Below, piece by piece: positions 1-64,000 of a stretch of DNA of 64,000 nucleotides; within the stretch, counting starts at the first letter, position 1; every line of letters begins with the position of its first letter. The position numbers were made by a program, and so were the translations under genes. The stretch is taken from contig CAWGMQ010000006.1 of assembly GCA_963823665.1 (NCBI GenBank), positions 480,001 to 544,000 of the forward strand. Reading direction: 5' to 3'. The notes under the pieces were generated by a model. The model had not been told where the DNA came from. It saw nothing but the letters and a program-made list of their open reading frames with translations, and made no database searches. This stretch comes from an uncultured Planctomycetota bacterium (lineage in GTDB: Bacteria > Planctomycetota > Planctomycetia > Isosphaerales > Isosphaeraceae).

Positions 1-3000
1 ACGCTCACGATCAGGGGCGTGGAAGGTGACCCCAGGGTCCCGGTGCCCGCTTTCAGCACGGTGTTGCCGGGCGTCGTGATCTGAGTGCCCGTGCCGCTGC
101 CGAGGATGCTGCCCTGGGCGGTGATGTTCACCGCGCCCCCGGCGGTCACCGTGTTCAGGGTCAGGTCTGGGGTCGTACCCTGAACGGTGATCGACCCCGT
201 GGCGGTCGCGTTCAAGTCGCCGGTGGACGAGATAAAGACCTGCGAGTCCGGCGAGACCTCGACGTCGCCCCCGGACGTGACGACCACATCGCCCGGCGCC
301 GTCGCGTTCGCGATCGCACTTTCCTGGTTCGTCGTGAGGGTCCAGGACTGAACGTCCGCCATCGAGATGTCCACCGCCGCGCTGGTCTGGCCGATGCTTC
401 CGCCCGTCACCAGCGTCACGTTCGCCCCGGAGATGTTCGGCGTCCAGATCCCGACCGGGGTGCCATCCGCGGGGTCCACCGCCACCTCGGCGACCGGGTT
501 CATCAGCTCGGCGTTGGTCCAGGTCGCGTTGCTTTCGAGGTTGGACACCTGCTGTGATGTCGCGACGTAGCTGAAAGTTAGGTCGTCCGCCTGAAATTCG
601 GGCTCGGACATCCAGTTCGAGTCGAGGTTCTGGTTGAAGAAGCTGACGTAGTCCTGGTACTGCGAGTTGGCGTACCCTTGCACCTGTGCTGTCGTGGGGT
701 TGGTGATGTCCAGCGCGAGGGCCGCCTGCCCACTGTAGAGCGCCACGGCCGGGGCGTTCAGGGTGAAGACACCGTCCAGGACGGTGCCGTTGTCGAGCAA
801 TTGCCAGTACGCCACGTAATCGGCGTTGACCTCGTTCTGGAAGGCGGTGATCGCCTGCTGCTCGCTGGCGGCCGGGGCCGTCAGGCCCAGGCTCGTCCAG
901 ACTTGCTGGCTCTGGGGGCTGTCGACTTGATCGGTCCAGGTCGTGCCGCTGGCGTTCACGATCGACCCGGAGGGCACGTCGATGGTGACGTCGCCGGTCG
1001 TCGAGACGATCTGGCCGACCTGAAGGCTCGTGCCGGCCTGGGTCAGGTCGATGTCCTGGAGCGCGGCGACATTGACGACGCCTTGCGCCTGGATCACGAG
1101 CGGCGCGGCCGCCGTGCCGACCGCGCCCTCCGTGGAAGTGAGCGCGATGTTGTTCCCGGTGACGTTGACGGTCCCGCTCGGCAAACCGGGCGCCACGGTG
1201 AGACTACCGGTCGCGCTCAGGACGACGTCGCCGTAACCCGTCGAGCGGTTGCCGGCACTTACTTCGCCGAGCAGTGCCCCGGAGCCCAGGTTGACGTACA
1301 CGCCCTCGCTGCCGGCCTGGGCGTTCAGCACCCCGTTCGCCGTCAGGTTGGCGTCGATCGGCTCCGTCGCGGTGCCGACGCCGCCGCCGGTCGCGGTGAG
1401 CGTGAGGTTGTTGGTTGTGATGGTGGCGGACGGTTCCTGGGTGATGCTGGGGGCGGTGATCGTCGTGTCGCCCAAGGGATTGGCGATGTTCCCCGCCAGG
1501 ATCACCGGCGTGTCCGAGGTGATGCTGACCGTGGCCTGGGACGAGCCGGAGAAATCGATGCCGATGGGGTTGTCCGCCTTGACCGACTCGGTCAGGGTGA
1601 GCTCCGCCTCCGTGGCGAAATAGTATGCCCAGGGGTCCTCCACGAGATCGTTGTCGGATGAATCGTCCACTGGCGGGTCGGTCGGAGCGAAGCCGTAATC
1701 CCCATTGTGGTAGATGTAGTCTGCCATGTACCAATTCAGCACGTTGCCGCTGATTGTTTCCTCGAATGCGGGGAGCCCGGCATCGACGACCGTCCAGCCG
1801 GCGGGTTGGCTGCTCGCGTCGGATATGTCACCGTTCGGCGAAGTCAGGTAATACCACGGGTCGTTCTCGGGGTTTCCTGACACCGCCGTATAAGCCCACG
1901 GACTCGCCGAGAAGGGCGCCTCGCCGGTTCCGCTGTTCTGCGTGATCGTCCGGGTGAGGTCCGTCTGCAACTGCCACTCCCAGCGCAGTCCCGCTTCGGG
2001 GGAGTAGGACGTCGAGCTCCCCTGGATCACGGCCACGGGCGAGCCCTGTTCCAACTGCTGCTGGGTCTGGCCGGCCGTGCCCTGGTACTCGTCGATGACG
2101 CTGCCCGGCTGGTAGACGAACAACGTCTGTTCGGTGGCCGCGGGCTGGTTCGTATCGATGATATCGACCCCACTCAGCGAGGTCGAAGTCGTCGATTTGC
2201 TGGCGGACACGTCGTTCACCACGATGGGGTAATTCGTCGTGTTGTCGATCGTCACCTGGCCCAAGTCGGAGTTGACGTTGAGCTCCCCGAACGTGTTCGT
2301 GCTCATGATCGCGCCGTCGAGCGAGATGAAGCCGCCGGATGAGGCGCTCACGTCGTTCACGATAATCTGCCCGGTGATCGCGTCGTACTCGGCGGTGATC
2401 TGCGTGTCGCCCGGCGAAACCGTGGACGCGGGCAGGGTGTAGTATCCCCGGGCGTCACCCGGCGTTGTCGAGTAGGTTCCGTTGTTGTAGTCCAACTGGT
2501 CCTGGGCGATGGTGCTGTTGAGCGAGGCCGGCAGGCTGAGCGAATCGTTGCTGGGCTGCCCGACATTGATCGGCTCGTTGACGTCGACGTACAAGGCGTT
2601 GATGAAGACCGCGGCGGCGTCGATCGCGCTGGCGCTACCCAGTGTGAGGCCCTCCGTTCCGGTGACAGTCGCCGGCGCCGAAAGCGTGACGTTGGAGAGG
2701 GTGATGGGCTCGTCAGCGTTTCCCGGAGCGTCGCTCGCAACGGGCGCCGAGATTTGAACGTCATAAATATTGCCGTCCTGGAAGGCGATTGACTGGACCG
2801 TCGTCCCTGTCGAGATAAAGTCACCGGTGACGGTAGAACCGATGACCGGCGCTGGCCCGTTGGAGATCACCAGGACCACAGCCGCTCCTGGATCCAGTTC
2901 GAGCGTAAAGGTGGCGTTGCTTACCGCGATCGTCGTCCCCGGCGCGATGCCGGTGCCGGTGATTTCCTCTCCGGTGAACATACCCGTCACACCGTCAGGC

Positions 3001-6000
3001 ACCGTGACCGAAGTCGATCCGCTGGTCAGCGAGCCGGTGAAGGTTGGTTGGTAGGCCGCAGTCGTGACGGGCAGCGGCTCAACGGGGACCACGGGGACCT
3101 CGCCCCTGCCGGAAATGTCGCCGAACTGGTAGGCGCCATCGACCGGACTGTCCTGCGCCGCTTCCTGCGGGGTGATCACGGTGCTATCCCCCGTGTTGGC
3201 ACCCAGGAATTCTACACTGGTGCCGGCTTGGGGCGCCCCATTCACGATGTCCGGCGCGGCGGGTTCGTCATTATAAAGGCCTTCGCCCGGGTCGTATGCA
3301 AAGCTCAAGGGCGGCGTCTGGCCGACCGTGCCGATCAAGTCCTCGGTGAAGCCATCGTCACCGGTGCCGCTCCCTCGGGCGGATATGCTGAAAGGGCCGC
3401 TCCCGATATCCGAGGGGTCGCTGCCATACTGGCCGTCCGCATTGAACATGGAGTTTGCCACAAAGGCCACGTAGACGCTCGCCAGGTCCGAGGGCATGAC
3501 GGCGTCGGTGTAGGGGTCGTAAAAGTCCGGCCAGTACATGGCGGTGTCCCAGTCCGTAGCCGGCGTCCCGGCGTTGCCCGAAAGCCCGGTCGGGTTGCTG
3601 ATCGCGGTGACGCCCTTCTCGGTGGTGAAGTTCACCTGACTGGCGCTGACGCCGCCCGCCTGGATCAATGACCCGTCCAGGACGGTGATCGCCACCTGAC
3701 CCCCCTCGTTGTCTACGCTGCCGCTGGGGTCGAGCGTGACATTGCCCAGGTTGTCCATCGTGGCGGTCGCGAACACGGACGGCCCTGGCTCAGTCGAGTC
3801 CGAAGAAGCAGGAACCGGATTGCCGTACAGTTCCTGGATGTTCACGACGGGGTGCGCGTTCGAGCCCGACTGAGTGATTTGCATCGATGACGGAGCGCCC
3901 ACCGCCAGTCCGGTGTAGACGACCTGGCCGCCGGGCTCGTCCGGGATGTTGATCGAGTCGAGGACGAGGTAATCGGGGCTGTTGTTGGTGACGGTGATCG
4001 TGGGCCCTCCGTAGGCGGTGATGGAACCATCGCCCTGGAACGCGCCGGCGCTCACTGTCACGTCGCCGCCCGCGGCGAACAGCGTGCCGAGCACCATGGC
4101 CCCGACCGGCCCGTCGTGAACCGCGTCCTCGTCCGCCATGGCCTCGCCCGAGTCGGGAAACTCTCCATCGGCCGCGGCGGCCACGATGGTGTTGTAGGGG
4201 TTGAAGCTCGGATCGAAACTGGCCGTGAAGGCGGCGGTGTCAGCGGGGCTCACGAGGTTCGCCGCGGGCGCGGTGCTGACCGAGGTGAGCGTACTGCCGT
4301 TCACGGTGACATCGTTGCTGTAAAAGCCGCCCGGTGCGCTCTGATTATCGGGTATCGTGATGTTGAGCGTGTGGAGGTAGCCGGCCGTGATGGACCCGTC
4401 CATCGTCACGCTCGAGCCCGTCGAGACACTGGGCTTGCTGCTGCCGTCCGTTACCGGGATGAAGCCCAGTTCGTAACCGTGGCCAATCCCGATCGCCGTC
4501 GCGCTGGGCGTGCCGTGGTCCGCCGCGAGCGTGGTGTTCTCTCCGCTCTCGATCTGGTCGCCCGCACCGACGGTCAGCGTCGCATTGCTGGTCAGGTCCG
4601 TGGTCGCCGAGGCCGCTGGGATGGCGACAAAGCTGCGGGCGTACGACTGAGCATTGGAGTTGCCCACCATGGGCTCGGCGGCCAGATCGCCGGGTGTGGG
4701 GTCGTCGCCGGCGGTGAGGTTGATGTTCTGTGCGGCCGTCAGGTTCGTGTCGGGGCCCAGCGCAACGGTCTGGTTCGACGTCACGCCGGTGAGAGCCGAG
4801 GAAGAGGCCACCGCACCGAGCACGCCCCAGGTGTGGGCCTCGCTGGTGCTCGCGGCGTCTACGCTCGAAAACGTGCCGATCCCGATGTTCTGATTGGTCG
4901 CGAAGACGTCGGGGCCCGAGGTCGTCGAGTCGGTCGTCACGTTGTTGTTCAGCGTGGCCGTGAGGGACGAATCGGTCCCGGCCCCCTCGAGCACGCCGCC
5001 CGACCCCAGCGAGACCTGGTCATTCGTGTTGAGCACACTCGAAGCGGTCAGTAAGATGCCGGGTGTGCCGGTGCTTTCGGCGCTGGCGGTCGGCACGTCG
5101 ATCGTGACCGAGCTTTCGATCGTGACGTCGGAGTTGCCGGTGATCGTCGTGGTGCTCAGGGCGGCCGTGCCGTTCAAGAAGCCCCCCGCCCCGGCGGAAA
5201 CCGTGTTCCCACTCGTCGGCAGGTTCTCCGTGAAAGTGTTCTGCGCCGTGATGTCCACCGCGGAAGCGGCGACGATGAGGGTGTTGTTCCCGACCGTCGT
5301 GTCGGCCGCGGTGTTATCGGTGTTATTCGCGAGGGCGCCGCTGGCTCCCGCCAGGGCGGCGTTGGTGGAATCCACCTGAGGCGTGAACACGCTGTTGTTG
5401 ACGGCGCTCGCGTCGACAGTGCCGGCCATAAGGTCCCCGGCGATGGTCGCCGAGACCGTCGAGTCATCGGACGTCTGGCCGACCGCGGCGTCGCCCGCGA
5501 TCACTCCGCCGCTGCCCGCCGTAGTCGAGGCGTCGTTCTCGTCCGTCCCGTTCGCCGAGACGTCGAGCGTGCCCGCGACCATCACGGTCGCGCCGGCCCC
5601 AAGTTGGGCCGAGGTGTTGACGTCGGAGCTGGACACGGCCACGTCGGCGCCGATGCCGAGCAAGCCCCCCACCGCCACGCCGGTGGCGCTCGAGGACTGG
5701 AGGCTCTGGTTGTTCGCCTGGATGGAGACGCCGCCGCCCATCAGGACGACCGAGCTGCCCGTGCAAGCCTCGACCGTGCCGTTGCCCGTCGCCTGGCTCA
5801 CGGTGGCGTCGACGCCCGCGAGAATGCCGCCGGCGCCTGCGGTCGCCGTCGACTTGGCGGTCGGGTCGTTGTTCGAGTCCGGGGACCGCTCGGCGGAAAC
5901 CTGGATCGAGGAGGCCGAGATCGTGTCCCCGTTGCCGAGCGTGCTCGACGTTGTGCCGGACGAGCTCGCGTCGCTGATGACCACACCCACGGCCAAGCCC

Positions 6001-9000
6001 CCCGAGACCGCGACCCCCAAGGCCGTGGCGCTTGCGCTCGGTGTATCCTGGGCCGTAACCTGGACGGCTTCCGTCGCCAGGATCGAGGTGCCAGCGCCGA
6101 CGGCTGCCGTCACACTCGGCGCGACTACGGCATCGGCGTAGACGCCCGTCGCGCCACGTCGATCCCGGCCGCGACACCGTAGGCTTCCGCCGTCGCCGAA
6201 TCGGTTGCGGTGGCCCATACGTCCACGGTGCCGACGGGTGTGGTCTGGCCTATCTGAGCGTCCGAGCCGATCGTGGCCGACGGACCGCCGGTGGCGTTCG
6301 CAATCGCCACGCCCACGCCGGCCGCGTAGGCGAGCGAAAGATTTCCGCCCACGGCCTCTGCCGTCAGCGAGCGGTTCGACGAGGCCGTGACCTGCAACTG
6401 CTGGGCGCTGGCAATCGTCACCCCGTTGCCCAGGCTCGCGGTCTCGGTGCTCGAGTCCTGGATATCGACGACCTGGGCGCCCACGGCGGCGGCTTCTCCG
6501 GCCGTACCCGCGAAGGCCGTGCCCTTCGAGGTGTCGTTTGCAAGCACGGCATTGACCGTGACGTTACCGCCGGCACTTACTGTCGAGGCGGCGTCGATAT
6601 AGGCCTGGGTACTCCCTTGAATGTTGGCGATCTCGACCGACGCTCCCAAGCCGACGCTGCCCACCGACAGACCGCCGGTCACGGCGACGTAATTGACTTC
6701 GCTTTGTGCCTGCACGTTGACGTTGCCCCCCGCGGTTACAGTGGCGGGCGAGACGCCGGTCGAACTTGCGCCGCTCGGAATACCGATAAACGCCACCGTG
6801 CCCTGCGGCGGAGTTGTTGTGCTCGAGAGTGCGCTCGCAACCGGATCGGTGGTCACAGCGCCATTCAAGCCGCTCTGGGCCGAGCCCATCGTGGAGCTGA
6901 TGTATTGCGTGTTGCCGGCACCTCCGTTGAGATCCGGGTTGGTCATTTCGGAGAGCATCGACGTCGCGCCGCCGGTCTGGCCTTCCGCGTTCGAGCTGTC
7001 GGTGGTCACTCCACTGTTGTTGCCCAGGCTGGCCACGGTCTTGGTTTTTGCGGTCGTGCCGGTTCCGTCGGTGTACGCGTAGTCTGGGCTATACGCCTCG
7101 CCGATCGACCAGACCGACACCGCGCCGATCAAGGCGAGCGAAGCCCCCGCGGCGGCACCGATCACGTACGTTTTCACGGCGTCGTTCGATAACGCGTAGA
7201 CGTCGACGTCTTGTTGTGCGTTCACGTTCGCCCCCGCGGCGATGTAGGCGACCGTCGAGTTATTGAGCAGACCGACGTCGACACCACCGGCAATGCCGGC
7301 ACCGCCCAACGCCAGACCCCCCGCAAACGAGAAGTTGGTGGCCTGGTTGACCGCCGCAACGTCCACAGCCTGCGCCGCACTGACTCCCAGACTACCGCCG
7401 ATCGCGCTATCAACGCTTTGCACCGTTCCCGTATTGACGCTGGCATCCGTGCCGATATATGCCTGCGTGGTCGAATTGAACAGCTCGACTGTGACGCCGC
7501 CGCCCAGGGCATCGTCGCCTCCGGCCGCGCCGGCCGCGGCAACGTTCGTCACGTTCTCACTGGTAGAGGCCTGCACGGCCACGCCATGGAATGTGGCGAG
7601 GGTCTCGAAGCGCCTGAAGCGGTGTAGTTTCCATCGAAGATTCCCGAGATGCTCGGGGTGTCGCCCAGCGCGTTGACCGTAGCATTCTCGCCAATAAACG
7701 CACTCGTGTTCTTGATCAGATCGACAATGCTGACCGCGGCGCCGATCGCATCACCTATGCTCAAAGCCACGCTTCCGGTGATCATGTAGGTCACCGTGTC
7801 GTCGGTGGAGTCAACCAGCACGTTCCCGCCGGCGTTCACCTGCGCACCAGTCGCTTCTGACGTGGCGGTCGAGCCGATATTGGCCTGGGTCGTGTCGTTG
7901 ACCTGGACAAACGCGATCGAGCCGGCCAGGACGGTCTCGCCGATGGCAGCCCCGGCGGCGATCGTGAGGATGTCGCCGCTGGAATGAGCCAAGACTTCGA
8001 CGTTGCCCAGCGCGGCGACTGATGCGCCGTCGTCAATCGACGCCTCAGTCGTGTTGTTGATCACCAGCACGACGGCACCCGGCGTGAGGCCGGAAGCAGC
8101 GAACGCCGCTGCGAAGGCGACGCCCAGAAACGCTGCGTCGTTGCCGGCGGCGACCAGCACCGCCTGTGTGCTCGCTGCGCCCGCATTGCTCGAGTTGATC
8201 TTCGCACCCGAAGCGATGTAGGCGGTTGTGTCATTGGTCAATACCGCGACCGAGCCACTCACGTTGAGCGTCTCACCGCCCACTGCCGCGTCGACGCCGA
8301 CTCCCTGGATGTTGTCGCTATTCACGGCCGTGACGGCCAGGCCGTGAACCGACGTCGTCTCGGGCGTCGCAACTCGCTGGTCGATCAACCGCTCGCTGGT
8401 AAGGCTGTTGCCAGAGCCCGTCAGGTTCGCACTCACCGAGGGAGGGGCCGGCGCTGCTGCCGAACTGCCGTAGGGCACATAGGTGACGGAGAACTGGCCT
8501 GTGTCAGCAGAGATGGCCGTCCCGAGCCCCAGCGCGGTAACCGTCGCGCCTGACCCGACGTACGCCTCGGTCGTCTTGCTGACGACAGGCACGGTCACGC
8601 CGGCGCCTAAGGCCGCCAGGCCAACGGCCAGGCTCCCCGACAGCAAGTTAATCGTGTTCGCCTCCGACGCCGCGACCAGGATGCTGCCGTCCGCCGTGAC
8701 GGTGGCGCCGGCGCCGATATAGGCCTCGGTCGTAAGGTTCATCACGAAGACCCCGGCTGCCCCGGCAAGCGCCAGGCTGGCGAACCCCTCTTCGAGGTTC
8801 GGGTTGATGGCGACGACCGCCGTTCCATTGATCGAGGCGACATTCTCTGTCGATTTGGCCTGAACCAGCACAGTGCCGGCAGCAGTGACGGTGCCCGCGA
8901 TATAGGCCTGGGTGGTCTTGCTGATCGAGTCGACGTTGGCTGCGATGCCCACGCCGACATCAGTACCAACGGCCAGGGCGCCGGCCGTGCTGAAGAGAAC

Positions 9001-12000
9001 GAGCGGGTCGGCCGCCGTGACCGTCACCCCCGGTCCGCTGCCAGGCGTGCCGTCGCTCTCATCGAGGTTTGCCCCGCTTGCAACATCGGCCAGAGTCGTG
9101 TCGGAGATGACATTGACTGCTGCCGAGCCGGACACAGCAGCCGAAGTGTCCGAAGTGGCGACCGAGCCTCCGACAGCGACGGCCTGCACGTTCTGAAACG
9201 TCGCCGCGATGACCGCCACGCCAGTGACTGGCGTCGTGTCCCCGGGGTTGCTGTCGGTGTCGCCCGTGAGGACCCGAATCGTGCCCGTGGTCCCGTTGGC
9301 CGTGATCTGATCATTCGCCCCGATGTATGCATCCGTCTTGACGGTATCGACGACCGTCGAGACTGCGGCGCCCGCGGCAACCTCGCCGCTTAAGCTGAGC
9401 TGGCCCGCGACGGTGCTTATTGTCGCCTGGCGGCTCGCCTGAACCAGCAAGTCTCCCTGGGTGTCGACCGTCACGCCGGTCGCGATGTACGCGGTCGTCG
9501 TCGGCTCGTTCGCCGGCGGCGAGATCACCTCGATCGACGCGGCGCCGGCGATCGCCGCCGAAGCGCCGAGCGAGCCCGCCGCCGTGATCGACTGAAAATT
9601 CCCGTTTGTGCTGGCGGTGACCTCGACATTCTGGGCCGCGTCAACCGTCGCGTTCGAGTCAATGTAGGCCTGGTCGCTCTCGGTGACGATGTTGACGTCG
9701 AGCGCAGCGCCGACGCCGACGTCGTTGCCTCCGCCGATCGCGCCGGCCCAGTCCCGGATCGTCATCGACTCGGTCGCCGAGACGGTCACACCTTCGTCGG
9801 CATTGGCCGTTGGGTAACCGGCCGTGCCGACCAGCGTATTGATCGATGCTCCACTGCCGATATACGCAAGTGTTGTCTGTGTAATCACGTTGACGTCGAA
9901 CGAGCCGGCGATCCCGACGCCGCCCGATGTGCCCGCGCCCACGGCGAAGTCCGTCGGGTGGGGCGCGGACGCCGGAAGCGACGTGAGGGCCAGGGCCAGA
10001 GCGTCTAAGGGATTAGTGGGGATGGACTCGATGAGGGTCACCGGCTCCGTGGTCGACAATGTTTTCGTCGGGTTAAAAAGCTCGATTCGGCCGGCGGCCA
10101 GTCCTGCGGCTCCGTTGGCAATTGCGGGCAACGACAACGTCAGCACAGTGGCGTTCGCCGTGGTGCAAATGTGCGTGATCGTCGTATCAGGCAGGATGCC
10201 GGGGCCGCTGAGCGTGTCCCCAACCTTCGGCGTCTTTAACGGATCAAGAAACGTCGTGTCGTCTGATGCGACCACGTTCGACCCGAACGTCAGGACGCCG
10301 GTGAAAGGTATGCTATCGACTTCGGTGATCGCCGTCCCGGTTGGAATACCGGTGCCGGAGACGAGGTCTGACGTACCGACGGTGGCGGCCGGAGGAGGCG
10401 TCGTCGTGTTGATAACCGTGCTGTTGATGCCATTGACGTCATAGTACGTCACGCCGGCGACTTGCTCTGCGGTCAGTGAGGCGCCGGTGGCGGTGATCGT
10501 ATCGGCCGGCGAATTGGGTACGGGGTCCTGAGACGGGATGAGCGACGACTCGGCGGTGACCTGCGTCGTGTCGGCCACATTCGCATTGACGCCCGAATCG
10601 AGGAATGCGTTGGTCGTGTTGTTCAGGACGTTGACATTGACGGCTGCGCCTGCGCCTACTTCGCCGCCGGTGGCCACGGTGAAGGCGATGTTCTGAAGGG
10701 TCTCGTCGTTGGCGGCTTGGTCGCTCAAGCCGCCAAACGAGTTGACAATCGAGCCCGTGCCGATCGACGCCGTGGTCGTGAACGTGATGACGTTGATCCC
10801 GACCGAGCCCGCGACGCCAACCTGCGTTCCGATCGCGATACCCAGCCCCTGCGTCGAGAAATCATTCACCGCGCCGCTCACCATGAGCGCGGTGACGCTC
10901 ACGCCGTCCGCGGAGATCGTGTCCGAGGAACCGATCGTGGCCGTGTTGGTCACGTTCACGACGTTGAGCGAGACAGCGGCGCCGATCGAAGCCTGGTTCA
11001 CGGTCGCCCGCCCGTCGGCCAGGGCGAGGGCGCTCGTTTGGTTGGTGGTGCCGACCGCTAGCTCGCCGCCGGCCGTCACGCTGAGATTGTTACCGATCTC
11101 TGCGACCGCGCTGGTCGAGAGGTCGTTGACGGCTACGGCCGCCGCGATGCCCACTTTGGTCTGGCCGCTACTGCCGCCCGATTTGCTGGTGGCCGAGCTC
11201 GAGGGCGAGGTCATTTCGCTGTTGGAAGAAGGGGGAGCGGTCATATCCGAGCCGCCCTCTTTATCCGCGAATTCGGCCTGGTTATTAGACTCCTGGTCCG
11301 CAGTCCCGCCGCTGCCTGAGCTCGAGCCTTGGCCGGAGCTGGGGCTCGAGGCAGGAGCCCCGCTCTCGCTCGCGATAGCGGCGGCCTGGCTGGACGCGGT
11401 CACAGGGTCGGCCGTGACGCTGACGGCCCCGCCGGCAACGACGTTGCGGTCGAGCTCAGCCTGAAACGTGTCTGTCGCCACGTTGACGACCACCGATGCC
11501 CCGACCCCGACGCTCCCGGTCGGATCGGCCGCGGCGGCAGCCACCGAGTTCACCGTGAACGACCCGCTCGCTCCGATCGTGAGATCGCCCGAGGCATTGA
11601 GCGTCTCTGTGTCCGAGCTGACGGTGGCCATCGTCTGACCGCTGGCGATCACGATGGCGATGCCGCCGCCGAGCGCCACCTGGCCCGCCCCCCCGTTTTG
11701 GGCCCAGGTGAGGATCGTCTGGGACGAGCCGGCGGTGACCGTGACGTTACCGGCGTTCGTGAGCGCGGCTCCGTCCTGGACCTCGGAGTCGGTGGTGTTG
11801 TTGATGATGTTCAGGGCGAGCGACGCGCCGAGGCCGAGGCTGCCGCCCGTGGCGGGTGACCCGGGTATCGCGAACGTCAAATCGGTCGAGTTGTTCAGGG
11901 AGGTCACCGAGACATCGCCGCCGTTGGCGTCGACCGAGGCGCCGGGCGCGATCAGGGCCTGGCTGGTGTTCGTGACGATGTTGATCGCCACCGCTCCGGC

Positions 12001-14904
12001 CACGCCGATGTCGCCGGCCCCCGCGCCCGAAGTCGCGTTGGCGCCGAACTGGTTCATTGGAGCGGAGCCCGCCATTCCCGCGTTGACAGTCACGCCGTCG
12101 GTGTTGATCGTCGAATTCTGACCGATGGTTGCAAGGGCAGAGGCGCTCACGAGGTTCAAGGCGACCGCCGCCCCGATTCCCACCTTGGCGGTTCCCGCGT
12201 CGGTGCCCCAGGCGTTCGCCGAGTCGCCGATCACCGGGTTGGCGGGGTAGATCGGGTTGGTGGGGTCGCCGGTGTCGTTGTTGGCGCTGACGTTCAAGGG
12301 GCCGTTCTTGTCCGTCATGGTCAGGCCGGCGGGGATCGTCGCGTCGGCCGCGCTCGAGACGATGTTGACGGCCACTGCGGCAGCCACCGTGACCGACCCG
12401 TCCGATGTGCTGGCGGCCGGTGTGTCGGCGTCGCTCTTGGTGTCGCCGGCGCTCTTGGTGTTTCCCTTCGAATCGGTGATCGTGCTCTCGTTGTCGGCGA
12501 AGTCGCGCGCCTGGGCATTCTGGCCGTCAACGGAATTCGGGTCGGCCGTATCGGAGCCGCTCGCCGCCTCGCTTTTGTCTGCCGGCCCCGAATCTGGCTC
12601 CTGCGACTCCTGGGTTTTGGTCGGCCCGCCGGTCGCGCTGGCGTTCGACGAGACCAGGCTGGCGGCAGAGCCGTCGGCCTCGAACGTTATGCCGTCCGCA
12701 CCTGAGGCATTGATGGAGCGGTTGGTCGTCGCCGTCGTCTGGTCGGTGGCGAACGCCAGGGCGATCGACACGCCCGCCGAGGCCGCGTCCCCCTGCCCTG
12801 CCGCGGCTCCGACCGCGGTCGAAGTCTGAGCCGTGTGGGTTGCGGTTGCCGAGAATGAGCCGCCGACGGTGAGCGGGTCGTTTGCCGCGTCCGGAGCCCC
12901 CACCTGTGCCGCGGTCAAATTGTTCACCACCGAGATGCCCACCGACGGGCTGATCGACAACGCTCCCCCCGCCGAGCCGGAGACCGCGTTCGTGCTGACG
13001 ACGTCGGTCGAGCCCGCGGTGAATGTCAGGTCTTTCGCACCGGACAATTGCGCAGTGTTCTGGAGATCGGCCAGCGTGGTGTTGCTCGCGATGGTTAGCG
13101 CGACGGCTGCACCGACACCAACGGCGCCGCCCCCCGTGCCCCCGGCGAACCCGGGCGGCGGCTGCGCGATCGTGGTCTCGGTGGCGCTGTCCTGCGCGTT
13201 GAACGTGTCATCGCCGGCCATGGAAACGGTCGAGCCCGACGGGACGCATGCCTCGCTGGTGTTGGAGACGACGATCAGGGCCAGTGCGCCGGCGAGTCCG
13301 ACACTCGTGCCCAATGTACCCGCGGTCGCCGACGCCGAGGTGGTGAGCACGTTCGGCGTCGGGGAGGGCGCGCCGGGTGTCGCCGTCTGCACGCTGATCG
13401 TCGGGGCTGAAAGTTTGGACGCGCCGGTCGTGCTCTCGACTGTGGCGGTGTCGCTCGATACCGTGTCACTGATCGCGACGGCGACCCCGACGCCGACATT
13501 GGCGTTACTTGTGGCCGAGTTGCCGTCGGCCGTTGTCGCCGTGTTGTTGTTGGACGACGCGTCGATATTGATGGCATTGGTGGCCGTGACCGTGGATGAA
13601 TCGACATAGGCCTGGGTCGTTGGCGTGAACTTCGTGACCGCCACGGCGCCGGCGACGCCCAGCGGGAGGCCGGCCGAGAAGGCCGTGTCGGCCGGGGAAG
13701 ATTTGTCCGCGGGGTTGGGGTTGGACGGAGTTGCCGACGCGAGATAGCCGGGGTCGACTTTCCCCGCGAGGATGTTTTGGATCGCGCTGTTCGGGCCGGC
13801 GCCTGTGGAGCTCGAGTTGGCAGTGGTATTGGCCGTATTGGTTGTCGTGGCCAAAACGTCGACCGTGCCGCCCGATGCGGTGGAACCACCGGCCACGAAG
13901 GCTTCGCTCGTGCTGTTGTCGAGTGTCAGAGCGGCCGTCGCGCCCATGAGGGCGGCGGAGCCGTCGACCTCCGTCGTTACATTGGTCGTGTTGGTCGACG
14001 TGATGCTCAGCGTGCCGGCGCCGCTGCCGGCCTTTACCGTCGAGCCGCCGCCGACCTGGGCGATTGCCGAGGAATTGACAACCGATTCGGCGATCGCCGC
14101 ATCAATCGGCTCTAGCGCACTTCCCGCGATGCTTGTACCAACCGTGGCGCCGGTGTTGACGGTGGCGCTTGAGTCTGCCCCGATCGTGACGTTACCGCTG
14201 GCCTTGTTGACTGCGATCTTGGTCGAAGACCCTGTGACCGTGACCGCCGCGCTCGGGTCGAGGTTGGCGATTGCCGCGGCCACCCCGATCGCATTCAGAG
14301 CTCCCAGGGAGGCGTACGTGTACGAGGCCGAAGCACTGGCGTCCAGCGTGATGTTGTCTGCCTCGATCGTCGCTCCCGTGACACTGATCGCGGCCTGCGG
14401 GGTGCCGCTCGCCAGCAGAGTCGTCTCGGAGGCCTCGACGTCGACGTTGCCTTGCGTCGCGTTGATCGTGACGTCCGAGAAGTTCACCGAGGTGACGCCG
14501 GAGACGTTCAGGGCGTCGGTGCCCGACGCAGTGTCAAGGGTGATCGTGCCGCCGCTGCCGCCAAATGTCACGCTCTGGTTGGGGTCGTCCTGGCTGGGCG
14601 TGTTGGCTCCCAGTACCAGAAGTGAGGTGACGCCCGAGAATGCTTGCGCGGAGAAGCCGGTGCCGCTGACCGAAATGGTCGACCCGGAAGGCGTGATCAA
14701 AGCCTGGTCATTGGCCGCGGAGAGGTTGACATCAAGCACGCCGGAATTCAAGGATGCGGTCACACTCAGAAGTGTGCGTTTTTCAAGTTCCTGGATCACC
14801 AGAGAAGGCGACTTACGCCGCGGGCGTTTGGCTCGAAGGTTGGAGGGAGTCTCTACGAAATTCGCCGACCTTGACCCCAGAGGCCAGTTCCACTTGCGAG
14901 CCAT
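1..14904 (-). CDS. Giant secreted repeat protein or filamentous adhesin-like protein (>4,900 aa, 3' end beyond the window edge); two apparent frameshifts near 7612 and 6152
   Basis: ATG at 14904 is preceded by AAGGAG. A basic N-terminus leads into LEKRTLLS (planctomycete extracellular/LEPR-XLL-like motif), followed by Ala/Gly/Val/Thr/Ser-rich repeats (GAAVA.N..NTT.AYI). ORFs 7549..14904 and 6125..7582 join by single-base shifts. The minus-strand frame below ~6150 reads as the same type of protein at every point I translated (e.g. ESVKADNPIGIDFSG, TQITTPGNTVLKAG) down to base 1. Confidence 0.85.
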
Positions 14905-15074
14905 GGGTGCAACTCCTTGGTATCAGGAACATCTATGTGCGTGACAAGACCGATGATTCCGAGACGCGCCTCTTCAGTGGCGCACGGGGGACCGGATGAG
15001 AAGTTCTCCGGGCAGAGGGACCCGATTGAGGGGAGAAAAAGCGATGAACTCGAGCGCGCAGAACGATCGCAAGC

Positions 15075-15107
15075 CTTTAGCCGGCGGGGGGAAAATGCCA
15101 CCGCCAA
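15075..15107 (-). promoter_or_regulatory. Candidate ECF-type promoter, copy 1: TTGGCG-N18-CGGCTAAAG
   Basis: Both half-sites and the 18-nt spacing are identical to the copy at 15219..15251; it points towards the left giant gene. Confidence 0.6.
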
Positions 15108-15218
15108 AGTGAAGGGCTTTGGGGCGAGTCTGCGGTTCACGGCTGTGGCGGCCGCATGCAGCTTGATGCGGTTGCAAGGATTCGACGCGGGGCGTGAGCC
15201 GCGCGCCAGTCGCTATCT

Positions 15219-15251
15219 CTTTAGCCGAGAGCCGTCGCAGAACTTCGCCAA
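15219..15251 (-). promoter_or_regulatory. Candidate ECF-type promoter, copy 2: TTGGCG-N18-CGGCTAAAG, preceded by an A7 tract
   Basis: Same half-sites and spacing as 15075..15107 but an unrelated spacer sequence; the copies are 144 bp apart. Confidence 0.6.
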
Positions 15252-15380
15252 CTTTTTTTCGGAAATCGACGTGATTGTGACTCTGACTGCGGGCGTGTTA
15301 TCGCTTGCGGACCCGCGTTGCCACTACTAGAATCTAGAATCGTTCGAGAGCGTTATGCCACTATTCTCTCTCTCCGGGGA

Positions 15381-15946
15381 ATGATGTCCCTTTCGGGCGA
15401 TTCAAGAGTGTCCGCGGTGCTCCAGGCGGCCCAAGCCGGGGACCGACAGGCGGTGACTGACCTCTTACCGCTCGTCTATGCCGAGTTGCACGAGCTGGCG
15501 CGGCGCGACTGGCACGCCAGCGGCCGGGCCACACGCTGACGCCGACGGCGCTCGTCAATGAGGTGTACCTGCGGATTGCCGACGACACTAATGTGACGTG
15601 GGAAGGCCGGCAGCACTTCCTGTTCGCTGCCGCGCGCGCCATGCGCGACATCCTGGTTGAACAGGCGCGCCGGAAGGCGGGGCCGAACCGGGGCGGCGGC
15701 CAGCGGCGCCGGGAGCTGGACGAGGCGTGCGCTATTCTTGAGCCCCCCTCGGACGACGTGCTGGCGGTGCACGAAGCACTGGAGGAACTCGAAACGCGCG
15801 ACCCGCTCAAGGCACAGATCGTCCTCCTGCGCTATTTCACCGGGTTGACCAGGGATGAGACCGCGGCGGTTCTCGGGCTGGCCGAGCGCACGCTCGACCG
15901 GCATTGGCGGTACATCCGGGCCTGGCTCAAGCAGCGGCTGAGCTAG
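15381..15946 (+). CDS. ECF RNA polymerase sigma factor (TIGR02999/ECF43-like, kinase-associated); frameshift near 15503
   Basis: Joined translation: AAQAGDRQAVTDLLPLVYAELHELA...RPGHTLTPTALVNEVYLR...HFLFAAARAMRDILVEQARRK...LRYFTGLTRDETAAVLGLAERTLDRHWRYIRAWL, i.e. sigma2 plus a sigma4 HTH. It lies directly upstream of a kinase. Confidence 0.9.
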
Positions 15947-15970
15947 GTAACCCGAGAACGGAATTCCACC

Positions 15971-18900
15971 ATGCCTGAGCCATCGCCCGAAGCCGTGGAG
16001 GCGCTGTTCCAGCAGGCGACCGACATCGACCCTGAGGGGCGCGGCAAGTTCCTGGACGAACAGTGTGCCGGGGATCCTGACCTGCGTACGGCTGTCGAGG
16101 AACTGCTCCGCTTCGACTCCGAGGCCGAGAGCGAGCCTGACTTCTTGCAGACCCCGGCTGCGGGCTTACCCGCCGTGCAGCCCCTCGCCGCGGACCCCGG
16201 GCTGCCGGCTTACATTGGCCGCTATCGCATCCTCCGCCGGCACGGCGAAGGCGGTATGGGCACCGTGTACGAGGCCGAACAGGACAACCCGCGCCGCACC
16301 GTTGCCCTCAAGGTGATACGCCCCGATCTCGTTTCAGCCGAGTTCCTCATTCGCTTCAAACAAGAAGCGCAAATCCTGGGCCGGCTTCAGCATACTGGGA
16401 TCGCGCAGGTCTACGAAGCGGGGCGGGGGGAAGACCGCCAGCCGTTTTTCGCCATGGAGTTCATTCGCGGGACGCCGCTGGACGAATACGCCCGCGGACG
16501 CGGTCTCCTCGCGCAGCGCGCCTGGAGCTGCTGGCGCGGGTATGCGACGCGGTGCAACACGCTCACGACAAGGGAGTTATCCACCGTGACCTCAAGCCTG
16601 GCAACATCCTGGTCGATGAATCGGGCCAGCCCAAAGTGCTCGACTTTGGCGTTGCCCACATCACCGACGCCAACTTGCTGACGACGTCCCGCCAAACGCA
16701 GACCGGTCAATTACTCGGCACCTTGAACTACATGAGTCCAGAACAGCTCGCCGCACGCCCGACAGGGCTCGATGTACGCTCCGATGTGTACGCGCTAGGA
16801 GTGATTCTTTTCGAGCTCCTGGCACACCGGCTACCGTACCATCTCGATCAACTTCCGGTGCACGAGGTTGCACGGGTGATCGCACAACAAGAACCGGCCC
16901 CTCTGGGCTCGATCGACAGGCATTACCGCGGCGACGTCGCGATCATCGTGTCCAAGGCGCTCGCGAAAGACAAGAGGCAGCGGTACACGTCCGCGGGTGA
17001 CCTCGCGTCGGACATCCGGCGCTACCTAGGCGGGGAACCGATCCTGGCCCGGAAGGTCAGTCCTGCGGAACGATGCTGGCGATGGGCCCGCCGCAACCCG
17101 TTCATCGCCGCACTCGGAGGCATTCTCACCGGCGTGCTGGTGCTCGCCACGGTCGCGTCGCTTCTGGCTGTGCGCCGGTTCGCCAGTCTGGCCGAGCTTG
17201 CAGGAGACTCGGCCAAGCGCGAGCGGGCGGCACGCCTGGATGCCGACGTGGCGCGCCAGGCGGCTGAGGCAGCGGGCGCGGCGGCGCAGGCCGAGACTTA
17301 CCGCGCCGTGCTCAGCGAGGTCAAAGCGCTCAGGGCCGGACATCAGCTCGGATGGCGCGAGGAAGCTCTCGAGGATCTCTCGCGACTTGTGCGCATGCCT
17401 ACGCCACGCCGGGATATCGTCGAGCTGCGCACTGAGGCCGTGGCCACGATCGGCGAGTTCGGCGTGAAAGAGGTGGCCCGACTCCAAGTGTCCGGAGAGA
17501 TCGTCTACGGCATCGATTTCAGCCCCGACTCCCGGACCCTCGTGACGGGCTCCGCAAACGGGGACCTCGATTACTGGGACGTCCCAGCCCGGAAACATTT
17601 GCGGCGGCTTGTGGGCGTGGCAAGAACGGTCACGGGCGCAGTGGCTGAATTGAACGGCGGACAGGTGCGGTTTCTGCCCGACGGCGATCTGGCGATTGTC
17701 ACCCCCGGCCCGCGCGTCGCGTTCCTGGGCGCTTCCGGCCGGGGATCGACCCGGCGGCGGTCGATTGAGCGTGCGAATTCCAAGGTCGCGAAGCTGGCGA
17801 TCGATCGCCAGGGTCGTTGGCTGGCGCTCGGCTTTGAAGATGGGCGCATCGACGTCGTCGATGCAGGCACAGGTGCTCTGCGACGAAGTATCGCAGGGAA
17901 TCCGGGGACGTTCGCGTTCAGCCCGGACGGGCAGTGGCTCGCAGTGCAGGCTCAGTATGGGCCGGTCCGGCTTCTTCCAATGACAGGGGGAAGTCCCCCG
18001 TTCATTCTGGGACACCTTGGCGGTTACTACCCGGCGTTTGCCTTTAGCCCGGACGGCACGACGATGGCCACCGTTGCGGACCGTGCACTGGTGCTCTGGG
18101 ACTTGAGCTCCAAAGAAGAATTGATGAGGCTCGGTGGACACAAGGAGTCGATCACCGCGGTTGCGTTCAGCCCTGACGGGGCGCTTGTCGCGACCACTTG
18201 CGGCGACCATGTGACGCGGATCTGGGACGCTCGAGACGGCCGGGCGCTGGCCGTCATTCCCGGGCCATGGTTCATGCGTGCGCTCGCGTTCAGCCCCGAC
18301 CGCGGCTATCTGGCTGTCTCAGCGCTCCCGGGCCCTGTGTGCCTCTACCAGCTCAACGGGTGGCGAGAGCAACGACGCCTGGTCGGCCACAAATTCGGCG
18401 CCCAGTGTCTGGCATTCCATCCTCGCTTGTCTCGGTTCGCCTCCGGGGCCGACGATTGTGCCATCGTCGTCTGGGACGCGGACGAGGCCCGTGCCTTGCG
18501 GCGATGGCAGCCGTACAGAATCTGGGTCACGGGGCTGGCGTTTAGCCCCGACGGCTCGCTGCTGGCGAGCGCGGTCGGAGATTCAGACGGGTATGCCTTT
18601 GCGAATGACCACTCGATTCATCTTTGGGACGCCGAAGATGGTACGCTCCGAAAGCGTTTACCGCGCCCGCCTCATCTCGGCGTTCGCGCGCTGACATTCG
18701 ATCCGACGGGCCGTCGACTGGCCTCGGGGGACGATGGCGGGACGGTCCTCTTGTGGGACGTGGAAAGTGGCAAGATTCTGCGTCGCGAGAACCTGGCGCG
18801 CACGCCAGTCAGGTCGGCCGTCTTTGTCAACGGTGGTCGCCATCTCATCGTTGGCCACGTTGGAGGGACGGTCGCGAGTATTGACCTGGGCGGCACTGGA

Positions 18901-19947
18901 GGGACCCGGCGTGTCGAGCTGCCCCAAGGCTGTGGCTGTCTCGTGGTCGACGATCACAGCATGCGCGTCCTCGCCGGCGGATCGCAGGGGGAATTGTCGG
19001 CGCTGGCACTACCCGATCTGACCGTCGTCCACCAATTCGCCAATGCCCATGATGGAGAGATCCTGTCCGTTGGGTTGAGCCCGGATGGGCGACTGCTGGC
19101 CACGAGTGGTCGAGATAGGCGAGTCGTCCTACGAGACGCAGGGACGTTTGCGCCGTGGTTCACATTCCCGACCTGGACTGGCCTGGTCAAGGATCTGGCC
19201 TTCGATGCGTCGGGCCGCTGGCTTGCATTCGCCGGAGCCGATTCTGACCTCGCACTCTGGGACCTGCACGCGCTGCATCAGGGACTCGATGCCGCGGGTC
19301 TCGCCTGGGACCAGCCGTCGCCCGCCATCGTCCCTGCATCGGGGTTCACAACGGAGGACGAGCGGCTTCGGCCCAGCGTGCCGGTCATCGGGCCCGAGAA
19401 GACGGACGCGGCGGCATTCGAGCAGGCTCGCCGGCTCGTCCAATCGGGCGTCGGCGCCGCCGAGAGCGGCCGGTTGGCCGCGGCGATCCGCGATCTCGAG
19501 CAGGCGCGAGACCGGCTACGGACCTTGCACCAGGCCATTCCCAGCGACGGTCAAGTGGCCAGCGAGCTGGCCCTCGACCTGGGCGTTCTCGGCAGCACTC
19601 TGAGCCGCGAGCATCGTAATACGGACGCACTCGAGGCCATGCAGGAGGCTCGCCAGGTCCTGGACGCCATTGTCCAGCCCACCTTCGCGGATCTGTACAA
19701 CCTCGCGCGTGTCTGCGCCAGTCTCACGACCCTGGTTGAGACAGGACGAGGGAGGCCGACCTTCGCCGAGCGTGAGGCCTTGGCGCGTGAAGGGGTGGAA
19801 GCGCTCAGGCGATCCCTGGCGGCCGGCATGTCCTATTTCGGCCCAATGGATCGCGACCAATGGCTCGATCCGTTGCGTAATCGACCTGATTTCCGCGCCT
19901 TGATGCTTGACAGAGGCTTCCCCCGCGACCCGTTCGCTCACCCGTGA
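15971..19947 (+). CDS. Ser/Thr protein kinase with a TM helix, WD40 repeats and a C-terminal TPR-like helical region; frameshift near 16512
   Basis: GEGGMGTVY, VALKVI, IHRDLKPGNIL, DFG, YMSPEQ, SDVYALG; hydrophobic FIAALGGILTGVLVLATVASLLAV; many FSPDG/LWD repeats; C-terminal DQWLDPLRNRPDF. The frameshift is resolved by comparison with the adjacent paralog (ARLELLA). Confidence 0.9.
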
Positions 19948-20003
19948 CCATTAAAGCAGCGTTGGGATTCCGCGAACTCGGGTAGAAAAGAGGCAGCACG
20001 CGA

Positions 20004-23000
20004 ATGACGCGAGACGACGAACGCCCGCCAGTGAATGACCTCTTCGCTCCGAGAGCCGATCCAACCGCCGAGCGCGTGGAGGCGCTGTTTCAGCAGGCGG
20101 CCGAGCTGGATCCAGCGCAACGTGGGGCATTCCTGGAGCAGCAGTGCGCAGGCGACGGCGAGCTACACGCCGCTGTGGAGGATCTTCTCCGATTCGACGC
20201 GGAGGTCGAAAGCGACCCTGACTTCTTGCCCAGCCCGGTGGCCCCCGCCCGCGCCACATTTCCGATTGCAGCGGAGCCCGGGCTGCCGGCTTTCATCGGC
20301 CGCTACCGCATCTTGAGGCGACACGGCGAAGGTGGCATGGGGACCGTTTACGAGGCCGAACAGGACCACCCGCGCCGCACCGTTGCTCTCAAGGTGATTC
20401 GCGCGGGAGGCGCAACAGCCGAGCTGCTCAGCCGCTTCCGACACGAAGCAGAAATCCTGGCGCGGCTGCAGCATCCCGGTATCGCGCAGGTGTACGAAGC
20501 GGGCATCGGTGTGGACGGCCGGCCCTTCTTCGCCATGGAGTTCATTCGCGGTATGACGATGGACGAGCACGCGCGAAATCGCGGACTGGACCCTCGAGCG
20601 CGCCTGGAGCTGCTGGCGAAGGTGTGCGACGCGATGCAGCACGCTCATGACAAGGGTGTCATTCATCGCGACTTGAAGCCGGGCAACATCCTTGTGGATG
20701 ACTCCGGCCAGCCAAAGGTGCTCGACTTCGGCGTGGCCCATATCACCGCGGCCGAACTGTTCTCCACCGCGGGGCGAACCCAGGCCGGTCAACTGCTGGG
20801 CACGCTTACTTACATGAGTCCCGAACAGATCGCCGCCGACCCGGCCGGGCTCGACAGACGTTCGGACGTGTATACTCTCGGCGTCATTCTCTTTGAACTT
20901 TTGGCGCAACGGCTGCCATACCAGCTCGATCAGCTTCCGGGGCACGAGGTCGCGCGGGTAATCCAGGAGCAGGAACCGTCTCGACTGGGCTCGATCAACG
21001 CGCTTTACCGCGGCGACGTCGAGATCATCGTGGCGAAAGCGCTCGAGAAAGCCAAGACGAGGCGCTACGCTTCCGCGGGGGACCTGGCGTCGGACATCAG
21101 GCGCGACTTGCGCGGGGAGGCGATTCAGGCGCGGCCTGCCTCGGCGCTGTATCAAATACGCAAATTCACGCGGCGACACAAAGCGCTGGTGGCCGCGGCG
21201 GCGGGCATTTTCGCGGCGCTCGTCGTGGGAACGGCCGTTTCCATTCTTTTTGCGTTGCGCACCGCAGCGAACGCTCGCGTGGCGGACGAAAACGCTCGCG
21301 TGGCGAAGGAACGGGAGCGAGCCGCCACGTACGAGAGCTACCGTGCCCGGATCGCGGCTGCGGTTGCCGCGATTTCGCGTCACGACGTTGCCGATGCCGC
21401 CAGCCAGTTGGGCGCGGCACCGGAGGCTTTGCGCGACTGGGAATGGCGACACTTGCACGCGCGGCTCGATGACAGCATCGCCATCTTCCCGGCCAGCGCC
21501 GGCGAAGCTCAATTCCTGATCGGCGACCAGAAGGGCATCCGGATCGCTCGGTTAGCGCGTGAGAGTCTGCGCCTGGGCGACCTCGATGGGAAGGAACTCT
21601 GGGAGCGATCCTTTCCATCTGAGGCGAATGTACTCGATCATCCCCCGCTGCTGACGCGGCAGGGACTGCGGCTTTTCGCCGACGGCCGGGAGACTGGTGC
21701 TGCCACGGTCGGTCTGCCGAAGGATGTGCCACAGAACACAGGCATGCTGAACGTCCTTGACGACCTGGGGCGTGTCCAAACGCAACTGAGGGGGCCCGGA
21801 GTAACGCACACCGAACTGATGGCGGTGAGTGCGGACGGTTCGCGGCTGGCGGTTGTGTGGCAAGGCCCGAAGCAGTGGATATTCACGGTGTACGATGCCG
21901 AATCTGGCAAACCAGTGGCGACCTCGGCCCAGGACATCGCCAGCACCTGGGCCCTTGCCTTCAGTCCGGACGGCACGCGCCTCGCGACTGGCGGCGAGGA
22001 TGGCGTGACACGTCTCTGGGATACTTCAACCGGTATGATGACCATCCTCTGTGAAGGGCACACTCGCAAGGTGTTCAGCGTGGCGTTCAGACCGGATGGC
22101 CTGCGCCTTGTGACGAGCTCGGCGGATGGAACCGTACGCCAGTGGGATTCCGCGACCGGCCGGGAGGTACTTGCGCCCTACGATCGTCACACCGGTGAAG
22201 TCCTGACGGCGAAGTTTAGCTCCGATGGGGAGTTGATCGCCTCCGCAGGCACGGACCGGACTGTCCGGGTATGGCGCGCGTCGAACCGCCAGGACCAGGG
22301 TGTTCTGCAGGGCCACATCGGTGACATCAGCGATCTGGCATTTGTTGGGGACGGCCATCGGCTGGCTTCAGTGAGCTACGCGCCCCGTCGCGGCAGCGTG
22401 GCGCACCATGACGGCACGGTGCGGCTGTGGGAGGTCGGGAGTCAAGGAGCGGCGTCGGTGCTGCGCGGCCACAAGCTCTACGTCTATCCGGTCGCGTACA
22501 GCCCGGACGGACAATGGATTGCTTCGGGCGATTGGGACAACAAGGTGTTTTTGTGGGACGCACTCACCATGGAGCACATCGCGAGCTTGCCTCATTCCGG
22601 GAATATCCGCGCGCTGGCCTTTAGCCCGGACAGCTCGTGGTTGGTTGCCGGAACCGCGATGGACGATTCGCTCTCCATCTGGGACGTAACGACCGCCCGG
22701 CGCCGGAACAAGCTCAAGGGCCCCGGCGGCGACGTGGTTCAGGCAATCGCGGTGAGCCCGGATGGAGCCCACATCGCCGCTGCTGATTCCGTTGGAGCCG
22801 TCAGCATCATGGAAGCCGCGACGGGCGCGGTTGTCGATTCCTTTCGAATGGTCGGGAGCGCTTCAATCGCGAAGAAGTCGCTAGCCTACAGCCCAAACGG
22901 ACGACTCCTGGCAGGTACCGGTGAAGACGGCACGCAGATTGACATCCGAGACACGCAGACGCGGCGTCGGTCAGGGCGTTTGACGGGTCATACGGACGCG

Positions 23001-23540
23001 ATTAGCTCCGTTTCGTTCAGCGGCGATGGGCTGCTGCTGGCCTCCGCGAGCGCGGATCGCACGGTCCGCATCTGGGAGGTGGCGTCGTCGAAATGCGTCG
23101 CCGTGCTGACCGGGCACACCGACGCGGTCTTCTCGGCGGTGTTCCATCCGGACGGCAAGCGGCTGGCGTCTGCCGGCCGCGACCGGTCGATCTGGCTCTG
23201 GGACCTGGCGAGCGGACAGGAAGTGGCGCGCCTCGAGGGACACGCGAACTACGTCTTCTCACTGGCGTTCAGCCCCGACGGCACGAGCCTGGCATCCGGC
23301 TCCGGCGACGGTACGGTCCGGATATGGGACACCGAGTCGCCGGCGCTGCGATATCAGGCCCGCCGAGAGGCGGAGGCTATGCGGCCCGAGGCGGAGCGGT
23401 TGGTTGCACGCCTCTTCTCCGAGCTGCATGAGCCGGAGCTGGTTGTTGGCCGTTTGCGGGGGGATACCGGGCTGAGCGACCTGATGCGGCACATGGCGAT
23501 GCGGGAGGTCATGCGGCGGGGGCAGGAGGCGGCGCCGTAG
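20004..23540 (+). CDS. Ser/Thr protein kinase with a TM helix and WD40 repeats
   Basis: Complete Hanks motifs (GEGGMG, IHRDLKPGN, DFG, SPE), TM segment ALVAAAAGIFAALVVGTAVSILFAL, and canonical GH...FSPDG...WD repeats. Confidence 0.95.
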   Translation: MTRDDERPPVNDLFAPRADPTAERVEALFQQAAELDPAQRGAFLEQQCAGDGELHAAVEDLLRFDAEVESDPDFLPSPVAPARATFPIAAEPGLPAFIGRYRILRRHGEGGMGTVYEAEQDHPRRTVALKVIRAGGATAELLSRFRHEAEILARLQHPGIAQVYEAGIGVDGRPFFAMEFIRGMTMDEHARNRGLDPRARLELLAKVCDAMQHAHDKGVIHRDLKPGNILVDDSGQPKVLDFGVAHITAAELFSTAGRTQAGQLLGTLTYMSPEQIAADPAGLDRRSDVYTLGVILFELLAQRLPYQLDQLPGHEVARVIQEQEPSRLGSINALYRGDVEIIVAKALEKAKTRRYASAGDLASDIRRDLRGEAIQARPASALYQIRKFTRRHKALVAAAAGIFAALVVGTAVSILFALRTAANARVADENARVAKERERAATYESYRARIAAAVAAISRHDVADAASQLGAAPEALRDWEWRHLHARLDDSIAIFPASAGEAQFLIGDQKGIRIARLARESLRLGDLDGKELWERSFPSEANVLDHPPLLTRQGLRLFADGRETGAATVGLPKDVPQNTGMLNVLDDLGRVQTQLRGPGVTHTELMAVSADGSRLAVVWQGPKQWIFTVYDAESGKPVATSAQDIASTWALAFSPDGTRLATGGEDGVTRLWDTSTGMMTILCEGHTRKVFSVAFRPDGLRLVTSSADGTVRQWDSATGREVLAPYDRHTGEVLTAKFSSDGELIASAGTDRTVRVWRASNRQDQGVLQGHIGDISDLAFVGDGHRLASVSYAPRRGSVAHHDGTVRLWEVGSQGAASVLRGHKLYVYPVAYSPDGQWIASGDWDNKVFLWDALTMEHIASLPHSGNIRALAFSPDSSWLVAGTAMDDSLSIWDVTTARRRNKLKGPGGDVVQAIAVSPDGAHIAAADSVGAVSIMEAATGAVVDSFRMVGSASIAKKSLAYSPNGRLLAGTGEDGTQIDIRDTQTRRRSGRLTGHTDAISSVSFSGDGLLLASASADRTVRIWEVASSKCVAVLTGHTDAVFSAVFHPDGKRLASAGRDRSIWLWDLASGQEVARLEGHANYVFSLAFSPDGTSLASGSGDGTVRIWDTESPALRYQARREAEAMRPEAERLVARLFSELHEPELVVGRLRGDTGLSDLMRHMAMREVMRRGQEAAP

Positions 23541-23811
23541 CGGCACCGGCTCGGGGAGCCGTTTTCGGATCGGCAGCGTTCGCGGGATTTACCGGACGAA
23601 GGGGTTGGGGAGGATTGTGGTGGTGGTGTTCGTTTCTGGGCGTCTCTCCATCAAGGCGCTCCAGTTCGATTGGGATCATTCGTAGACGAACATCACGAAG
23701 CATTCCCTTTCCCAACCGCGCACCAATCCTCTGTTGCTTATATCGACTCGCGAAAGCGGCTAGTTCAGACGCGGCGGCTACACGCTCCCACCACTTTTCT
23801 CTAAACCTCCC

Positions 23812-23838
23812 GAACCGTGCCGCTCCCGCCGGCGTAAA
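23812..23838 (+). promoter_or_regulatory. Possible generic ECF promoter, GAACC-N16-CGTAAA
   Basis: Matches the general AAC/CGT ECF consensus about 95 bp upstream of the ATG at 23932; single occurrence only. Confidence 0.25.
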
Positions 23839-23931
23839 AACGGCATTGCTCCCGCCGATCATTCCGCGGCGAATCACGCCCGATGCCCAATCGACGGCTC
23901 GAAATCGCTGCCCACGGAAGGACCTTGGATC

Positions 23932-25021
23932 ATGGATCCGCGTGATCGTAAAGCTCGTTCAACTCGGCATCATTGCCATATTGCTCACCTTGAAGATCTC
24001 GAAGCACGTCGCCTTCCGAGCGTCTTCACTCCATTTTCGTCATCGGTTTTCGGCTCGTCGTCATCGAGCCAGTACTCGGCGCAGGTTGCGCTCGTTCGCC
24101 ATGAATACGACACATACGTCGGCGCTGTGAGAACGCTCGAGTTCAAGTCGCAGGCGACGCCCCAGGAATTCCAGGCTCTTCGCAACGATGCCCGCGAAAT
24201 CTCCGCGGCGGCCTCCGCCACCAAGCTACCGCTCGAAGTGGCACGGACCGAGGCCGTCGCCGTTTCGCTCCAGCTCGACCGGTCGCCGTTGTACGGCTGG
24301 GCGGGCGACTCGGCATGGTCGGAGTATAGGGCGCGGCTCGAGGCAAGTCTTGATAGCCTTGGCGTCGACGAGTCGTTGATCGACAAGACGCTCGCCGACA
24401 CCAAAGCCATCGCGGTCTCGGCCGGCGTGAGCTTCAGCGAGTTTCAGACGTTCACGAATTCGTTCAGCACGCTTCAGGCCGGCGAGAAGTCGCTTCCATA
24501 CAGCACCTACTACAACTTTGAAGACCCCGAGCTGTTTTACACGCAGCATCTTCGCGGCTTTTTCCGCGGCTGGGGAATGCAAAAAAAGACGGCCGAGGCG
24601 CAGGTCAAGGATCTGCTCTTCACCATCAAGACCGCGAATCAACTCGCGCCGTCTCAGTCTGCCGTGCTGCACCGCGATGTCCGGCTGCTGGAGAATCTTG
24701 GCGCCACGCTCCCGAGCACCTCGCTCGAGCAGCTTTACTCAAGCTACGTCGCCACATTTCAAGGTGGCGTGCCAATCCCGGCGACTCAGGCGCAGCTCCG
24801 CGAAAGCCTCTTGGCGGCTCTCGGCCCGGCAGCGGGCGGCGCACCCGATCGGCTGGGTGAACAAGCTTGTCGCCGACGCACCTTCGTTCTACCGCGCAGT
24901 GGGGTCGTCGACATCAACCGTCCAAAACATCACGGGCGCCGTGACCGTTCTCGTCGACACAGGAGGTGGCGAGTCGCTGAATCCGTTCAAAGTGACGATC
25001 CGGCAGCGCTTGAAGTCGTAA
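23932..25021 (+). CDS. Hypothetical exported protein with an LEARRLPS planctomycete extracellular motif; frameshift near 24835-24850
   Basis: Basic N-terminus plus LEDLEARRLPS. The protein-like C-terminus (IGWVNKLVADAPSFYRAVG...SLNPFKVTIRQRLKS*) lies in the frame of ORF 24518..25021, whereas the tail of ORF 23932..25251 is Arg-rich and looks off-frame. Confidence 0.7.
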
Positions 25022-25258
25022 GGGGGCTTGTCCGGCCGTCGCGGTCTCCGAACGCGTCCCCCCCCAAAGTGCCGTCATGCCGTCAGCACCTTACTGGGAT
25101 TGGACTTACGTCTGACGGCAGCTTTTTGGTCCAGGGACGCCAATCGACACATCTCCTTTCGTTCATGACATTTACGCCTGACGGCACCTCTGACGGCCCC
25201 CGCCATTTTCCCGGGGCCCGCAGCCGTTTCGTCAAACCCGAACGGTCCTGACGGCCTT

Positions 25259-25277
25259 ATTGTCGCCCTTCGCTCCG
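25259..25277. repeat. REP-like short repeat ATTGTCGCCCTTCGCTCCG
   Basis: 18/19 match to the reverse complement of 29378..29396. Confidence 0.55.
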
Positions 25278-25326
25278 GATAAAGCCGACCTCTCGTCCCT
25301 CCCGCGCCCACAGGCGCGAAACCCAC

Positions 25327-26197
25327 CTACTGGACGAACCGGACGGGTATCGCCGCCTCGATGGGGCGGGTCGGAGGTCCGGCCACCTTGTGTAGATGAA
25401 GTTAATAACGCGCTTGATCTTCGTTCCGCGAAGGTACTGGACGGGCCCATCACTTCCGGAACGGACCCGTCGGTGATGATCGCCACCAATTTGGTCTGCC
25501 GCCAGTCGAGCGACTCAATCGGCTCGTCCTCATCCAGAATACGCCACATCCCGCCCCCGCTGATTCCATGCGTTTGGTCTAAGTCGAGTTTGTCCCCGGC
25601 GCCATCGGGTTGGTCCAGGCGATTGATGTCCAGCACGAGGTGATCCGCCGGGCTGATGTCCGGAGCGGGATTGCGCTTCATATCATATAGCCCTGCAAAA
25701 TAAGGTAGGACCTGTGCGACGATGGTCTGGTCCATCTCGTCCTTCTCTGCCCGAAACTCCGGGTATCCGAGCACCAGGTACTGGCCATCCTTGAGCTTGT
25801 CCGGATCGAGTTCCAGCTCGTGTAGCGTCACGAACCGCATGAAGACCGATAAGCGGTCGGCGATGTCTGGTCTCAATTCGAAAACCGCCAGGTCCCACAG
25901 ATCATCCTCGCGATGCGGATCGCTTCGTTTCTTCGATCGGCAGTACTTCACGGTTATCACAGGGATCAGTTCATCGAAAGACGGTGTGCCAAAGAATATC
26001 TGCTTCCAATGCTCGCAAAAGAACTCATCACTCACATGCGCGGCCGTTACAAGAAAGCGCGTACCTTCCACCTGCAGCAACTCTCCGCTCACGAAATGAT
26101 CCGCTTCCCCAGAGAAGTGCTTGAACAGGGCCACCGTCGTCTTGGAGATTTCGGAGGTGTGCTGTAATGCGAACCGGTTCAGCTCCTCAATATCCAT
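25327..26197 (-). CDS. Trypsin-like (PA clan) serine protease with no evident signal peptide; probable frameshifts near the 3' end
   Basis: Triad motifs in the expected order: FLVTAAHV (His), WDLAVFEL (Asp), HGISGGGMW (Ser), plus VLGYP. Alternative frames near 25445 and 25365 give VQYLRGTKIKRVINFIYTRWPDLRP..IEAAIPVRFVQ*. The uncorrected ORF ends at 25232. Confidence 0.7.
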
Positions 26198-26457
26198 CAC
26201 TCACTCCTCGCCGGCGCGTGTTTTGTCCTCCAGGTGCGATAGAGGTCAATCGCTTTTTCGATGTCCTCGGGGTGCACCAGTTGGAGTTGATCCACCTTCG
26301 GCTGCGCAACGTCGCCCGGATTGGCCTCCAGCCACCCGGCCCCTGTGAAGCCAAATCGGTCACGCTGAATTCCATGCTGAGCCAAGTGGTGCCGAAGACT
26401 GTCGCGTTCCCCGCGGCCAATGGCGAACAATCCTTCGGTTGCGTTGATCACGTTCAT
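26197..26457 (-). CDS. Small hypothetical protein (~86 aa), translationally coupled to the protease
   Basis: ATG at 26457 follows GAGGGG; its TGA overlaps the protease ATG (TGATG at 26195-26199). Confidence 0.55.
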   Translation of the reverse strand: MNVINATEGLFAIGRGERDSLRHHLAQHGIQRDRFGFTGAGWLEANPGDVAQPKVDQLQLVHPEDIEKAIDLYRTWRTKHAPARSE

Positions 26458-26715
26458 CTCGAGCCCCTCAAAATCAGTTCTAGCCGACGCCACCTGAACA
26501 AAACCATCGTCACTTCTGTTGGCCGTTTTGAGAAGAGCGCGACCCGGTAACCGCGTCGGCGCGCGCATACAGAATGAATTTTGATCAATAATCGATCTCA
26601 TCGCTGCAACCCGGAAACTTTCTGGAAATTTCCCGGTCGAAAGCCAGTCGAATCTGCAAAGTCGTCACATATTATACGTGAGGGAGTGTGCCGCGGTGAG
26701 TTGCGGCCGGCTGGG

Positions 26716-26780
26716 GGAAACCCAGGGACAGGAAACCCAGGGCGTTGCCCTGGGCTATGTTGTTTTGGCCTTTCAGGCCG
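26716..26780. repeat. REP-like palindromic element
   Basis: GGAAACCCAGGG twice, a perfect hairpin CCCAGGGC-GTT-GCCCTGGG (26736-26754) and a second hairpin GGCCT-TTC-AGGCC (26767-26779). Confidence 0.65.
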
Positions 26781-27170
26781 ACGAGCAAATGTGCACAACA
26801 ATTATCATGACAAACAACGCGCGTTGGATTCGGATGACAGGGCCGCTCTTGTGGGTCGAATGCGCACTTACGTTGCCTCTCGGCGCGAGCGTGCGACGTA
26901 AAGCTTTGGCCTGGGGCGAGAACCGCGAGTGGGAGGGACGAGGATTCTTCAAGATTGGTGCAATGGAGTGCAAAGAAGTGCAACCGATGAAGAGCTTCGG
27001 AGATCGAGGGGCTCGCGCCACAGGCATCACGTTGCAGTGTCGCCCGCGGTCGAGGCTGAGACAGAAGATGGCGCGGCCATCGCGTTGGGACGCCCTCGTC
27101 CCAATCAATCGACGCAAAGCCCCGACGTGGACTGAGATCCGCGATTGGATTGAGATTTTCCTTGGCGAAT

Positions 27171-27200
27171 TCGTCTCATTTCGTCTCATTTCGTCTCATT
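27171..27200. repeat. Tandem repeat (TCGTCTCATT) x3
   Basis: Three perfect 10-bp copies. Confidence 0.9.
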
Positions 27201-27494
27201 TTTTGGGGAAGCTTGCGAAGATGATGGCGGTCGACCGACGCGGGTCCTAGGGCTCGCGGCCGTCCTGGGGCTCGCGCCTCAGGTTTTACGATGGCGCCCC
27301 GGTTCGGGGCTCGGGAAGAAAGCGGGGGACCGTGCATCGTTCTGCCGCGTCAGGCCGTTTCTTCGCAGGCGGCCAGCGATGATTGAGCAGTCGGTTGCGC
27401 TCGGTTCGTCCGGACGAAACATGCACGATTCAACACAGAGTAACTACTTTCTGTTCATTAATTGATTTTGGTGTGATCAAGTGGGACAAGTAGT

Positions 27495-27582
27495 GATTAT
27501 CCCTGCGCCACACGTAACGAGACAGCCGACATCGAGTTGCGTCGGATTCGTGCACGCCCGATTATTCCTGCGCCACACGTAA
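27495..27582. repeat. Two 23-bp direct repeats GATTAT(C/T)CCTGCGCCACACGTAA separated by 42 bp
   Basis: Copies at 27495-27517 and 27560-27582, with one mismatch. Confidence 0.85.
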
Positions 27583-27821
27583 ACCCACGTGCCGCAAGGC
27601 TGTGGCGCATGTGCGCAGAAAATGGGGTCTCGCAGAAGTTTTTTAAACGCGCCCTGCCGCGGGCGATTGGGCGTGAGGCGAATGCTCAAACGATTCACGG
27701 GATGTTCGTCGAGTCAACAGCGGAGGAGAACGATCAGTCCGTATCGCAAGGGAATTCGATTCGGCCGGCCGTTGTGGCGAGGTAAATGGCTTGCGCCGAT
27801 CAGTTAATCTCGAGGCGAGAT

Positions 27822-29249
27822 TCAACCTCCGCCGCGCCGGCGCTCCGGCTCTGGTTGACCCTCGATCACGACCCACTCGAAGATGCCGATGCACATCTCG
27901 TCGTTTGTTCCCTCACCCCACCTGACGACCTTGGGAGGATTGTTCCGGTTGGCTGGATTCGCGCCCGAGTTATCAAAATGTGCGTCCACCTCGAACCACG
28001 AGCCTTTCGGAATGCGGACTGGCTCGTTGAATGCGTAGGTTCCCTGCCAGTTGAAGTTCCAGTGGTCAATCTTGATCAGCGGGAGGCGGGTCTTGCCGTC
28101 GGGCAGGACGGCCGTGAAGGTGAAATCCTTGCCGAGCCAGTGCATGTGGGGCATCACCGAAGTGACAAGAATGTCACGGTCGAGCGGACGGGCCATCACA
28201 CTGGCTCCGGGCTTGGTCGATGCTTTGACTTCGTAGTTAGTTGCCCCTGCCGGAATCACCATGGCGTCCACCGCGCGCAAGAGCTCGAGAATTCCAATTC
28301 TCTTTCCCGCCTTCCGGGCTTCCTGAACCTTGGTCTGGGCGGCCATCGCCTGGTTCATCGTGAGGTTGGGGAAAACGAAACCGGTATGAACCTCGCGCGG
28401 CAAGGGCTTACTGGAAAGATAAAGGCCCACGCTGGTTGCGTCGGTCTCGGACTTTCCGGTCTTGTGGTAGTGGACCTGGATCAAGACGTCGGCCCCCTTG
28501 GGCAGCATGTATCCAGTGCCGTCCGGACAATAGCGGGACTTGGCGCCTGGGGTCCAGATCGGCAAAAAGGCCGTGATGGGCACACCGTCGCCGAACCCAC
28601 CCAGGTCGTAATAACCAGGCCCAGGGTCGGCTGCATCGAGCTCGCGACCCCGGCCCGACGGATCAACCCCCGCGATGATGTGATGGACGACCGAGCGATT
28701 GCCCGGATGAAAATCGACGGCGCGAATCCATCGGTCCTCGGAGAAATTCGTTTTGAGCACGAACACACGGAAATCGTCGGTGCCGGTGCCCGCAATGCTG
28801 TAAGGCTCGGGCATCTTCAGAATGAGGTCGGGCTCGCCGAGCGCCCAGTCCGAGGAGAACGTCCGCGGCTCGGGCGCGTCTTTGGGATCGCCTTCGGGGC
28901 AATTCGAATCAACCCACGACTGAAGCGTGGCGATCTCCTCCGCGGTCAGAACCCGCGCATCGCGGAACGGGCCGCCGAAGCTCGACGATGCGGGCCACGG
29001 GGGCATGACCCGCTCGGTGGTGACGCGCGCCAGGTCCGACGCCCGCTTGCGGGCCTGCTCGTACGTGAGCAAAGAAAACGGCGCCACCTGATTGGGACGG
29101 TGGCAATCCTGACAGTTCTTTTGAAGGATGCGCACCACATCTCTGTGATAAGTCGGCGCCGGCTTGTCGGCCGCCAAGGAAGTCGTGCTCGATGCCGCGG
29201 CCGCCACGCCCAACAGCACAATGGTTTTCCACATCGAATGCCAAGACAA
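27822..29249 (-). CDS. Exported copper type II (ascorbate-dependent) monooxygenase-like protein with an N-terminal c-type heme motif
   Basis: Signal-peptide-like MWKTIVLLGVAAAASSTTSLAAD; CQDCH (CxxCH); VMPPW; VVHHII; QVHYH; MPHMHWLG; WNFNWQ; DEMC. The start may be ATG 29234. Confidence 0.85.
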   Translation of the reverse strand: MSWHSMWKTIVLLGVAAAASSTTSLAADKPAPTYHRDVVRILQKNCQDCHRPNQVAPFSLLTYEQARKRASDLARVTTERVMPPWPASSSFGGPFRDARVLTAEEIATLQSWVDSNCPEGDPKDAPEPRTFSSDWALGEPDLILKMPEPYSIAGTGTDDFRVFVLKTNFSEDRWIRAVDFHPGNRSVVHHIIAGVDPSGRGRELDAADPGPGYYDLGGFGDGVPITAFLPIWTPGAKSRYCPDGTGYMLPKGADVLIQVHYHKTGKSETDATSVGLYLSSKPLPREVHTGFVFPNLTMNQAMAAQTKVQEARKAGKRIGILELLRAVDAMVIPAGATNYEVKASTKPGASVMARPLDRDILVTSVMPHMHWLGKDFTFTAVLPDGKTRLPLIKIDHWNFNWQGTYAFNEPVRIPKGSWFEVDAHFDNSGANPANRNNPPKVVRWGEGTNDEMCIGIFEWVVIEGQPEPERRRGGG

Positions 29250-29377
29250 GGCTCTGCTCCTTATCGTTGAGTCTTCCGTGCTGAATGTTCACGCGTGCTT
29301 TCAGCCCAATTGCAGTTTCCACCAGTCGGGTGTCGACTTTCAATAGAGATCTTTGGTCCGGACTCGAAGTCCCGTCG

Positions 29378-29396
29378 CGGAGCGAAAGGCGACAAT
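29378..29396. repeat. REP-like short repeat CGGAGCGAAAGGCGACAAT
   Basis: Inverted copy of 25259..25277. Confidence 0.55.
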
Positions 29397-29494
29397 GGGT
29401 TTGGGTTGTCATCCGGCAGGAGTGCCGGACTACGCCGGGCCCGCGGACGCATACCAGGCACGATCGCTACAATGCGGAAGATTGGGGGTGCGTA

Positions 29495-29521
29495 ATGACG
29501 CAGATGACGCAGATGACGCAG
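29495..29521. repeat. Tandem repeat (ATGACGCAG) x3
   Basis: Three perfect 9-bp copies in an intergenic region. Confidence 0.9.
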
Positions 29522-29641
29522 GGCAGCATTTGTTAGGCGCGTGCTTACGCGGCGGCAAGGCCGTCCTCCGAGCGTTCTTCTGACGCCCCGTTTGAGATCA
29601 CAGAGAATTCGGCGATAGCCCGAGAAAGGATAATCCCGACG

Positions 29642-29974
29642 ATGGCCGACCACCACGAGCCGATCGAAAAGTTCGGTGACCTTCGCGAAGTCACTGTGAC
29701 ATTTCCCTCCCTCCCGGAACACGAGCTGGTCAGACGCCTCCAAGCGTCGTTCAGCGTCCGCTGCGAGAGCACCCGCGGCGCTCCTTGGGCTGGCACGACC
29801 GAGCTGGCCGCGATCGCGAAATGGGCTCGCAATGCGTTCTGGCAATACATGCTCGTCCAGGGAGTCCTGAACGGCCAGTTCATACTCGATCTCCAGGGCA
29901 CTCAGCCGTACGGGCGCGAGCCAACAGAGGCTGAGGCCAGCCGGTTGAGGGAGCTGAACCTGCGCAGTTTCTGA
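29642..29974 (+). CDS. Hypothetical protein (110 aa)
   Basis: AAAGGA upstream of the ATG and protein-like composition; no family recognised. Confidence 0.6.
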   Translation: MADHHEPIEKFGDLREVTVTFPSLPEHELVRRLQASFSVRCESTRGAPWAGTTELAAIAKWARNAFWQYMLVQGVLNGQFILDLQGTQPYGREPTEAEASRLRELNLRSF

Positions 29975-30004
29975 TCAGATAAAGAGCTGTGGTACCATCA
30001 CGAC

Positions 30005-30367
30005 ATGAGAGAAAAACCCGAAACAGACGATATGATGGTGCGTCCGCGCTGGCGATACATTGAATGGCACGGATGGAACCTCATCGCATTCGGCTGGATC
30101 GCGGTTGGAATTGTCGCCGGGTTGGTGACAAACCTTGTCTGTGCACCGTGGCTGAGAGGCGTGCACCTGAATGGCACAGTCGGGGTTGCCGTCGGGGTTG
30201 CCGTGATCGTTGCCGACCTGATTTGCCGATGGCGCGATCCTGAGCCGACGGGATGGCGGCGCTATTTCTCGTCGATCGCAGGCGGGGCGGTGCTGATTGT
30301 CCCCGCATGGATCATCGGGTTGTGGATCGTTGCCACCGGCGTCGTCATTCTGCTCGGTAGAGCGTGA
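30005..30367 (+). CDS. Small membrane protein (about 3 TM helices)
   Basis: Three hydrophobic stretches (LIAFGWIAVGIVAGLV; VGVAVGVAVIVADLI; AVLIVPAWIIGLWIVATGVVILL). Confidence 0.65.
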   Translation: MREKPETDDMMVRPRWRYIEWHGWNLIAFGWIAVGIVAGLVTNLVCAPWLRGVHLNGTVGVAVGVAVIVADLICRWRDPEPTGWRRYFSSIAGGAVLIVPAWIIGLWIVATGVVILLGRA

Positions 30368-30453
30368 GAACCTGTCGAACCCGGGATAAACGCTTTGACC
30401 GGCCAAGACCAACCTTTCGCCAGGCCAGGGCCACGCATTCCGGCGGCGACGGA

Positions 30454-31839
30454 TCACCGTTTGGGCAGTGGGCCGCCCCCGTCGGGGCTCAGGCGCCGCC
30501 ACCAGTCGGGGCCTTCCTTCTCGATCTCGGCGTTCAATGCTTCCAGGCGTTTGCGCAACGCAAGGAATCGCTCGGGCTCTTTGTCCTTCAAGTCAGTCGT
30601 CTCCCGCGGATCGGCCTTGATGTTATATAATTCCATATGTGAGAAATCCAGCAATGCGAGAAGCTTCCAGTCGCCGTCGCGGAGCGCCATTTGCAGGTTC
30701 TCGCGCTGAGGGGCCATATTCAGTCGCCAGTAGAGCGGTCTCGGCCGATCGATCGCGGCGGCCTTTCCCGCGAGCGCAGCGCCGACATCCGCCCCGTCAA
30801 TCACACGGTCGGCCGGCACGCTGACTCCGCAGAGTCCGAGCACTGTCGGGAAGAGGTCGGAGCCGATGACGGGTGTATCGCACGTTGTTCCGGGCGGAAT
30901 CCGGCCCGGCCAGCGCGCGATCCCCGGTACGCGGATGCCTCCTTCGTACATCGACCGCTTCCGCCCGCGCAGGCCGCCGGTGCTACCCCGCGTCCGATTT
31001 TTTAGGCCGTCGCCCTCAGGGCCGTTGTCCGACGTGAAGAAGACAAACGTCGAGTCGGTGAGTTGTAGCGCATCCAGGGCCTTCATCAGCTTGCCAAAGG
31101 CGAAGTCGAGCCCGGTGACGTTGCCGTGGTGCTGGCGAAAGTCTTCGGGCATGTCCTGATACGGCTGCTGGAAGCGGGGGTCGGTCTCGATGGGCAGGTG
31201 CGGCTCATGCGTCCAGACGGCCAGAAAGAAAGGCTTGCTCGAGTCTCGCTTCTTCGTCAGCCATTCGATCGCCTCGTCCACCACCAGTGGGGCCGAGAAG
31301 CCCGAGAGCACGCCCATGGGCTGACCGTCACGGACGAAGTTGGATGGGTTCTTGTGGCTCGGTGAGGCATTGTTCTGGGTGGCCATCCAGTGGTCGTAAC
31401 CGTGGTCGTTCGGTTGCGGCTGCGCGGGGTTGTTGAACTTGCCGTTGAGGTGCCACTTGCCGACATGCGCGGTGGTATAGCCCGCGTCTCTGAGCAACCT
31501 GGGGAGGGCGACCTCGCTGCTGCGCAGGTGGACCTCGCTGTTCTCGGCGATCCAGGTAAATACGCCGTTGCGGTGCGGGGTGCGTCCCGTGAGGATCGCC
31601 GACCGCGACGGTGAGCACACCGCGCTTGCGGCATAGCACTGCGTGAGGCGAACGCCCTGCCTGGCGAACGCGTCGAGGTTCGGCGTCTGGATTTGCGGGT
31701 GGCCGTAGCAGCCGAGGTCGCCGTATCCCAGATCATCGGCCAGGAACACGACCACGTTCGGCCGCGACCGCGGCTCGGCTGCCGGTGCCTGCGAGCCCGC
31801 CAGGATGCCGAGGACCAGCAATCGCAGAAAAGATCGCAT
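30454..31839 (-). CDS. Sulfatase (Cys-type, exported)
   Basis: GAGGAG RBS, signal peptide MRSFLRLLVLGILAG, RPNVVVFLADDLGYGD, CSPSR formylglycine motif, GKWHL, FTSDNGP, YEGGIRVP. Confidence 0.95.
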   Translation of the reverse strand: MRSFLRLLVLGILAGSQAPAAEPRSRPNVVVFLADDLGYGDLGCYGHPQIQTPNLDAFARQGVRLTQCYAASAVCSPSRSAILTGRTPHRNGVFTWIAENSEVHLRSSEVALPRLLRDAGYTTAHVGKWHLNGKFNNPAQPQPNDHGYDHWMATQNNASPSHKNPSNFVRDGQPMGVLSGFSAPLVVDEAIEWLTKKRDSSKPFFLAVWTHEPHLPIETDPRFQQPYQDMPEDFRQHHGNVTGLDFAFGKLMKALDALQLTDSTFVFFTSDNGPEGDGLKNRTRGSTGGLRGRKRSMYEGGIRVPGIARWPGRIPPGTTCDTPVIGSDLFPTVLGLCGVSVPADRVIDGADVGAALAGKAAAIDRPRPLYWRLNMAPQRENLQMALRDGDWKLLALLDFSHMELYNIKADPRETTDLKDKEPERFLALRKRLEALNAEIEKEGPDWWRRLSPDGGGPLPKR

Positions 31840-32044
31840 GAGTGGCTCCTCATTCAGGAAGCACTTACTTGAGCCGGCGCTACCGCGTTTTCGAGCGGTC
31901 GGGTACAATCCGATGCTGACGAGCGAGACAGGCGAACGCAAGTCGCACTGTCCCAAAATGAGCAATGCGGAAGGGTCAAGGAATGCGAGATCGTAGTACT
32001 TACCCTGTATTTCGCCGAGTCTAATCGCGAGATTCGACCCTGTA

Positions 32045-32710
32045 ATGAATACGATCGTTCTCTACGACGACACGGTGGATATTCCGAGCGGGATCACCGA
32101 TCTGAGTGCGTTTCGCCGCTGGGCGCACTCCGATGAGTTCCCGGAGACCGGCCGGATCTGTTTTCTCGATGGGCGAGTGTGGGTTGACATGAGTAAGGAA
32201 CAGGTTTTCACGCACAACCAGCTCAAGCAAGAGTTCAATCTTGTGCTCGGCGGGTTGGTCAAGGCGCAGCGCCTTGGTCGTTTTTTTCCGGACGGCGTGC
32301 TATTGACGAACGATCGAGCACAGCTCGCTTGCCAGCCGGATGGCACATTCGTCAGTCGCCAAAGCCTGAAGTCCGGGCGAGTTCGCCTGGTGGAGGGAGA
32401 GAAAGGAGGCTATCTCGAGCTCGAAGGGACGCCCGACATGGTCCTCGAAATCGTGAGCGCCAGCTCGGTCGAGAAGGACAAAGAGGTGCTTCCCGAGCTG
32501 TACTGGCGCGCGGGGATCCCCGAGTACTGGTTGGTTGATGCCCGGGGAGATGGCCTCGAATTTCAGATCTTCCGACGCGAGCCCGGCGGCTACACGGTCG
32601 TACGCAAGCAACGAGGCTGGCTCAAGTCCCGCGTCTTTGGCCGATCTTTCCGTCTGTCCCAAGGGATCGACGAAGCCGACAATCCTGAATACAGCTTGTC
32701 GGTCCGTTAA
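32045..32710 (+). CDS. Uma2 family (DUF820) putative endonuclease
   Basis: QPDGTFVS, PDMVLEIVSASS..KD, YWRAGIPEYWLVD motifs. Confidence 0.9.
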   Translation: MNTIVLYDDTVDIPSGITDLSAFRRWAHSDEFPETGRICFLDGRVWVDMSKEQVFTHNQLKQEFNLVLGGLVKAQRLGRFFPDGVLLTNDRAQLACQPDGTFVSRQSLKSGRVRLVEGEKGGYLELEGTPDMVLEIVSASSVEKDKEVLPELYWRAGIPEYWLVDARGDGLEFQIFRREPGGYTVVRKQRGWLKSRVFGRSFRLSQGIDEADNPEYSLSVR

Positions 32711-32782
32711 TTCGGCGCGCCCCTGGAGAGGCACGGTATCCTTGGAATTCCGGAACTCCAACTCGGCGGTCGGGGGTACTCG

Positions 32783-33187
32783 ATGACCGTGGATATGAGC
32801 GGCGAGATGGAGAAGCACGCCCGTGCTGCGGTCGAGATGGTCCGTGAGGAGTACGGGCACGAGCTCGACTTTTCCGAGCCCACGATCGGCGCCGTCGAAT
32901 CCATTCTGAACGGGTTCTGGGAGGACGGTGGCAATGAAAACGACCTGTTGGCGACAGTTGCCTTGCTGTTCGGGGCGTACATCGGGGAGATGATCCGCAG
33001 TCACTGGCCTGAAGCGGCCTGGATCGGCGGCTCATTGACGCCCGCGGCTCCGCCTTCCACGCTGCAGGTGGGAGACATCGAGGTGTATCCGATCGCGTGG
33101 TGCTACAAGCGGCTCTACAACGGCCCGGCGGACAGCGTGGTCGACAAGTATCTGAAGTTCCGGCAGGCCATCGCTGAAAGGGAATAA
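32783..33187 (+). CDS. Hypothetical protein (134 aa), possibly DUF3806-like
   Basis: LDFS...FGAYIGEMIR...W pattern; acidic and helical; the family assignment is from recall only. Confidence 0.6.
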   Translation: MTVDMSGEMEKHARAAVEMVREEYGHELDFSEPTIGAVESILNGFWEDGGNENDLLATVALLFGAYIGEMIRSHWPEAAWIGGSLTPAAPPSTLQVGDIEVYPIAWCYKRLYNGPADSVVDKYLKFRQAIAERE

Positions 33188-33188
33188 G

Positions 33189-34433
33189 ATGTCGATCCCG
33201 GCGAGGCAGCATTTTAGAGAGGTAACGGTGCGTGGCAGGAATAGCGCCCTGGCGATTTTCATCGTCGCCTCATTGACTCATCCGGTCGCCGCGCAAAGTC
33301 AGTGGCCCACGAAGAGCTGGCCTGCCACGGAGCCGCGTGCCGTCGGGCTCGACGCCAAGGTGCTCGAGGCGCTCGATGCGGATATCGCCGCCGGCAAATT
33401 TGGCAACGTCGACAGCATGCTGATCATTCGGCATGGCAAGGTTGCCTTCGAACGGTCGTACAAGCACGATTATGATCGCATCTACAAGGAGCAAGCCCAG
33501 ACGCCCGGCGCGCTGAACCCCCACGATCCAAGCGGCCCGTACAACTACTTCAACCCGTGGTGGCACCCCTATTATCGCCGTGGTGATCTCCACACGATGC
33601 AGTCAGTGACGAAGACGGTGACCTCGGTGGTCATCGGCGTCGCGATAGCGCGAAAGGAGTTTCCCGATCCGGAGACGCCGGTCATGCGATTCTTCGACGC
33701 AGCCGGGGTGAAGAACGTCGACGCGAGGAAGGAGCGTCTGACCATTCGCCACCTGCTCACGATGACAGCCGGGCTGGACTGGGATGAAGACGTCCCCTAC
33801 CAGGACCCCAAAAACACGTGCAGCGTCATGGAGGCGAGCTTCGACTGGGTCAAGTTCACGATCGATCGACCGATGGCCCACGAGCCCGGGACGGTGTTCA
33901 AATACAACAGCGGCGCGACGCAATTGCTGTCGTTTATCTTCAGGAAGGCGACGGGCACCGACATCGAGGAGTACGCCGAGCGGCATCTATTCGTTCCGCT
34001 TGGCATTGAGCGATATTTCTGGAAACGCACGCCGACCGGACTGGCTGACACGGAGGGAGGGCTCTACCTGCGAACGCGCGACATTGCGAAGATCGCTTAT
34101 CTATTCCTCCGGGATGGCGTCTGGGACGGGAAGGCCGTCGTGGAGCGGGACTGGGTGAAGGCGTCACTTTCGCCGAGCGTCACGGTGGCCGCCGGAAAGG
34201 TCAAGTACGGATTCAAGTGGTGGCTTTATTCGTATGGCAAGGAAGGCGATCGCTGGGCGTGGGGCGGATCGGGTTTCGGCGGGCAGAGACCGATCGTGGT
34301 GCCCGAGTACGACCTGGTCATGGTCTTCACCGCCTGGGACATTCTCCCTGGCCGGCCGGCCCTCACGACACGGGTCGCGATCGACCGCGTGATCCAAGCG
34401 GTTGTCGATCGACCGGGTGGTGCGAGCCCATAA
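33189..34433 (+). CDS. Serine hydrolase, beta-lactamase class C/NylB-like family
   Basis: SVTK (SxxK), TIRHLLTMTAGL, PGTVFKYNSG (YxS), GGLYLRTRDIAK, YGFKWW, GFGGQ; signal-like N-terminus. The exact start is uncertain. Confidence 0.9.
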   Translation: MSIPARQHFREVTVRGRNSALAIFIVASLTHPVAAQSQWPTKSWPATEPRAVGLDAKVLEALDADIAAGKFGNVDSMLIIRHGKVAFERSYKHDYDRIYKEQAQTPGALNPHDPSGPYNYFNPWWHPYYRRGDLHTMQSVTKTVTSVVIGVAIARKEFPDPETPVMRFFDAAGVKNVDARKERLTIRHLLTMTAGLDWDEDVPYQDPKNTCSVMEASFDWVKFTIDRPMAHEPGTVFKYNSGATQLLSFIFRKATGTDIEEYAERHLFVPLGIERYFWKRTPTGLADTEGGLYLRTRDIAKIAYLFLRDGVWDGKAVVERDWVKASLSPSVTVAAGKVKYGFKWWLYSYGKEGDRWAWGGSGFGGQRPIVVPEYDLVMVFTAWDILPGRPALTTRVAIDRVIQAVVDRPGGASP

Positions 34434-34484
34434 CGTTTCTCGGTGCTCAAGGTCCGGGATCCGTTGATCGCGGGGAAAGCCGAG

Positions 34485-37400
34485 CTAGGCTTGCCGGAAG
34501 CCCGGCACGAGGCATGAAGCCATCCGGGATGGATTGACGATCGACTGGGCGCGCATCCAGGCCTCGGCCTGCTCGACCATCGCGCGGCCGGTGTCTCCGC
34601 CCCGCAGTTGACCGAGGTGATGCCGCGCCGAGGCGGCGAAGAGGCCCATGTCTGCTATCTCGAATCGCTGTACAGCATCGGCCAGAAGCCGCTCAGCTCG
34701 CACGGTATCGCCCCTGACATTGGCCACAGCGGCCCTGATTCCCTGGGCGTGGGCCCGCGTCCAGGGCAATTGCTGGCGATCCAGACGGCGAGCGGATTTT
34801 TCTGCATGACGGAGCAATGGCCCGGGCCCGGCCGAGACCGCCGCCATCGCAACGGCACAGCGCCCTGCGTGCTGGATCACGTCGGCCTGGACCTGCTCGA
34901 TCCGCAACAACAGCGACGACTGCAAGAGCCGCTCGGTCTCCTTGATCCGACGCCAGGCGGCGGCCGCATCACCGGCGTACGAGTCAATATAAAGACTCCC
35001 ATAATAAAAATTGAGATGCTGGATGTGAAAACCTTGATGCGACCATTCTCCGAGCGCCTGGCGGGCGAACCGGCGGGCGCCTTCGACGTCGTCAAGAGCG
35101 AGGGGGATGAAGGCACCGACATAGGGCCCGGGCGTGGCCAGCATGTAGCGATCGCCGCGCTCGCGCGCCTCGTGGAAGATTTCCTGGCAGCGAGTGCCGA
35201 GCTCGGCGAGCCTCCCGAGCGACCACAGTGACCAGAGGGCGAAGATCCGGGTCGTGTCCAGCTCCCAGATGACGCCCGTGCATCGATCACGGAAGATCGC
35301 TTCGGCGCGGTCCGCGAATTCGAGTGCCCGGCGGTAACGGCCAATCAGGAACTCGGCCGCGCCGGCGGAGAGGCTGGCCATGCCCAGCGCATGAGGGTTG
35401 CCGAGCCGGTCCGCCAGGCTGGTGGCGGCTCGAACCAGCCTTTCGGTCCGGCGCCACACGGGCCGTCCCTGACAGGCAACGTGCACGGCCTCCCAACCCA
35501 GGGCCAGTGCAATCCGCGACGGTTCACCGGCCTCGAGCGCCAGCAGCAGGCTTCTTGTCTGGTAGTCGGCTCCCCGGATCACGTCGACGATGCTGATGCC
35601 GATGGCCACCGATCGAGAAATGTCGATCAGCTCAAGCTTTTCGCGTGGCACTTCGGCCTCGGCGCGCTCGTGGAAGCGCAGGCCGCGCAGCCGGAGGCGT
35701 GCGCGGCTCTTCAGAAGGCGCAAGAGTGCGCGGCGCGGCGTGCGCGGCAGGCTCAGTCCCACGCGGTCAAGAATCGCGCCGAAAGCAGAGAGACCCTCGT
35801 CAATGTGTCCGCTTACCAGGAACTGGTAGGCTGCGCGGCGCTGGAGCTCGATCAGCTCGAGCTGATCGGAGCCCGCGGCTGCCTCCTGGTAAACTCGCGC
35901 CGCTTCGACACTGCGACCGACGTTGGCGAGCGCATCGCCCAGCCGCGTGCGAATCCGTCGCGCCGCGGCGGGGTCGGCCGGGCCCAGCTCCAGCGCGCGG
36001 CGATAGAGCTTGACGGCCCGATCAAAGGCCAGTGCCTCGCTCGCCTCGTCCGCCGAGAGAGCGTAGTAGTGGCCGGCGCTCGACTGCTCACCGGCCCCCT
36101 CGAAGTGCACGGCCAGCGTTTCGGGATCCGCCCCTCCGGCCTGATCCAGCTCGGCGGCCAGACGTCGATTTACTTCACGCAAGCGGTCGGCGTCCAGATG
36201 GTTGACCACTGTCTCCCGGATCCGGTCGTGATAGGTTTCCACCTCATCAAGCGATCCCAGGCCCGTACCTCGGATCAGGTGTTGGGCACGCAAGAGTGTG
36301 AGCCCGGAAAACCCCTGATTGCCCAGATCGGCAGCCTTGCAGGCGATCGCCTGCCGAAGCGGCTGGCCCGCGACGGCAAGGATCTCGAGTAGGGCCAGGG
36401 CCTCCGCCGGCAACCTGCCGATCCGCCGCCCGAGTACGCTGTCGAGACTGATCTGGGTCGACAGTGTGCCGCCTTCGCCCAGCTCGCCTCCCTCATCGAG
36501 GTATTCGACCAGCTCGTAGACGAAGTAAGGGCTGCCCCCCGACTCGCGCACGATCGTCTCGGCGAGGGCAACCGCGGCGGGATCGTCCTGACCAATCAAC
36601 CGCAGTGCCAGCTCGCGTCCCTCAGCGAGTGTGAGCGGCTCCAGCGCGACCTCGCGTTGGTCGCGTGGGGCAGAGCCATCGCTCTCTTGCTGCAGAACGA
36701 TGCGCAGGAAGGGGCTGAGCGCGGCGTATTCGCTCCGGTACGAAGCGACCAGAAGAAGCACCGGTGCGTCGGGTGGGCGCAACAACTCCGAAAGCAGAAG
36801 GGCGCTGTCCAGGTCGCCCCACTGGAGATCGTCGATGGCCAGCACGAGCGGACGACGGTCGCCGATGCGCGCCAGCAGCTCGCGAAGCGCGGCGAAGGCC
36901 CGCCGCCGCAGCTCGAGGCGGTCGAGCGAGGTGTGAGGGCGGCTCGGCGCTTCCGCCACGGCCTCCACTCGCCGCAACACGGGGAAAACTTGAGCAAGCG
37001 TCGACATGTCCCGAGGAATGAGGGCATCGGCCTCACGCCGGGACAGCCGGCGCAGGTAGCGCGAAAGGGCATCGATCAACGTGTCGACCGCCTTGTACGC
37101 CACCGACTCCTGTTCATAGCAGCGCCCGGTCAGGATGACTGCGTCGTCGCGCTCGAACAGCCCCTCGAGGAATCGCTGGATGAGGGAGCTCTTGCCAACG
37201 CCCGAGCGGCCGTGAACGAGCACGGTCACCGTTCCGCCCTGGCACGTGTCCTTGAATGCACAGTCGAGCGCGGCAAGCTGCGGCTCGCGGCCCACGAACA
37301 ACCGGCGCAGAGCGGCCATCCGCGACGATTCTCCCGCGCTTCCTCCCAGCCGTCGCAGGATCTCCTCGCCCGATGGACGTTCACGCGGGTCTCGCCCCAG

Positions 37401-38543
37401 CAGATCCATGCACAGCCGGTCCAGTTCCTGGGGGACATCCGGAAACAGCGACGCCGGCGAAGCCGGGTCTGTTCGCTGTTTTTCCATGAGGACCTTCAAG
37501 AACTTGCCCTCGTGCGGCAAGCGCCCCGAGAGTGCCCGGTAGAGCATCACACCCACGGCGTACCAGTCAGTTGCCTCATTCACGGGGCAGCCCGCGGCCT
37601 GCTCCGGAGCCATGTAGGCCGCCGTTCCGACGATGTGCCCGTCCGTCGTCTCCGGGTCTGCCCGCGCATCCACGTTCGTGGACAGTCCGAAGTCCAGAAG
37701 GACCAACCGGCCCTGCCGCGTCACCAGCACGTTCGACGGCTTGATGTCCCGGTGCAGCCTCCCCTGCCCATGCAATTCGGCCAGCACCTCGGCCAACTGT
37801 ATGAGTGCCGCCCGAAGGCGCGCGTAGTCCGGGCGCACGGCGGATAGTCGAACCGGCTCAGCCGGCGGGACGAGCGCCACCGGGTCAACCTCCGTGCCCG
37901 GCAGGGGGGATTCGGATTCTGAGCCGCCGACGGTCGACTCGACTGGGGCGGATCCCGCACGCGGCGGGGACGACGCTTCCGGGTCGAATTCGGTCGAGCC
38001 GGGTCGCGAGGCCCCGGGCCCCAGTCGATCGGTCTGATCCAGGCTCGCGTCGAGACCAGCGCCGGTCGCCTCGGTCCGGGCCGGCCGTGGAGCAAACTCG
38101 GCCTCGGTCGGCGGCGGGCACGCGCCGCCTCCCTGCGCCGGCAAATCTTCGGCCGCCGGGTCGCGCTGAGTCAATCGCCCCGCCCCTGGGGCATCCGTCT
38201 GGCCGAGCGTGTCATCCGCCGGACCGCTGGGCTCGGGGCAGACGTACTCGAGAAAATCCACGCCTTCCACCAGCTCCATCGTGAAGAACCACTCGTTCCC
38301 CTCCGAGAAGAGCTCATGAAGCCGCACCAGGCCGGGATGGGTCATGTCCGCCAGCGAGCGGAACTCTCTCTTGAATCGATAGAGCGAGCTGGCATCCAGC
38401 CGGAGGATGGTCTTGAGCGCAACCCGCTCGTTCCGCTCGCTGTCGAATGCCTCGTACACCACTCCCATTCCGCCCGCGCCCAGGCGCCGCCGGATTGTAA
38501 ACCTTTGCGTACCCGTGAATGTGTCGAGTGGGTTCTTGTGCAA
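34485..38543 (-). CDS. Ser/Thr protein kinase fused to an AAA/P-loop ATPase and a helical-repeat C-terminus (no TM seen)
   Basis: LGAGGMGVVY, VALK, LHRDIKPSNVL, DFG, YMAPEQ; FVGREPQL, Walker A GRSGVGKS, Walker B LVLAIDDLQWGD, SGGSPYFV. TTG start is uncertain. Confidence 0.92.
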   Translation of the reverse strand: MHKNPLDTFTGTQRFTIRRRLGAGGMGVVYEAFDSERNERVALKTILRLDASSLYRFKREFRSLADMTHPGLVRLHELFSEGNEWFFTMELVEGVDFLEYVCPEPSGPADDTLGQTDAPGAGRLTQRDPAAEDLPAQGGGACPPPTEAEFAPRPARTEATGAGLDASLDQTDRLGPGASRPGSTEFDPEASSPPRAGSAPVESTVGGSESESPLPGTEVDPVALVPPAEPVRLSAVRPDYARLRAALIQLAEVLAELHGQGRLHRDIKPSNVLVTRQGRLVLLDFGLSTNVDARADPETTDGHIVGTAAYMAPEQAAGCPVNEATDWYAVGVMLYRALSGRLPHEGKFLKVLMEKQRTDPASPASLFPDVPQELDRLCMDLLGRDPRERPSGEEILRRLGGSAGESSRMAALRRLFVGREPQLAALDCAFKDTCQGGTVTVLVHGRSGVGKSSLIQRFLEGLFERDDAVILTGRCYEQESVAYKAVDTLIDALSRYLRRLSRREADALIPRDMSTLAQVFPVLRRVEAVAEAPSRPHTSLDRLELRRRAFAALRELLARIGDRRPLVLAIDDLQWGDLDSALLLSELLRPPDAPVLLLVASYRSEYAALSPFLRIVLQQESDGSAPRDQREVALEPLTLAEGRELALRLIGQDDPAAVALAETIVRESGGSPYFVYELVEYLDEGGELGEGGTLSTQISLDSVLGRRIGRLPAEALALLEILAVAGQPLRQAIACKAADLGNQGFSGLTLLRAQHLIRGTGLGSLDEVETYHDRIRETVVNHLDADRLREVNRRLAAELDQAGGADPETLAVHFEGAGEQSSAGHYYALSADEASEALAFDRAVKLYRRALELGPADPAAARRIRTRLGDALANVGRSVEAARVYQEAAAGSDQLELIELQRRAAYQFLVSGHIDEGLSAFGAILDRVGLSLPRTPRRALLRLLKSRARLRLRGLRFHERAEAEVPREKLELIDISRSVAIGISIVDVIRGADYQTRSLLLALEAGEPSRIALALGWEAVHVACQGRPVWRRTERLVRAATSLADRLGNPHALGMASLSAGAAEFLIGRYRRALEFADRAEAIFRDRCTGVIWELDTTRIFALWSLWSLGRLAELGTRCQEIFHEARERGDRYMLATPGPYVGAFIPLALDDVEGARRFARQALGEWSHQGFHIQHLNFYYGSLYIDSYAGDAAAAWRRIKETERLLQSSLLLRIEQVQADVIQHAGRCAVAMAAVSAGPGPLLRHAEKSARRLDRQQLPWTRAHAQGIRAAVANVRGDTVRAERLLADAVQRFEIADMGLFAASARHHLGQLRGGDTGRAMVEQAEAWMRAQSIVNPSRMASCLVPGFRQA

Positions 38544-38656
38544 CAGACTACATCCGCGGGAAGGACGGTGAAAGGCGGCGGGTCGGCCGAGCGATGAATC
38601 TCCGGCGGCAAGTATACCCTGGGAAGGAGTCTGTCCGCGAGGAAACCGAGATGTGA

Positions 38657-41600
38657 TCAGCGTACGGGGGCGAAGACGTCCTCCGGCAGCTCGCTGGACG
38701 GGCCGGCGAGGACAGCTTCGGCCTCGGTGGAGAACTGAAGCAGCTCGGCGGCTTTAATCCCATCAAGGTTCTTCGGCTCTCTTTGCCAGCGCGCGGCGCG
38801 ATCCAAGCTCTCGCGGGCCTGGTCGCCATGTCCGAGCCGGTGGTGAGCCATGGCCTGGAATAAGAAGTCGAAGCCGTCGAGCCGGCCGCGGTTGGCAGCG
38901 CGGCTGCGCTCGAGGATGGCAATGGCCTCGGCGTAATGGCCCGCCCGGTACAGGACGACGCCCATCGTGTTGAGGTACGTGCCTTCGCTGGGATGCAGCT
39001 CCACGGCCCGTCGGGCGAGCGCCACCGCGCGGTCAAGATCGCGCCGCGCCACGGGACCGTTGGCCAGCGGCCAGGCAAGGTTGTTGCAGCAAAACGCCAG
39101 CGATTGCCGGAAAACCCACTGCTCGGGTTCGAGGGCCACTGCGGCCTCCAGATCGGCGCTCGCGGGCTGGTACTGCTTCATCCAGCGATAGACCGTACCG
39201 CGCACGGCCCGGTAGTGGGCGTCGTCCGGTCGCAAATGGATCGCTCGCGTCAGGTCGTCGATGGCCTCCGGGTAGCGTAGCAGAGTGGCGTACGCGTGAG
39301 CACGATGATGGAGAGCGTCGGCGTCGTTGGGCTCGTCCATGAGTCGCGCCGTGTACCGCTCGAGCAGGACTGCTCCGCGGTCGTCGAAGTGGCGGTCAAG
39401 CCAGGGAAGGAAGCCGTAGTTGACCCGGAGCGGCGTGAGGAGCGCTAAGGATGCACGGGCCGGGTCAAGGTCGGAGTAGGCCGGCGCGTCCCAGTCGAGG
39501 TGCATGCCGGCGAGTTGCTTGCGGATGGTGCGCAGGTCCCAGACGTGTACGGCCGGACCATCATCGGTGGTCACCACGATCCGCGAGCCGTCGGGGCTGA
39601 AGGCGGCCCAGCCCTGGCACAAATCAGGGCTTTCGAGTCGCGCCAGCGTGCGGCCGGTCTCGGTCTCCACGAGGCGAAATATCTTGCTGTCATCCTGGAC
39701 CACCATCAGCCGCCCGTCGGGGGAGAAATCATAGCCATGACCGCCGATCTGCCTCGCCTCTCGCCAGGTGCCGACTTCCCAGAGCCGGCAGGGCGAATTC
39801 TCCGTCATCAGCCATTTCCCATCAGGGCTGAAGGTGACGCCCCCCGAACCATAATCGAGGGGAAGGTCGGCGACTTTTTGGAAATCGGAGGTCCGCCAGA
39901 CCTGGGCACCGCGACTCTCGATGTGGGTACCGGTCGCCAGCCATTGCCCGTCGGGACTGACGGCGACCCTGCGGCAGTCCACCAGCGGGCCCACACGGGC
40001 TGAGAGTTCGGGAGTCGTGACATAGGCATAGGTGTAGTCGGCCTTGGCCACGATCCGGCCCGACCGGTCCTGCGCGATTCCACAGTATCCCAGCGGCAAG
40101 GCAAGCCCGCGCGGCGGGCCCATGCCGGATTCGCCGCCGTCTGAGTCGAGCCGGATCGGCCACCGATTCACGCCGAGCGCGCCACTGGTGATCAAGTCAC
40201 CGGAGGAATCGAACATCACGTTCCACGTGGTGCCGATCGCCGCGAAGGCAAGCTCGGTGCCACGGGCCAGATCCCATAGCACCACACCCTGATCGGTACC
40301 GACGGCGAGCAGCCGGCCATCATGCCTGATCGTCGGGCGTTGATAGTCCATCTGCCGGCCGGAAATATGAGCGAACGTCCGGTATTCCAGGGCCGGGTCG
40401 ACCTGGTACGTGGTGAGTTTATCCTCGAGCGAAACGACGACCCTCCCATCCCGGCTCATTTCGGGGTTGGATTCGCCGGTCACGGTCAGCCAGTTCCGGC
40501 CCAGGATCGCATCCCACAGCCATAGTCGCCCTTCCCAGCCGTTGCTGATCAGCAGCGTGCCGGCGGGGTGGAAAGCGACGTGCACGCCCTTGGCGCTGTG
40601 GCCTTCCAGGGTCGACGTGCGTATGCCGCCCGCGGCATCCCAGACCATGATCTTTCGATCATCAAACGGGATAGCCAGCGCGGTGCCGTCGGGACTCCAC
40701 GCGACGCCGGCCGGGTTGGGTGGGAGGGCGATGGTGCTGACCTGCCGGCCCGTTTCCGTCTCGAGGATCACGCAGGCGGGGCCGTTTTTTTCGTCATAGA
40801 GGACCGCGATCCGGTTGCCGTCCGGCCGGATAGCGAGGCCCCGTGCCGGTCCGGTCCCTCGGTGCTGCCGGGCGATCCGACGGTTCGCGAGATCGTGGAC
40901 CACCAGCGCTCCATCAGTACGGGCCAGGATCAGCCGCCGGCCATCCGGGGCGAACTGGATCGCTCGCACGTACGATATCGGTCCCGGATCATTGAGCGCC
41001 AGGCGCGCCCGTCGATGTCCCGGATCGTTACGGCTCCGCCGGGTTGATGCCCGGCGGCGAGATAACGGCCGTCGGGGCTGAAGCCGTACAGCCTGGCATC
41101 GCGCACGCCCCGGGCCCGGAACTGGTCGATTTCCTGGTCATCGAGAGCGCGGCGGACCGAGATCGCTCCATCGCGGAACCGCAGGGCGTACCGCGTCATG
41201 GTCGGATCGAAGCTGGTCGCAATGACGTCTCGGGGCCGGTGGATGACCCTGCCGGCCGGCTTGAGATCCGGCAGCGCCAGTGCGGCAATCGCCAGGTCGC
41301 GTAGCGAATCGCGCCGCGCGGCCGATCCCGTCCCCGGGGGAAGGCCCTCGAGCAGATTCGCGGCCTGGCTCACGGCCTTGAGGGTCTCGAATCGCTGGCC
41401 TTGCCGGCGGCTGAACAGCCCGTTTCGGGCTTGCGCCGTGTAGGCGTCGACCGCTCGCCACTCAGCATTCAGAGCCACGTCGTCCGAGCGGGCGCGCTCG
41501 AGCCTGAGCGCCTCGGCCTGGTTCCGAAAGACGATGGCCGCAGCCATCGCCGCGGCGGCCAGGACGATCATCAAGAGCGCCGCGGCGATGTTGGCGCCGG

Positions 41601-43009
41601 CCAGCCAGGGCTCGCGCCTGCACCAGCGCCAGAACCGCTCGACGGACGACACCGGCCGCGAGCGGATCGGCCGCCCTTCGACGAACCTCCGCAGCTCACT
41701 GGCCAGCTCGCCGGCCGAGCCGAACCGGTCAGCCCTGTCTTTGGCGATGGCCTTCAGGACGATCGTCTCCAGGTCGCGCGGGATGTTTCCTTCGAGCTGC
41801 CGCGGCGGCGGTGGCGGGTCATTGCGGATGCGCTCGATCAGCCGGATCTGGTCGGTCTCCTCGAACGGCGGCCGCAGCGCCAGCAGCTCATACAGCGTCG
41901 CGCCGAGAGAATAGACATCGCCTCGACGTTCCGACGTTCCCCGGAATCGCTCCGGCGCCATGTAGCGGAGCGTCCCGACCAGCTCGCGCGATTGCGAGGG
42001 GTCGGTGCTCTCCTCGAGTTTCGCCAGGCCGAAGTCGGTGACCCATATGTTGCCCATTGCGTCCAGAAGCAGATTCGACGGCTTGATGTCGCGATGCAGC
42101 ACGCCGCGACGGTGGGCGTACTCCAGGGCGTCGGCCACCTGCACGCCGAGTCTGGCGATCTCGCGGTAGTATCGCAGCTCACGCAAGCCGCCCAGCGATG
42201 ATGATTCGAGCGTCGACGGCTGACGGCCATCGCACTCTTCCAGCCCTGGCTCCCGATCGCCCGCGCGCATCGCATCGGCAGCCGGAGCCTCCTCGCCGCC
42301 GGCGGTGCTCGCGGTGGTCGTGAGATCCGGGTCCGTCGCCGCGGCGACGCGACCGGTCAACAGTCCTCTCGCGGCGGCCGTGGCCGGGATGGTGATGATC
42401 CCATCGGGGACGATGAGACTCTCGGCGTGCGTGTCGTCTTCACGCAGATGACGGATGTCGGCCAGGACACGGTCCAGGGGCTGACCCTCGATGAACTGCA
42501 TGGCGTAATAGCAGACCCCATCCTGTTCGCCGTAATCGAAGACGCCGACGATATTGGTATGGTGCAGCCCGGCCGCCAGGCGGGCCTCGGCGTGGAACCG
42601 CCGCGAGTATTTCGAGTCGGCCCGGAACCGCGGCTGCATGACCTTGAGCGCGACCCGGTTCTTGAGCGATTCGTGCTCGGCCTCGTACACGACGCCCATT
42701 CCCCCGCCGCCGACCCGGCGGCGGATGAGGTAGTCACCGAGTCGTTCCGGCGACGGGCTAGCGTCTCCGGATTCGCTCGCGAACGTGCTGTATCTCGAGG
42801 GTGGTGTGAGGCTGCCGCTCAAAGTCGCCGAGCTGCTCCAGCTCGACCAGCGCCGGAATCAACTCGCGAATCCGTGCGGCCAGCTCCGGGTGGCGTGCCA
42901 TCAGCTCGGTCAGTGCCGGCCGTTCTCCACGACGGAACCGGTCCAGAAACGACTCGACGACCGGTCCCAGGGGATCGTCGTCCGGCGGTTCCATCGATCC
43001 GCCATTCAT
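38657..43009 (-). CDS. Ser/Thr protein kinase with a TM helix, WD40 repeats and TPR repeats; frameshifts near 42760-42830 and 41002
   Basis: ATG 43009 overlaps the sigma stop (ATGA). N-terminus VESFLDRFRRGERPAL...HPELAARIREL; GGGGMGVVY, LHRDIKPSNLL, DFG, YMAPE; TM WLAGANIAAALLMIVLAAAAMAAAIVF; SPDG/WD repeats; TPR-like segments such as YLNTMGVVLYRAGHYAEAI. Confidence 0.9.
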
Positions 43010-43638
43010 GACCATTCCTCCTTCGGCCCGTCCGGCAAGACGGAGAGAATGTCCTTGAGGCGTCCCAGGGCCCGCAGGTAGCGCTTGGTAGCCGCCGACT
43101 CGCCTAGCCCGAGCACCCGCGCGCACTCGCCGTTGGTGAGCTGCTCGAAGTGGCGCAGGACCAGGACTTCGCGGTCGATCGCTTCCATGCGCTCGAGCAC
43201 TTCCAGCAAACGTCGCTTGCGCTCGGCCCGGATGGCCACGTCGCTCGCCCGGGTGTCGCGGCCCAGAAGCTGGGCCGCGAGTGCCGCCGAGCTCGCCGCG
43301 GGAACCGTCGCGGTGTTGATCGAAACGTCACGACCGGCATCTCGCGATTTCGCTCCGAGCTGCTGGCGGTGCACGATCTGCAACCGCTGGAGCGTGAGGA
43401 ACCTGAGCCACAAGAACGGCGGCATCCGATCAGACTGGTCTGTGTATTCCGGTCGCCGCTCCGTGGCCTCAAGGAATGCCTCCTGGATCACGTCCGAAGG
43501 GTCGATGCGGCCGCGCAGCCGCTGGTCCAGCCGCAGCGCGACCATCCGCCGCAGGCGCTTGCGGTGCGCCGATAGAAACTGACCCCACCTGGCGCGGTCC
43601 TCGCCCCTGGAGTCGCCTGCGGCATCGTTCGTGTCCAT
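43006..43638 (-). CDS. ECF RNA polymerase sigma factor (planctomycete TIGR02984-like, kinase-associated)
   Basis: HRKRLRRMVALRLDQRLRGRIDPSDVIQEAFLEA, FLWLRFLT, DREVLVLRHFEQLTNGECARVLGLGESAATKRYLRALGRL; translationally coupled to a kinase. Confidence 0.92.
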   Translation of the reverse strand: MDTNDAAGDSRGEDRARWGQFLSAHRKRLRRMVALRLDQRLRGRIDPSDVIQEAFLEATERRPEYTDQSDRMPPFLWLRFLTLQRLQIVHRQQLGAKSRDAGRDVSINTATVPAASSAALAAQLLGRDTRASDVAIRAERKRRLLEVLERMEAIDREVLVLRHFEQLTNGECARVLGLGESAATKRYLRALGRLKDILSVLPDGPKEEWS

Positions 43639-43644
43639 GATGGT

Positions 43645-43683
43645 TAAGACTGCGCGCGGACACCGATTCGGGACAAGAAAAAA
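43645..43683 (-). promoter_or_regulatory. Candidate autoregulatory ECF promoter TTTTTTC-T-TGTCCCG-N13-GCGCAGT-CTTA
   Basis: The same elements and spacing recur at 47205..47242. GCGCAGT ends 10 nt before the sigma ATG and there is no Shine-Dalgarno sequence. Confidence 0.65.
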
Positions 43684-43836
43684 GCCGCATGAGCATTTTC
43701 TCAACAATATTATCAAATTGCGACCTGAATCTCGCTTGCTTGTCTGGCTTCGGTTCTCTCTCAGCAGTATGCTCTAGCGCGACCGCGCTTCGGCCGGCGG
43801 AGCGAGGGACATTCACCCGCGGCGTGGAGCATCGCC

Positions 43837-46525
43837 ATGAACGAACAACTCGAGCCCGGCCTGTCGCTGCCAACGGAACCGAACGAAACCGTCGACGTGA
43901 TCCCGGACGATCGAACCACACCGCCCACCGAAGAAATGCCGCCGGAGGGGCCGAAATCTCGCGAGCCGCGCGGCGCACGAATCGGGCCGAACCTGCCGGG
44001 CTACGAGATCCTCGAGGTGATCGGCCGTGGCGGCATGGGGGTCGTGTACAAGGCACTGCATACGCGCCTCGACCGCCTGGTCGCTTTGAAGATGGTGCTG
44101 GCCGGTGCCCACGCCTCGCCCGAGGAGCTCGCGCGGTTCTCCATTGAATCGCAGGCTGTCGCGCAGCTCCAGCATCCGGGGATCGTCCAGATCTACGAGG
44201 TGGGCGAGCATGATGGCCTGCCGTATTTCTCGCTCGAGTTTGTCTCCGGCGGCAGCCTCGCGCACAAGATCGGCGGAAAGCCGCAGCCGACGCGCGAGGC
44301 CGCGGGGATGGTGCACGAGCTCGCCCTGGCCGTTCGCGAGGCGCACCGGCGCAACATCATCCACCGCGACCTGAAGCCGGCCAACGTGCTCCTGACCCCG
44401 GACGGACGGCCCAAGATCACCGACTTCGGCCTGGCCAAGCGATTGGACTCCGACTCGGAACAGACCCACACCGGTGCGATCATGGGGTCGCCAAGCTACA
44501 TGGCCCCCGAGCAGGCCTGGGGCCAGACCCACGAGATCGGACCCCGCACCGACGTGTACGCCCTGGGCGCGATCCTCTACGAGATGCTCGTCGGCCGCCC
44601 GCCGTTTCAGGGTGCCTCGCCGATCGAGACCATCGAGCTGGTCCGGACCGAGGAACCGGTGCCTCCAACCCGCTTGCAGCCGAAGATTCCCGTCGACCTC
44701 GAAACAATCTGCCTGAAATGCCTGCAGAAAGATCCTGCCAGGCGGTATTCCGACGCGAATTCACTTGCCGAAGACTTGCAACGATTCCTTGAGGACAGGC
44801 CGATTCTGGCACGTCCCGTGGGGACCGCCGAGCGACTGGCACGATGGTGCCGCCGCAACCCGAAGGTCGCCCGGCTCACCGCGACGGTCGCCGGGCTCCT
44901 GGTCCTGGTCGCCGCCGTGATGACCTACGCCGCCGTTTCGCTCAACCGGGCGAATGGACAGCTCGAGGCATCGATTAAAACCGAGTCGGCCGCGCGGAAG
45001 GCGGCCGAGACTAGCGAGCACGCCGCGCTCAAGGCGCGTGACGACGAGGCCGTTGCGCAAGGCAGAGAGCGAGGCGAGAGCGAAAGCCGAGAAGCTCGTC
45101 GCGGTCGCCCTGCTGCTGAACAGGAACGCACTGAATTCCACGCGGACCATCAGCGTCTTGACCCTCAAGCGGCTTCGCGATTTCCCGGGCAGCCAGGATC
45201 TGCGGGATGAGCTGGTCAGGACGTCGGTGAAAGAACTGCACGCCAACATGGAAGGCATGGACCAGCTCGGAGCCGTCGGCGCCCACGACAAGGAGGCGGC
45301 GGCGACAGCCACCCGGACGCTCGCCGGGATCTACCAGCAGGCGGCAGGACTGATGGATGATTTCGGACGCTACGACGAGGCCATGCGGTATCTTCGCCAG
45401 ATGGACGACCTGGCCGAATCGCTGGCAGCGAGCAATCCCGGACAGATCCAGGCCAAAAGGCTCCTGGCGATCAGCAAGCTCACGATCGGCCAGTTCGAGA
45501 TGAACCGGTTCGGCGACTCGAAGGCCGCGCTCAAACACCTTCAGCAAAACCTGGAGCTCCGCCGGGAGTACCTGGCAGCCAAACCGGGAGACGACCCGGC
45601 CAAGGATGGGGTCTGCAACGCGCTCGGTGAGCTCGCGCGGGTCTGGTTGAAGCTGGGGAATCCCGGCAAGGCGAGCTCCTACTACAAGGAGGAGATCAAG
45701 CTGCGTGGTGAGATCGGGGTGAAGCTGGCCGGGCAAATCGAATTCCGCCGTCAAGGCGCCGGCCTCGAGGAGAAGCTCGGCGACCTGTCTGTCGAGCTTG
45801 GCGACCAAAGCTCCGCCAAGGACCATTACGACCGCGCGCTCGAGCTCCGCGAAGAGATCGCCAGGCAAAACCCCGGCCACGACCAGGCACAGCGCGACGT
45901 GTTGCTGTCGTTTAACAAGCTCGGCACATTCTACCTGCTCCACCGCAAAAACCCGGCCACGGCCCGGGACTTCTCCGAAAAGGCGCTCGACGGGTTCGTG
46001 CAGCGGCTCAGTGCCGAGCCGGCGAGCGTCGGGGCCAAGCAAGACCTCGCCGCGACCCATTACTTCGTGGGGACCGCCGCCCTCCGCGCAGGCGACCGCA
46101 TGGCCGCCGATCGTCACTACAGCGAATACCGAACGATCTGCGAAGGGCTCGCCGGCAACCCGAAGGCGGAGCTGATCATTCGCGACCTGATGATTGCCCG
46201 CGCGCGCTGCGGCGAGCACAAGATCGCGTCCCAGACCGCAGAGGAACAGATCAAGTCACCCCCGCTCGACGTGCGGGTCTATTACTATGCCGCCTGCGCT
46301 TTCTCCCTCTGCGCCGGCGCCGTGGCCGAGGAGCCGGCCTCGCCGGAGACGCAGGCTCTTGCCAGAAGTTATACCGAGAGCGCCTTCAAGTCGCTTCGCC
46401 TGGCCCTCAAGGCCGGCTGGGAGGGCGTGGTCGACGTCGAGACCGACCCCGATCTCGACGCGATCCGCAACGCCCCCGGGTTCAATGCCATCGTCGCAGA
46501 GTTCCGCAAGGCCGCCGGCAAGTGA
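43837..46525 (+). CDS. Ser/Thr protein kinase with a TM helix and TPR-like C-terminus; frameshift near 45058
   Basis: GGAG RBS; IGRGGMGVVY, VALKMV, IHRDLKPANVL, DFG, YMAPEQ; TM TATVAGLLVLVAAVMTYAAVSL; helical repeats; C-terminal YYAACAFSL...DPDLDAIRNAPGF. Confidence 0.9.
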
Positions 46526-47204
46526 CGGCCCACGTTGAGTTCATTCCGGCTTAATCATGCCGTTTCGTGACGTTTTGAAGCTTGCATTTTTATTTCCGTC
46601 GACTTGAAATCTTGAGCGGCAAAACGTAGACTCGCACTTGTTTTGCACACGTAACGATACTTTTCTTACGTCGTCTTCGTTGTTCCGGCTGATATCCAAC
46701 GCTGTCACCGGTAGAACAACGTTCTCTTCTTTTATACCTCGGGGCCAAGGCGGCCACGAATTTCGACCGACCTGGATCGTGCCGGTTGCGAGCCGGGCTT
46801 GCCTCTTTGCCGGATCGCGGCCGTGTGATCGATATCGTCAAACGGATTGCGTCGGACAGAGTCGCGTCCGCCGCGCTCTTCAGAGAACCGGTCCCGGCGT
46901 CTGACCAGGGACCGATCGTCGTCGAGGAACTGGGCGGGGCTCAGGGAACTGATGAGCCGCGTCTCGGGTGCGAAGTCACAGAATCGCTGATGCGATGTCA
47001 CAATCGCACGCGAAACGGACATTGACCTCCAGGTAAGGCGGCCAGCAGGAAATAGATTACCGGGGATCGAAGCTTAAAGTAGCTGCGTTCTGCCACGAAA
47101 GGCAAGCACCCGGAAAAAGCGATTTTCTGGTGTACGGAGTATTCCGCCGCGCGGTTAAGAGTTCGTGGGATTGTTTCACGGAATGTCTTCCGAGGGAATT
47201 TCGA

Positions 47205-47242
47205 TTTTTCGTGTCCCGGCAGTACCCCTTTGCGCAGTTCTA
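47205..47242 (+). promoter_or_regulatory. Candidate ECF promoter TTTTTC-G-TGTCCCG-N13-GCGCAGT-TCTA
   Basis: Matches the motif upstream of the ECF gene at 43645..43683; about 110 bp upstream of the giant gene ATG, on the same strand. Confidence 0.65.
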
Positions 47243-47351
47243 GCAGTACACAGTACTCCCGATCGGAACAGCAACGAGACTGAACAAGAGATCATTGACG
47301 TCGAGATTGCATCGTGGTTTTACCTCTCCTCTCGAAGCAGAAGGTTGTACG

Positions 47352-50300
47352 ATGTCGACACCTCATGACCAGGGCGCCAGCGCGTTCCACGACGACGACC
47401 GCCGCGGACGCAGGATGAACCGGCGGCGGCGTGACGCCGCGAAGCGGAAGAAACGGAGCCCGTTCAAGCCGTTCTTCCACACCCTGGAAAAGCGAATGAT
47501 GCTGGCGACGTTTCTGGTCAGCACCGCGGCCGACTCGGGCGCCGGCTCGCTGCGGCAGGCGATCCTGAACTCGAACGCCGCACCAGGGTCGAACACGATC
47601 GACTTCGGCATCGGCACGGGCGCCCAGACGATCTCGCTGTTGTCGGCCCTGCCGAACATCACCGTCCCGGTCCTGATCGACGGCACGACGCAGCCGGGAT
47701 ACACCACCGCTCCGCTGATCGATCTCGACGGCACGGGCGCGGGCAGCAGTGCGAGCGGGCTGGATCTTGCCGCCGGCTCCGGCGGCAGCACGATCCGCGC
47801 CCTCGTGATCGATAACTTCGCGGCCGACGGGATCGTGATCACGACGACCGGCAACATCGTCCAGAGATCCTATATCGGTACCAACGCCGCGGGCACCGCT
47901 GTGGGCAGCCAGGCGATGACCTACGGTATTGTCGACACGGCCGGGAGCAACAACACGATCGGCGGTACGACGGCGGGCGCGGGCAACCTGATCTCGGGCA
48001 ACTCCGAGGGCATTCTCCTTCAGAACGCCCTCGCTTCGGACAACCTGGTCGTGGGCAACCTGATCGGCACCGACATTACGGGCAAGGTCGCGCTGCCAAA
48101 CTTGCAGGGTGTTGGTGTGTTCGGCGCGCCCGGCAACACGATCGGCGGTACGACCTCTGGCGCGGCCAATTTGGTCTCCGGCAACAGCAACTTCGGAGTC
48201 GTTATCTCAGGTGGGCAGAGCACCGGTAACATCATCGCGGGTAACAAGATCGGTACCGACATCACAGGCACCCTCGCGCTATCCGATAGCCACGGTGTCG
48301 AAATCGCCAACGGGGCGACCAACAACACGGTCGGCGGCCTGACTGGAACCCCCGGTACCGGGGCGGGTAACCTCATCTCGGGCAACACCGCCGCCGGCGT
48401 TTACATGGGCATGGAGTCGGGTAACGTCGTTGCCGGCAACCTGATCGGCACCGACATCACCGGCGCCCACGCGCTGTCGAACGACTTCGGAGTGTATTTC
48501 GATATCGACACCACGAACAACACGGTCGGCGGTACGGCCGCGGGCGCGGGCAACCTGATCTCGGGCAACGTCGACGGAATCGACAACGCTACGACCGATG
48601 TCATCGCCGGCAACAAGATCGGCACCGACATCACCGGTACCGTCGCGCTGCCGAACACGACGTTTGGCGTGATTTTGGTCTCGAACAGCACGATCGGCGG
48701 TACGGCCGCGGGCGCGGGCAACCTGATCTCAGGCAATAAGACCGGAATCCTGGCCTTCGGCGGCGCCAACTTGATTGAAGGCAATCTCGTCGGTACCAAC
48801 GCGACCGGGCTGACCGCCCTCGGTAACACCCAGGACGGGATCGACGTCAAATCTTCGGCCGAAACCATCGGCGGTACGGCCGCCGGCGCGGGCAATACGA
48901 TCGCGTTCAATACCGACGACGCAGTCAACGTGATTACCGGCACCGGAGACGCGATCCTCGAAAACTTGATCTACAGGAACGGCTCGGGCATCGTCCTCGC
49001 CTCGGGCGCAAACAACAATCAGATCGCCCCGGTCATCACCGGTGTCACGTCGGAGGCTACGGCAGCGACCGCCTCCCAGACGAGCATCTCGGTGGATCTG
49101 ACCGCGGCGGGGTTCACATCCGGCTCAACTTATTCGCTCGACTTTTTCGCGAGCGGTTTGGGTGATCCCTCGAGCGGGGTCCAGGCCCACGTCTACCTGG
49201 GAACCCAGACATTCACGGGGGGTGCCACGGGTAACGTCATGTTCACGTTGCCCATGCCGCTGTTGTCGGCAACCGAGACGGTCACGGCGACGGCGACGCT
49301 CCTGGCTGGGTCGACGTTCACCGATACCTCGAGTTCTGCCACGGCCGCCGCGGTCGCCGAGATTTCCAACATCACAGTCACCACGACGGCCGCAACCGGC
49401 GTTGGCTCTCTCGAACAGGCGATCCTGGACGCCAATGCCGACACCACCCTTCCCATGCCCTACACGATCACGTTCGCGATCACGCCCGGGAGCGCTCCCT
49501 TTACGATCACCCTGCCATCAGGCGGGTTGACTTCGCTCACACGCTCCGTCGCGCTCGACGCGACCAGCCAATCGGGCTACACCGGCTCGCCGATCATCGT
49601 GTTGAACGGGACCGGGGTTTCGGGAAGCGGGCTGGTCCTGAGCACTGGGTCCGACGGCAGCCTGGTCAGGGGATTCGACATTATCGATTTCACTCGCTTG
49701 GGCATGGACGGTATTGACATCGATTCAAGCGGCAATGCCGTGCAGGCCAGCTACGTGGGCGTGCAAACAGGCGGAAGTACTTCGGCCGAGGACAAAGATG
49801 GCGTATTGATCAACGGCTCGAACAACACGATCGGCGGTACGACGCCACATGCGGGCAATCTGATTTCTGGCAACAACAACCCCGCCGGCACCACCGAAGG
49901 CATCGGCGTCGAGATCAACGGCTCGAGCGCGACCGGCAATACGGTCGAAGGCAACCTGATCGGCACCGACATTACGGGCATCCTCGACCTGCCCAATTAC
50001 ATCGGCGTATACATCGCTACCAGCGCCTCGGGCAACACCATTGGCGGCAGCACGGCGGCCGCCCGCAACGTCATCAGTGGCAACACTGTCGACGGCGTCT
50101 TCGTGGACCTTGCCGGCGGTAATCTGATCGAGGGCAACCTGATCGGCACCGACGTGACCGGGTCCGTCGCGCTGGGCAACCTGGGTGACGGCGTCGAGCT
50201 CCAAGGCTCCAACAACGATACCGTCGGCGGCACCACCGCCGCGGCCCGCAACGTCATCAGCGCCAGCGGCCAGTTCAACCTGTACATCGTCTACTCCGCC

Positions 50301-53300
50301 GACGAGACCGTCCAGGGGAACTACATCGGTACAGACGCGACCGGCACCTTTGCCCTGGACACCGACACTTTCACCGGCATCGAGGTCCTCAGCAGCTCCG
50401 ACAACCTGATCGGCGGGACCGCGCCGGGTGCCGGCAACGTCATCTCCGGCACCGCCTATGGCGGCATTATTGTCAGCGACTATTATGGCGGGGGTCAAAA
50501 CCCACAGGTCACGGATGGCAACACAATCCAGGGCAACTTGATCGGACTGAATGCCAGCGGCACGGCCGCTCTCCCTAATGGCTCTGACGGCATTTTTGTC
50601 GGCAACTCTCTAGACACTCAGATCGGCGGCCTGGCGCCGGGGGCTGGCAACGTGATTGCAGGCAGCCAGGCGGTCAGTGTTGGCCCGGGTTATGACTATC
50701 CTGCTGGAAGCAACGGGGATGGCATCCTCGTGCAAGGTTCCGCGCCGGGCATCGCCATCGAGGACAACCGCATTGGCACCGATCTGACTGGCACGGATGC
50801 CCTGCCCAACCAGGGCAGCGGCGTGTACGTAGCGAACACCACGGCCACGATCAGCGGCAACCAGATCGCCGGCAACGGCTACGACGGAATTACCGTCCAG
50901 GGTAGCGGCGCGCCCAACGGCCTGACGGGCTTGTGGTCGGCGGACGGCACCACCTTCGACAGCCAAGAGGACACCGACGGCACTTTGCTCGGCGGCGCGA
51001 CCTACGCCCCGGGAATCTCAGGGCAGGCCTTTTCCTTCGACGGCACGAGCGGTGCCTTCGAGGACAACTCCAATTTTTCGCCGCCGGGCGGCCGGATCCA
51101 GTACCCTTTCGGCGCCACCATGGCGGCCTGGATCAACACCACGGCGGCAAGCGGAACGCTGATGACGGACGGCGGTGGCATTGACACTCAGAGCGGCATG
51201 GGCCTGTTCCTGCAGAACGGCCACCTCGAAGCGATTGGCAGCAAGGGCACCGCCGGCCAGTTCAACTTTGACTTGACCAGCGCGGTGACGGTCAACGACG
51301 GTCAGTGGCACCTGGTCGCCGTCACCTGGGACGGAACCACCTCCGCCGGCGGCGTAACGTTGTACATCGACGGCGCCCAGGTGGCCACCGGCACGGCGCT
51401 AGCGACTCTCGGCAACCTCGGCACCGGCAACGACGGCGCCAGCTCGCTGCTGTATTTCGGCGGCGACCCCAACCTCGCGCTGCCCTATTACAAGGGCTTG
51501 ATGGACGAGGTGGCCGTCTACAGCTCAGCGGTCAGCGCGGCCGACATGGCCACGATGTACAGCGTCCGCGGCGTCGCCGAGTCCGCGAGCGCCGCCACGA
51601 TTACCGGCAACCAGATCGGTACGAACGCGTCCGGCACTGCCGCGCTCGCCAATAGCAACGACGGCATCGATCTCGTCGGCTCCAGCTTCAACGTGGTCGG
51701 CGGCACGACGCCTGCTGCGGCCAACCTGATCTCCGGCAACACGACCGTTGGTATTCAGATCACGGGCGCGGGCGCAACGACCAACGTCGTCGAGGGTAAC
51801 CTGATCGGCACCGGCATCACGGGGACGGTGGCGATTGCCAACGCCACGGGCGTCGAGATCGATACCGGCGCCTCGGGCAACACGATCGGCGGCCTGACCG
51901 CGACGCCCGGCACCGGCGCAGGCAACGTCATCTCGGGCAACATGAACAACGGCGTCGAGATCGACGGCACCGCCACGACCGGCAATGTCGTCGCGGGCAA
52001 CCTGATCGGCACCGACTCAACCGGCACGGTAGCAATCGCCAACGCCACGGGCGTCCAGATCGATACCGGCGCCTCCGGCAACACGATCGGCGGCTCGTCG
52101 GCCCTCTCGCGCAACGTCATCAGCGGAAACACGGGCGACGGAGTTTTTATCACCGAGACCGCGACCGGCAATGCAGTCGAAGGCGACTACATCGGCACCG
52201 ACGTCACGGGCACCCTCGCCCTGCCCAATTTCAACGGCGTCTTGATCGATACCGGCGCCTCCGGCAACACGATCGGCGGCTCGTCGGCCCTGACGCGCAA
52301 CATCATCAGCGGAAACTCGGACGACGGCGTTGTTATCGACGCGACCGGGACTGGCAACAACCTGGTCGCGGGCAATTACATCGGCCTGGGGCCCGACGGG
52401 ACGACGGCCGTCGGCAACGCCTTGGAAGGCGTCTTTGTCGTCAACTCCGGGACCGGCAACACGATCGGCGGCCTCACGTCGACCCCGGGCACGGGGCTCG
52501 GTAACGTCATCGGGAACCAGTTGTCATTTTACAACAGCTACGGGATCGCGCTCCAAGGCAACGCGGCTGTCTCGGTGCTCGGCAACGTCATCGGCCTCAA
52601 CGCGGCGGGGAACGCCGCGCCGAACACCTCCGGCGTCCGGGTGTTCGGGTCGAGCGGCAACGTCATCGGAGGCGGACTCGCCGGCTCGGCCAACGTCCTC
52701 TCGGGAAATGCGGATTACGGGATACTCCTGACCAACGGCTCGGCCTTCAACCTCGTCCAAGGGAATTTGATCGGCACCGACGCGACGGGTACCGTCGAAC
52801 GGAGTAACGGGGGCAGCGGGGTCTATTTGACCACTGGTTCGAACAACAATGTCATCGGCACGAACGGCGATGGCGTCAACGACGCGACCGAGGGAAACGT
52901 CATCGCCGGCACGGCCTATAGCCTCGTAAACCTCGACAGCGTCGGGACGAATAATAACGTGATTGCGGGCAATGCCATCGGCACCGACCGGACCGGTACA
53001 CTGGCAATGGGAGGGACGATCGGCATCCAGGTCAACGCCGGAGTCCAGAACACGCGGATTGGGACCAACGCCGACGGCGTGAGCGACATCGCCGAGAGGA
53101 ACCTGATCAATGGCAATATCTACGGCGTCCAGATCACCGGAACCGGCGCGACCGGCAACACGGTCGCGGGCAACTACATCGGCGTAGCCGCCGACGGCGT
53201 GACGGCGCGGGGGAATACGAGCTATGGCGTCTTGATCCAGGGTGGCGCAACGGGCAACACGATCGGCGGGCTGACGAGCACGCCCGGCACCGAGGCGGGG

Positions 53301-56300
53301 AACGTCATCTCGGGGAATACCGGCGCAGGAATCACCATCAGCGATACCGGTACGTCCGGTAATGCGGTCGAAGGCAACCTCATCGGCACGAAGGCCGGCG
53401 GCACCTCAGCACTGGCGAACAGTACCGACGGGGTGCTGATCCAGACCAACGCCTCGAGCAATACGATCGGCGGCACCGCGGCCGGCGCGGGCAACGTCAT
53501 CTCGGGCGACACGACCAACGGCGTGGAAATCACGGGAACGGGAACATCGAGTAACGTCGTCGAGGGTGACTACATCGGCACCGACTTGACGGGCACGGTG
53601 GCGATCGCCAATGCCACGGGCGTCGAGATCGATACCAGCGCCTCGGGCAACACGATCGGCGGCAGCGCCGCGGCTGCGCGCAATATCATTTCCGGGAACT
53701 CGTACGGGGTCACTCTGAATGACACAACGAGCGACGCTGTCGAGGGTAACTTTATCGGCACGGACCTGACGGGTTCAATCGCCGTTGCGAATGGCATCGG
53801 CGTTCTGATCTGGGCCAGCGCCACGGGCAACACCATTGGCGGGCCCGCCACGATGACCGGCACCGCACCGGGTAATGTGATTTCAGGCAATTCGGGACCG
53901 GGCATTTTCTTCGACAACAACGTTGCCAGCACCGGTGACCTGGTTGAAGGAAACCTGATCGGCACCAATGCCGCCGGCACGGCGGCGCTGGGCAACGGCG
54001 TCGGAAACGGCGGCATTTACATCCTGAGCGATGGCAGCGCCACGCATGAAACGATCGGCGGCACGGCGGCCGCCGACCGCAATGTGATCAGTGGCAACAA
54101 TGGCGCGGGCATCGACATCCTGAACGACAACAGCAACCTGATCGAGGGCAACTACGTCGGCCTCGACATCACGGGCGCGTCGGCGGTACCGAATCTGGAC
54201 CAAGGCATTCAAATCGTCGGGTCGAACGATAATACCGTCGGCGGCACGGCGCCCGGCGCCGGCAATGTCATCAGCGGAAACCGGTACAACGCCACTGCGG
54301 GCCAGCAAGTGGTGATCAACGACGAAAACTTGGCGACGCAAACCGCTTCAGGCAACCTCGTTCAAGGGAATTTGATAGGAACGAATGCGGCTGATACCGG
54401 TCTGCCGTCGGGAATGAGCTTCGACTACGACGGGACCGGTGTGGAAATCCTCGGCTGTGCCACCGGCAATACCATCGGCGGGACGACAGCGGGGGCCGCC
54501 AACGTGATCGCCGGCAATGCCACGGGCGTCTTTATTGGCTCCGTGGGATTTCTGGCTGGAGGTACAACTTCCGGCAACGTCGTCGAGGGGAACGATATTG
54601 GCGTCGAGGCGAATGGAACCACCGCACTGGCCAACACGGTGGGCGTCTTGATCCAGTCGGGCGCGGGCAATTCCTTGACCGACGACAACACCTTGGGCGG
54701 AGCCACGGCCGTGGCCGCGAACATCATCAGCGGCAATACCACATTTGGAATCGAAATCTCCGGCAGCACCGCGACCGGGAATGTCGTCGAGGGTGACTAC
54801 ATCGGCACCGACCTGACGGGCACTGTGGCGATTGCCAATGGAACGGGCGTCGAAATCGATACGAGCGCCACGGGCAATACGATCGGTGGTCTCACGAGCA
54901 CCGCCGGCACCGGCGCGGGCAACGTCATCTCGGGTAATAGCAACTACGGTGTCTGGGTCGTCGCCGCAACTTCGAACGCCATCGAAGGCAACCTGATCGG
55001 CACCGGCGCCACGGGTACGGTCGCGGTCGCCAATGGGCTTTTCGGAGTCAATGCCGATACGGGGGCCAATAACACGACCGTCGGTGGGACCGTCGCCGGC
55101 GCGGGCAATGTGATCAGCGGCAACACGAGCTACGGGGTCGTAATCAACTCGTCCGGCAGCCTCGTCGCCGGCAACCTTATCGGGTTGAATCGCGCCGGGA
55201 CCACGGCGGTGGCGAACCTGTCGAGCGGGATCAAGCTTGTCGGGGCGAACAACACCGTCGGCGGTATCACCGCCGTTGCCCGCAACGTCGTTAGTGGCAA
55301 CACGCAGAATGGGATCTTGGTCACGGGCGTCGGGGCGACGGGGAACCTGATCGAGGGGAACTACGTCGGTACCAATGCCGTCGGCAGCGCTGCCGTTCCC
55401 AACAATTCCGTCGCCTCGTACCGGGGCATCCTCATCAACTCCGGGGCCCAAAACACCACAGTCGGCGGCAGCACCGCCGGCGCGGGCAATCTCCTGTCGG
55501 GGAACCTCGGTTGGGGTCTTGAAGTCGACGGCCCAGTGACCGCCAACACGGTGATCCAGGGCAACCTGATCGGTACCGACGCCACCGGAACCTTCGCCGT
55601 CGGGAACGGCTTCAGCGGCGGTATCATCATTTACCGTGCGATTAGTACGACGATCGGTGGGACGACCGCAGCCGCGCGAAACCTCGTCTCGGGCAACCAA
55701 TCCGCCGGAATCCTTGCTGAAGGAACGGGCTTGTCCCAGTTGCTCATCGAGGGCAATTACATCGGTACCAACTCCGCCGGCAGCGCCGCGATCCCCAACA
55801 ACGACACCGGGGTGTACGTCGAGGATCTGGCGGCGAACGTGACGATCGGAAGTGCCGTGGCGGGCGGGGGCAACCTCATCAGCGGTAACGGTTACTGCGG
55901 GATCTATGTGACAAATCAAGATGGTGTCGGAGTCGCGACGAACGTCGTCATTCAGAACAACTCGATCGGCACCAACGCTTCTGGCACCGGCGCTATACCG
56001 AACCTCGCGGGCGCCGTCGGAGGAACCGGCGTGTACGCTGGTTCCGGGGTCATTATCTACAACGTGCCGAACGTCGTCGTTGGCGGATCTTCTGCCAACA
56101 CTCGCAACCTTATCTCAGGCAACGCGGCATACGGAGTCGCGATCTCCGGCTCCGCCTCCACGGGGAACCAGATTTTCGGCAATTTCATTGGCTCAGACGT
56201 CTCAGGCACTGTGTCGCTCGGTAACGCGACCGGCGTCATCATCCAAAGTGGAGCGACAAGCGACACCATCGGCGGCACGGCCGTCGGCGCGGGCAACCTG

Positions 56301-59300
56301 ATCTCCGGCAACACAACCTTTGGTGTTCAGATCACGGGTGCGGGCGCAACGAGCAACGTCGTCGAGGGGAACCTGATCGGCACGGGCATCACGGGGACGG
56401 TGGCAATCGCCAACGCCACGGGCGTCGAGCTCGATACCGGCGCCACCGGCAACACGATCGGCGGCACGTCGGCCGGGCGCGAAATCTCATTTCGGGGAAC
56501 CTCTCCTATGGCGTGTCAACCGATACCACCGCGGGGGCAAACGTAATCGAGGGCGACTACATCGGCACCGATGCGACCGGAAATGTCGGGTTGTCCGATG
56601 GGACCGGGATCGACATCGCCTCGGCGGGCAATACCATCGGCGGCACCGCGTCGGGCGCGGCAAACGTGATCGCCGGGAATGACGGCACGGGCTACTCCAC
56701 CGCCGGTACGCAAATATTCCTGGACACTTCCGCGAGTGACAACCTGGTTCAGGGGAATTACATTGGCCTCGGAGCCGACGGCCTTGCCCTGGCCGGCGCG
56801 ACCGGCTCCGGCGTGTATATCAACCATGCGACTGGAGAGACGATCGGCGGCGTCACGGCCGCGGCCCGGAACGTGATCTCGGGAAATTCAGGGGCTGGTG
56901 TTGAGATATTGGGCGGCTCCGACAACCTGATCGCGGGCGACTATATCGGCACCGATCCGACGGGCACTACAGCCATCGGCAACGGCCCACTGAACTCAAA
57001 CAATGACGTCGCGATCGGAGGCGGCGCGACGAACAACACCGTGGGCGGCACGACATCCGGCGCCCGCAACATCATCTCCGCCGGTGGATTCGGCGTCTAC
57101 GTCTTTGGTCCGGCAACGACGGAGAACCTCGTCGAGGGCAACTACATTGGCACGGACAGCACGGGCACCGTGGCCCTGGCCAACGTCGTCGGAGTTGGTC
57201 TCTCCTCGTCAGGTGGCGGCAACACGATCGGCGGCGCGACCTCCACGCCCGGGACGGGAGCGGGCAATCTCATCGCGGGTAACAGCGACCAAGCCGTGGG
57301 ACTTGGCTCGGAGCCCGACGGGGACGTGATCCTGGGCAACGTGATCGGTGGAGTTGCCATACCGGGCGTCGGCACGTCGCCGGAAAACTTGATCGGCATC
57401 GGGGTGGGGGGCAGCACCGGCTTCGAGATCGGCGGCACGAGCCCGCAAGACGAGAATGTCATCTCGGGCAACACGGCCTATGGGGTGGAGATCTCCGGCA
57501 GCTCAAACAGTCTTGTCCAGGGTAACCTGATCGGCACCAACCTCCCCGGAAGCTCTGCCGTGCCCAACCAGATCGGCGTCTTGATCGAGGGCGGCTCGAC
57601 AAACATCACGATCGGCGGCACCACCGGCTCGCCCGCCAACGTGATCTCGGGCAACACGATCTACGGGTTACAGATCACGGGTGCGGGCACATCGAGCAAC
57701 GTCGTCGAGGGTGACTACATCGGTACCGACGTCACAGGCGCGATGGCGATTGCCAACGGCACGGGTGTCGAGATCGAAGTCGGCGCATCGGACAACACGA
57801 TCGGCGGCCTGACCACGACGCCGGGCGCCGGGGTGGGCAACGTGATCTCGGGCAACTCCAATAACGGGGTCTACTTGAGCGATGCCGGAACGGCCTCCAA
57901 CGCCATCGAAGGGAACCTCATCGGGACCGACGCAACCGGGTCCGCGCCGCTGGGGAACGTGGGCGACGGCGTCGCCGTGGAGGCCGGCGCGACCGGGGCC
58001 ATCATTGGCGGGGCGACCGCGGGCGCGGGCAACGTCATCTCGAACAACAGCAACTACGGCGTCTACATCGACGCGAGCGGGGCCGTAGTCCAGGGTAACT
58101 TGATCGGCCTCGATTCAAGCGGCGTCAATGTCATGGGCAACTCTTACGGGGTCGGTATCGGTGCGAACGGCGTCACCGTCGGCGGCACGACCGCGCTCGC
58201 GCGGAACGTGATCGCGGCGAGCGCCGTGGACGGCGTCTTGATCGGGTCGAGCTCCGTCCTGGTCGAAGGGAACTTTATCGGGACCGACGCCTCGGGAGCT
58301 CATGCCCGGGGGAACAACCAAGGCATCGTCACCAACATCGGGGGCAGCAACACCATCGGCGGCACCGTGACCGGCGCGGGAAACCTGGTCTCCGGCAACA
58401 CCACCGATGGCATCGACTTGGATTTGTCCAACAGCAACCTCGTTGTCGGCAACTTGGTCGGTACAGACTCGACCGGAAATCTCCGGCTGGGCAACGAGTA
58501 CGGACTGGCGGTATTCGGGTCGAGCAACACAATCGGCGGACTGACCGGCGCCAGCGCCGGGAACGTGGTCTCTGCCAACCTCTTCGACGGCATCATCATC
58601 GCCTCGGGCACCGGCAACCTGATCGAGGGGAACGACGTCGGGACCAACGCGGCCGGCACCGCCGCACTGGGCAACGGGGCCTTGGGCGCCATCGATGTCC
58701 AGAGCGGCCCGAACACCGTCGGCGGCACGACCGCCGGGGCCGGCAACCTCGTCTCGGGCAACCTCTCGGACGGCATCATCCTCACGAGTTCCGCAAGCGC
58801 TGTCCTGGTTGCGGGCAACATCGTGGGCTTGAGCGCCTCCGGCAACGCCGCGATCGGCAATGTCCTCGGCATCGAGATCGACGGGTCGAACAACACGATC
58901 GGCGGCACCACCTCCGGCGCCGGCAACGTCATCTCGGGGAACACCGGCGCCGGCGTCGAGTTAAACGGCGCGGGGGCGTCTGCCAACGTTGTGGTGGGCG
59001 ATGATATTGGCACCAATGCCGCGGGCACCGCCGCCTTCGGCAATGGCAGCGACGGTGTGGAGATCACCAACAGCGCCACGGGCGACACGATCGGCGGCAC
59101 GACGGCTGGGGCGGGCAACGTCATCTCCGGCAACACAGGCGACGGCGTCGAGATCACCGGCACCGGCACGACCGGCAACCTCGTCGCGGGCAACTTGATC
59201 GGCACCGACTCAAGCGGCACGGCGGCGCTGGGTAACCTCGTTGCCGGCGTAGAGATCGACACGGGCGCCTCGGCCAACTTGATCGGCGGCACTACGGCTT

Positions 59301-62300
59301 CGGCCCGTAACATCATCTCCGCCAACGGCTATTCCGGTGTGCAGATCTACGAGGCGAACGACAACCTCGTCGAGGGCAACTACGTCGGCACCGATAAGAC
59401 CGGGACTATCGCCTTAGGCAACAACGTGGGCTCCGGGGCATTTGGCGACGGTTTCGGCGGCGTCACGCTTGACGGTGGTTCTTCCGGCAATACGATCGGC
59501 GGCCTCACCGCGACCCCGGGCTCGGGCGCCGGTAACGTCATCTCCGGGAACATCTTCGCGGGAGTGTTATTGTACTTCGCCGGATCCGACAATTTAGTGG
59601 CCGGCAATCTGATCGGCACTGACTCGACCGGCGGCGTTGCCCTGGGAAACCTCATCGATCCCCTATTGAACTATGGCGGGGCCGGCGTCGGTGTTGAGTA
59701 CTCGAGCGACACCACCGTGGGTGAGCTGGGCGGGCGTAACGTGATCTCGGGCAACGGCCCCGGCACCGTCGACGGTACCAACGTTTACCTGTTGAGCTCC
59801 ACCGGAAGCGTTGTCCAGAGCAACTTTATCGGTACCGACATCACCGGGACCGTCGCCCTCTCCACCAATACATTGAACGGCGTCTATTTCCAATACGGGT
59901 CGTATACGATCGGCGGACTCACGCCGACGCCGGGCACGGGACTGGGCAACGTCATCTCGGGCAATTCGATCGGCATTTATTACTCGGGCGATACCGTGCC
60001 CGACGGCGTCAACATCGAAGGCAACATCATCGGCGCCGATGCGACCGGTACGCACGAGCTGCCAAACCCCAATGGGGGCATGATTTTCTATCAGGTCAGC
60101 CTTGTCACGATCGGCGGCACCGCGGCCGGCGCGGGGAACCTGATCTCGGGAGATAATCGCCCCGGCAGCGAGGGCGACATCTACCTGGATGATTCGACGG
60201 ATAACGCGGTCAAGGGCAACTTCATCGGCACCGACATCACGGGCAAGTTCGGCCTACAGGCCCTGCCAGGCGATCAGAACGGCATCGGCGTGAACATCGG
60301 ACTCGGATCGACGGATAACACCATCGGCGGCATCACCGCGGCGGATCGGAATATCATTTCCGGCGTGGTCAACGGCCCCGGCGTCTACATTTTCGGCACC
60401 GGCACAACGGGCAACACGGTCGAAGGTAACTTCATCGGCACCGACTTGACGGGCAGTGTCGCGATTGCCAACGCAGTCGGCGTTGAGATCGAAACGGGGG
60501 CGAGCGGCAACCTGATCGGCGGCACAGCCGCCGGCGCGGGCAACGTCATCTCGGGGAACGCTGTCGACGGTATCGATATCGGCGGCACGGCGACGTCTGG
60601 AAACGTGGTGGCCGGCAATGACATCGGTACCGACGTCACGGGCACGGTCGCGCTGGGCAACCTGGCTGACGGCGTGGTGATTGACACGGGTGCATCGGGC
60701 AACTTGATCGGCGGAACAACGGCCTCGGCCCGCAACATCATCGCCGCCAACGATGGTTCCGGCGTGGAGATCGACGACGCGAACGACAACCAGGTCGAAG
60801 GCAATTACGTCGGCACCGACAAGACCGGGACCGTCGGGCTGGGCAACAACCAGATCTTGAAGAACATCGCCGACGGCGGCATCTCGCTCGAAAACGGCGC
60901 TGCCGGCAACACCATCGGCGGACTCACCGCGACCCCGGGCACCGGCGCGGGGAACCTCGTCTCGGACAACGCCAACGGGGGGGTGGTACTCAACTACGCG
61001 GGATCGAACAATTTGGTGGCCGGCAACCTGATCGGCACCGACTCGACCGGCACGGTTGCTCTTGGCAACCTCCCCGACACCCCCGCGCTTTACGGCGGGT
61101 ATGGCGTCGACCTCAACTACTCGCCCGGCAACACGGTGGGTGAGCCGGGCGGGCGCAACGTGATCTCCGGCAACGGCGCCGTCGGCCCCGGCATCACCAA
61201 CACCGCCAACGTCATCGTGTATTACTCGTCCGGCAGCGCGGTCCAGAGCAACTTTATCGGCACCGACATCTCCGGGACCGTCGCCATCTCCAGCAACACC
61301 TACAACATGTACGTCGGAGGAGGGTCGTCGATCACGATCGGCGGAATCACACCGACGCCGGGCACGGGATTGGGCAACGTCATCTCGGGCAATAGCGGCG
61401 AGTTTGGCCTGGGTATCGCGGGCGTCACCGGGCCCGTCGTCGTCGAAGGCAACATCATCGGCGCCGATGCGAGCGGCGAGCACGAGCTGCCGAACGCGGT
61501 GTCGGGCGTCTTTCTCTCTCAGGCCAGCGGCGTCACGATCGGCGGGGCCGCGGCCGGCGCGGGAAACCTGATCTCGGGAGATAATCGATATGGGAACGAG
61601 GGTAACATCTTCCTGGATGATTCATCGGATAACGCGGTTGAGGGCAACCTGATCGGCACCGACATCACCGGCGAAGCTCGGCTACCTGCCCTCTCGGGCG
61701 ATGTGTACGGCACCGGAGTGATCATCGCCGACGGATCAAGCGGTAACACCGTCGGCGGCACAACGGCAGCGGCCCGGAACATCATCTCGGGAATCGACGG
61801 CCCGGGCGTCTACATCGGTGCGGAATTCGTCCCTGGCTCGGTCTCGTCCGGCAACGTCGTCCTAGGCAATTACATCGGCACCGACGCCGCGGAGACCACC
61901 GCCCTAGCCAACGACGGCGATGGCGTGGAGATCGCGACCGGCGCCACGGGCAACACGATCGGCGGCACCGTGGCCGGAGCGGGCAATGTGATTTCGGGCA
62001 ACACGAACGACGGCGTAGAAATCTCGGGCACGGGTACATCGGGTAACGCCGTCGATGGTGACTTCATCGGCACTGACGTGACAGGCACGGTGGCGATTGC
62101 CAACGCCACGGGCGTCGAGCTCGATGCCGGCGCCTCCGGCAACGCGATCGGCAGCATAACCGCTGGCGCGGGTAATACGATCGCGGACAACACGGGTGAC
62201 GGCGTGCAGGTCGTCGGCAACGGCACGACCGGCAACCCGATCCGTGGTAACTCGATTTTCGGCAACGGCGTCCTGGGCATCGAGCTCGGCACGAGTGGGG

Positions 62301-64000
62301 TGCCCTCGACCAACGTTCTCGGTGGATCGACGAGCGGGCCGAACAATGACGAGAACTACCCTGTCCTCACGATCGTGAGCTACACGCCCGGCGTCGGCAC
62401 GACCATCGCCGGCGATATCAACACCGCGCCGAACACCACTGTCTTCGTCGATTTTTACACCGATGCAGTCGAGGGCCAAGGAGGCTACGGCCAGGGCCAG
62501 ACGTATGTTGGCAGCGTGACTGTGACCACGACCAACGACGGTAACGCCTCGTTTACCTACCTGAGCACGTCCCTCCCACGGAACGCGATCGTTTCGGCGA
62601 CGACGACGGACCCGGGAAATACGTCGGAGTTCTCGCTCGACCAAGCTGAGGACACGCCACCGATCGCCGAGCTGGTTGCGCGGCCGAGCCCGGCGGGCTC
62701 TCCGGCGACCACCTTCAACGAAGGACAGACCATCACGTTCGACGGCTCGGGCTCGTTTAGCCCCGACGGCGATGCGCTCTCCTATACCTGGGATTTCAAC
62801 GATGGGACTCCGCTCGTCACCACCTCGACGCCGACGGAGACGCACGCTTATGACTACGACGGAACCTATGTCGTCACCCTGACCGTCAACGACGGCCACG
62901 GCGGGATCGAGAGCAACATCGACATCCTGACGATTAACAAGCTGCCGCCAACGATCACCTTCAACCCGCTGCCGGCGTCGCTCGCTGTGGGGACCACGCT
63001 TCACTTGACCGGCACGATCGACGACCCGACCCCGGACCTCGAGACCGTCGTTCTCAACTGGGGCGACGGCTCGTACCCCACGACCCTGCACTTGGCCGCG
63101 GGGAGCTCGACGTTCTCGGTCTCCCACGACTACGCCTCGCCGCTTCCCGGGGGCGCGACCACGGCCACGCTCGGCGCGACCGTGACCGACGCCTCCAACC
63201 CAGCCGCGTCGCCTAAGCCGTCACCCCTCGGACCCCTCTCGCCGACGCCCACATTCGATGTCGGCGGCTTGAGCGGATCAACCTCGGCCATGCTGACGGT
63301 CTTTCAGCAAGTGCCCACGATCGCCGGTCTGACCCTCAGCCAGTCCACGGTCAACGTCGGCGGCACAACCACGCTCTCGGGGACGATCGTGGACCCGAAC
63401 CCGGTCGTCTCGCACACGGTGACGATCCAGTGGGGCGATCCATCCCCCGCGACCACCCTGGATTTGCCCCCCGGCGACCTGGCGTTTTCGAGCGCGCACC
63501 AGTACGACAGCACTCCCGGCGACTCGCTTTCCGGCGCGTGGCCGATCGATGTGACGGTCGTCAACAGCAATCTCCTCTCGGGCGCCGTCGCGCCGCCCGC
63601 CGTCACCGCCGTCGACGTGTCGCCGGTCGTTCAGATAGAGAGCCTTCCGCTCTCGACCGCGGGCTCGCTCGTCTCGCTGCTCGCCAACGCAATCGAGCCG
63701 CCGGGAACGATCAACCAGCTCACCTACCAGTGGACCCTCACCACCGGCGGTGCCTTCTACGCATCGGGGACCGGCCAGACCCTTTCGTTCGTCTCGATCA
63801 GCGGCGGAGTGTTCACGGCGACAGTCGTGGTCACCGACCAGGACGGCGCGACCGGGCAGGCCAGCGCGCAGGTTGTCGTCGGCCCATCGACTCCGAATAA
63901 CACCGTCATTTTCAATCCGGCCGGCGGCGGGCTGGTCACGATCACGGCCGACGGCACGACCTCCAACCCATTCGCACCCGGCAACGGAATCATCTATTAC
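47352..64000 (+). CDS. Giant secreted parallel beta-helix repeat protein with LamG and PKD domains (>5,500 aa, 3' end beyond the window edge); frameshift near 56477
   Basis: Arg/Lys-rich N-terminus plus LEKRMMLA; ADSGAGSLRQAI; dozens of NTIGGT.AGAGN.ISGN...GN.IGTD.TG repeats; LamG-like segment about 50920-51560; PKD-like FDGSGSFSPDGDALSYTWDFNDG about 62650-62940. After GCCGGG at 56477 the shifted frame resumes ARNLISGN and is the same frame at base 64000. Confidence 0.9.

Follow-up and report, generated by a model that had tools for sequence, protein, structure and literature searches.

According to our analysis, the window, a stretch of 64,000 nucleotides of planctomycete DNA, holds two modules, A and B, in each of which the gene of an ECF sigma factor stands directly 5' of the gene of a Ser/Thr kinase with one transmembrane (TM) segment and WD40 (A) or WD40 and TPR repeats (B), and a giant gene occupies the corresponding end of the window. 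Both modules are real, and the original prediction that described them is partly confirmed: the sigma-kinase order held, the giant genes reach with the flanks 7,304 (A) and 9,172 (B) codons, beyond the view on which the prediction was made, a bipartite motif is present upstream of both, and the two sigmas belong to distinct subfamilies, TIGR02999/PF07638 (A) and TIGR02984-like (B). Its interpretation of these modules is, as a whole, partly supported. From the gene anatomy, the enrichment, and the motifs with their co-variation, all of which were observed directly, we consider it likely that the two modules are private signal-to-surface cassettes, in each of which a membrane Hanks kinase and an ECF sigma act through a sigma-specific promoter before a nearby gene with an LExR N-terminus; the cargo of the two cassettes here would be giants A and B. 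Neither module is a fixed unit of three genes, since the cargo gene varies by exchange from relative to relative, and for the same reason a three- or four-gene unit conserved past the genus was rejected.

Organisation of module A

Giant A is encoded on the minus strand at 1..14904 and runs on to window position -7008, which gives about 7,300 codons with frame breaks near 7590 and 6150. It possesses LktA_tand_53-type repeats (NF012206 is matched 16 times in the first piece), it scores 0.92 with the Atlas cluster 'putative LEPR-XLL', and its residues 49-400 were modelled as nearly all strands with a pLDDT of 87.6, for which a Foldseek search returned no match at E<=0.001. The LExRx(L/M)L N-terminus claimed for both giants is LEKRTLLS or LEKRMMLA, preceded by a basic stretch, but Pfam and NCBIfam scans of the two N-termini gave no match to PF07595 or NF012209; against our own LExR profile, whose seed included both sequences, giants A and B score 16.5 and 18.5 bits. 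Both carry extracellular repeat domains of the kind by which repeat adhesins are recognised, and no toxin domain was detected in domain scans. It is by such domain content that the giants may be called putative adhesins and that their folds appear to be different.

The sigma A gene (15381..15946, plus strand) has a frame break near 15505, and its C-terminal piece matches PF07638 with 133.1 bits and TIGR02999 with 138.5 bits (cut-off 126.15). Its DAED motif is replaced by an uncharged PTAL with a conserved Thr, a position that is Thr or Ser in 39 of 52 paralogs (compared on a quick version of the sigma tree), and the gene is followed at +1 by a one-TM Hanks kinase, with no separate anti-sigma gene; these are features of ECF43, for which the available text of PMC13147305 gives QTTA as the sigma-2.2 consensus, and for which activation via the conserved Thr is described there and in the corresponding sections of PMC8999054. 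We file sigma A as 'ECF43-like', because the limits set to ECF43 in the supplement of PMC7826278 (Proteobacteria, TPR sensor, GTC/CAG promoter) leave out a sigma with planctomycete relatives, a WD40 sensor and another motif.

Kinase A1 (15971..19947, plus strand; frame break near 16510) consists of a helical N-terminal head, a Hanks kinase domain, one TM and WD40 repeats, and the intact kinase A2 (20004..23540, plus strand) has the same architecture, including the type of head. Directly 3' of kinase A2 lies a small LExR-type gene (23932..24990, plus strand; frame break near 24850), before which we looked for motif A and saw none. The protein combining a kinase with AAA_16 (34485..38543, minus strand) is soluble, with no TM and no head, and is probably not the receptor.

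Motif A (A-tract, TTGGCG, spacer, TCTCGG; 15223..15257, minus strand) points at giant A and is a candidate for the promoter that sigma A would read. It accompanies 16 of 28 close relatives of sigma A versus 0 of 35 distant ones; where present it faces outward, its boxes conserved and its spacer of varying sequence or length, and likeness to giant A was found in 0 of the 28 divergent regions: motif A tracks the clade of sigma A while the cargo gene changes. The search pattern was derived from the window itself, and its core without the A-tract gave 18 matches in the genome versus 12 in the control, which is chance level; motif A could belong to a different regulator. No autoregulatory copy for sigma A was returned by an unanchored search of the upstream regions, and in two other genomes (G009 and G007) one homolog of giant A each is missing motif A or a neighbouring sigma detected within 1.5 kb. 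For the sigma A-kinase operon we find a weak housekeeping-type promoter (TTGCGG-N17-TAGAAT; 15305..15333, plus strand), which scores under threshold against the E. coli consensus, and a similar element precedes 7 of the 28 close relatives and 3 of the 35 distant ones.

Organisation of module B

Sigma B (43006..43638, minus strand) is intact, has DPSD as its sigma-2.2 motif, and scores 152.7 bits against TIGR02984, which is under the cut-off of 183.75, yet best by far among the families. A +1 kinase is found in 52 of 54 of its relatives with full flanks. Similar to ECF62, it is planctomycete and coupled to a kinase at +1 that has one TM and WD40 repeats, but the N-terminal zinc finger of ECF62 s1-s3 is not seen in kinase B1, whose head consensus is without Cys or His ligands.

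Kinase B1 (38657..43009, minus strand), a Hanks kinase with one TM, WD40 and TPR repeats and two frame breaks, starts in overlap with the stop of sigma B. While the claimed lack of an anti-sigma gene stands for a separate gene, this kinase carries at its N-terminus an anti-sigma-like three-helix head (42833-43009, minus strand; helices 13-25, 32-38 and 40-57; model pLDDT 83.6). The predicted complex of the head with sigma B scored 0.65, with 0.02 for the best of three controls, and the mark applied to such scores is reached by 116 of 157 solved and 2 of 215 mismatched pairs. The runs share at least 79% of contacts with a partner pLDDT of at least 80, and place head helices 1 and 3 on sigma-4 (sigma B residues 159-198), with L188, L191 and F164 of sigma B and L13, V17, L49 and L53 of the head at the predicted interface; class I anti-sigma domains touch sigma-4 via helices 1 and 3 according to the accessible part of PMC7406223, and the prediction may stem from resemblance to anti-sigma/sigma-4 structures already solved. 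Sequence searches with the head in Pfam and PDB returned no relevant match, and the best fold match (Z 5.3) was unspecific. As the frame breaks come just after, the model was limited to 58 residues, within which no helix-4/sigma-2 contact was seen. The head is predicted to bind sigma-4 and would then be a fused anti-sigma, so that module B is probably switched by more than phosphorylation.

Giant B (47352..64000, plus strand, and on to window position 74868; about 9,170 codons; frame breaks near 56480 and 64000) combines the LExR N-terminus with GNxIG/ISGN beta-helix-type repeats, LamG, PKD, 22 RTX Ca-binding stretches and 8 Big_3_5 domains. The predicted adjacency of giant and sigma, which stands head-to-head for giant A and sigma A, did not hold here: giant B is separated from sigma B by 3.7 kb, made up of the divergent kinase B2 (43837..46525, plus strand; one TM, TPR repeats, frame break near 45090) and about 0.8 kb. 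Kinase B2 and the AAA kinase were rejected as partners of sigma B, both having no head and the latter also no TM.

Two search patterns found motif B exactly twice in 16.46 Mb, and not at all in the reversed control. Copy 1 (TGTCCCG, spacer, GCGCAGTC; 43648..43681, minus strand), about 10 nt before the start of sigma B, is a candidate autoregulatory promoter, and copy 2 (47206..47239, plus strand) lies about 115 nt before the start of giant B. By a matrix built from sigma upstream regions alone, the giant B site scored 25.0, the highest value among 93 LExR upstream regions. Both copies recur in the same-genus genome G001; the 350 bp upstream of giant B are near-identical there, so that a footprint is uninformative. 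A sigma-70-like site at 46604-46632 was rejected as promoter of giant B, since it sits in about 400 bp absent from G001.

Genome-wide neighbourhoods and cognate promoters

At least 121 such sigmas were counted in the genome (the two lists rest on searches in which 150 candidates each were scored, out of 405 and 456), and neighbourhoods were counted over 2.8 Mb of its 16.46 Mb with 26 control tiles. An LExR gene lies within 7 kb of 59 of the 121 sigmas and of none of the other 62. The expected enrichment of giant genes near ECF-kinase loci was borne out in this genome for LExR genes, present within 7 kb of 46 of 97 thinned sigma loci versus 5 of 26 control tiles (p=0.0075), but not for giant size (19 of 97 versus 2 of 26, p=0.12, not significant). 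Head-to-head pairs within 1.5 kb were seen for 20 of 121 sigmas versus 1.0% of control points, and among 99 kinase-coupled sigmas all downstream LExR genes were co-directional (22/22) and all upstream ones within 1 kb divergent (16/16).

In a test of 26 related sigmas, paralogs and those of other genomes together, 10 neighbours matched the site of their own sigma at >=14/16, compared to 0.5% of distant pairs (permutation p=5e-5), and 16 had no such match; p-values are overstated, because related sigmas and genomes are not independent. Variants shared pairwise by sigma and neighbour include TGTGGAC, TGTTTAC, TGTACCG, TGTCCGT and TGTCCTG. In other genomes, 17 of 54 sigma B relatives had an LExR neighbour, an unmatched count, not far above this genome's background of 19%. 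An unanchored search for a motif common to both upstream regions reached p<=0.05 in 9 of 42 TIGR02984-type and 3 of 28 ECF43-type pairs; some of its matches are inverted-repeat artefacts of shared intergenic DNA. Several homologs of giant B in genome G000 are not beside listed sigmas.

Proposed mechanism and alternative explanations

Transcription, phosphorylation, secretion, adhesion and the signal are, in both modules, what we infer from this organisation. In module A, we suggest, the weak housekeeping-type promoter would make sigma A, inactive until the Thr of PTAL is phosphorylated by kinase A1 or A2; the phosphorylated sigma would read motif A, and giant A would be transcribed divergently. 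In module B the three-helix head of kinase B1 would cover sigma-4 and keep sigma B at the membrane, until a signal reaching the periplasmic WD40/TPR part releases it, possibly with phosphorylation of the Ser of DPSD, and the freed sigma would read motif B both before its own operon, as positive feedback, and before giant B. Promoter and kinase would travel as a set with their sigma, with exchange of the cargo gene. The claim that each sigma drives its neighbouring giant gains genuine support from position, orientation, motif B, the cognate co-variation and the clade-tracking of motif A, and loses its fixed trio through the exchange of cargo.

A different explanation, to which we give a small chance, is that expanded sigma-kinase and LExR families only share variable regions, with sigmas that autoregulate or act elsewhere and other promoters that run the giants. 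It would agree with the abundance of such sigmas and of LExR genes in this genome, with about half of the sigmas being without an LExR neighbour and most tested neighbours without a cognate site, and with the homologs of giant B away from listed sigmas; besides, LExR genes are still denser at a distance of 7-10 kb from a sigma (2.75 per 100 kb) than farther away than 10 kb (1.44), therefore a regional effect exists. Shared regions alone, however, would hardly give the strict orientation bias, motif B solely before sigma B and giant B, promoter variants shared pairwise, or a motif A that goes with the sigma and not with the cargo. It is still less probable that the locus is decaying, with sigma A, three kinases and both giants as pseudogenes and the circuit defunct in this strain. 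Both giants, each in three frames, sigma A and kinases A1, B1 and B2 are indeed frame-broken in the assembly, with at least 10 breaks in the window or at its edge, but the breaks are of 1-2 nt, without in-frame stops and with high GC3 throughout, and across the genome 40 of the 169 kinase frames that have an N-lobe are truncated. Moreover, G001, whose sigma A ortholog is intact, reads through the sigma A break and has breaks at other places, and contigs of two other runs, from related strains and not the same one, have one extra base at the first break of giant A; the three-frame split of the giants is probably a result of assembly indels.

The private cassettes also have to be weighed against the original prediction in its full version, where phosphorylation is the sole switch of both sigmas and the head is a substrate-docking domain and no inhibitor, which we regard as doubtful. 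The phosphorylation switch fits module A, where PTAL resembles EcfP/EcfK, and fits module B more poorly. In its favour, the Glu of DAED is Ser in 56 of 59 TIGR02984-type paralogs (counted by eye), kinases A1 and A2, whose sigma is expected to be intrinsically inactive, also have heads, of another sequence type, and binding prediction gives the same picture for docking and inhibition. Sigma B, on the other hand, keeps two acidic residues; groups other than ECF43 keep DAED-like motifs and may work differently, as stated in the available sections of PMC8999054; and the predicted interface is on sigma-4, the surface which anti-sigmas block, far from Ser48.

Significance

Kinase-coupled ECFs are already known and are abundant in planctomycetes; in the accessible part of PMC7826278, ECF61, ECF62 and ECF217 have no listed promoter or target. 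Within the excerpts of literature searched we found no promoters, cargo swapping or fused anti-sigma of this kind and no regulator of planctomycete giant genes, although Iyer 2020, Jogler 2012 and Wiegand 2020 may already hold promoter logos or neighbourhoods. We may tentatively suggest, as a possibility with somewhat less than even chances, that a planctomycete genome carries dozens of orthogonal cassettes of receptor kinase, sigma and promoter, each having a promoter variant of its own and an anti-sigma head fused to the kinase, and each coupled to one exchangeable secreted protein, which may be as long as about 9,000 residues. If true, it would mean a modular control layer of one signal and one exoprotein, in which sequestration and phosphorylation of a sigma would fall to one and the same receptor, and the periplasmic WD40/TPR domain of that receptor might sense the ligand or product of the exoprotein itself.

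With two candidate promoters, named targets, an interface between sigma and kinase predicted down to residue numbers, and paralogs whose promoter variants differ, the window makes regulon, switch mechanism and orthogonality directly testable. The sigma B type, together with its promoter motif, is also present in genomes of cultured Singulisphaera and Aquisphaera. The two-module pattern points to a testable rule for how planctomycetes turn on their largest genes, and natural orthogonal sets of sigma, promoter and receptor could serve as parts for synthetic biology.

Comparison with known systems

Among the systems described in the available text of PMC13147305 and PMC8999054, EcfP/PknT of Vibrio parahaemolyticus and EcfK/PknS of Xanthomonas citri, both of group ECF43, share with sigma A the Sigma70_ECF domain, the uncharged sigma-2.2 motif with Thr, the +1 one-TM Hanks kinase and the absence of a separate anti-sigma. 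Module A differs from them in its planctomycete host, a WD40 instead of a TPR sensor and two tandem kinases; as its putative output, one divergent gene for a giant exoprotein stands against the polymyxin-resistance or T6SS genes reported for the EcfP/EcfK systems, and its candidate promoter is unlike the 'GTC / CAG' given for ECF43 in the supplement of PMC7826278.

Sigma B was compared with the planctomycete kinase-linked groups ECF59, ECF61, ECF62 and ECF217 as they appear in the accessible part of PMC7826278. ECF62s1/s2 have, like sigma B, a +1 one-TM WD40 kinase, and a Planc_extracel/dockerin/cadherin protein was already noted in the context of ECF217s1; ECF62 kinases have an N-terminal zinc finger, unlike the head of kinase B1 with no zinc ligands. 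The promoters of ECF61, ECF62 and ECF217 are given as 'not conserved' in that supplement, which names no target genes for these groups, whereas the sigma B type has a conserved paralog-specific motif. With class I anti-sigma domains (RseA, RskA, ChrR, RsiW; available text of PMC7406223) the head of kinase B1 shares a three-helix N-terminal domain and the predicted placement of helices 1 and 3 on sigma-4, and differs from them in its N-terminal fusion to a receptor kinase and in having no Pfam match. The N-termini of giants A and B, unlike those of LEPR-XLL/Planc_extracel members, miss the curated family models; they share with such giants, as characterised in the accessible sections of PMC12673574, very long G/A/S/T/N-rich repeats, a basic LExR N-terminus and adhesin-type domains, and the LktA-type tandem-repeat filamentous proteins of NF012206 are likewise close to them.

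According to our sequence analysis, the predicted link from sigma B to giant B is well supported and that from sigma A to giant A moderately so. The switch of module A would probably be phosphorylation, and that of module B probably anti-sigma release, with or without phosphorylation.

Anatomy of the two modules

The window occupies positions 480001-544000 of contig C6 in a 16.46-Mb assembly (12 contigs, 91.9% complete), whose host was taken to be a planctomycete because the nearest relatives of sigma B come from Isosphaeraceae or Planctomycetota. At the left end of the window giant A (7,304 codons including flanks) starts at 14904 on the minus strand, head-to-head with the ECF43-like sigma A (15381-15946), which lies upstream of kinases A1 and A2 in that order. 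At the right end the TIGR02984-like sigma B (43638-43006, minus strand) overlaps the start of kinase B1, after which comes a soluble kinase-AAA_16 gene with no transmembrane segment, and kinase B2, divergent from sigma B, separates it from giant B (start 47352; 9,172 codons including flanks). Kinases A1, A2, B1 and B2 have one hydrophobic segment each and intact catalytic motifs. Giant B combines beta-helix-type repeats, LamG, PKD, 22 RTX stretches and 8 Big_3_5 domains. Giant A had no Pfam match; its first piece has 16 NF012206 repeats, and residues 49-400 gave an all-beta structural model that found no match in a Foldseek search. Scanning both giant N-termini with PF07595 and NF012209 gave no match either. 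In the same-genus genome G001 the modules also adjoin, about 25 kb apart (contig C4, 3978513-4004389), and the pairing is therefore conserved within the genus.

Shifts of 1-2 nt interrupt both giants, sigma A and kinases A1, B1 and B2; across the whole genome, 40 of the 169 kinase frames that include an N-lobe are cut short. These breaks are likely due to assembly error: in G001 the break position of sigma A is read through and giant A is broken at another place, and contigs of two other runs have one extra base where giant A is first broken; accurate reads of the same strain cover none of the breaks.

Directly 3' of giant B a gene of about 700 aa with an LExR-type N-terminus and no Pfam match (locus L003, 10819-13029, plus strand) is possibly co-transcribed with it. 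Between the modules, a lower-GC segment (25232-33187) holds an unannotated ORF, a copper-monooxygenase-like protein, a sulfatase and a Uma2 protein, and is followed by a beta-lactamase-family protein (33189-34433); none of these genes has a visible tie to either module. A Tc-like toxin-complex cluster lies 4-22 kb past the giant A end (contig C6, 450842-468685, that is L002:10842-20000 and L001:1-8688), with SpvB/TcdB domains, ABC_toxin_N and TcA_TcB_BD in several frames; after it come two genes, one for a radical SAM protein and one whose product weakly matches the squalene-cyclase type.

Secreted-type LExR genes near sigma factors

The genome has at least 57 strong PF07638 and at least 64 strong TIGR02984 matches among the 150 candidates scored for each family, and these 121 were taken as the set; their flanks and 26 control tiles at round coordinates were read as sequence, and LExR N-termini were scored with a purpose-built profile whose seed came from all fetched DNA, the window included. 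Among the matches listed, 99/121 sigmas have a co-directional kinase directly 3', 59/121 have an LExR gene within 7 kb (5/26 tile centres), and 20/121 have one head-to-head within 1.5 kb, against 1.0% of control points. Thinning to one sigma per 20 kb left 46/97 against 5/26 (p=0.0075). The control is conservative, since two tiles contained other ECFs adjoining LExR genes. Arrangement is uniform for kinase-coupled sigmas among the matches listed: LExR genes downstream are co-directional (22/22) and those within 1 kb upstream divergent (16/16). LExR density is still elevated 7-10 kb from the sigmas, so a regional effect is present too. Frames of at least 1,000 aa were not significantly enriched near sigmas (19/97 vs 2/26, p=0.12). 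Of the 54 sigma B relatives with full flanks in other genomes, 17 have an LExR neighbour, a count without a matched control.

A shared candidate promoter in module B

Motif B, a bipartite candidate promoter, stands about 10 nt 5' of sigma B and about 115 nt 5' of giant B; a pattern drawn from both copies matched only those two sites genome-wide, as did a shorter one, and G001 carries the same two. Before sigma B the boxes are kept in G001 and the spacer has changed, while the region before giant B is near-identical throughout, so a footprint there is uninformative. A matrix trained solely on the upstream regions of 30 sigmas of the sigma B clade put the giant B site at the top of 93 LExR upstream regions, and scores were higher for the 20 LExR genes in the vicinity of clade sigmas than for the 73 others (p=5e-4). 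Motif B was also found 5' of most close sigma B relatives in other genomes.

A cognate test covered 26 sigmas that have both an LExR neighbour and a clear site of their own (15 from this genome, 11 from others; L159 excluded). At least 14 of 16 positions matched the sigma's own site in 10/26 neighbours, against 0.5% of distant pairs, and variant boxes were common to pairs of sigma and neighbour; shuffling neighbours among sigmas gave p=5e-5, with kin non-independent. The other 16/26 neighbours had no match to their sigma's own site.

Motif-B-type sites also occur before LExR genes without an adjoining clade sigma, at contig C4 2883584 (plus strand) and upstream in L152, where the site precedes an apparent sigma remnant; these genes may be orphaned or trans-regulated cargo. 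Three short CAGTAC repeats (47220-47265), possibly the site of a second regulator, overlap the giant B copy of motif B and continue past it. The interval from kinase B2 to giant B includes about 400 bp (46530-46950) that are absent in G001 and contain a sigma-70-like site directed at giant B.

Motif A and exchange of cargo

Motif A (A-tract-TTGGCG-spacer-TCTCGG) is directed at giant A. Its exact pattern, derived from the window itself, has two copies in the genome, the second 5' of an LExR gene divergent from the closest sigma A paralog; the core without the A-tract occurs genome-wide at chance level. Metagenome relatives of sigma A were compared where 300 nt or more of upstream sequence was available: an outward-facing motif A with conserved boxes and variable spacer was found in 16/28 at 70% identity or more, against 0/35 at 50-69%. 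None of the 28 divergent regions matched giant A; the readable cargo, judged by eye, is mostly other LExR proteins and a few other genes. The paralogous sigma has a giant A homolog as cargo in G001 (L151) and an unrelated LExR protein in the genome under study. Motif A thus stays with the sigma while the cargo gene is swapped.

An ECF43-like sigma with kinase diverges from the giant A homologs in L146 and L151, and another ECF type from that in L156 (by eye); the homologs in L155 and L152 follow a WD40 gene end (by eye) and an apparent sigma remnant, and for L148 no sigma was seen within 1.5 kb. Upstream of sigma A itself there is no motif A copy, and a weak housekeeping-type element takes its place. 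A motif A variant (score 24.2) at contig C10 1768525 (plus strand) precedes a further LExR gene, which some other ECF43-like paralog may target.

Nature of the switch

Sigma A has PTAL at the sigma-2.2 motif position, where, in the accessible text of PMC8999054 and PMC13147305, EcfP has STTA and the ECF43 consensus is QTTA, with a conserved Thr. Thr or Ser occupies the position in 39 of 52 sigma A-type paralogs, and from PTAL and these paralogs it would be a sound inference, by analogy, that phosphorylation activates sigma A. Sigma B keeps DPSD; by an eye count, 56 of 59 paralogs carry Ser where DAED has Glu. Two of three TIGR02984-type paralogs without the Ser of D-x-S-D (C5:1945206 and C6:863803) also lack the downstream kinase.

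Kinase B1 begins with a 58-residue head, present in 74 of 80 related loci, with no Pfam match and a three-helix structural model; kinases A1 and A2 have a conserved head of another type. The predicted complex of the B1 head with sigma B scored 0.65 against 0.02 for the best control, past a mark passed by 116/157 solved and 2/215 mismatched pairs, with at least 79% of contacts agreeing between runs and partner pLDDT of at least 80. Head helices 1 and 3 are predicted to touch sigma B residues 159-198, which is sigma-4. The same helix 1/3-sigma-4 pattern is tabulated for class I anti-sigma domains in the accessible part of PMC7406223, and likeness to it may account for the pass of the modelled complex; the predicted contact would be compatible with inhibition and docking alike, and does not separate them.

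Comparison with known systems

In the literature searched we found no paper in which a promoter connects this kind of sigma with LExR or giant genes, and none on a kinase-fused anti-sigma, though Wiegand 2020, Iyer 2020 and Jogler 2012 may hold part of either; the accessible text of PMC12673574 and PMC8103513 names no regulator of giant genes. As far as the accessible text of PMC7826278 goes, ECF43, 59-62, 217, 267 and 283 are kinase-associated and typically without anti-sigma. The accessible part of its supplement describes the promoters of ECF61, ECF62 and ECF217 as non-conserved, gives ECF62 kinases an N-terminal zinc finger, and places a Planc_extracel protein in the vicinity of ECF217s1. 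WD40 and TPR domains of such kinases are assigned to the periplasm in the accessible text of PMC11032199.

Follow-up and report, generated by a model that had tools for sequence, protein, structure and literature searches.

A predicted promoter of a kinase-linked, ECF43-like sigma factor facing a divergent giant gene in a planctomycete, and a second copy of its motif

Genes and motif copies of the locus

The DNA analysed here, referred to as the window, is a stretch of 64,000 nucleotides (G000:C6:480001-544000) from the 16.46 Mb genome (G000) of an uncultured planctomycete. In its left part a divergent intergenic region lies between a giant gene on the minus strand and a sigma factor gene followed by kinase genes on the plus strand. 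The features that matter for what follows are, in window coordinates:

3-6218 and 6125-7582, minus strand: further ORFs of the giant gene, the former running off the window
7549..14904, minus strand: first ORF (2451 aa) of the giant gene, the putative target, with an N-terminal LE.R.LL motif and NF012206 tandem repeats
15075..15107, minus strand: proximal motif copy, with the same 15 core bases as the distal one and neither A-tract nor spacer T-runs, overlapping a GGCGG/CCGCC hairpin of the predicted leader
15150..15178, minus strand: third, degenerate core-like site (here TTGCA-N18-CGGCC), 73 bp after the distal copy and of uncertain significance
15219..15260, minus strand: distal motif copy, with an A-tract (15253-15259), a -35 box TTGGCG (15246-15251) and an 18-nt spacer ending in TCT
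15223-15227, minus strand: -10 box CGGCT of the distal copy, this copy as a whole being the predicted cognate promoter of the adjacent sigma, with a predicted start at 15214
15305..15333, plus strand: TTGCGG-N17-TAGAAT, a putative promoter-like site of housekeeping type, oriented towards the sigma gene
15381..15946, plus strand: TIGR02999 / Sigma70_ECF sigma gene, frameshifted near 15501, with TPTA in place of DAED
15971..19947, plus strand: Ser/Thr kinase gene with WD40 repeats, Pkinase matches and one hydrophobic segment (crude hydropathy window), frameshifted near 16512
20004-23540, plus strand: second kinase-WD40 gene, following the first

The C-terminal piece of the sigma matches TIGR02999 with 147 bits (cut-off 126.15), and PF07638, found on both pieces, is matched with 142 bits. 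The Thr of TPTA shows no variation among 52 aligned relatives and falls opposite AED when SigL is aligned. As is characteristic of the family, a kinase with one predicted transmembrane helix occupies position +1 with respect to the sigma. Sigma and first kinase are each one base short in comparison with intact orthologs, the indel in the sigma being seen against two of them and a same-genus ortholog being among those compared, and no contig bridging the sigma frameshift was found among the short-read contigs of public runs; an assembly error at both frameshifts is likely, if unproven, because several related loci from other assemblies are frameshifted as well. More kinase genes, at 38657-42822 and 43837-46525, are split into overlapping ORFs, which is consistent with frequent one-base indels in the assembly.

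NF012206 repeats are present in two of the three giant-gene ORFs, and no Pfam match was obtained in the first 100 amino acids of the protein. The N-terminal LE.R.LL motif is taken by us to be that labelled Planc_extracel; the giant repeat protein is probably secreted and is predicted to be a surface protein.

The first-pass annotation had reported, on the minus strand of the intergenic region, two motif copies 144 bp apart having 15 identical bases, an identical 18-nt spacing and differing spacers, and its positions proved exact: the copies lie at 15075-15107 and 15219-15251, and their spacers are unrelated. Both are matched with no differences by short-read contigs from public runs. When the intergenic region was doublet-shuffled 600 times, an exact 6+9 pair of this kind arose once, and the pair exceeds naive chance; when up to three mismatches are allowed, the window contains a single further match, at 45276 (three in total as against 1.64 expected), and genome-wide one more match is found at one mismatch, inside an ORF. 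The accompanying claim that the pair is not a simple duplication likewise holds, for no duplication signal was detected outside the cores (252 of 1000 shuffles scored equally well). An ancient duplication, or a 72-bp triplication of the leader, was also considered and rejected, no non-core similarity being found (at best 34 of 500 shuffles). The distal and the proximal copy are not, on the other hand, equivalent.

The distal copy and the motif of its sigma family

The two closest orthologs retain the distal core at 15/15 and 14/15 bases and the A-tract at 8/8. In the subclade, for which we took the 20 loci with a sigma sharing 65% identity or more with the intact ortholog, the arrangement A-tract-TTGGYR-N18-CGGCT occurs upstream and on the opposite strand at 16 loci and, with CGCCT, at a 17th; as for the three misses, the upstream region is rearranged in one and almost wholly lacking in two. 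The same subclade sites are recovered when sites are called from the core only, without the spacer. The genes that these sites face vary, ten of them beginning with an LE.R.LL-like motif and the others including that of an ATPase-domain protein. When the window was scanned with a subclade profile built from 13 non-orthologous sites, the distal copy ranked first of 127,912 positions with 44.2 bits and the proximal copy 173rd with -22.7 bits, it being understood that this profile is anchored on TCTCGGCT, so that its TCT columns are circular and the proximal copy is over-penalised. With the family profile, in which -10 positions 3-4 are masked, the distal copy again ranked first of about 127,900 positions and the proximal one 257th of 127,910, with 0.0 bits.

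Because 100 of the 123 best sites show a pyrimidine-purine step 12-13 nt beyond the -10 C, the start is placed at 15214, the very position proposed in the first-pass annotation, which fits this family habit. The distal copy also displays what is expected of an ECF-type promoter, namely two boxes at fixed spacing beside a cognate sigma and facing a gene, and on these comparative grounds it is very likely the promoter of the adjacent TIGR02999/ECF43-like sigma. It stands back to back with the housekeeping-type site at 15305..15333; among 25 subclade and sister loci, 12 have a similarly placed TA.(A/G)AT hexamer, preceded in most cases by TTG at a distance of 17 nt, and a scan with the sigma-70 consensus returned no matches, this site included.

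Just past the predicted start, at 15180-15205 on the minus strand, there is a small hairpin-like element with a (T/C)TCACG-type loop that is kept across paralogs having different targets (it is also seen at L036, L228, L116, L117, L118, L226, L229 and L043); a five-way consensus fold favours longer-range pairing instead. The leader of L117 is nearly that of L116 and yet fronts an unrelated short gene; these two leaders suggest that the cassette of sigma, kinase and promoter may be reused with new targets.

At the level of the family, 227 loci were reduced to 211 by the removal of 16 redundant ones, and a motif TG-N21-CGnnT was found at 141 of them (above 95% of the null, -10 positions 3-4 masked); 18 of these sites were set apart as of low confidence, leaving 123. 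De novo expectation maximization (EM) on 49 sigma-kinase spacers of other planctomycete TIGR02999 loci, to which the search was restricted since the kinase coding start otherwise dominates, yielded TG-N21-CGCATT facing the kinase, with a log-likelihood of 437 as against 122-137 for shuffled sequences. The same procedure applied to 128 upstream regions of more distant loci, mostly from Acidobacteria, yielded a divergent-strand motif TG..TTT..TTC-CGC(C/T)T, whose geometry is again one of 23 nt.

Over the 123 sites the residues covarying best with the five -35 bases are 173, 177, 169, 169 and 172 (numbering of the intact ortholog L034, Met = 1), all in the sigma-4 recognition helix. R169 together with D172 is paired with TGGC(G/A) in 12/12 cases belonging to four separate clades, and K or R at position 172 with C in 26/27. 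Residues 172, 173 and 176 presumably correspond to R171, S172 and F175 of RpoE, judging from the SigL alignment and from the RpoE sequence context. As to the -10 region, residue 46 goes with the masked third base: E with C in 94/95 sites, the single exception looking like a one-base misplacement of the site, and Q, L or R with G or T in 27/27. On a tree of 121 of the 123 loci, two short sequences being left out, the changes of residue 46 and of the base number 6 and 7, and 7 jointly; the held-out L121 has E46 and CGCCT inside the CGGCT clade. The residue-46 rule fits only 10 of the 18 low-confidence sites, and for three of the eight that do not fit, the EM run on the spacers points to a better site downstream. 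All G-type -10 boxes fall in one clade, hence the G code has one origin. Residue 46 lies in the loop between regions 2.1 and 2.2 and is, by covariation, the strongest -10 determinant here; the second-ranked position for the third -10 base is residue 89, which aligns with SigL N75. The window sigma carries Q46, D89, R169 and D172, the set that goes with TGGCG / CGG. R169/D172/R173 of sigma-4 would read TTGGCG, and Q46/D89 of sigma-2 would select the G at the third -10 position. An AlphaFold model (pLDDT 77, helical, with a disordered linker) was uninformative on DNA contacts.

In a sister sigma clade (RRHFFGAAARAM; L206, L207, L216, L218, L224, L232) divergent TGAC-N19-C(G/A)GA(T/C) sites are seen, and the three CAGAT cases of clade RRHFFGAAARAM include both sigmas tabulated with Glu at 89.

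The proximal copy and the competing readings

The reading that we consider probable is that the distal copy is a promoter read by the neighbouring ECF43-like sigma, which is predicted to be kinase-activated, driving the divergent giant gene from about 15214, and that the proximal copy is a weak, lineage-specific look-alike. The housekeeping-type promoter at 15305-15333 would give rise to the sigma-kinase operon; on a signal received by the WD40 domain, the kinase would become active and phosphorylate the Thr of TPTA, thereby activating the sigma as in the analogous EcfP and EcfK; transcription by the activated holoenzyme would then begin near 15214 and run through a 310-nt leader and on through the giant gene. 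Were the sigma frameshift real, an intact paralog (G000:C4:438508-439062) could read the distal site.

That both copies work, the proximal one being a young second promoter or a site at which the same sigma re-binds, with a correspondingly shorter leader, is an improbable reading that nonetheless deserves weight. It would imply that the proximal copy was gained in this lineage while the core-like site 73 bp after the distal copy decayed, and the latter site indeed reads TGGCG-N18-CGGCC in two orthologs and is decayed in the window. The window differs from both closest orthologs at -10 positions 1 and 5 of the proximal copy, two bases that are invariant in the motif, both changes being towards the consensus; extra near-perfect downstream cores occur at 4 of 15 subclade loci (3 of them independent) as against 0.3 expected; the T-G step at 15071/15070 suits an initiator; and the 15-base core is exact, present in the short-read contigs and seldom paired in shuffles, although the window was chosen on account of this very match. 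Against the reading stands the comparative record: in a region otherwise 92% and 82% identical, the two closest orthologs have only 12/15 of the core bases and 6/9 of the -10 part, the copy is degenerate in 4/4 orthologous leaders, whose positions score -41 to -87, and it is absent from the homologous leaders L116 and L117. Moreover, besides the A-tract, the proximal copy is missing both the T three bases before the -10 box and the spacer T-run, a combination seen in 0/123 high-confidence sites, for the selection of which the spacer columns had themselves been used. Finally, at 119 other family loci no exact second core was found and one-mismatch second cores numbered 3, as against 0.7-1.4 expected; second copies are not a family trait. 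The consensus-ward changes and the decayed +73 core could reflect site turnover, and we regard the proximal copy as probably a weak or recent, lineage-specific look-alike. The proposal of tandem promoters made in the first-pass annotation is supported for the distal copy by clade-wide conservation, family geometry and residue-base covariation, whereas the proximal copy, with 12/15 bases kept in both closest orthologs and no spacer features, is only weakly supported; the tandem idea, with comparative support for one copy only, is the weak part of that proposal.

A bolder proposition, possible in our view but doubtful, is that kinase-switched ECF43-like sigmas have a -10 code of their own, in which residue 46 reads the base after C-G (Glu for C, Gln for T, or for G if the residue equivalent to N80 is acidic), and that the locus presents a second promoter born by binding-site turnover in the giant-gene leader. 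If true, such a code would allow one to predict, in each planctomycete genome, what dozens of paralogs have as their local targets.

It is very unlikely that an unrelated transcription factor binds the sites or that another sigma of the genome reads them. Candidates abound, G000 having 41 or more TIGR02999 genes alongside many further sigma-like matches, and the local sigma is frameshifted; yet in different phyla, and through repeated changes on the tree, the bases of the site follow the residues of the sigma next to it, and the motif is non-palindromic and always faces a neighbouring gene. Even more remote is the notion that the repeat acts within the RNA of the long leader and not as a promoter, its copies being hairpin arms or an antitermination signal, GGCGGTGG, which we take to resemble ops. 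TTGGC and GCTAA are partly complementary, and the proximal copy overlaps a GGCGG/CCGCC stem that is kept in the five-way consensus and is strong in one ortholog (z -4.06), but its strength in the window is low (z -0.66), no more than 4 of the 50 consensus pairs change on both sides, the covariation term weighs against it and Rfam gave no match of note. The distal copy, for its part, folds worse than 198 of 200 shuffles; this reading could hold for the proximal copy only. Fold z values range from -0.3 to -4.1 over five orthologous leaders, and support for the hairpin overlapping the proximal copy is modest; a DNA search for further orthologous leaders retrieved two real ones and one weak 44-nt match.

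Known systems and the reach of the circuit

The kinase switch itself is an already known kind of system. In common with EcfK-PknS of Xanthomonas citri and EcfP-PknT of Vibrio parahaemolyticus, the locus has a Sigma70_ECF sigma with Thr replacing DAED, a kinase with one membrane segment directly downstream and no anti-sigma gene seen adjacent. These features of the two pairs are described in the accessible parts of PMC13147305, PMC8999054 and PMC7826278, and the activation of EcfP and EcfK by Thr phosphorylation in those of PMC8999054, PMC13147305 and PMC8103513. Unlike these pairs, the present sigma belongs to a planctomycete subclade, the sensor is WD40 and not TPR, and the presumed target is a divergent giant repeat protein. 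The ECF43 group in the accessible part of PMC7826278 comprises Proteobacteria only, a later expansion being mentioned, and the supplement of that paper predicts an ECF43 promoter with GTC (-35) and CAG (-10), from which the motif found here, TG-N21-CGnnT, departs. Within its coverage the literature search gave no ECF43/TIGR02999 promoter beyond the GTC/CAG prediction; Jogler 2012, Wiegand 2020, Iyer 2020, Bayer-Santos 2018 and Todor's datasets lay outside that coverage and may hold the motif. The EcfK/EcfP literature, as far as its text is accessible, gives no experimentally defined promoter. Relative to these partly accessible sources the promoter motif of such sigmas is new, and ECF43-type promoters have probably been left undefined there because the sigmas do not autoregulate.

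With the ECF code of Todor et al. 2020 (PMC7776599) and the SigL structure of Lin et al. 2019 (PMC6372665), both as partly accessible, the motif shares a bipartite promoter and a -10 region starting with C-G, and with the former the covariation of sigma-4 helix positions with -35 bases. Residue 89, aligned with SigL N75, equals RpoE N80 by the offset taken from the accessible text of PMC6372665, and N80 is named a -11 determinant in that of PMC7776599, where residue 46 does not appear among the determinants and, in the main text, neither "ECF43" nor "kinase" occurs. Unlike the ECF promoters treated in the accessible text of that paper, the predicted promoter here is not autoregulatory. For sigmas switched on by phosphorylation, as the ECF43 type is, a motif with a residue-level code offers a bench-testable promoter.

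The canonical TIGR02999 modules of G000 agree in their 23-nt geometry and, in many instances, in the TGGC -35 box, but there the site, which reads CGCATT, is placed in the sigma-kinase spacer and directed at the kinase, whereas here the sigma-kinase gap is 18-24 nt and the site faces the divergent gene and reads CGGCT. In all, 41 TIGR02999 matches in G000 exceed the cut-off, and the family motif with its residue-level code provides a route to assigning targets among these paralogs, of which there are at least 41. A pattern TGRS-N19-CGCATTG has 44 matches in G000 as against 15 for the reversed control, an excess suggesting that canonical TIGR02999 paralogs may have more targets.

Relaxed subclade patterns gave 4 and 3 matches in G000 (controls 0 and 3), the extra three lying in coding regions; a wider regulon was accordingly rejected, only two sigma-adjacent sites standing, the distal one and that of the C4 paralog. 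In 121 family genomes the exact 15-base pattern matched the ortholog and one coding sequence only. The C4 paralog, which is intact, agrees with the window sigma in its specificity residues and has the same TTGGCG/CGGCT site, and because of this the left circuit is probably not insulated from it. Of the two insulated circuits postulated in the first-pass annotation there remains the difference between left and right, the right-hand sigma being of another family with different shared motifs, whereas on the left the code is shared with the C4 paralog. The right-hand sigma is TIGR02984-like, below the cut-off of that profile.

A shared TGTCCC-N14-GCGCAGT stands, at approximately 43645-43675 (minus strand) and 47212-47238 (plus strand), immediately before the TIGR02984-like sigma gene and the right giant gene, and is a candidate promoter of the right-hand module. 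Three (A)TTCCG-N15-TTCGTG sites lie on the plus strand upstream of the right giant gene, at about 46543, 47141 and 47188, and two GGGACA-N15-GAGCAT copies, at about 43670 and 43806 on the plus strand and 136 bp apart, precede the kinase gene at 43837.

Follow-up and report, generated by a model that had tools for sequence, protein, structure and literature searches.

A predicted bipartite promoter shared by a kinase-linked ECF sigma gene and a neighboring giant gene in an uncultured Isosphaeraceae bacterium

Is the two-part motif that stands before an ECF sigma gene, and again before a nearby giant gene, the promoter through which this sigma factor controls both? Kinase-linked ECF sigma factors are among the largest signaling families of planctomycetes. 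We analyzed a window of 64,000 nt from an uncultured Planctomycetota bacterium of the Isosphaeraceae (GCA_963823665.1, contig CAWGMQ010000006.1, positions 480,001 to 544,000 of the forward strand). With a probability of about three in four, the motif is the autoregulated promoter of the neighboring ECF59-like, kinase-linked sigma factor, and the giant gene is a local target of it.

The locus and the two motif copies

The locus contains the following features.

38657..43015, minus strand: gene for a Ser/Thr kinase followed by one TM helix, WD40 and TPR domains (Pfam Pkinase, WD40 and TPR; hydropathy)
43006..43638, minus strand: gene for an ECF sigma factor of 210 aa (TIGR02984, 152.7 bits; Pfam sigma4)
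43645..43655, minus strand: GCGC extension (43655-43652, -17 to -14) and -10 element AGTCTTA (43651-43645, -13 to -7) of the sigma gene's predicted promoter (sequence; register of Todor Table S1)
43669..43675, minus strand: -35 element TGTCCCG of the same predicted promoter (sequence; 7/7 bases conserved in the relative L040; family motif)
43837..46525, plus strand: gene for a divergent Ser/Thr kinase with one TM helix and TPR (domain searches; hydropathy)
47129..47157, plus strand: second, weaker site of another spelling, GGTGTAC-N13-GCGCGGTTA (16.5 bits)
47212..47242, plus strand: predicted promoter of the giant gene, with -35 TGTCCCG (47212-47218), GCGC (47232-47235) and -10 AGTTCTA (47236-47242) (22.3 bits)
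47352..64000, plus strand: giant gene for a secreted-type repeat protein (ORFs; NosD, Laminin G and PKD matches)

TIGR02984 (Sig-70_plancto1) was by far the best family for the sigma factor, with a score under the cut-off of 183.75. The protein scored over the cut-off for TIGR02937 (52.9 bits) and for sigma4, and the profile search found no sigma3 match in its 210 aa. Judged by these scores, it is a member of a planctomycete sister subfamily close to TIGR02984. Its named homologues are planctomycetes, several of them Isosphaeraceae. The sigma2 domain (PF04542) is divergent and fell under the gathering score in 12/12 proteins. Going by the Pfam coordinates, the two sigma domains seem to lie about 47 aa apart. 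The protein carries DPSD where DAED is usual, and the serine at position 48 is present in 84/87 aligned rows. A search against its own genome gave 78 matches, 25 with E < 1e-40, and the genome encodes about 30 close paralogues.

The start of the downstream kinase gene overlaps the stop of the sigma gene, and the two are predicted to be co-transcribed. This kinase gene has at least two frameshifts in the assembly, near 42830 and 40950. The divergent kinase-TPR gene sits between the two motif copies and is frameshifted near 45000. No motif copy was found before it, and its best upstream site scored 7.7 bits. Across the family, a kinase motif lies within about 2 kb downstream of 111/120 sigmas.

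The giant gene encodes 3,064 aa to 56546 and continues in another frame from 56225 to beyond the window end. Its product has an Arg-rich N-terminus with an LEKRMML motif, Gly/Asn/Thr-rich beta-helix-like repeats, laminin G and PKD. We infer from these features a surface location and an adhesin role.

TGTCCCG-N13-GCGCAGT occurs at 43675-43649 (minus strand) before the sigma gene and at 47212-47238 (plus strand) before the giant gene. A T-tract lies 5' of each copy (43676-43683 before the sigma's -35 element), and a TA follows at the identical offset. The two copies match at 14/14 box bases and at 1/13 spacer bases. The first-pass annotation had described the T-tracts, 7-mers, TA, 13-nt spacing and differing spacers, with each copy pointing at its gene. 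All of this can be read directly in the sequence.

The exact pattern had 2 matches in the window and 0 in each of 100 shuffles. The genome scan proposed in the first-pass annotation found it only twice in 16.46 Mb, both times at this locus (backwards control, 0), so the motif is not a dispersed repeat. The pattern was derived from the very two copies counted, and its relaxed versions showed little or no enrichment. Allowing 2 mismatches in the window gave 2 sites versus 1.32 expected, and allowing 1 mismatch in the whole genome gave 9 versus 10 in the control. TGTCCN-N13-15-GYGCAGT gave 5 genome-wide matches versus 4, and further relaxed patterns gave 14 versus 9 and 5 versus 1. The significance of the motif therefore rests on tests at the level of the family.

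In the relative L040, both 7-mers are intact in both copies. The spacer differs there at 5/13 bases in the sigma's copy and at 2/13 in the giant's copy. The region before the giant gene is conserved throughout in L040, so the conservation of the boxes there is weak evidence. A TGTCCCT near 43800 (minus strand) was rejected as a site since it is not kept in L040. An 18.1-bit match at 22632 (minus strand) lies antisense within a kinase gene and was taken as chance.

The motif as probable promoter of a sigma family

We trained a model on 81 sigma matches from six relatives and the bacterium's own genome. Unseeded EM on their upstream regions gave cTGTCCC...GCGCAGTT as the best motif. It scored 1264 bits, and none of the 32 shuffled runs scored more than 844. 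In leave-one-out scoring, 54/81 regions reached at least 15 bits, versus 9/81 on the opposite strand. Several of these nine matches are divergent promoters. The trained model (12 bits and two boxes) was then applied to held-out homologues from other genomes. It found the motif before 37/40, versus 4/40 on the opposite strand and 0/40 reversed, in a set biased to close relatives by its identities of 53-79%. The spacer was 13 nt in 35/37 of these motifs.

The first-pass annotation had taken the motif as the bipartite, autoregulated promoter of this sigma and expected it upstream of orthologous sigma genes. The de novo motif and the 37 held-out homologues bear out the recurrence, and the homologues are consistent with the promoter behavior across the sigma family. 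The motif recurs before most related sigma genes with small differences in spelling, and nearby genes tend to have the same spelling; it is therefore likely the sigma's promoter. That it is the promoter of this sigma family we regard as very probable. A chance match or dispersed repeat would fit the unenriched relaxed patterns, but the 0/100 shuffles and the 37/40 held-out homologues with the motif on the right strand and in the right place (0/40 reversed) effectively refute it, and we give it almost no weight.

The pan-ECF consensus consists of TGTAACC (-36 to -30) and CGTCTAA (-13 to -7) with spacers of 16-18 bp (Todor et al., PMC7776599). When the sigma's copy is read as TGTCCCG-N17-AGTCTTA, it agrees with this consensus at 4/7 bases of the -35 and 5/7 of the -10, with a 17-bp spacer. 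The description of the motif as unlike the classic consensus was thus not upheld. This comparison makes the motif a pan-ECF variant, with AGTCTTA as the true -10 and GCGC as an upstream extension. Peculiar to it are CC for AA at -33/-32 and the conserved GCGC at -17 to -14. In the 37 held-out motifs, G at -15 was conserved in 35, C at -14 in 37 and T at -11 in 37. Their -35 element had T in 35/37 and then C in 31/37.

Counting from the G at -12, the predicted +1 is the A of the sigma's ATG (43638), and the sigma mRNA is predicted to be leaderless. Of the 37 held-out homologues, 31 have an in-frame ATG at a distance of 11-14 nt from the -12 base. A pyrimidine-A step lies 11-13 nt from -12 in 35/37, versus 21 and 9 at control offsets. 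For the giant gene, a +1 some 100 nt 5' of its ATG is predicted, at 47248 or 47250. By this register, both starts agree with those predicted earlier.

Residue-base covariation and putative local target sites

Covariation between sigma residues and promoter bases was scored in 51 rows (3/54 were dropped for coverage), with an effective number of about 17. The top columns were K185 (4th to 6th base), T184 and E180 (7th base) and F80 (-11). In the 87 combined rows, N185 occurred with a non-C 4th base in 14/14 and K185 with C in 68/70. At position 180, K or D occurred with C in 26/27 and E with non-C in 47/49. An aromatic residue at position 80 occurred with T at -11 in 57/57, versus 5/30 for other residues. 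In held-out rows, N185 occurred with (G/T)(G/T)A in 5/5 and K185 with CC in 30/30; K180 occurred with C in 8/8, D180 with C in 3/3 and E180 with G in 21/23. Independent-contrast tests had 1-3 pairs per trait and were underpowered; the median p was 0.5-1 and none was significant. So few contrasts do not distinguish the covariation from an effect of common descent.

K185 and T184 were placed by alignment to the sigma4 domain of SigD. We take them to be Ser172 and Arg171 in RpoE numbering, and F80 was placed by a sigma2 register that we likewise assume. Ser172 and Arg171 are specificity positions verified by mutagenesis (Todor et al., bioRxiv 2020.06.23.168245). F80 and E180 differ from the residues that Todor Table S1 assigns to those bases; the same table assigns Arg76 to -8 (PMC7776599). 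The spellings of the paralogues are likely set by a few residues, namely K185/N, E180/K/D, T184 and F80/W/L.

The training stretches (1.63 Mb) contained 74 sites of at least 16 bits, training sites included, versus 9 reversed. Of the 54 non-sigma sites, 23 were dropped and 31 were kept, the latter from loci in which the sigma promoter had been scored. The 31 sites matched the spelling of their local sigma promoter at 11.74 bases versus 10.01 when permuted. At 17 bits, the match was 13.25 versus 10.56 of 16 (16 sites; p<=0.0002). In held-out loci, the match was 13.50 versus 11.72 for the 8 sites at 17 bits (p<=0.003) and was not significant at the 15-bit threshold (20 sites; p=0.118). These p-values overstate the case because kin are not independent. 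Further copies near other sigma genes lie in many cases before genes for secreted repeat proteins. Of the 43 nearby genes for LExRxL-type secreted proteins (Arg-rich N-terminus), 11 had a site before them and 32 had none; the opposite strand gave 5 sites and the reversed control 0. Eight of the 11 sites could be compared with the local sigma promoter, and they agreed with it at 14.88 of 16 bases, versus 10.24. The neighbors of the paralogues thus tend to share the spelling of the sigma, which makes a small local regulon likely for each sigma-kinase pair. For the sigma studied here, the best reading of these comparisons is a small and local regulon that includes the giant gene.

The spacers of local pairs likewise resembled each other more than expected by chance (6.38 versus 4.59 of 13; p<=0.003), and some of the putative target copies may therefore have arisen by promoter duplication. 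Duplication, or a preference in the -35 flank, probably contributes to this likeness. The sigma's copy might then be a promoter and the giant's copy a duplicated, co-inherited relic; alternatively, the motif might be the operator of another DNA-binding protein. The raised spacer likeness across loci and the thorough conservation before the giant gene in L040 agree with a relic. However, the window pair is identical at only 1 of its 13 spacer bases and at all 14 box bases, which argues against recent duplication. As for an operator, the geometry fits -35/-10/+1 instead, and the covariation implicates the recognition helix of the sigma itself. We consider a relic or an operator improbable.

A promoter that is read family-wide is the more serious alternative. 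Several paralogous sigmas would then read the motif, and the giant gene would integrate many kinase inputs and be no private target. The close paralogues in the genome are numerous, and the TGT...GCGC core is common to the family promoters. Of the other sigma promoters, 5/57 are as close to the giant's copy as the local sigma promoter is. A near-identical site precedes a DUF11 gene in locus L160, in a 20-kb stretch without a sigma match. The second site of other spelling (47129-47157) also precedes the giant gene, 83 nt upstream of its TGTCCCG copy. Two -35 bases and one spacer base of this site differ in L040, and it is possibly read by an Asn185-type paralogue. Finally, one paralogue, L081, is the only one of 25 own-genome paralogue rows with all four code residues identical to those of the sigma. 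However, L081 appears frameshifted, and its own promoter has a spacer of 11 nt. The local match in spelling goes beyond permutation, and the TGTCCN pattern was found hardly more often in the genome than its control. In addition, ECF sigmas are reported to be sensitive to the change of a single base (Todor et al., bioRxiv 2020.06.23.168245). On balance, we judge family-wide reading to be unlikely, and retain the local sigma as the likely reader of both copies. The first-pass annotation had linked the sigma directly to the giant gene. This link is likely, by the local matching at other loci; it is not exclusive, given some 30 close paralogues and the code residues of L081.

Known ECF systems, proposed mechanism and significance

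ECF59 is found in Planctomycetes and has a +1 kinase, which in subgroup s2 carries a single TM helix and in some cases TPR (Casas-Pastor et al. 2021, PMC7826278). Its description gives a "conserved TC in -35" and a linker about 10 aa longer than usual (PMC7826278). A serine in the DAED position, for which phosphorylation was proposed, is also described for it (PMC8103513). The sigma studied here resembles ECF59 in its planctomycete homologues and +1 kinase; its TGTC fits the TC in -35, and its DPSD fits the serine in DAED. The ECF59 description in PMC7826278 is without the full bipartite motif, a -10, a leaderless start, targets or a residue code. The best reading is that the sigma is ECF59-like, a likeness drawn from the group description and not an assignment by group HMM. 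ECF62 (s1/s2) shares the +1 kinase with one TM helix and a WD40 fusion (PMC7826278). The N-terminus of the +1 kinase has no Cys pairs, and hence not the N-terminal zinc finger of ECF62 s1-s3. An assignment to ECF62 was dropped in favor of "ECF59-like, unassigned." ECF217 also has a +1 kinase with one TM helix, and the ECF217s1 neighborhood contains Planc_extracel proteins (PMC7826278). The -35 or promoter of ECF61, ECF62 and ECF217 is described as not conserved (PMC7826278). The pipeline of Casas-Pastor et al. required a Pfam sigma2 match (PMC7826278), so this subfamily, with its poor sigma2 scores, may be under-sampled by it.

The local ECFs of Todor et al. share several properties with this sigma (PMC7776599). 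These are a bipartite promoter with a 17-bp spacer, TGT at -36 to -34, GT at -12/-11, an A start of a leaderless mRNA, few nearby targets and specificity at the equivalents of Ser172 and Arg171. Unlike their table, the motif has CC at -33/-32 and GCGC at -17 to -14, and covariation falls on E180 and F80. A further difference is the presence of dozens of paralogues in one genome. ECF41, ECF37 and ECF250 also have a -35 that starts with TGTC (TGTCACA, TGTCAACC and TGTCAC/TGTCCCTTT, respectively), but they differ in group, regulation and -10 elements (PMC7826278). A TGTC -35 is thus not new in itself. Literature searches found no description of this promoter; the compendium of Todor et al., with Planctomycetes among its clades, may contain it.

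EcfP-PknT (ECF43, Vibrio parahaemolyticus) and EcfK-PknS likewise have no anti-sigma, a neighboring Ser/Thr kinase and a Ser/Thr in the DAED position of sigma2.2 (PMC8999054). They differ in having STTA in place of DPSD and in their promoter and targets (PMC8999054). By analogy, the sigma is predicted to be kinase activated. DPSD keeps two acidic residues, so a dependence on phosphorylation is not assured.

In the proposed mechanism, a membrane Ser/Thr kinase of the locus would sense a periplasmic cue via its WD40/TPR domain (after PMC8999054 and PMC8103513). The kinase would phosphorylate the sigma, with S48 in DPSD as the most likely residue, and so enable binding to core (after the same papers). 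The sigma would then read TGTCCCG-N17-AGTCTTA with its GCGC extension, a step with a comparative basis, and exert positive feedback on the sigma-kinase operon, transcribed as a predicted leaderless mRNA. It would also read the matching copy 3.6 kb away and so drive transcription of the giant gene.

The underlying principle, by which an ECF regulates its own gene and a local regulon and follows a residue code, is already established. The published descriptions of ECF59, ECF61, ECF62 and ECF217 give no usable promoter or target; the motif supplies a defined promoter, a start site and a residue-base code, all of them predicted. It also points to a first candidate for the regulator of a giant gene, and the family offers naturally occurring sigma/promoter pairs that would be near-orthogonal. 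A wider view is tentative, and we hold it somewhat short of even odds. Dozens of paralogues per genome may form an insulated switchboard, with private promoter spellings set through 3-4 residues and a GCGC extended -10. Each would drive its own leaderless operon and one or a few neighboring giant or secreted surface proteins. If this is true, two residues of the code would lie beyond those of the published ECF code, and for many giant genes of planctomycetes the regulator could be read from sequence.

Promoter-like sites at the giant gene and at other loci

A second promoter-like site lies before the giant repeat-protein gene, in the spelling of the Asn185-type paralogous sigmas.

47129-47157 (+), second site

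It has a CGATTTT flank in common with the gene's main site (47212..47242), and 7 of the 13 spacer bases are identical. These shared features suggest an old tandem duplication, retuned to another sigma.

Eight loci contain promoters of one spelling on both strands, back-to-back, 5' of the sigma gene (L083, L086, L111, L118, L119, L120, L126 and L190). The opposite-strand copy is the predicted promoter of the divergent gene at each.

L160 10306 (+; G000:C10:579405), TGTCCAG-N13-GCGCAGT, 23 bits, upstream of a secreted DUF11 protein gene

No sigma match was found near this gene within the 20-kb stretch. It is a candidate distant target.

Kinase genes, giant genes and frameshifts

L081 about 10220 (+; G000:C8:1374622), one-mismatch motif copy at a divergent zinc-finger kinase-WD40 gene

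At L081, the closest paralogous locus, the divergent kinase gene has this copy, whereas the window's divergent kinase gene lacks one.

6125-14904 (-), 16552-23540 (+) and 34485-38543 (-), second giant repeat gene (left side) and three further Ser/Thr kinase genes

The window scan found no motif site of at least 15 bits upstream of any of them. At the related locus L040, 15047-19441 gave two blastn matches to window 38640-43040, so its +1 kinase gene appears to be tandemly duplicated.

38657-46525 and 56225-56546, frameshifts in both kinase genes and the giant gene

Frameshifts also occur at many paralogous loci, including in several paralogous sigmas. All of these may reflect assembly error or decay.

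Start region of the sigma homologues

Many sigma homologues contain a second in-frame ATG exactly 12 nt after the predicted +1 ATG (e.g., L082, L105, L108, L115, L117, L123, L127, L131, L141 and L143). Others instead have AGGGG at the 5' end, possibly acting as a ribosome-binding site. Leaderless and short-leader starts appear interchangeable among the homologues.
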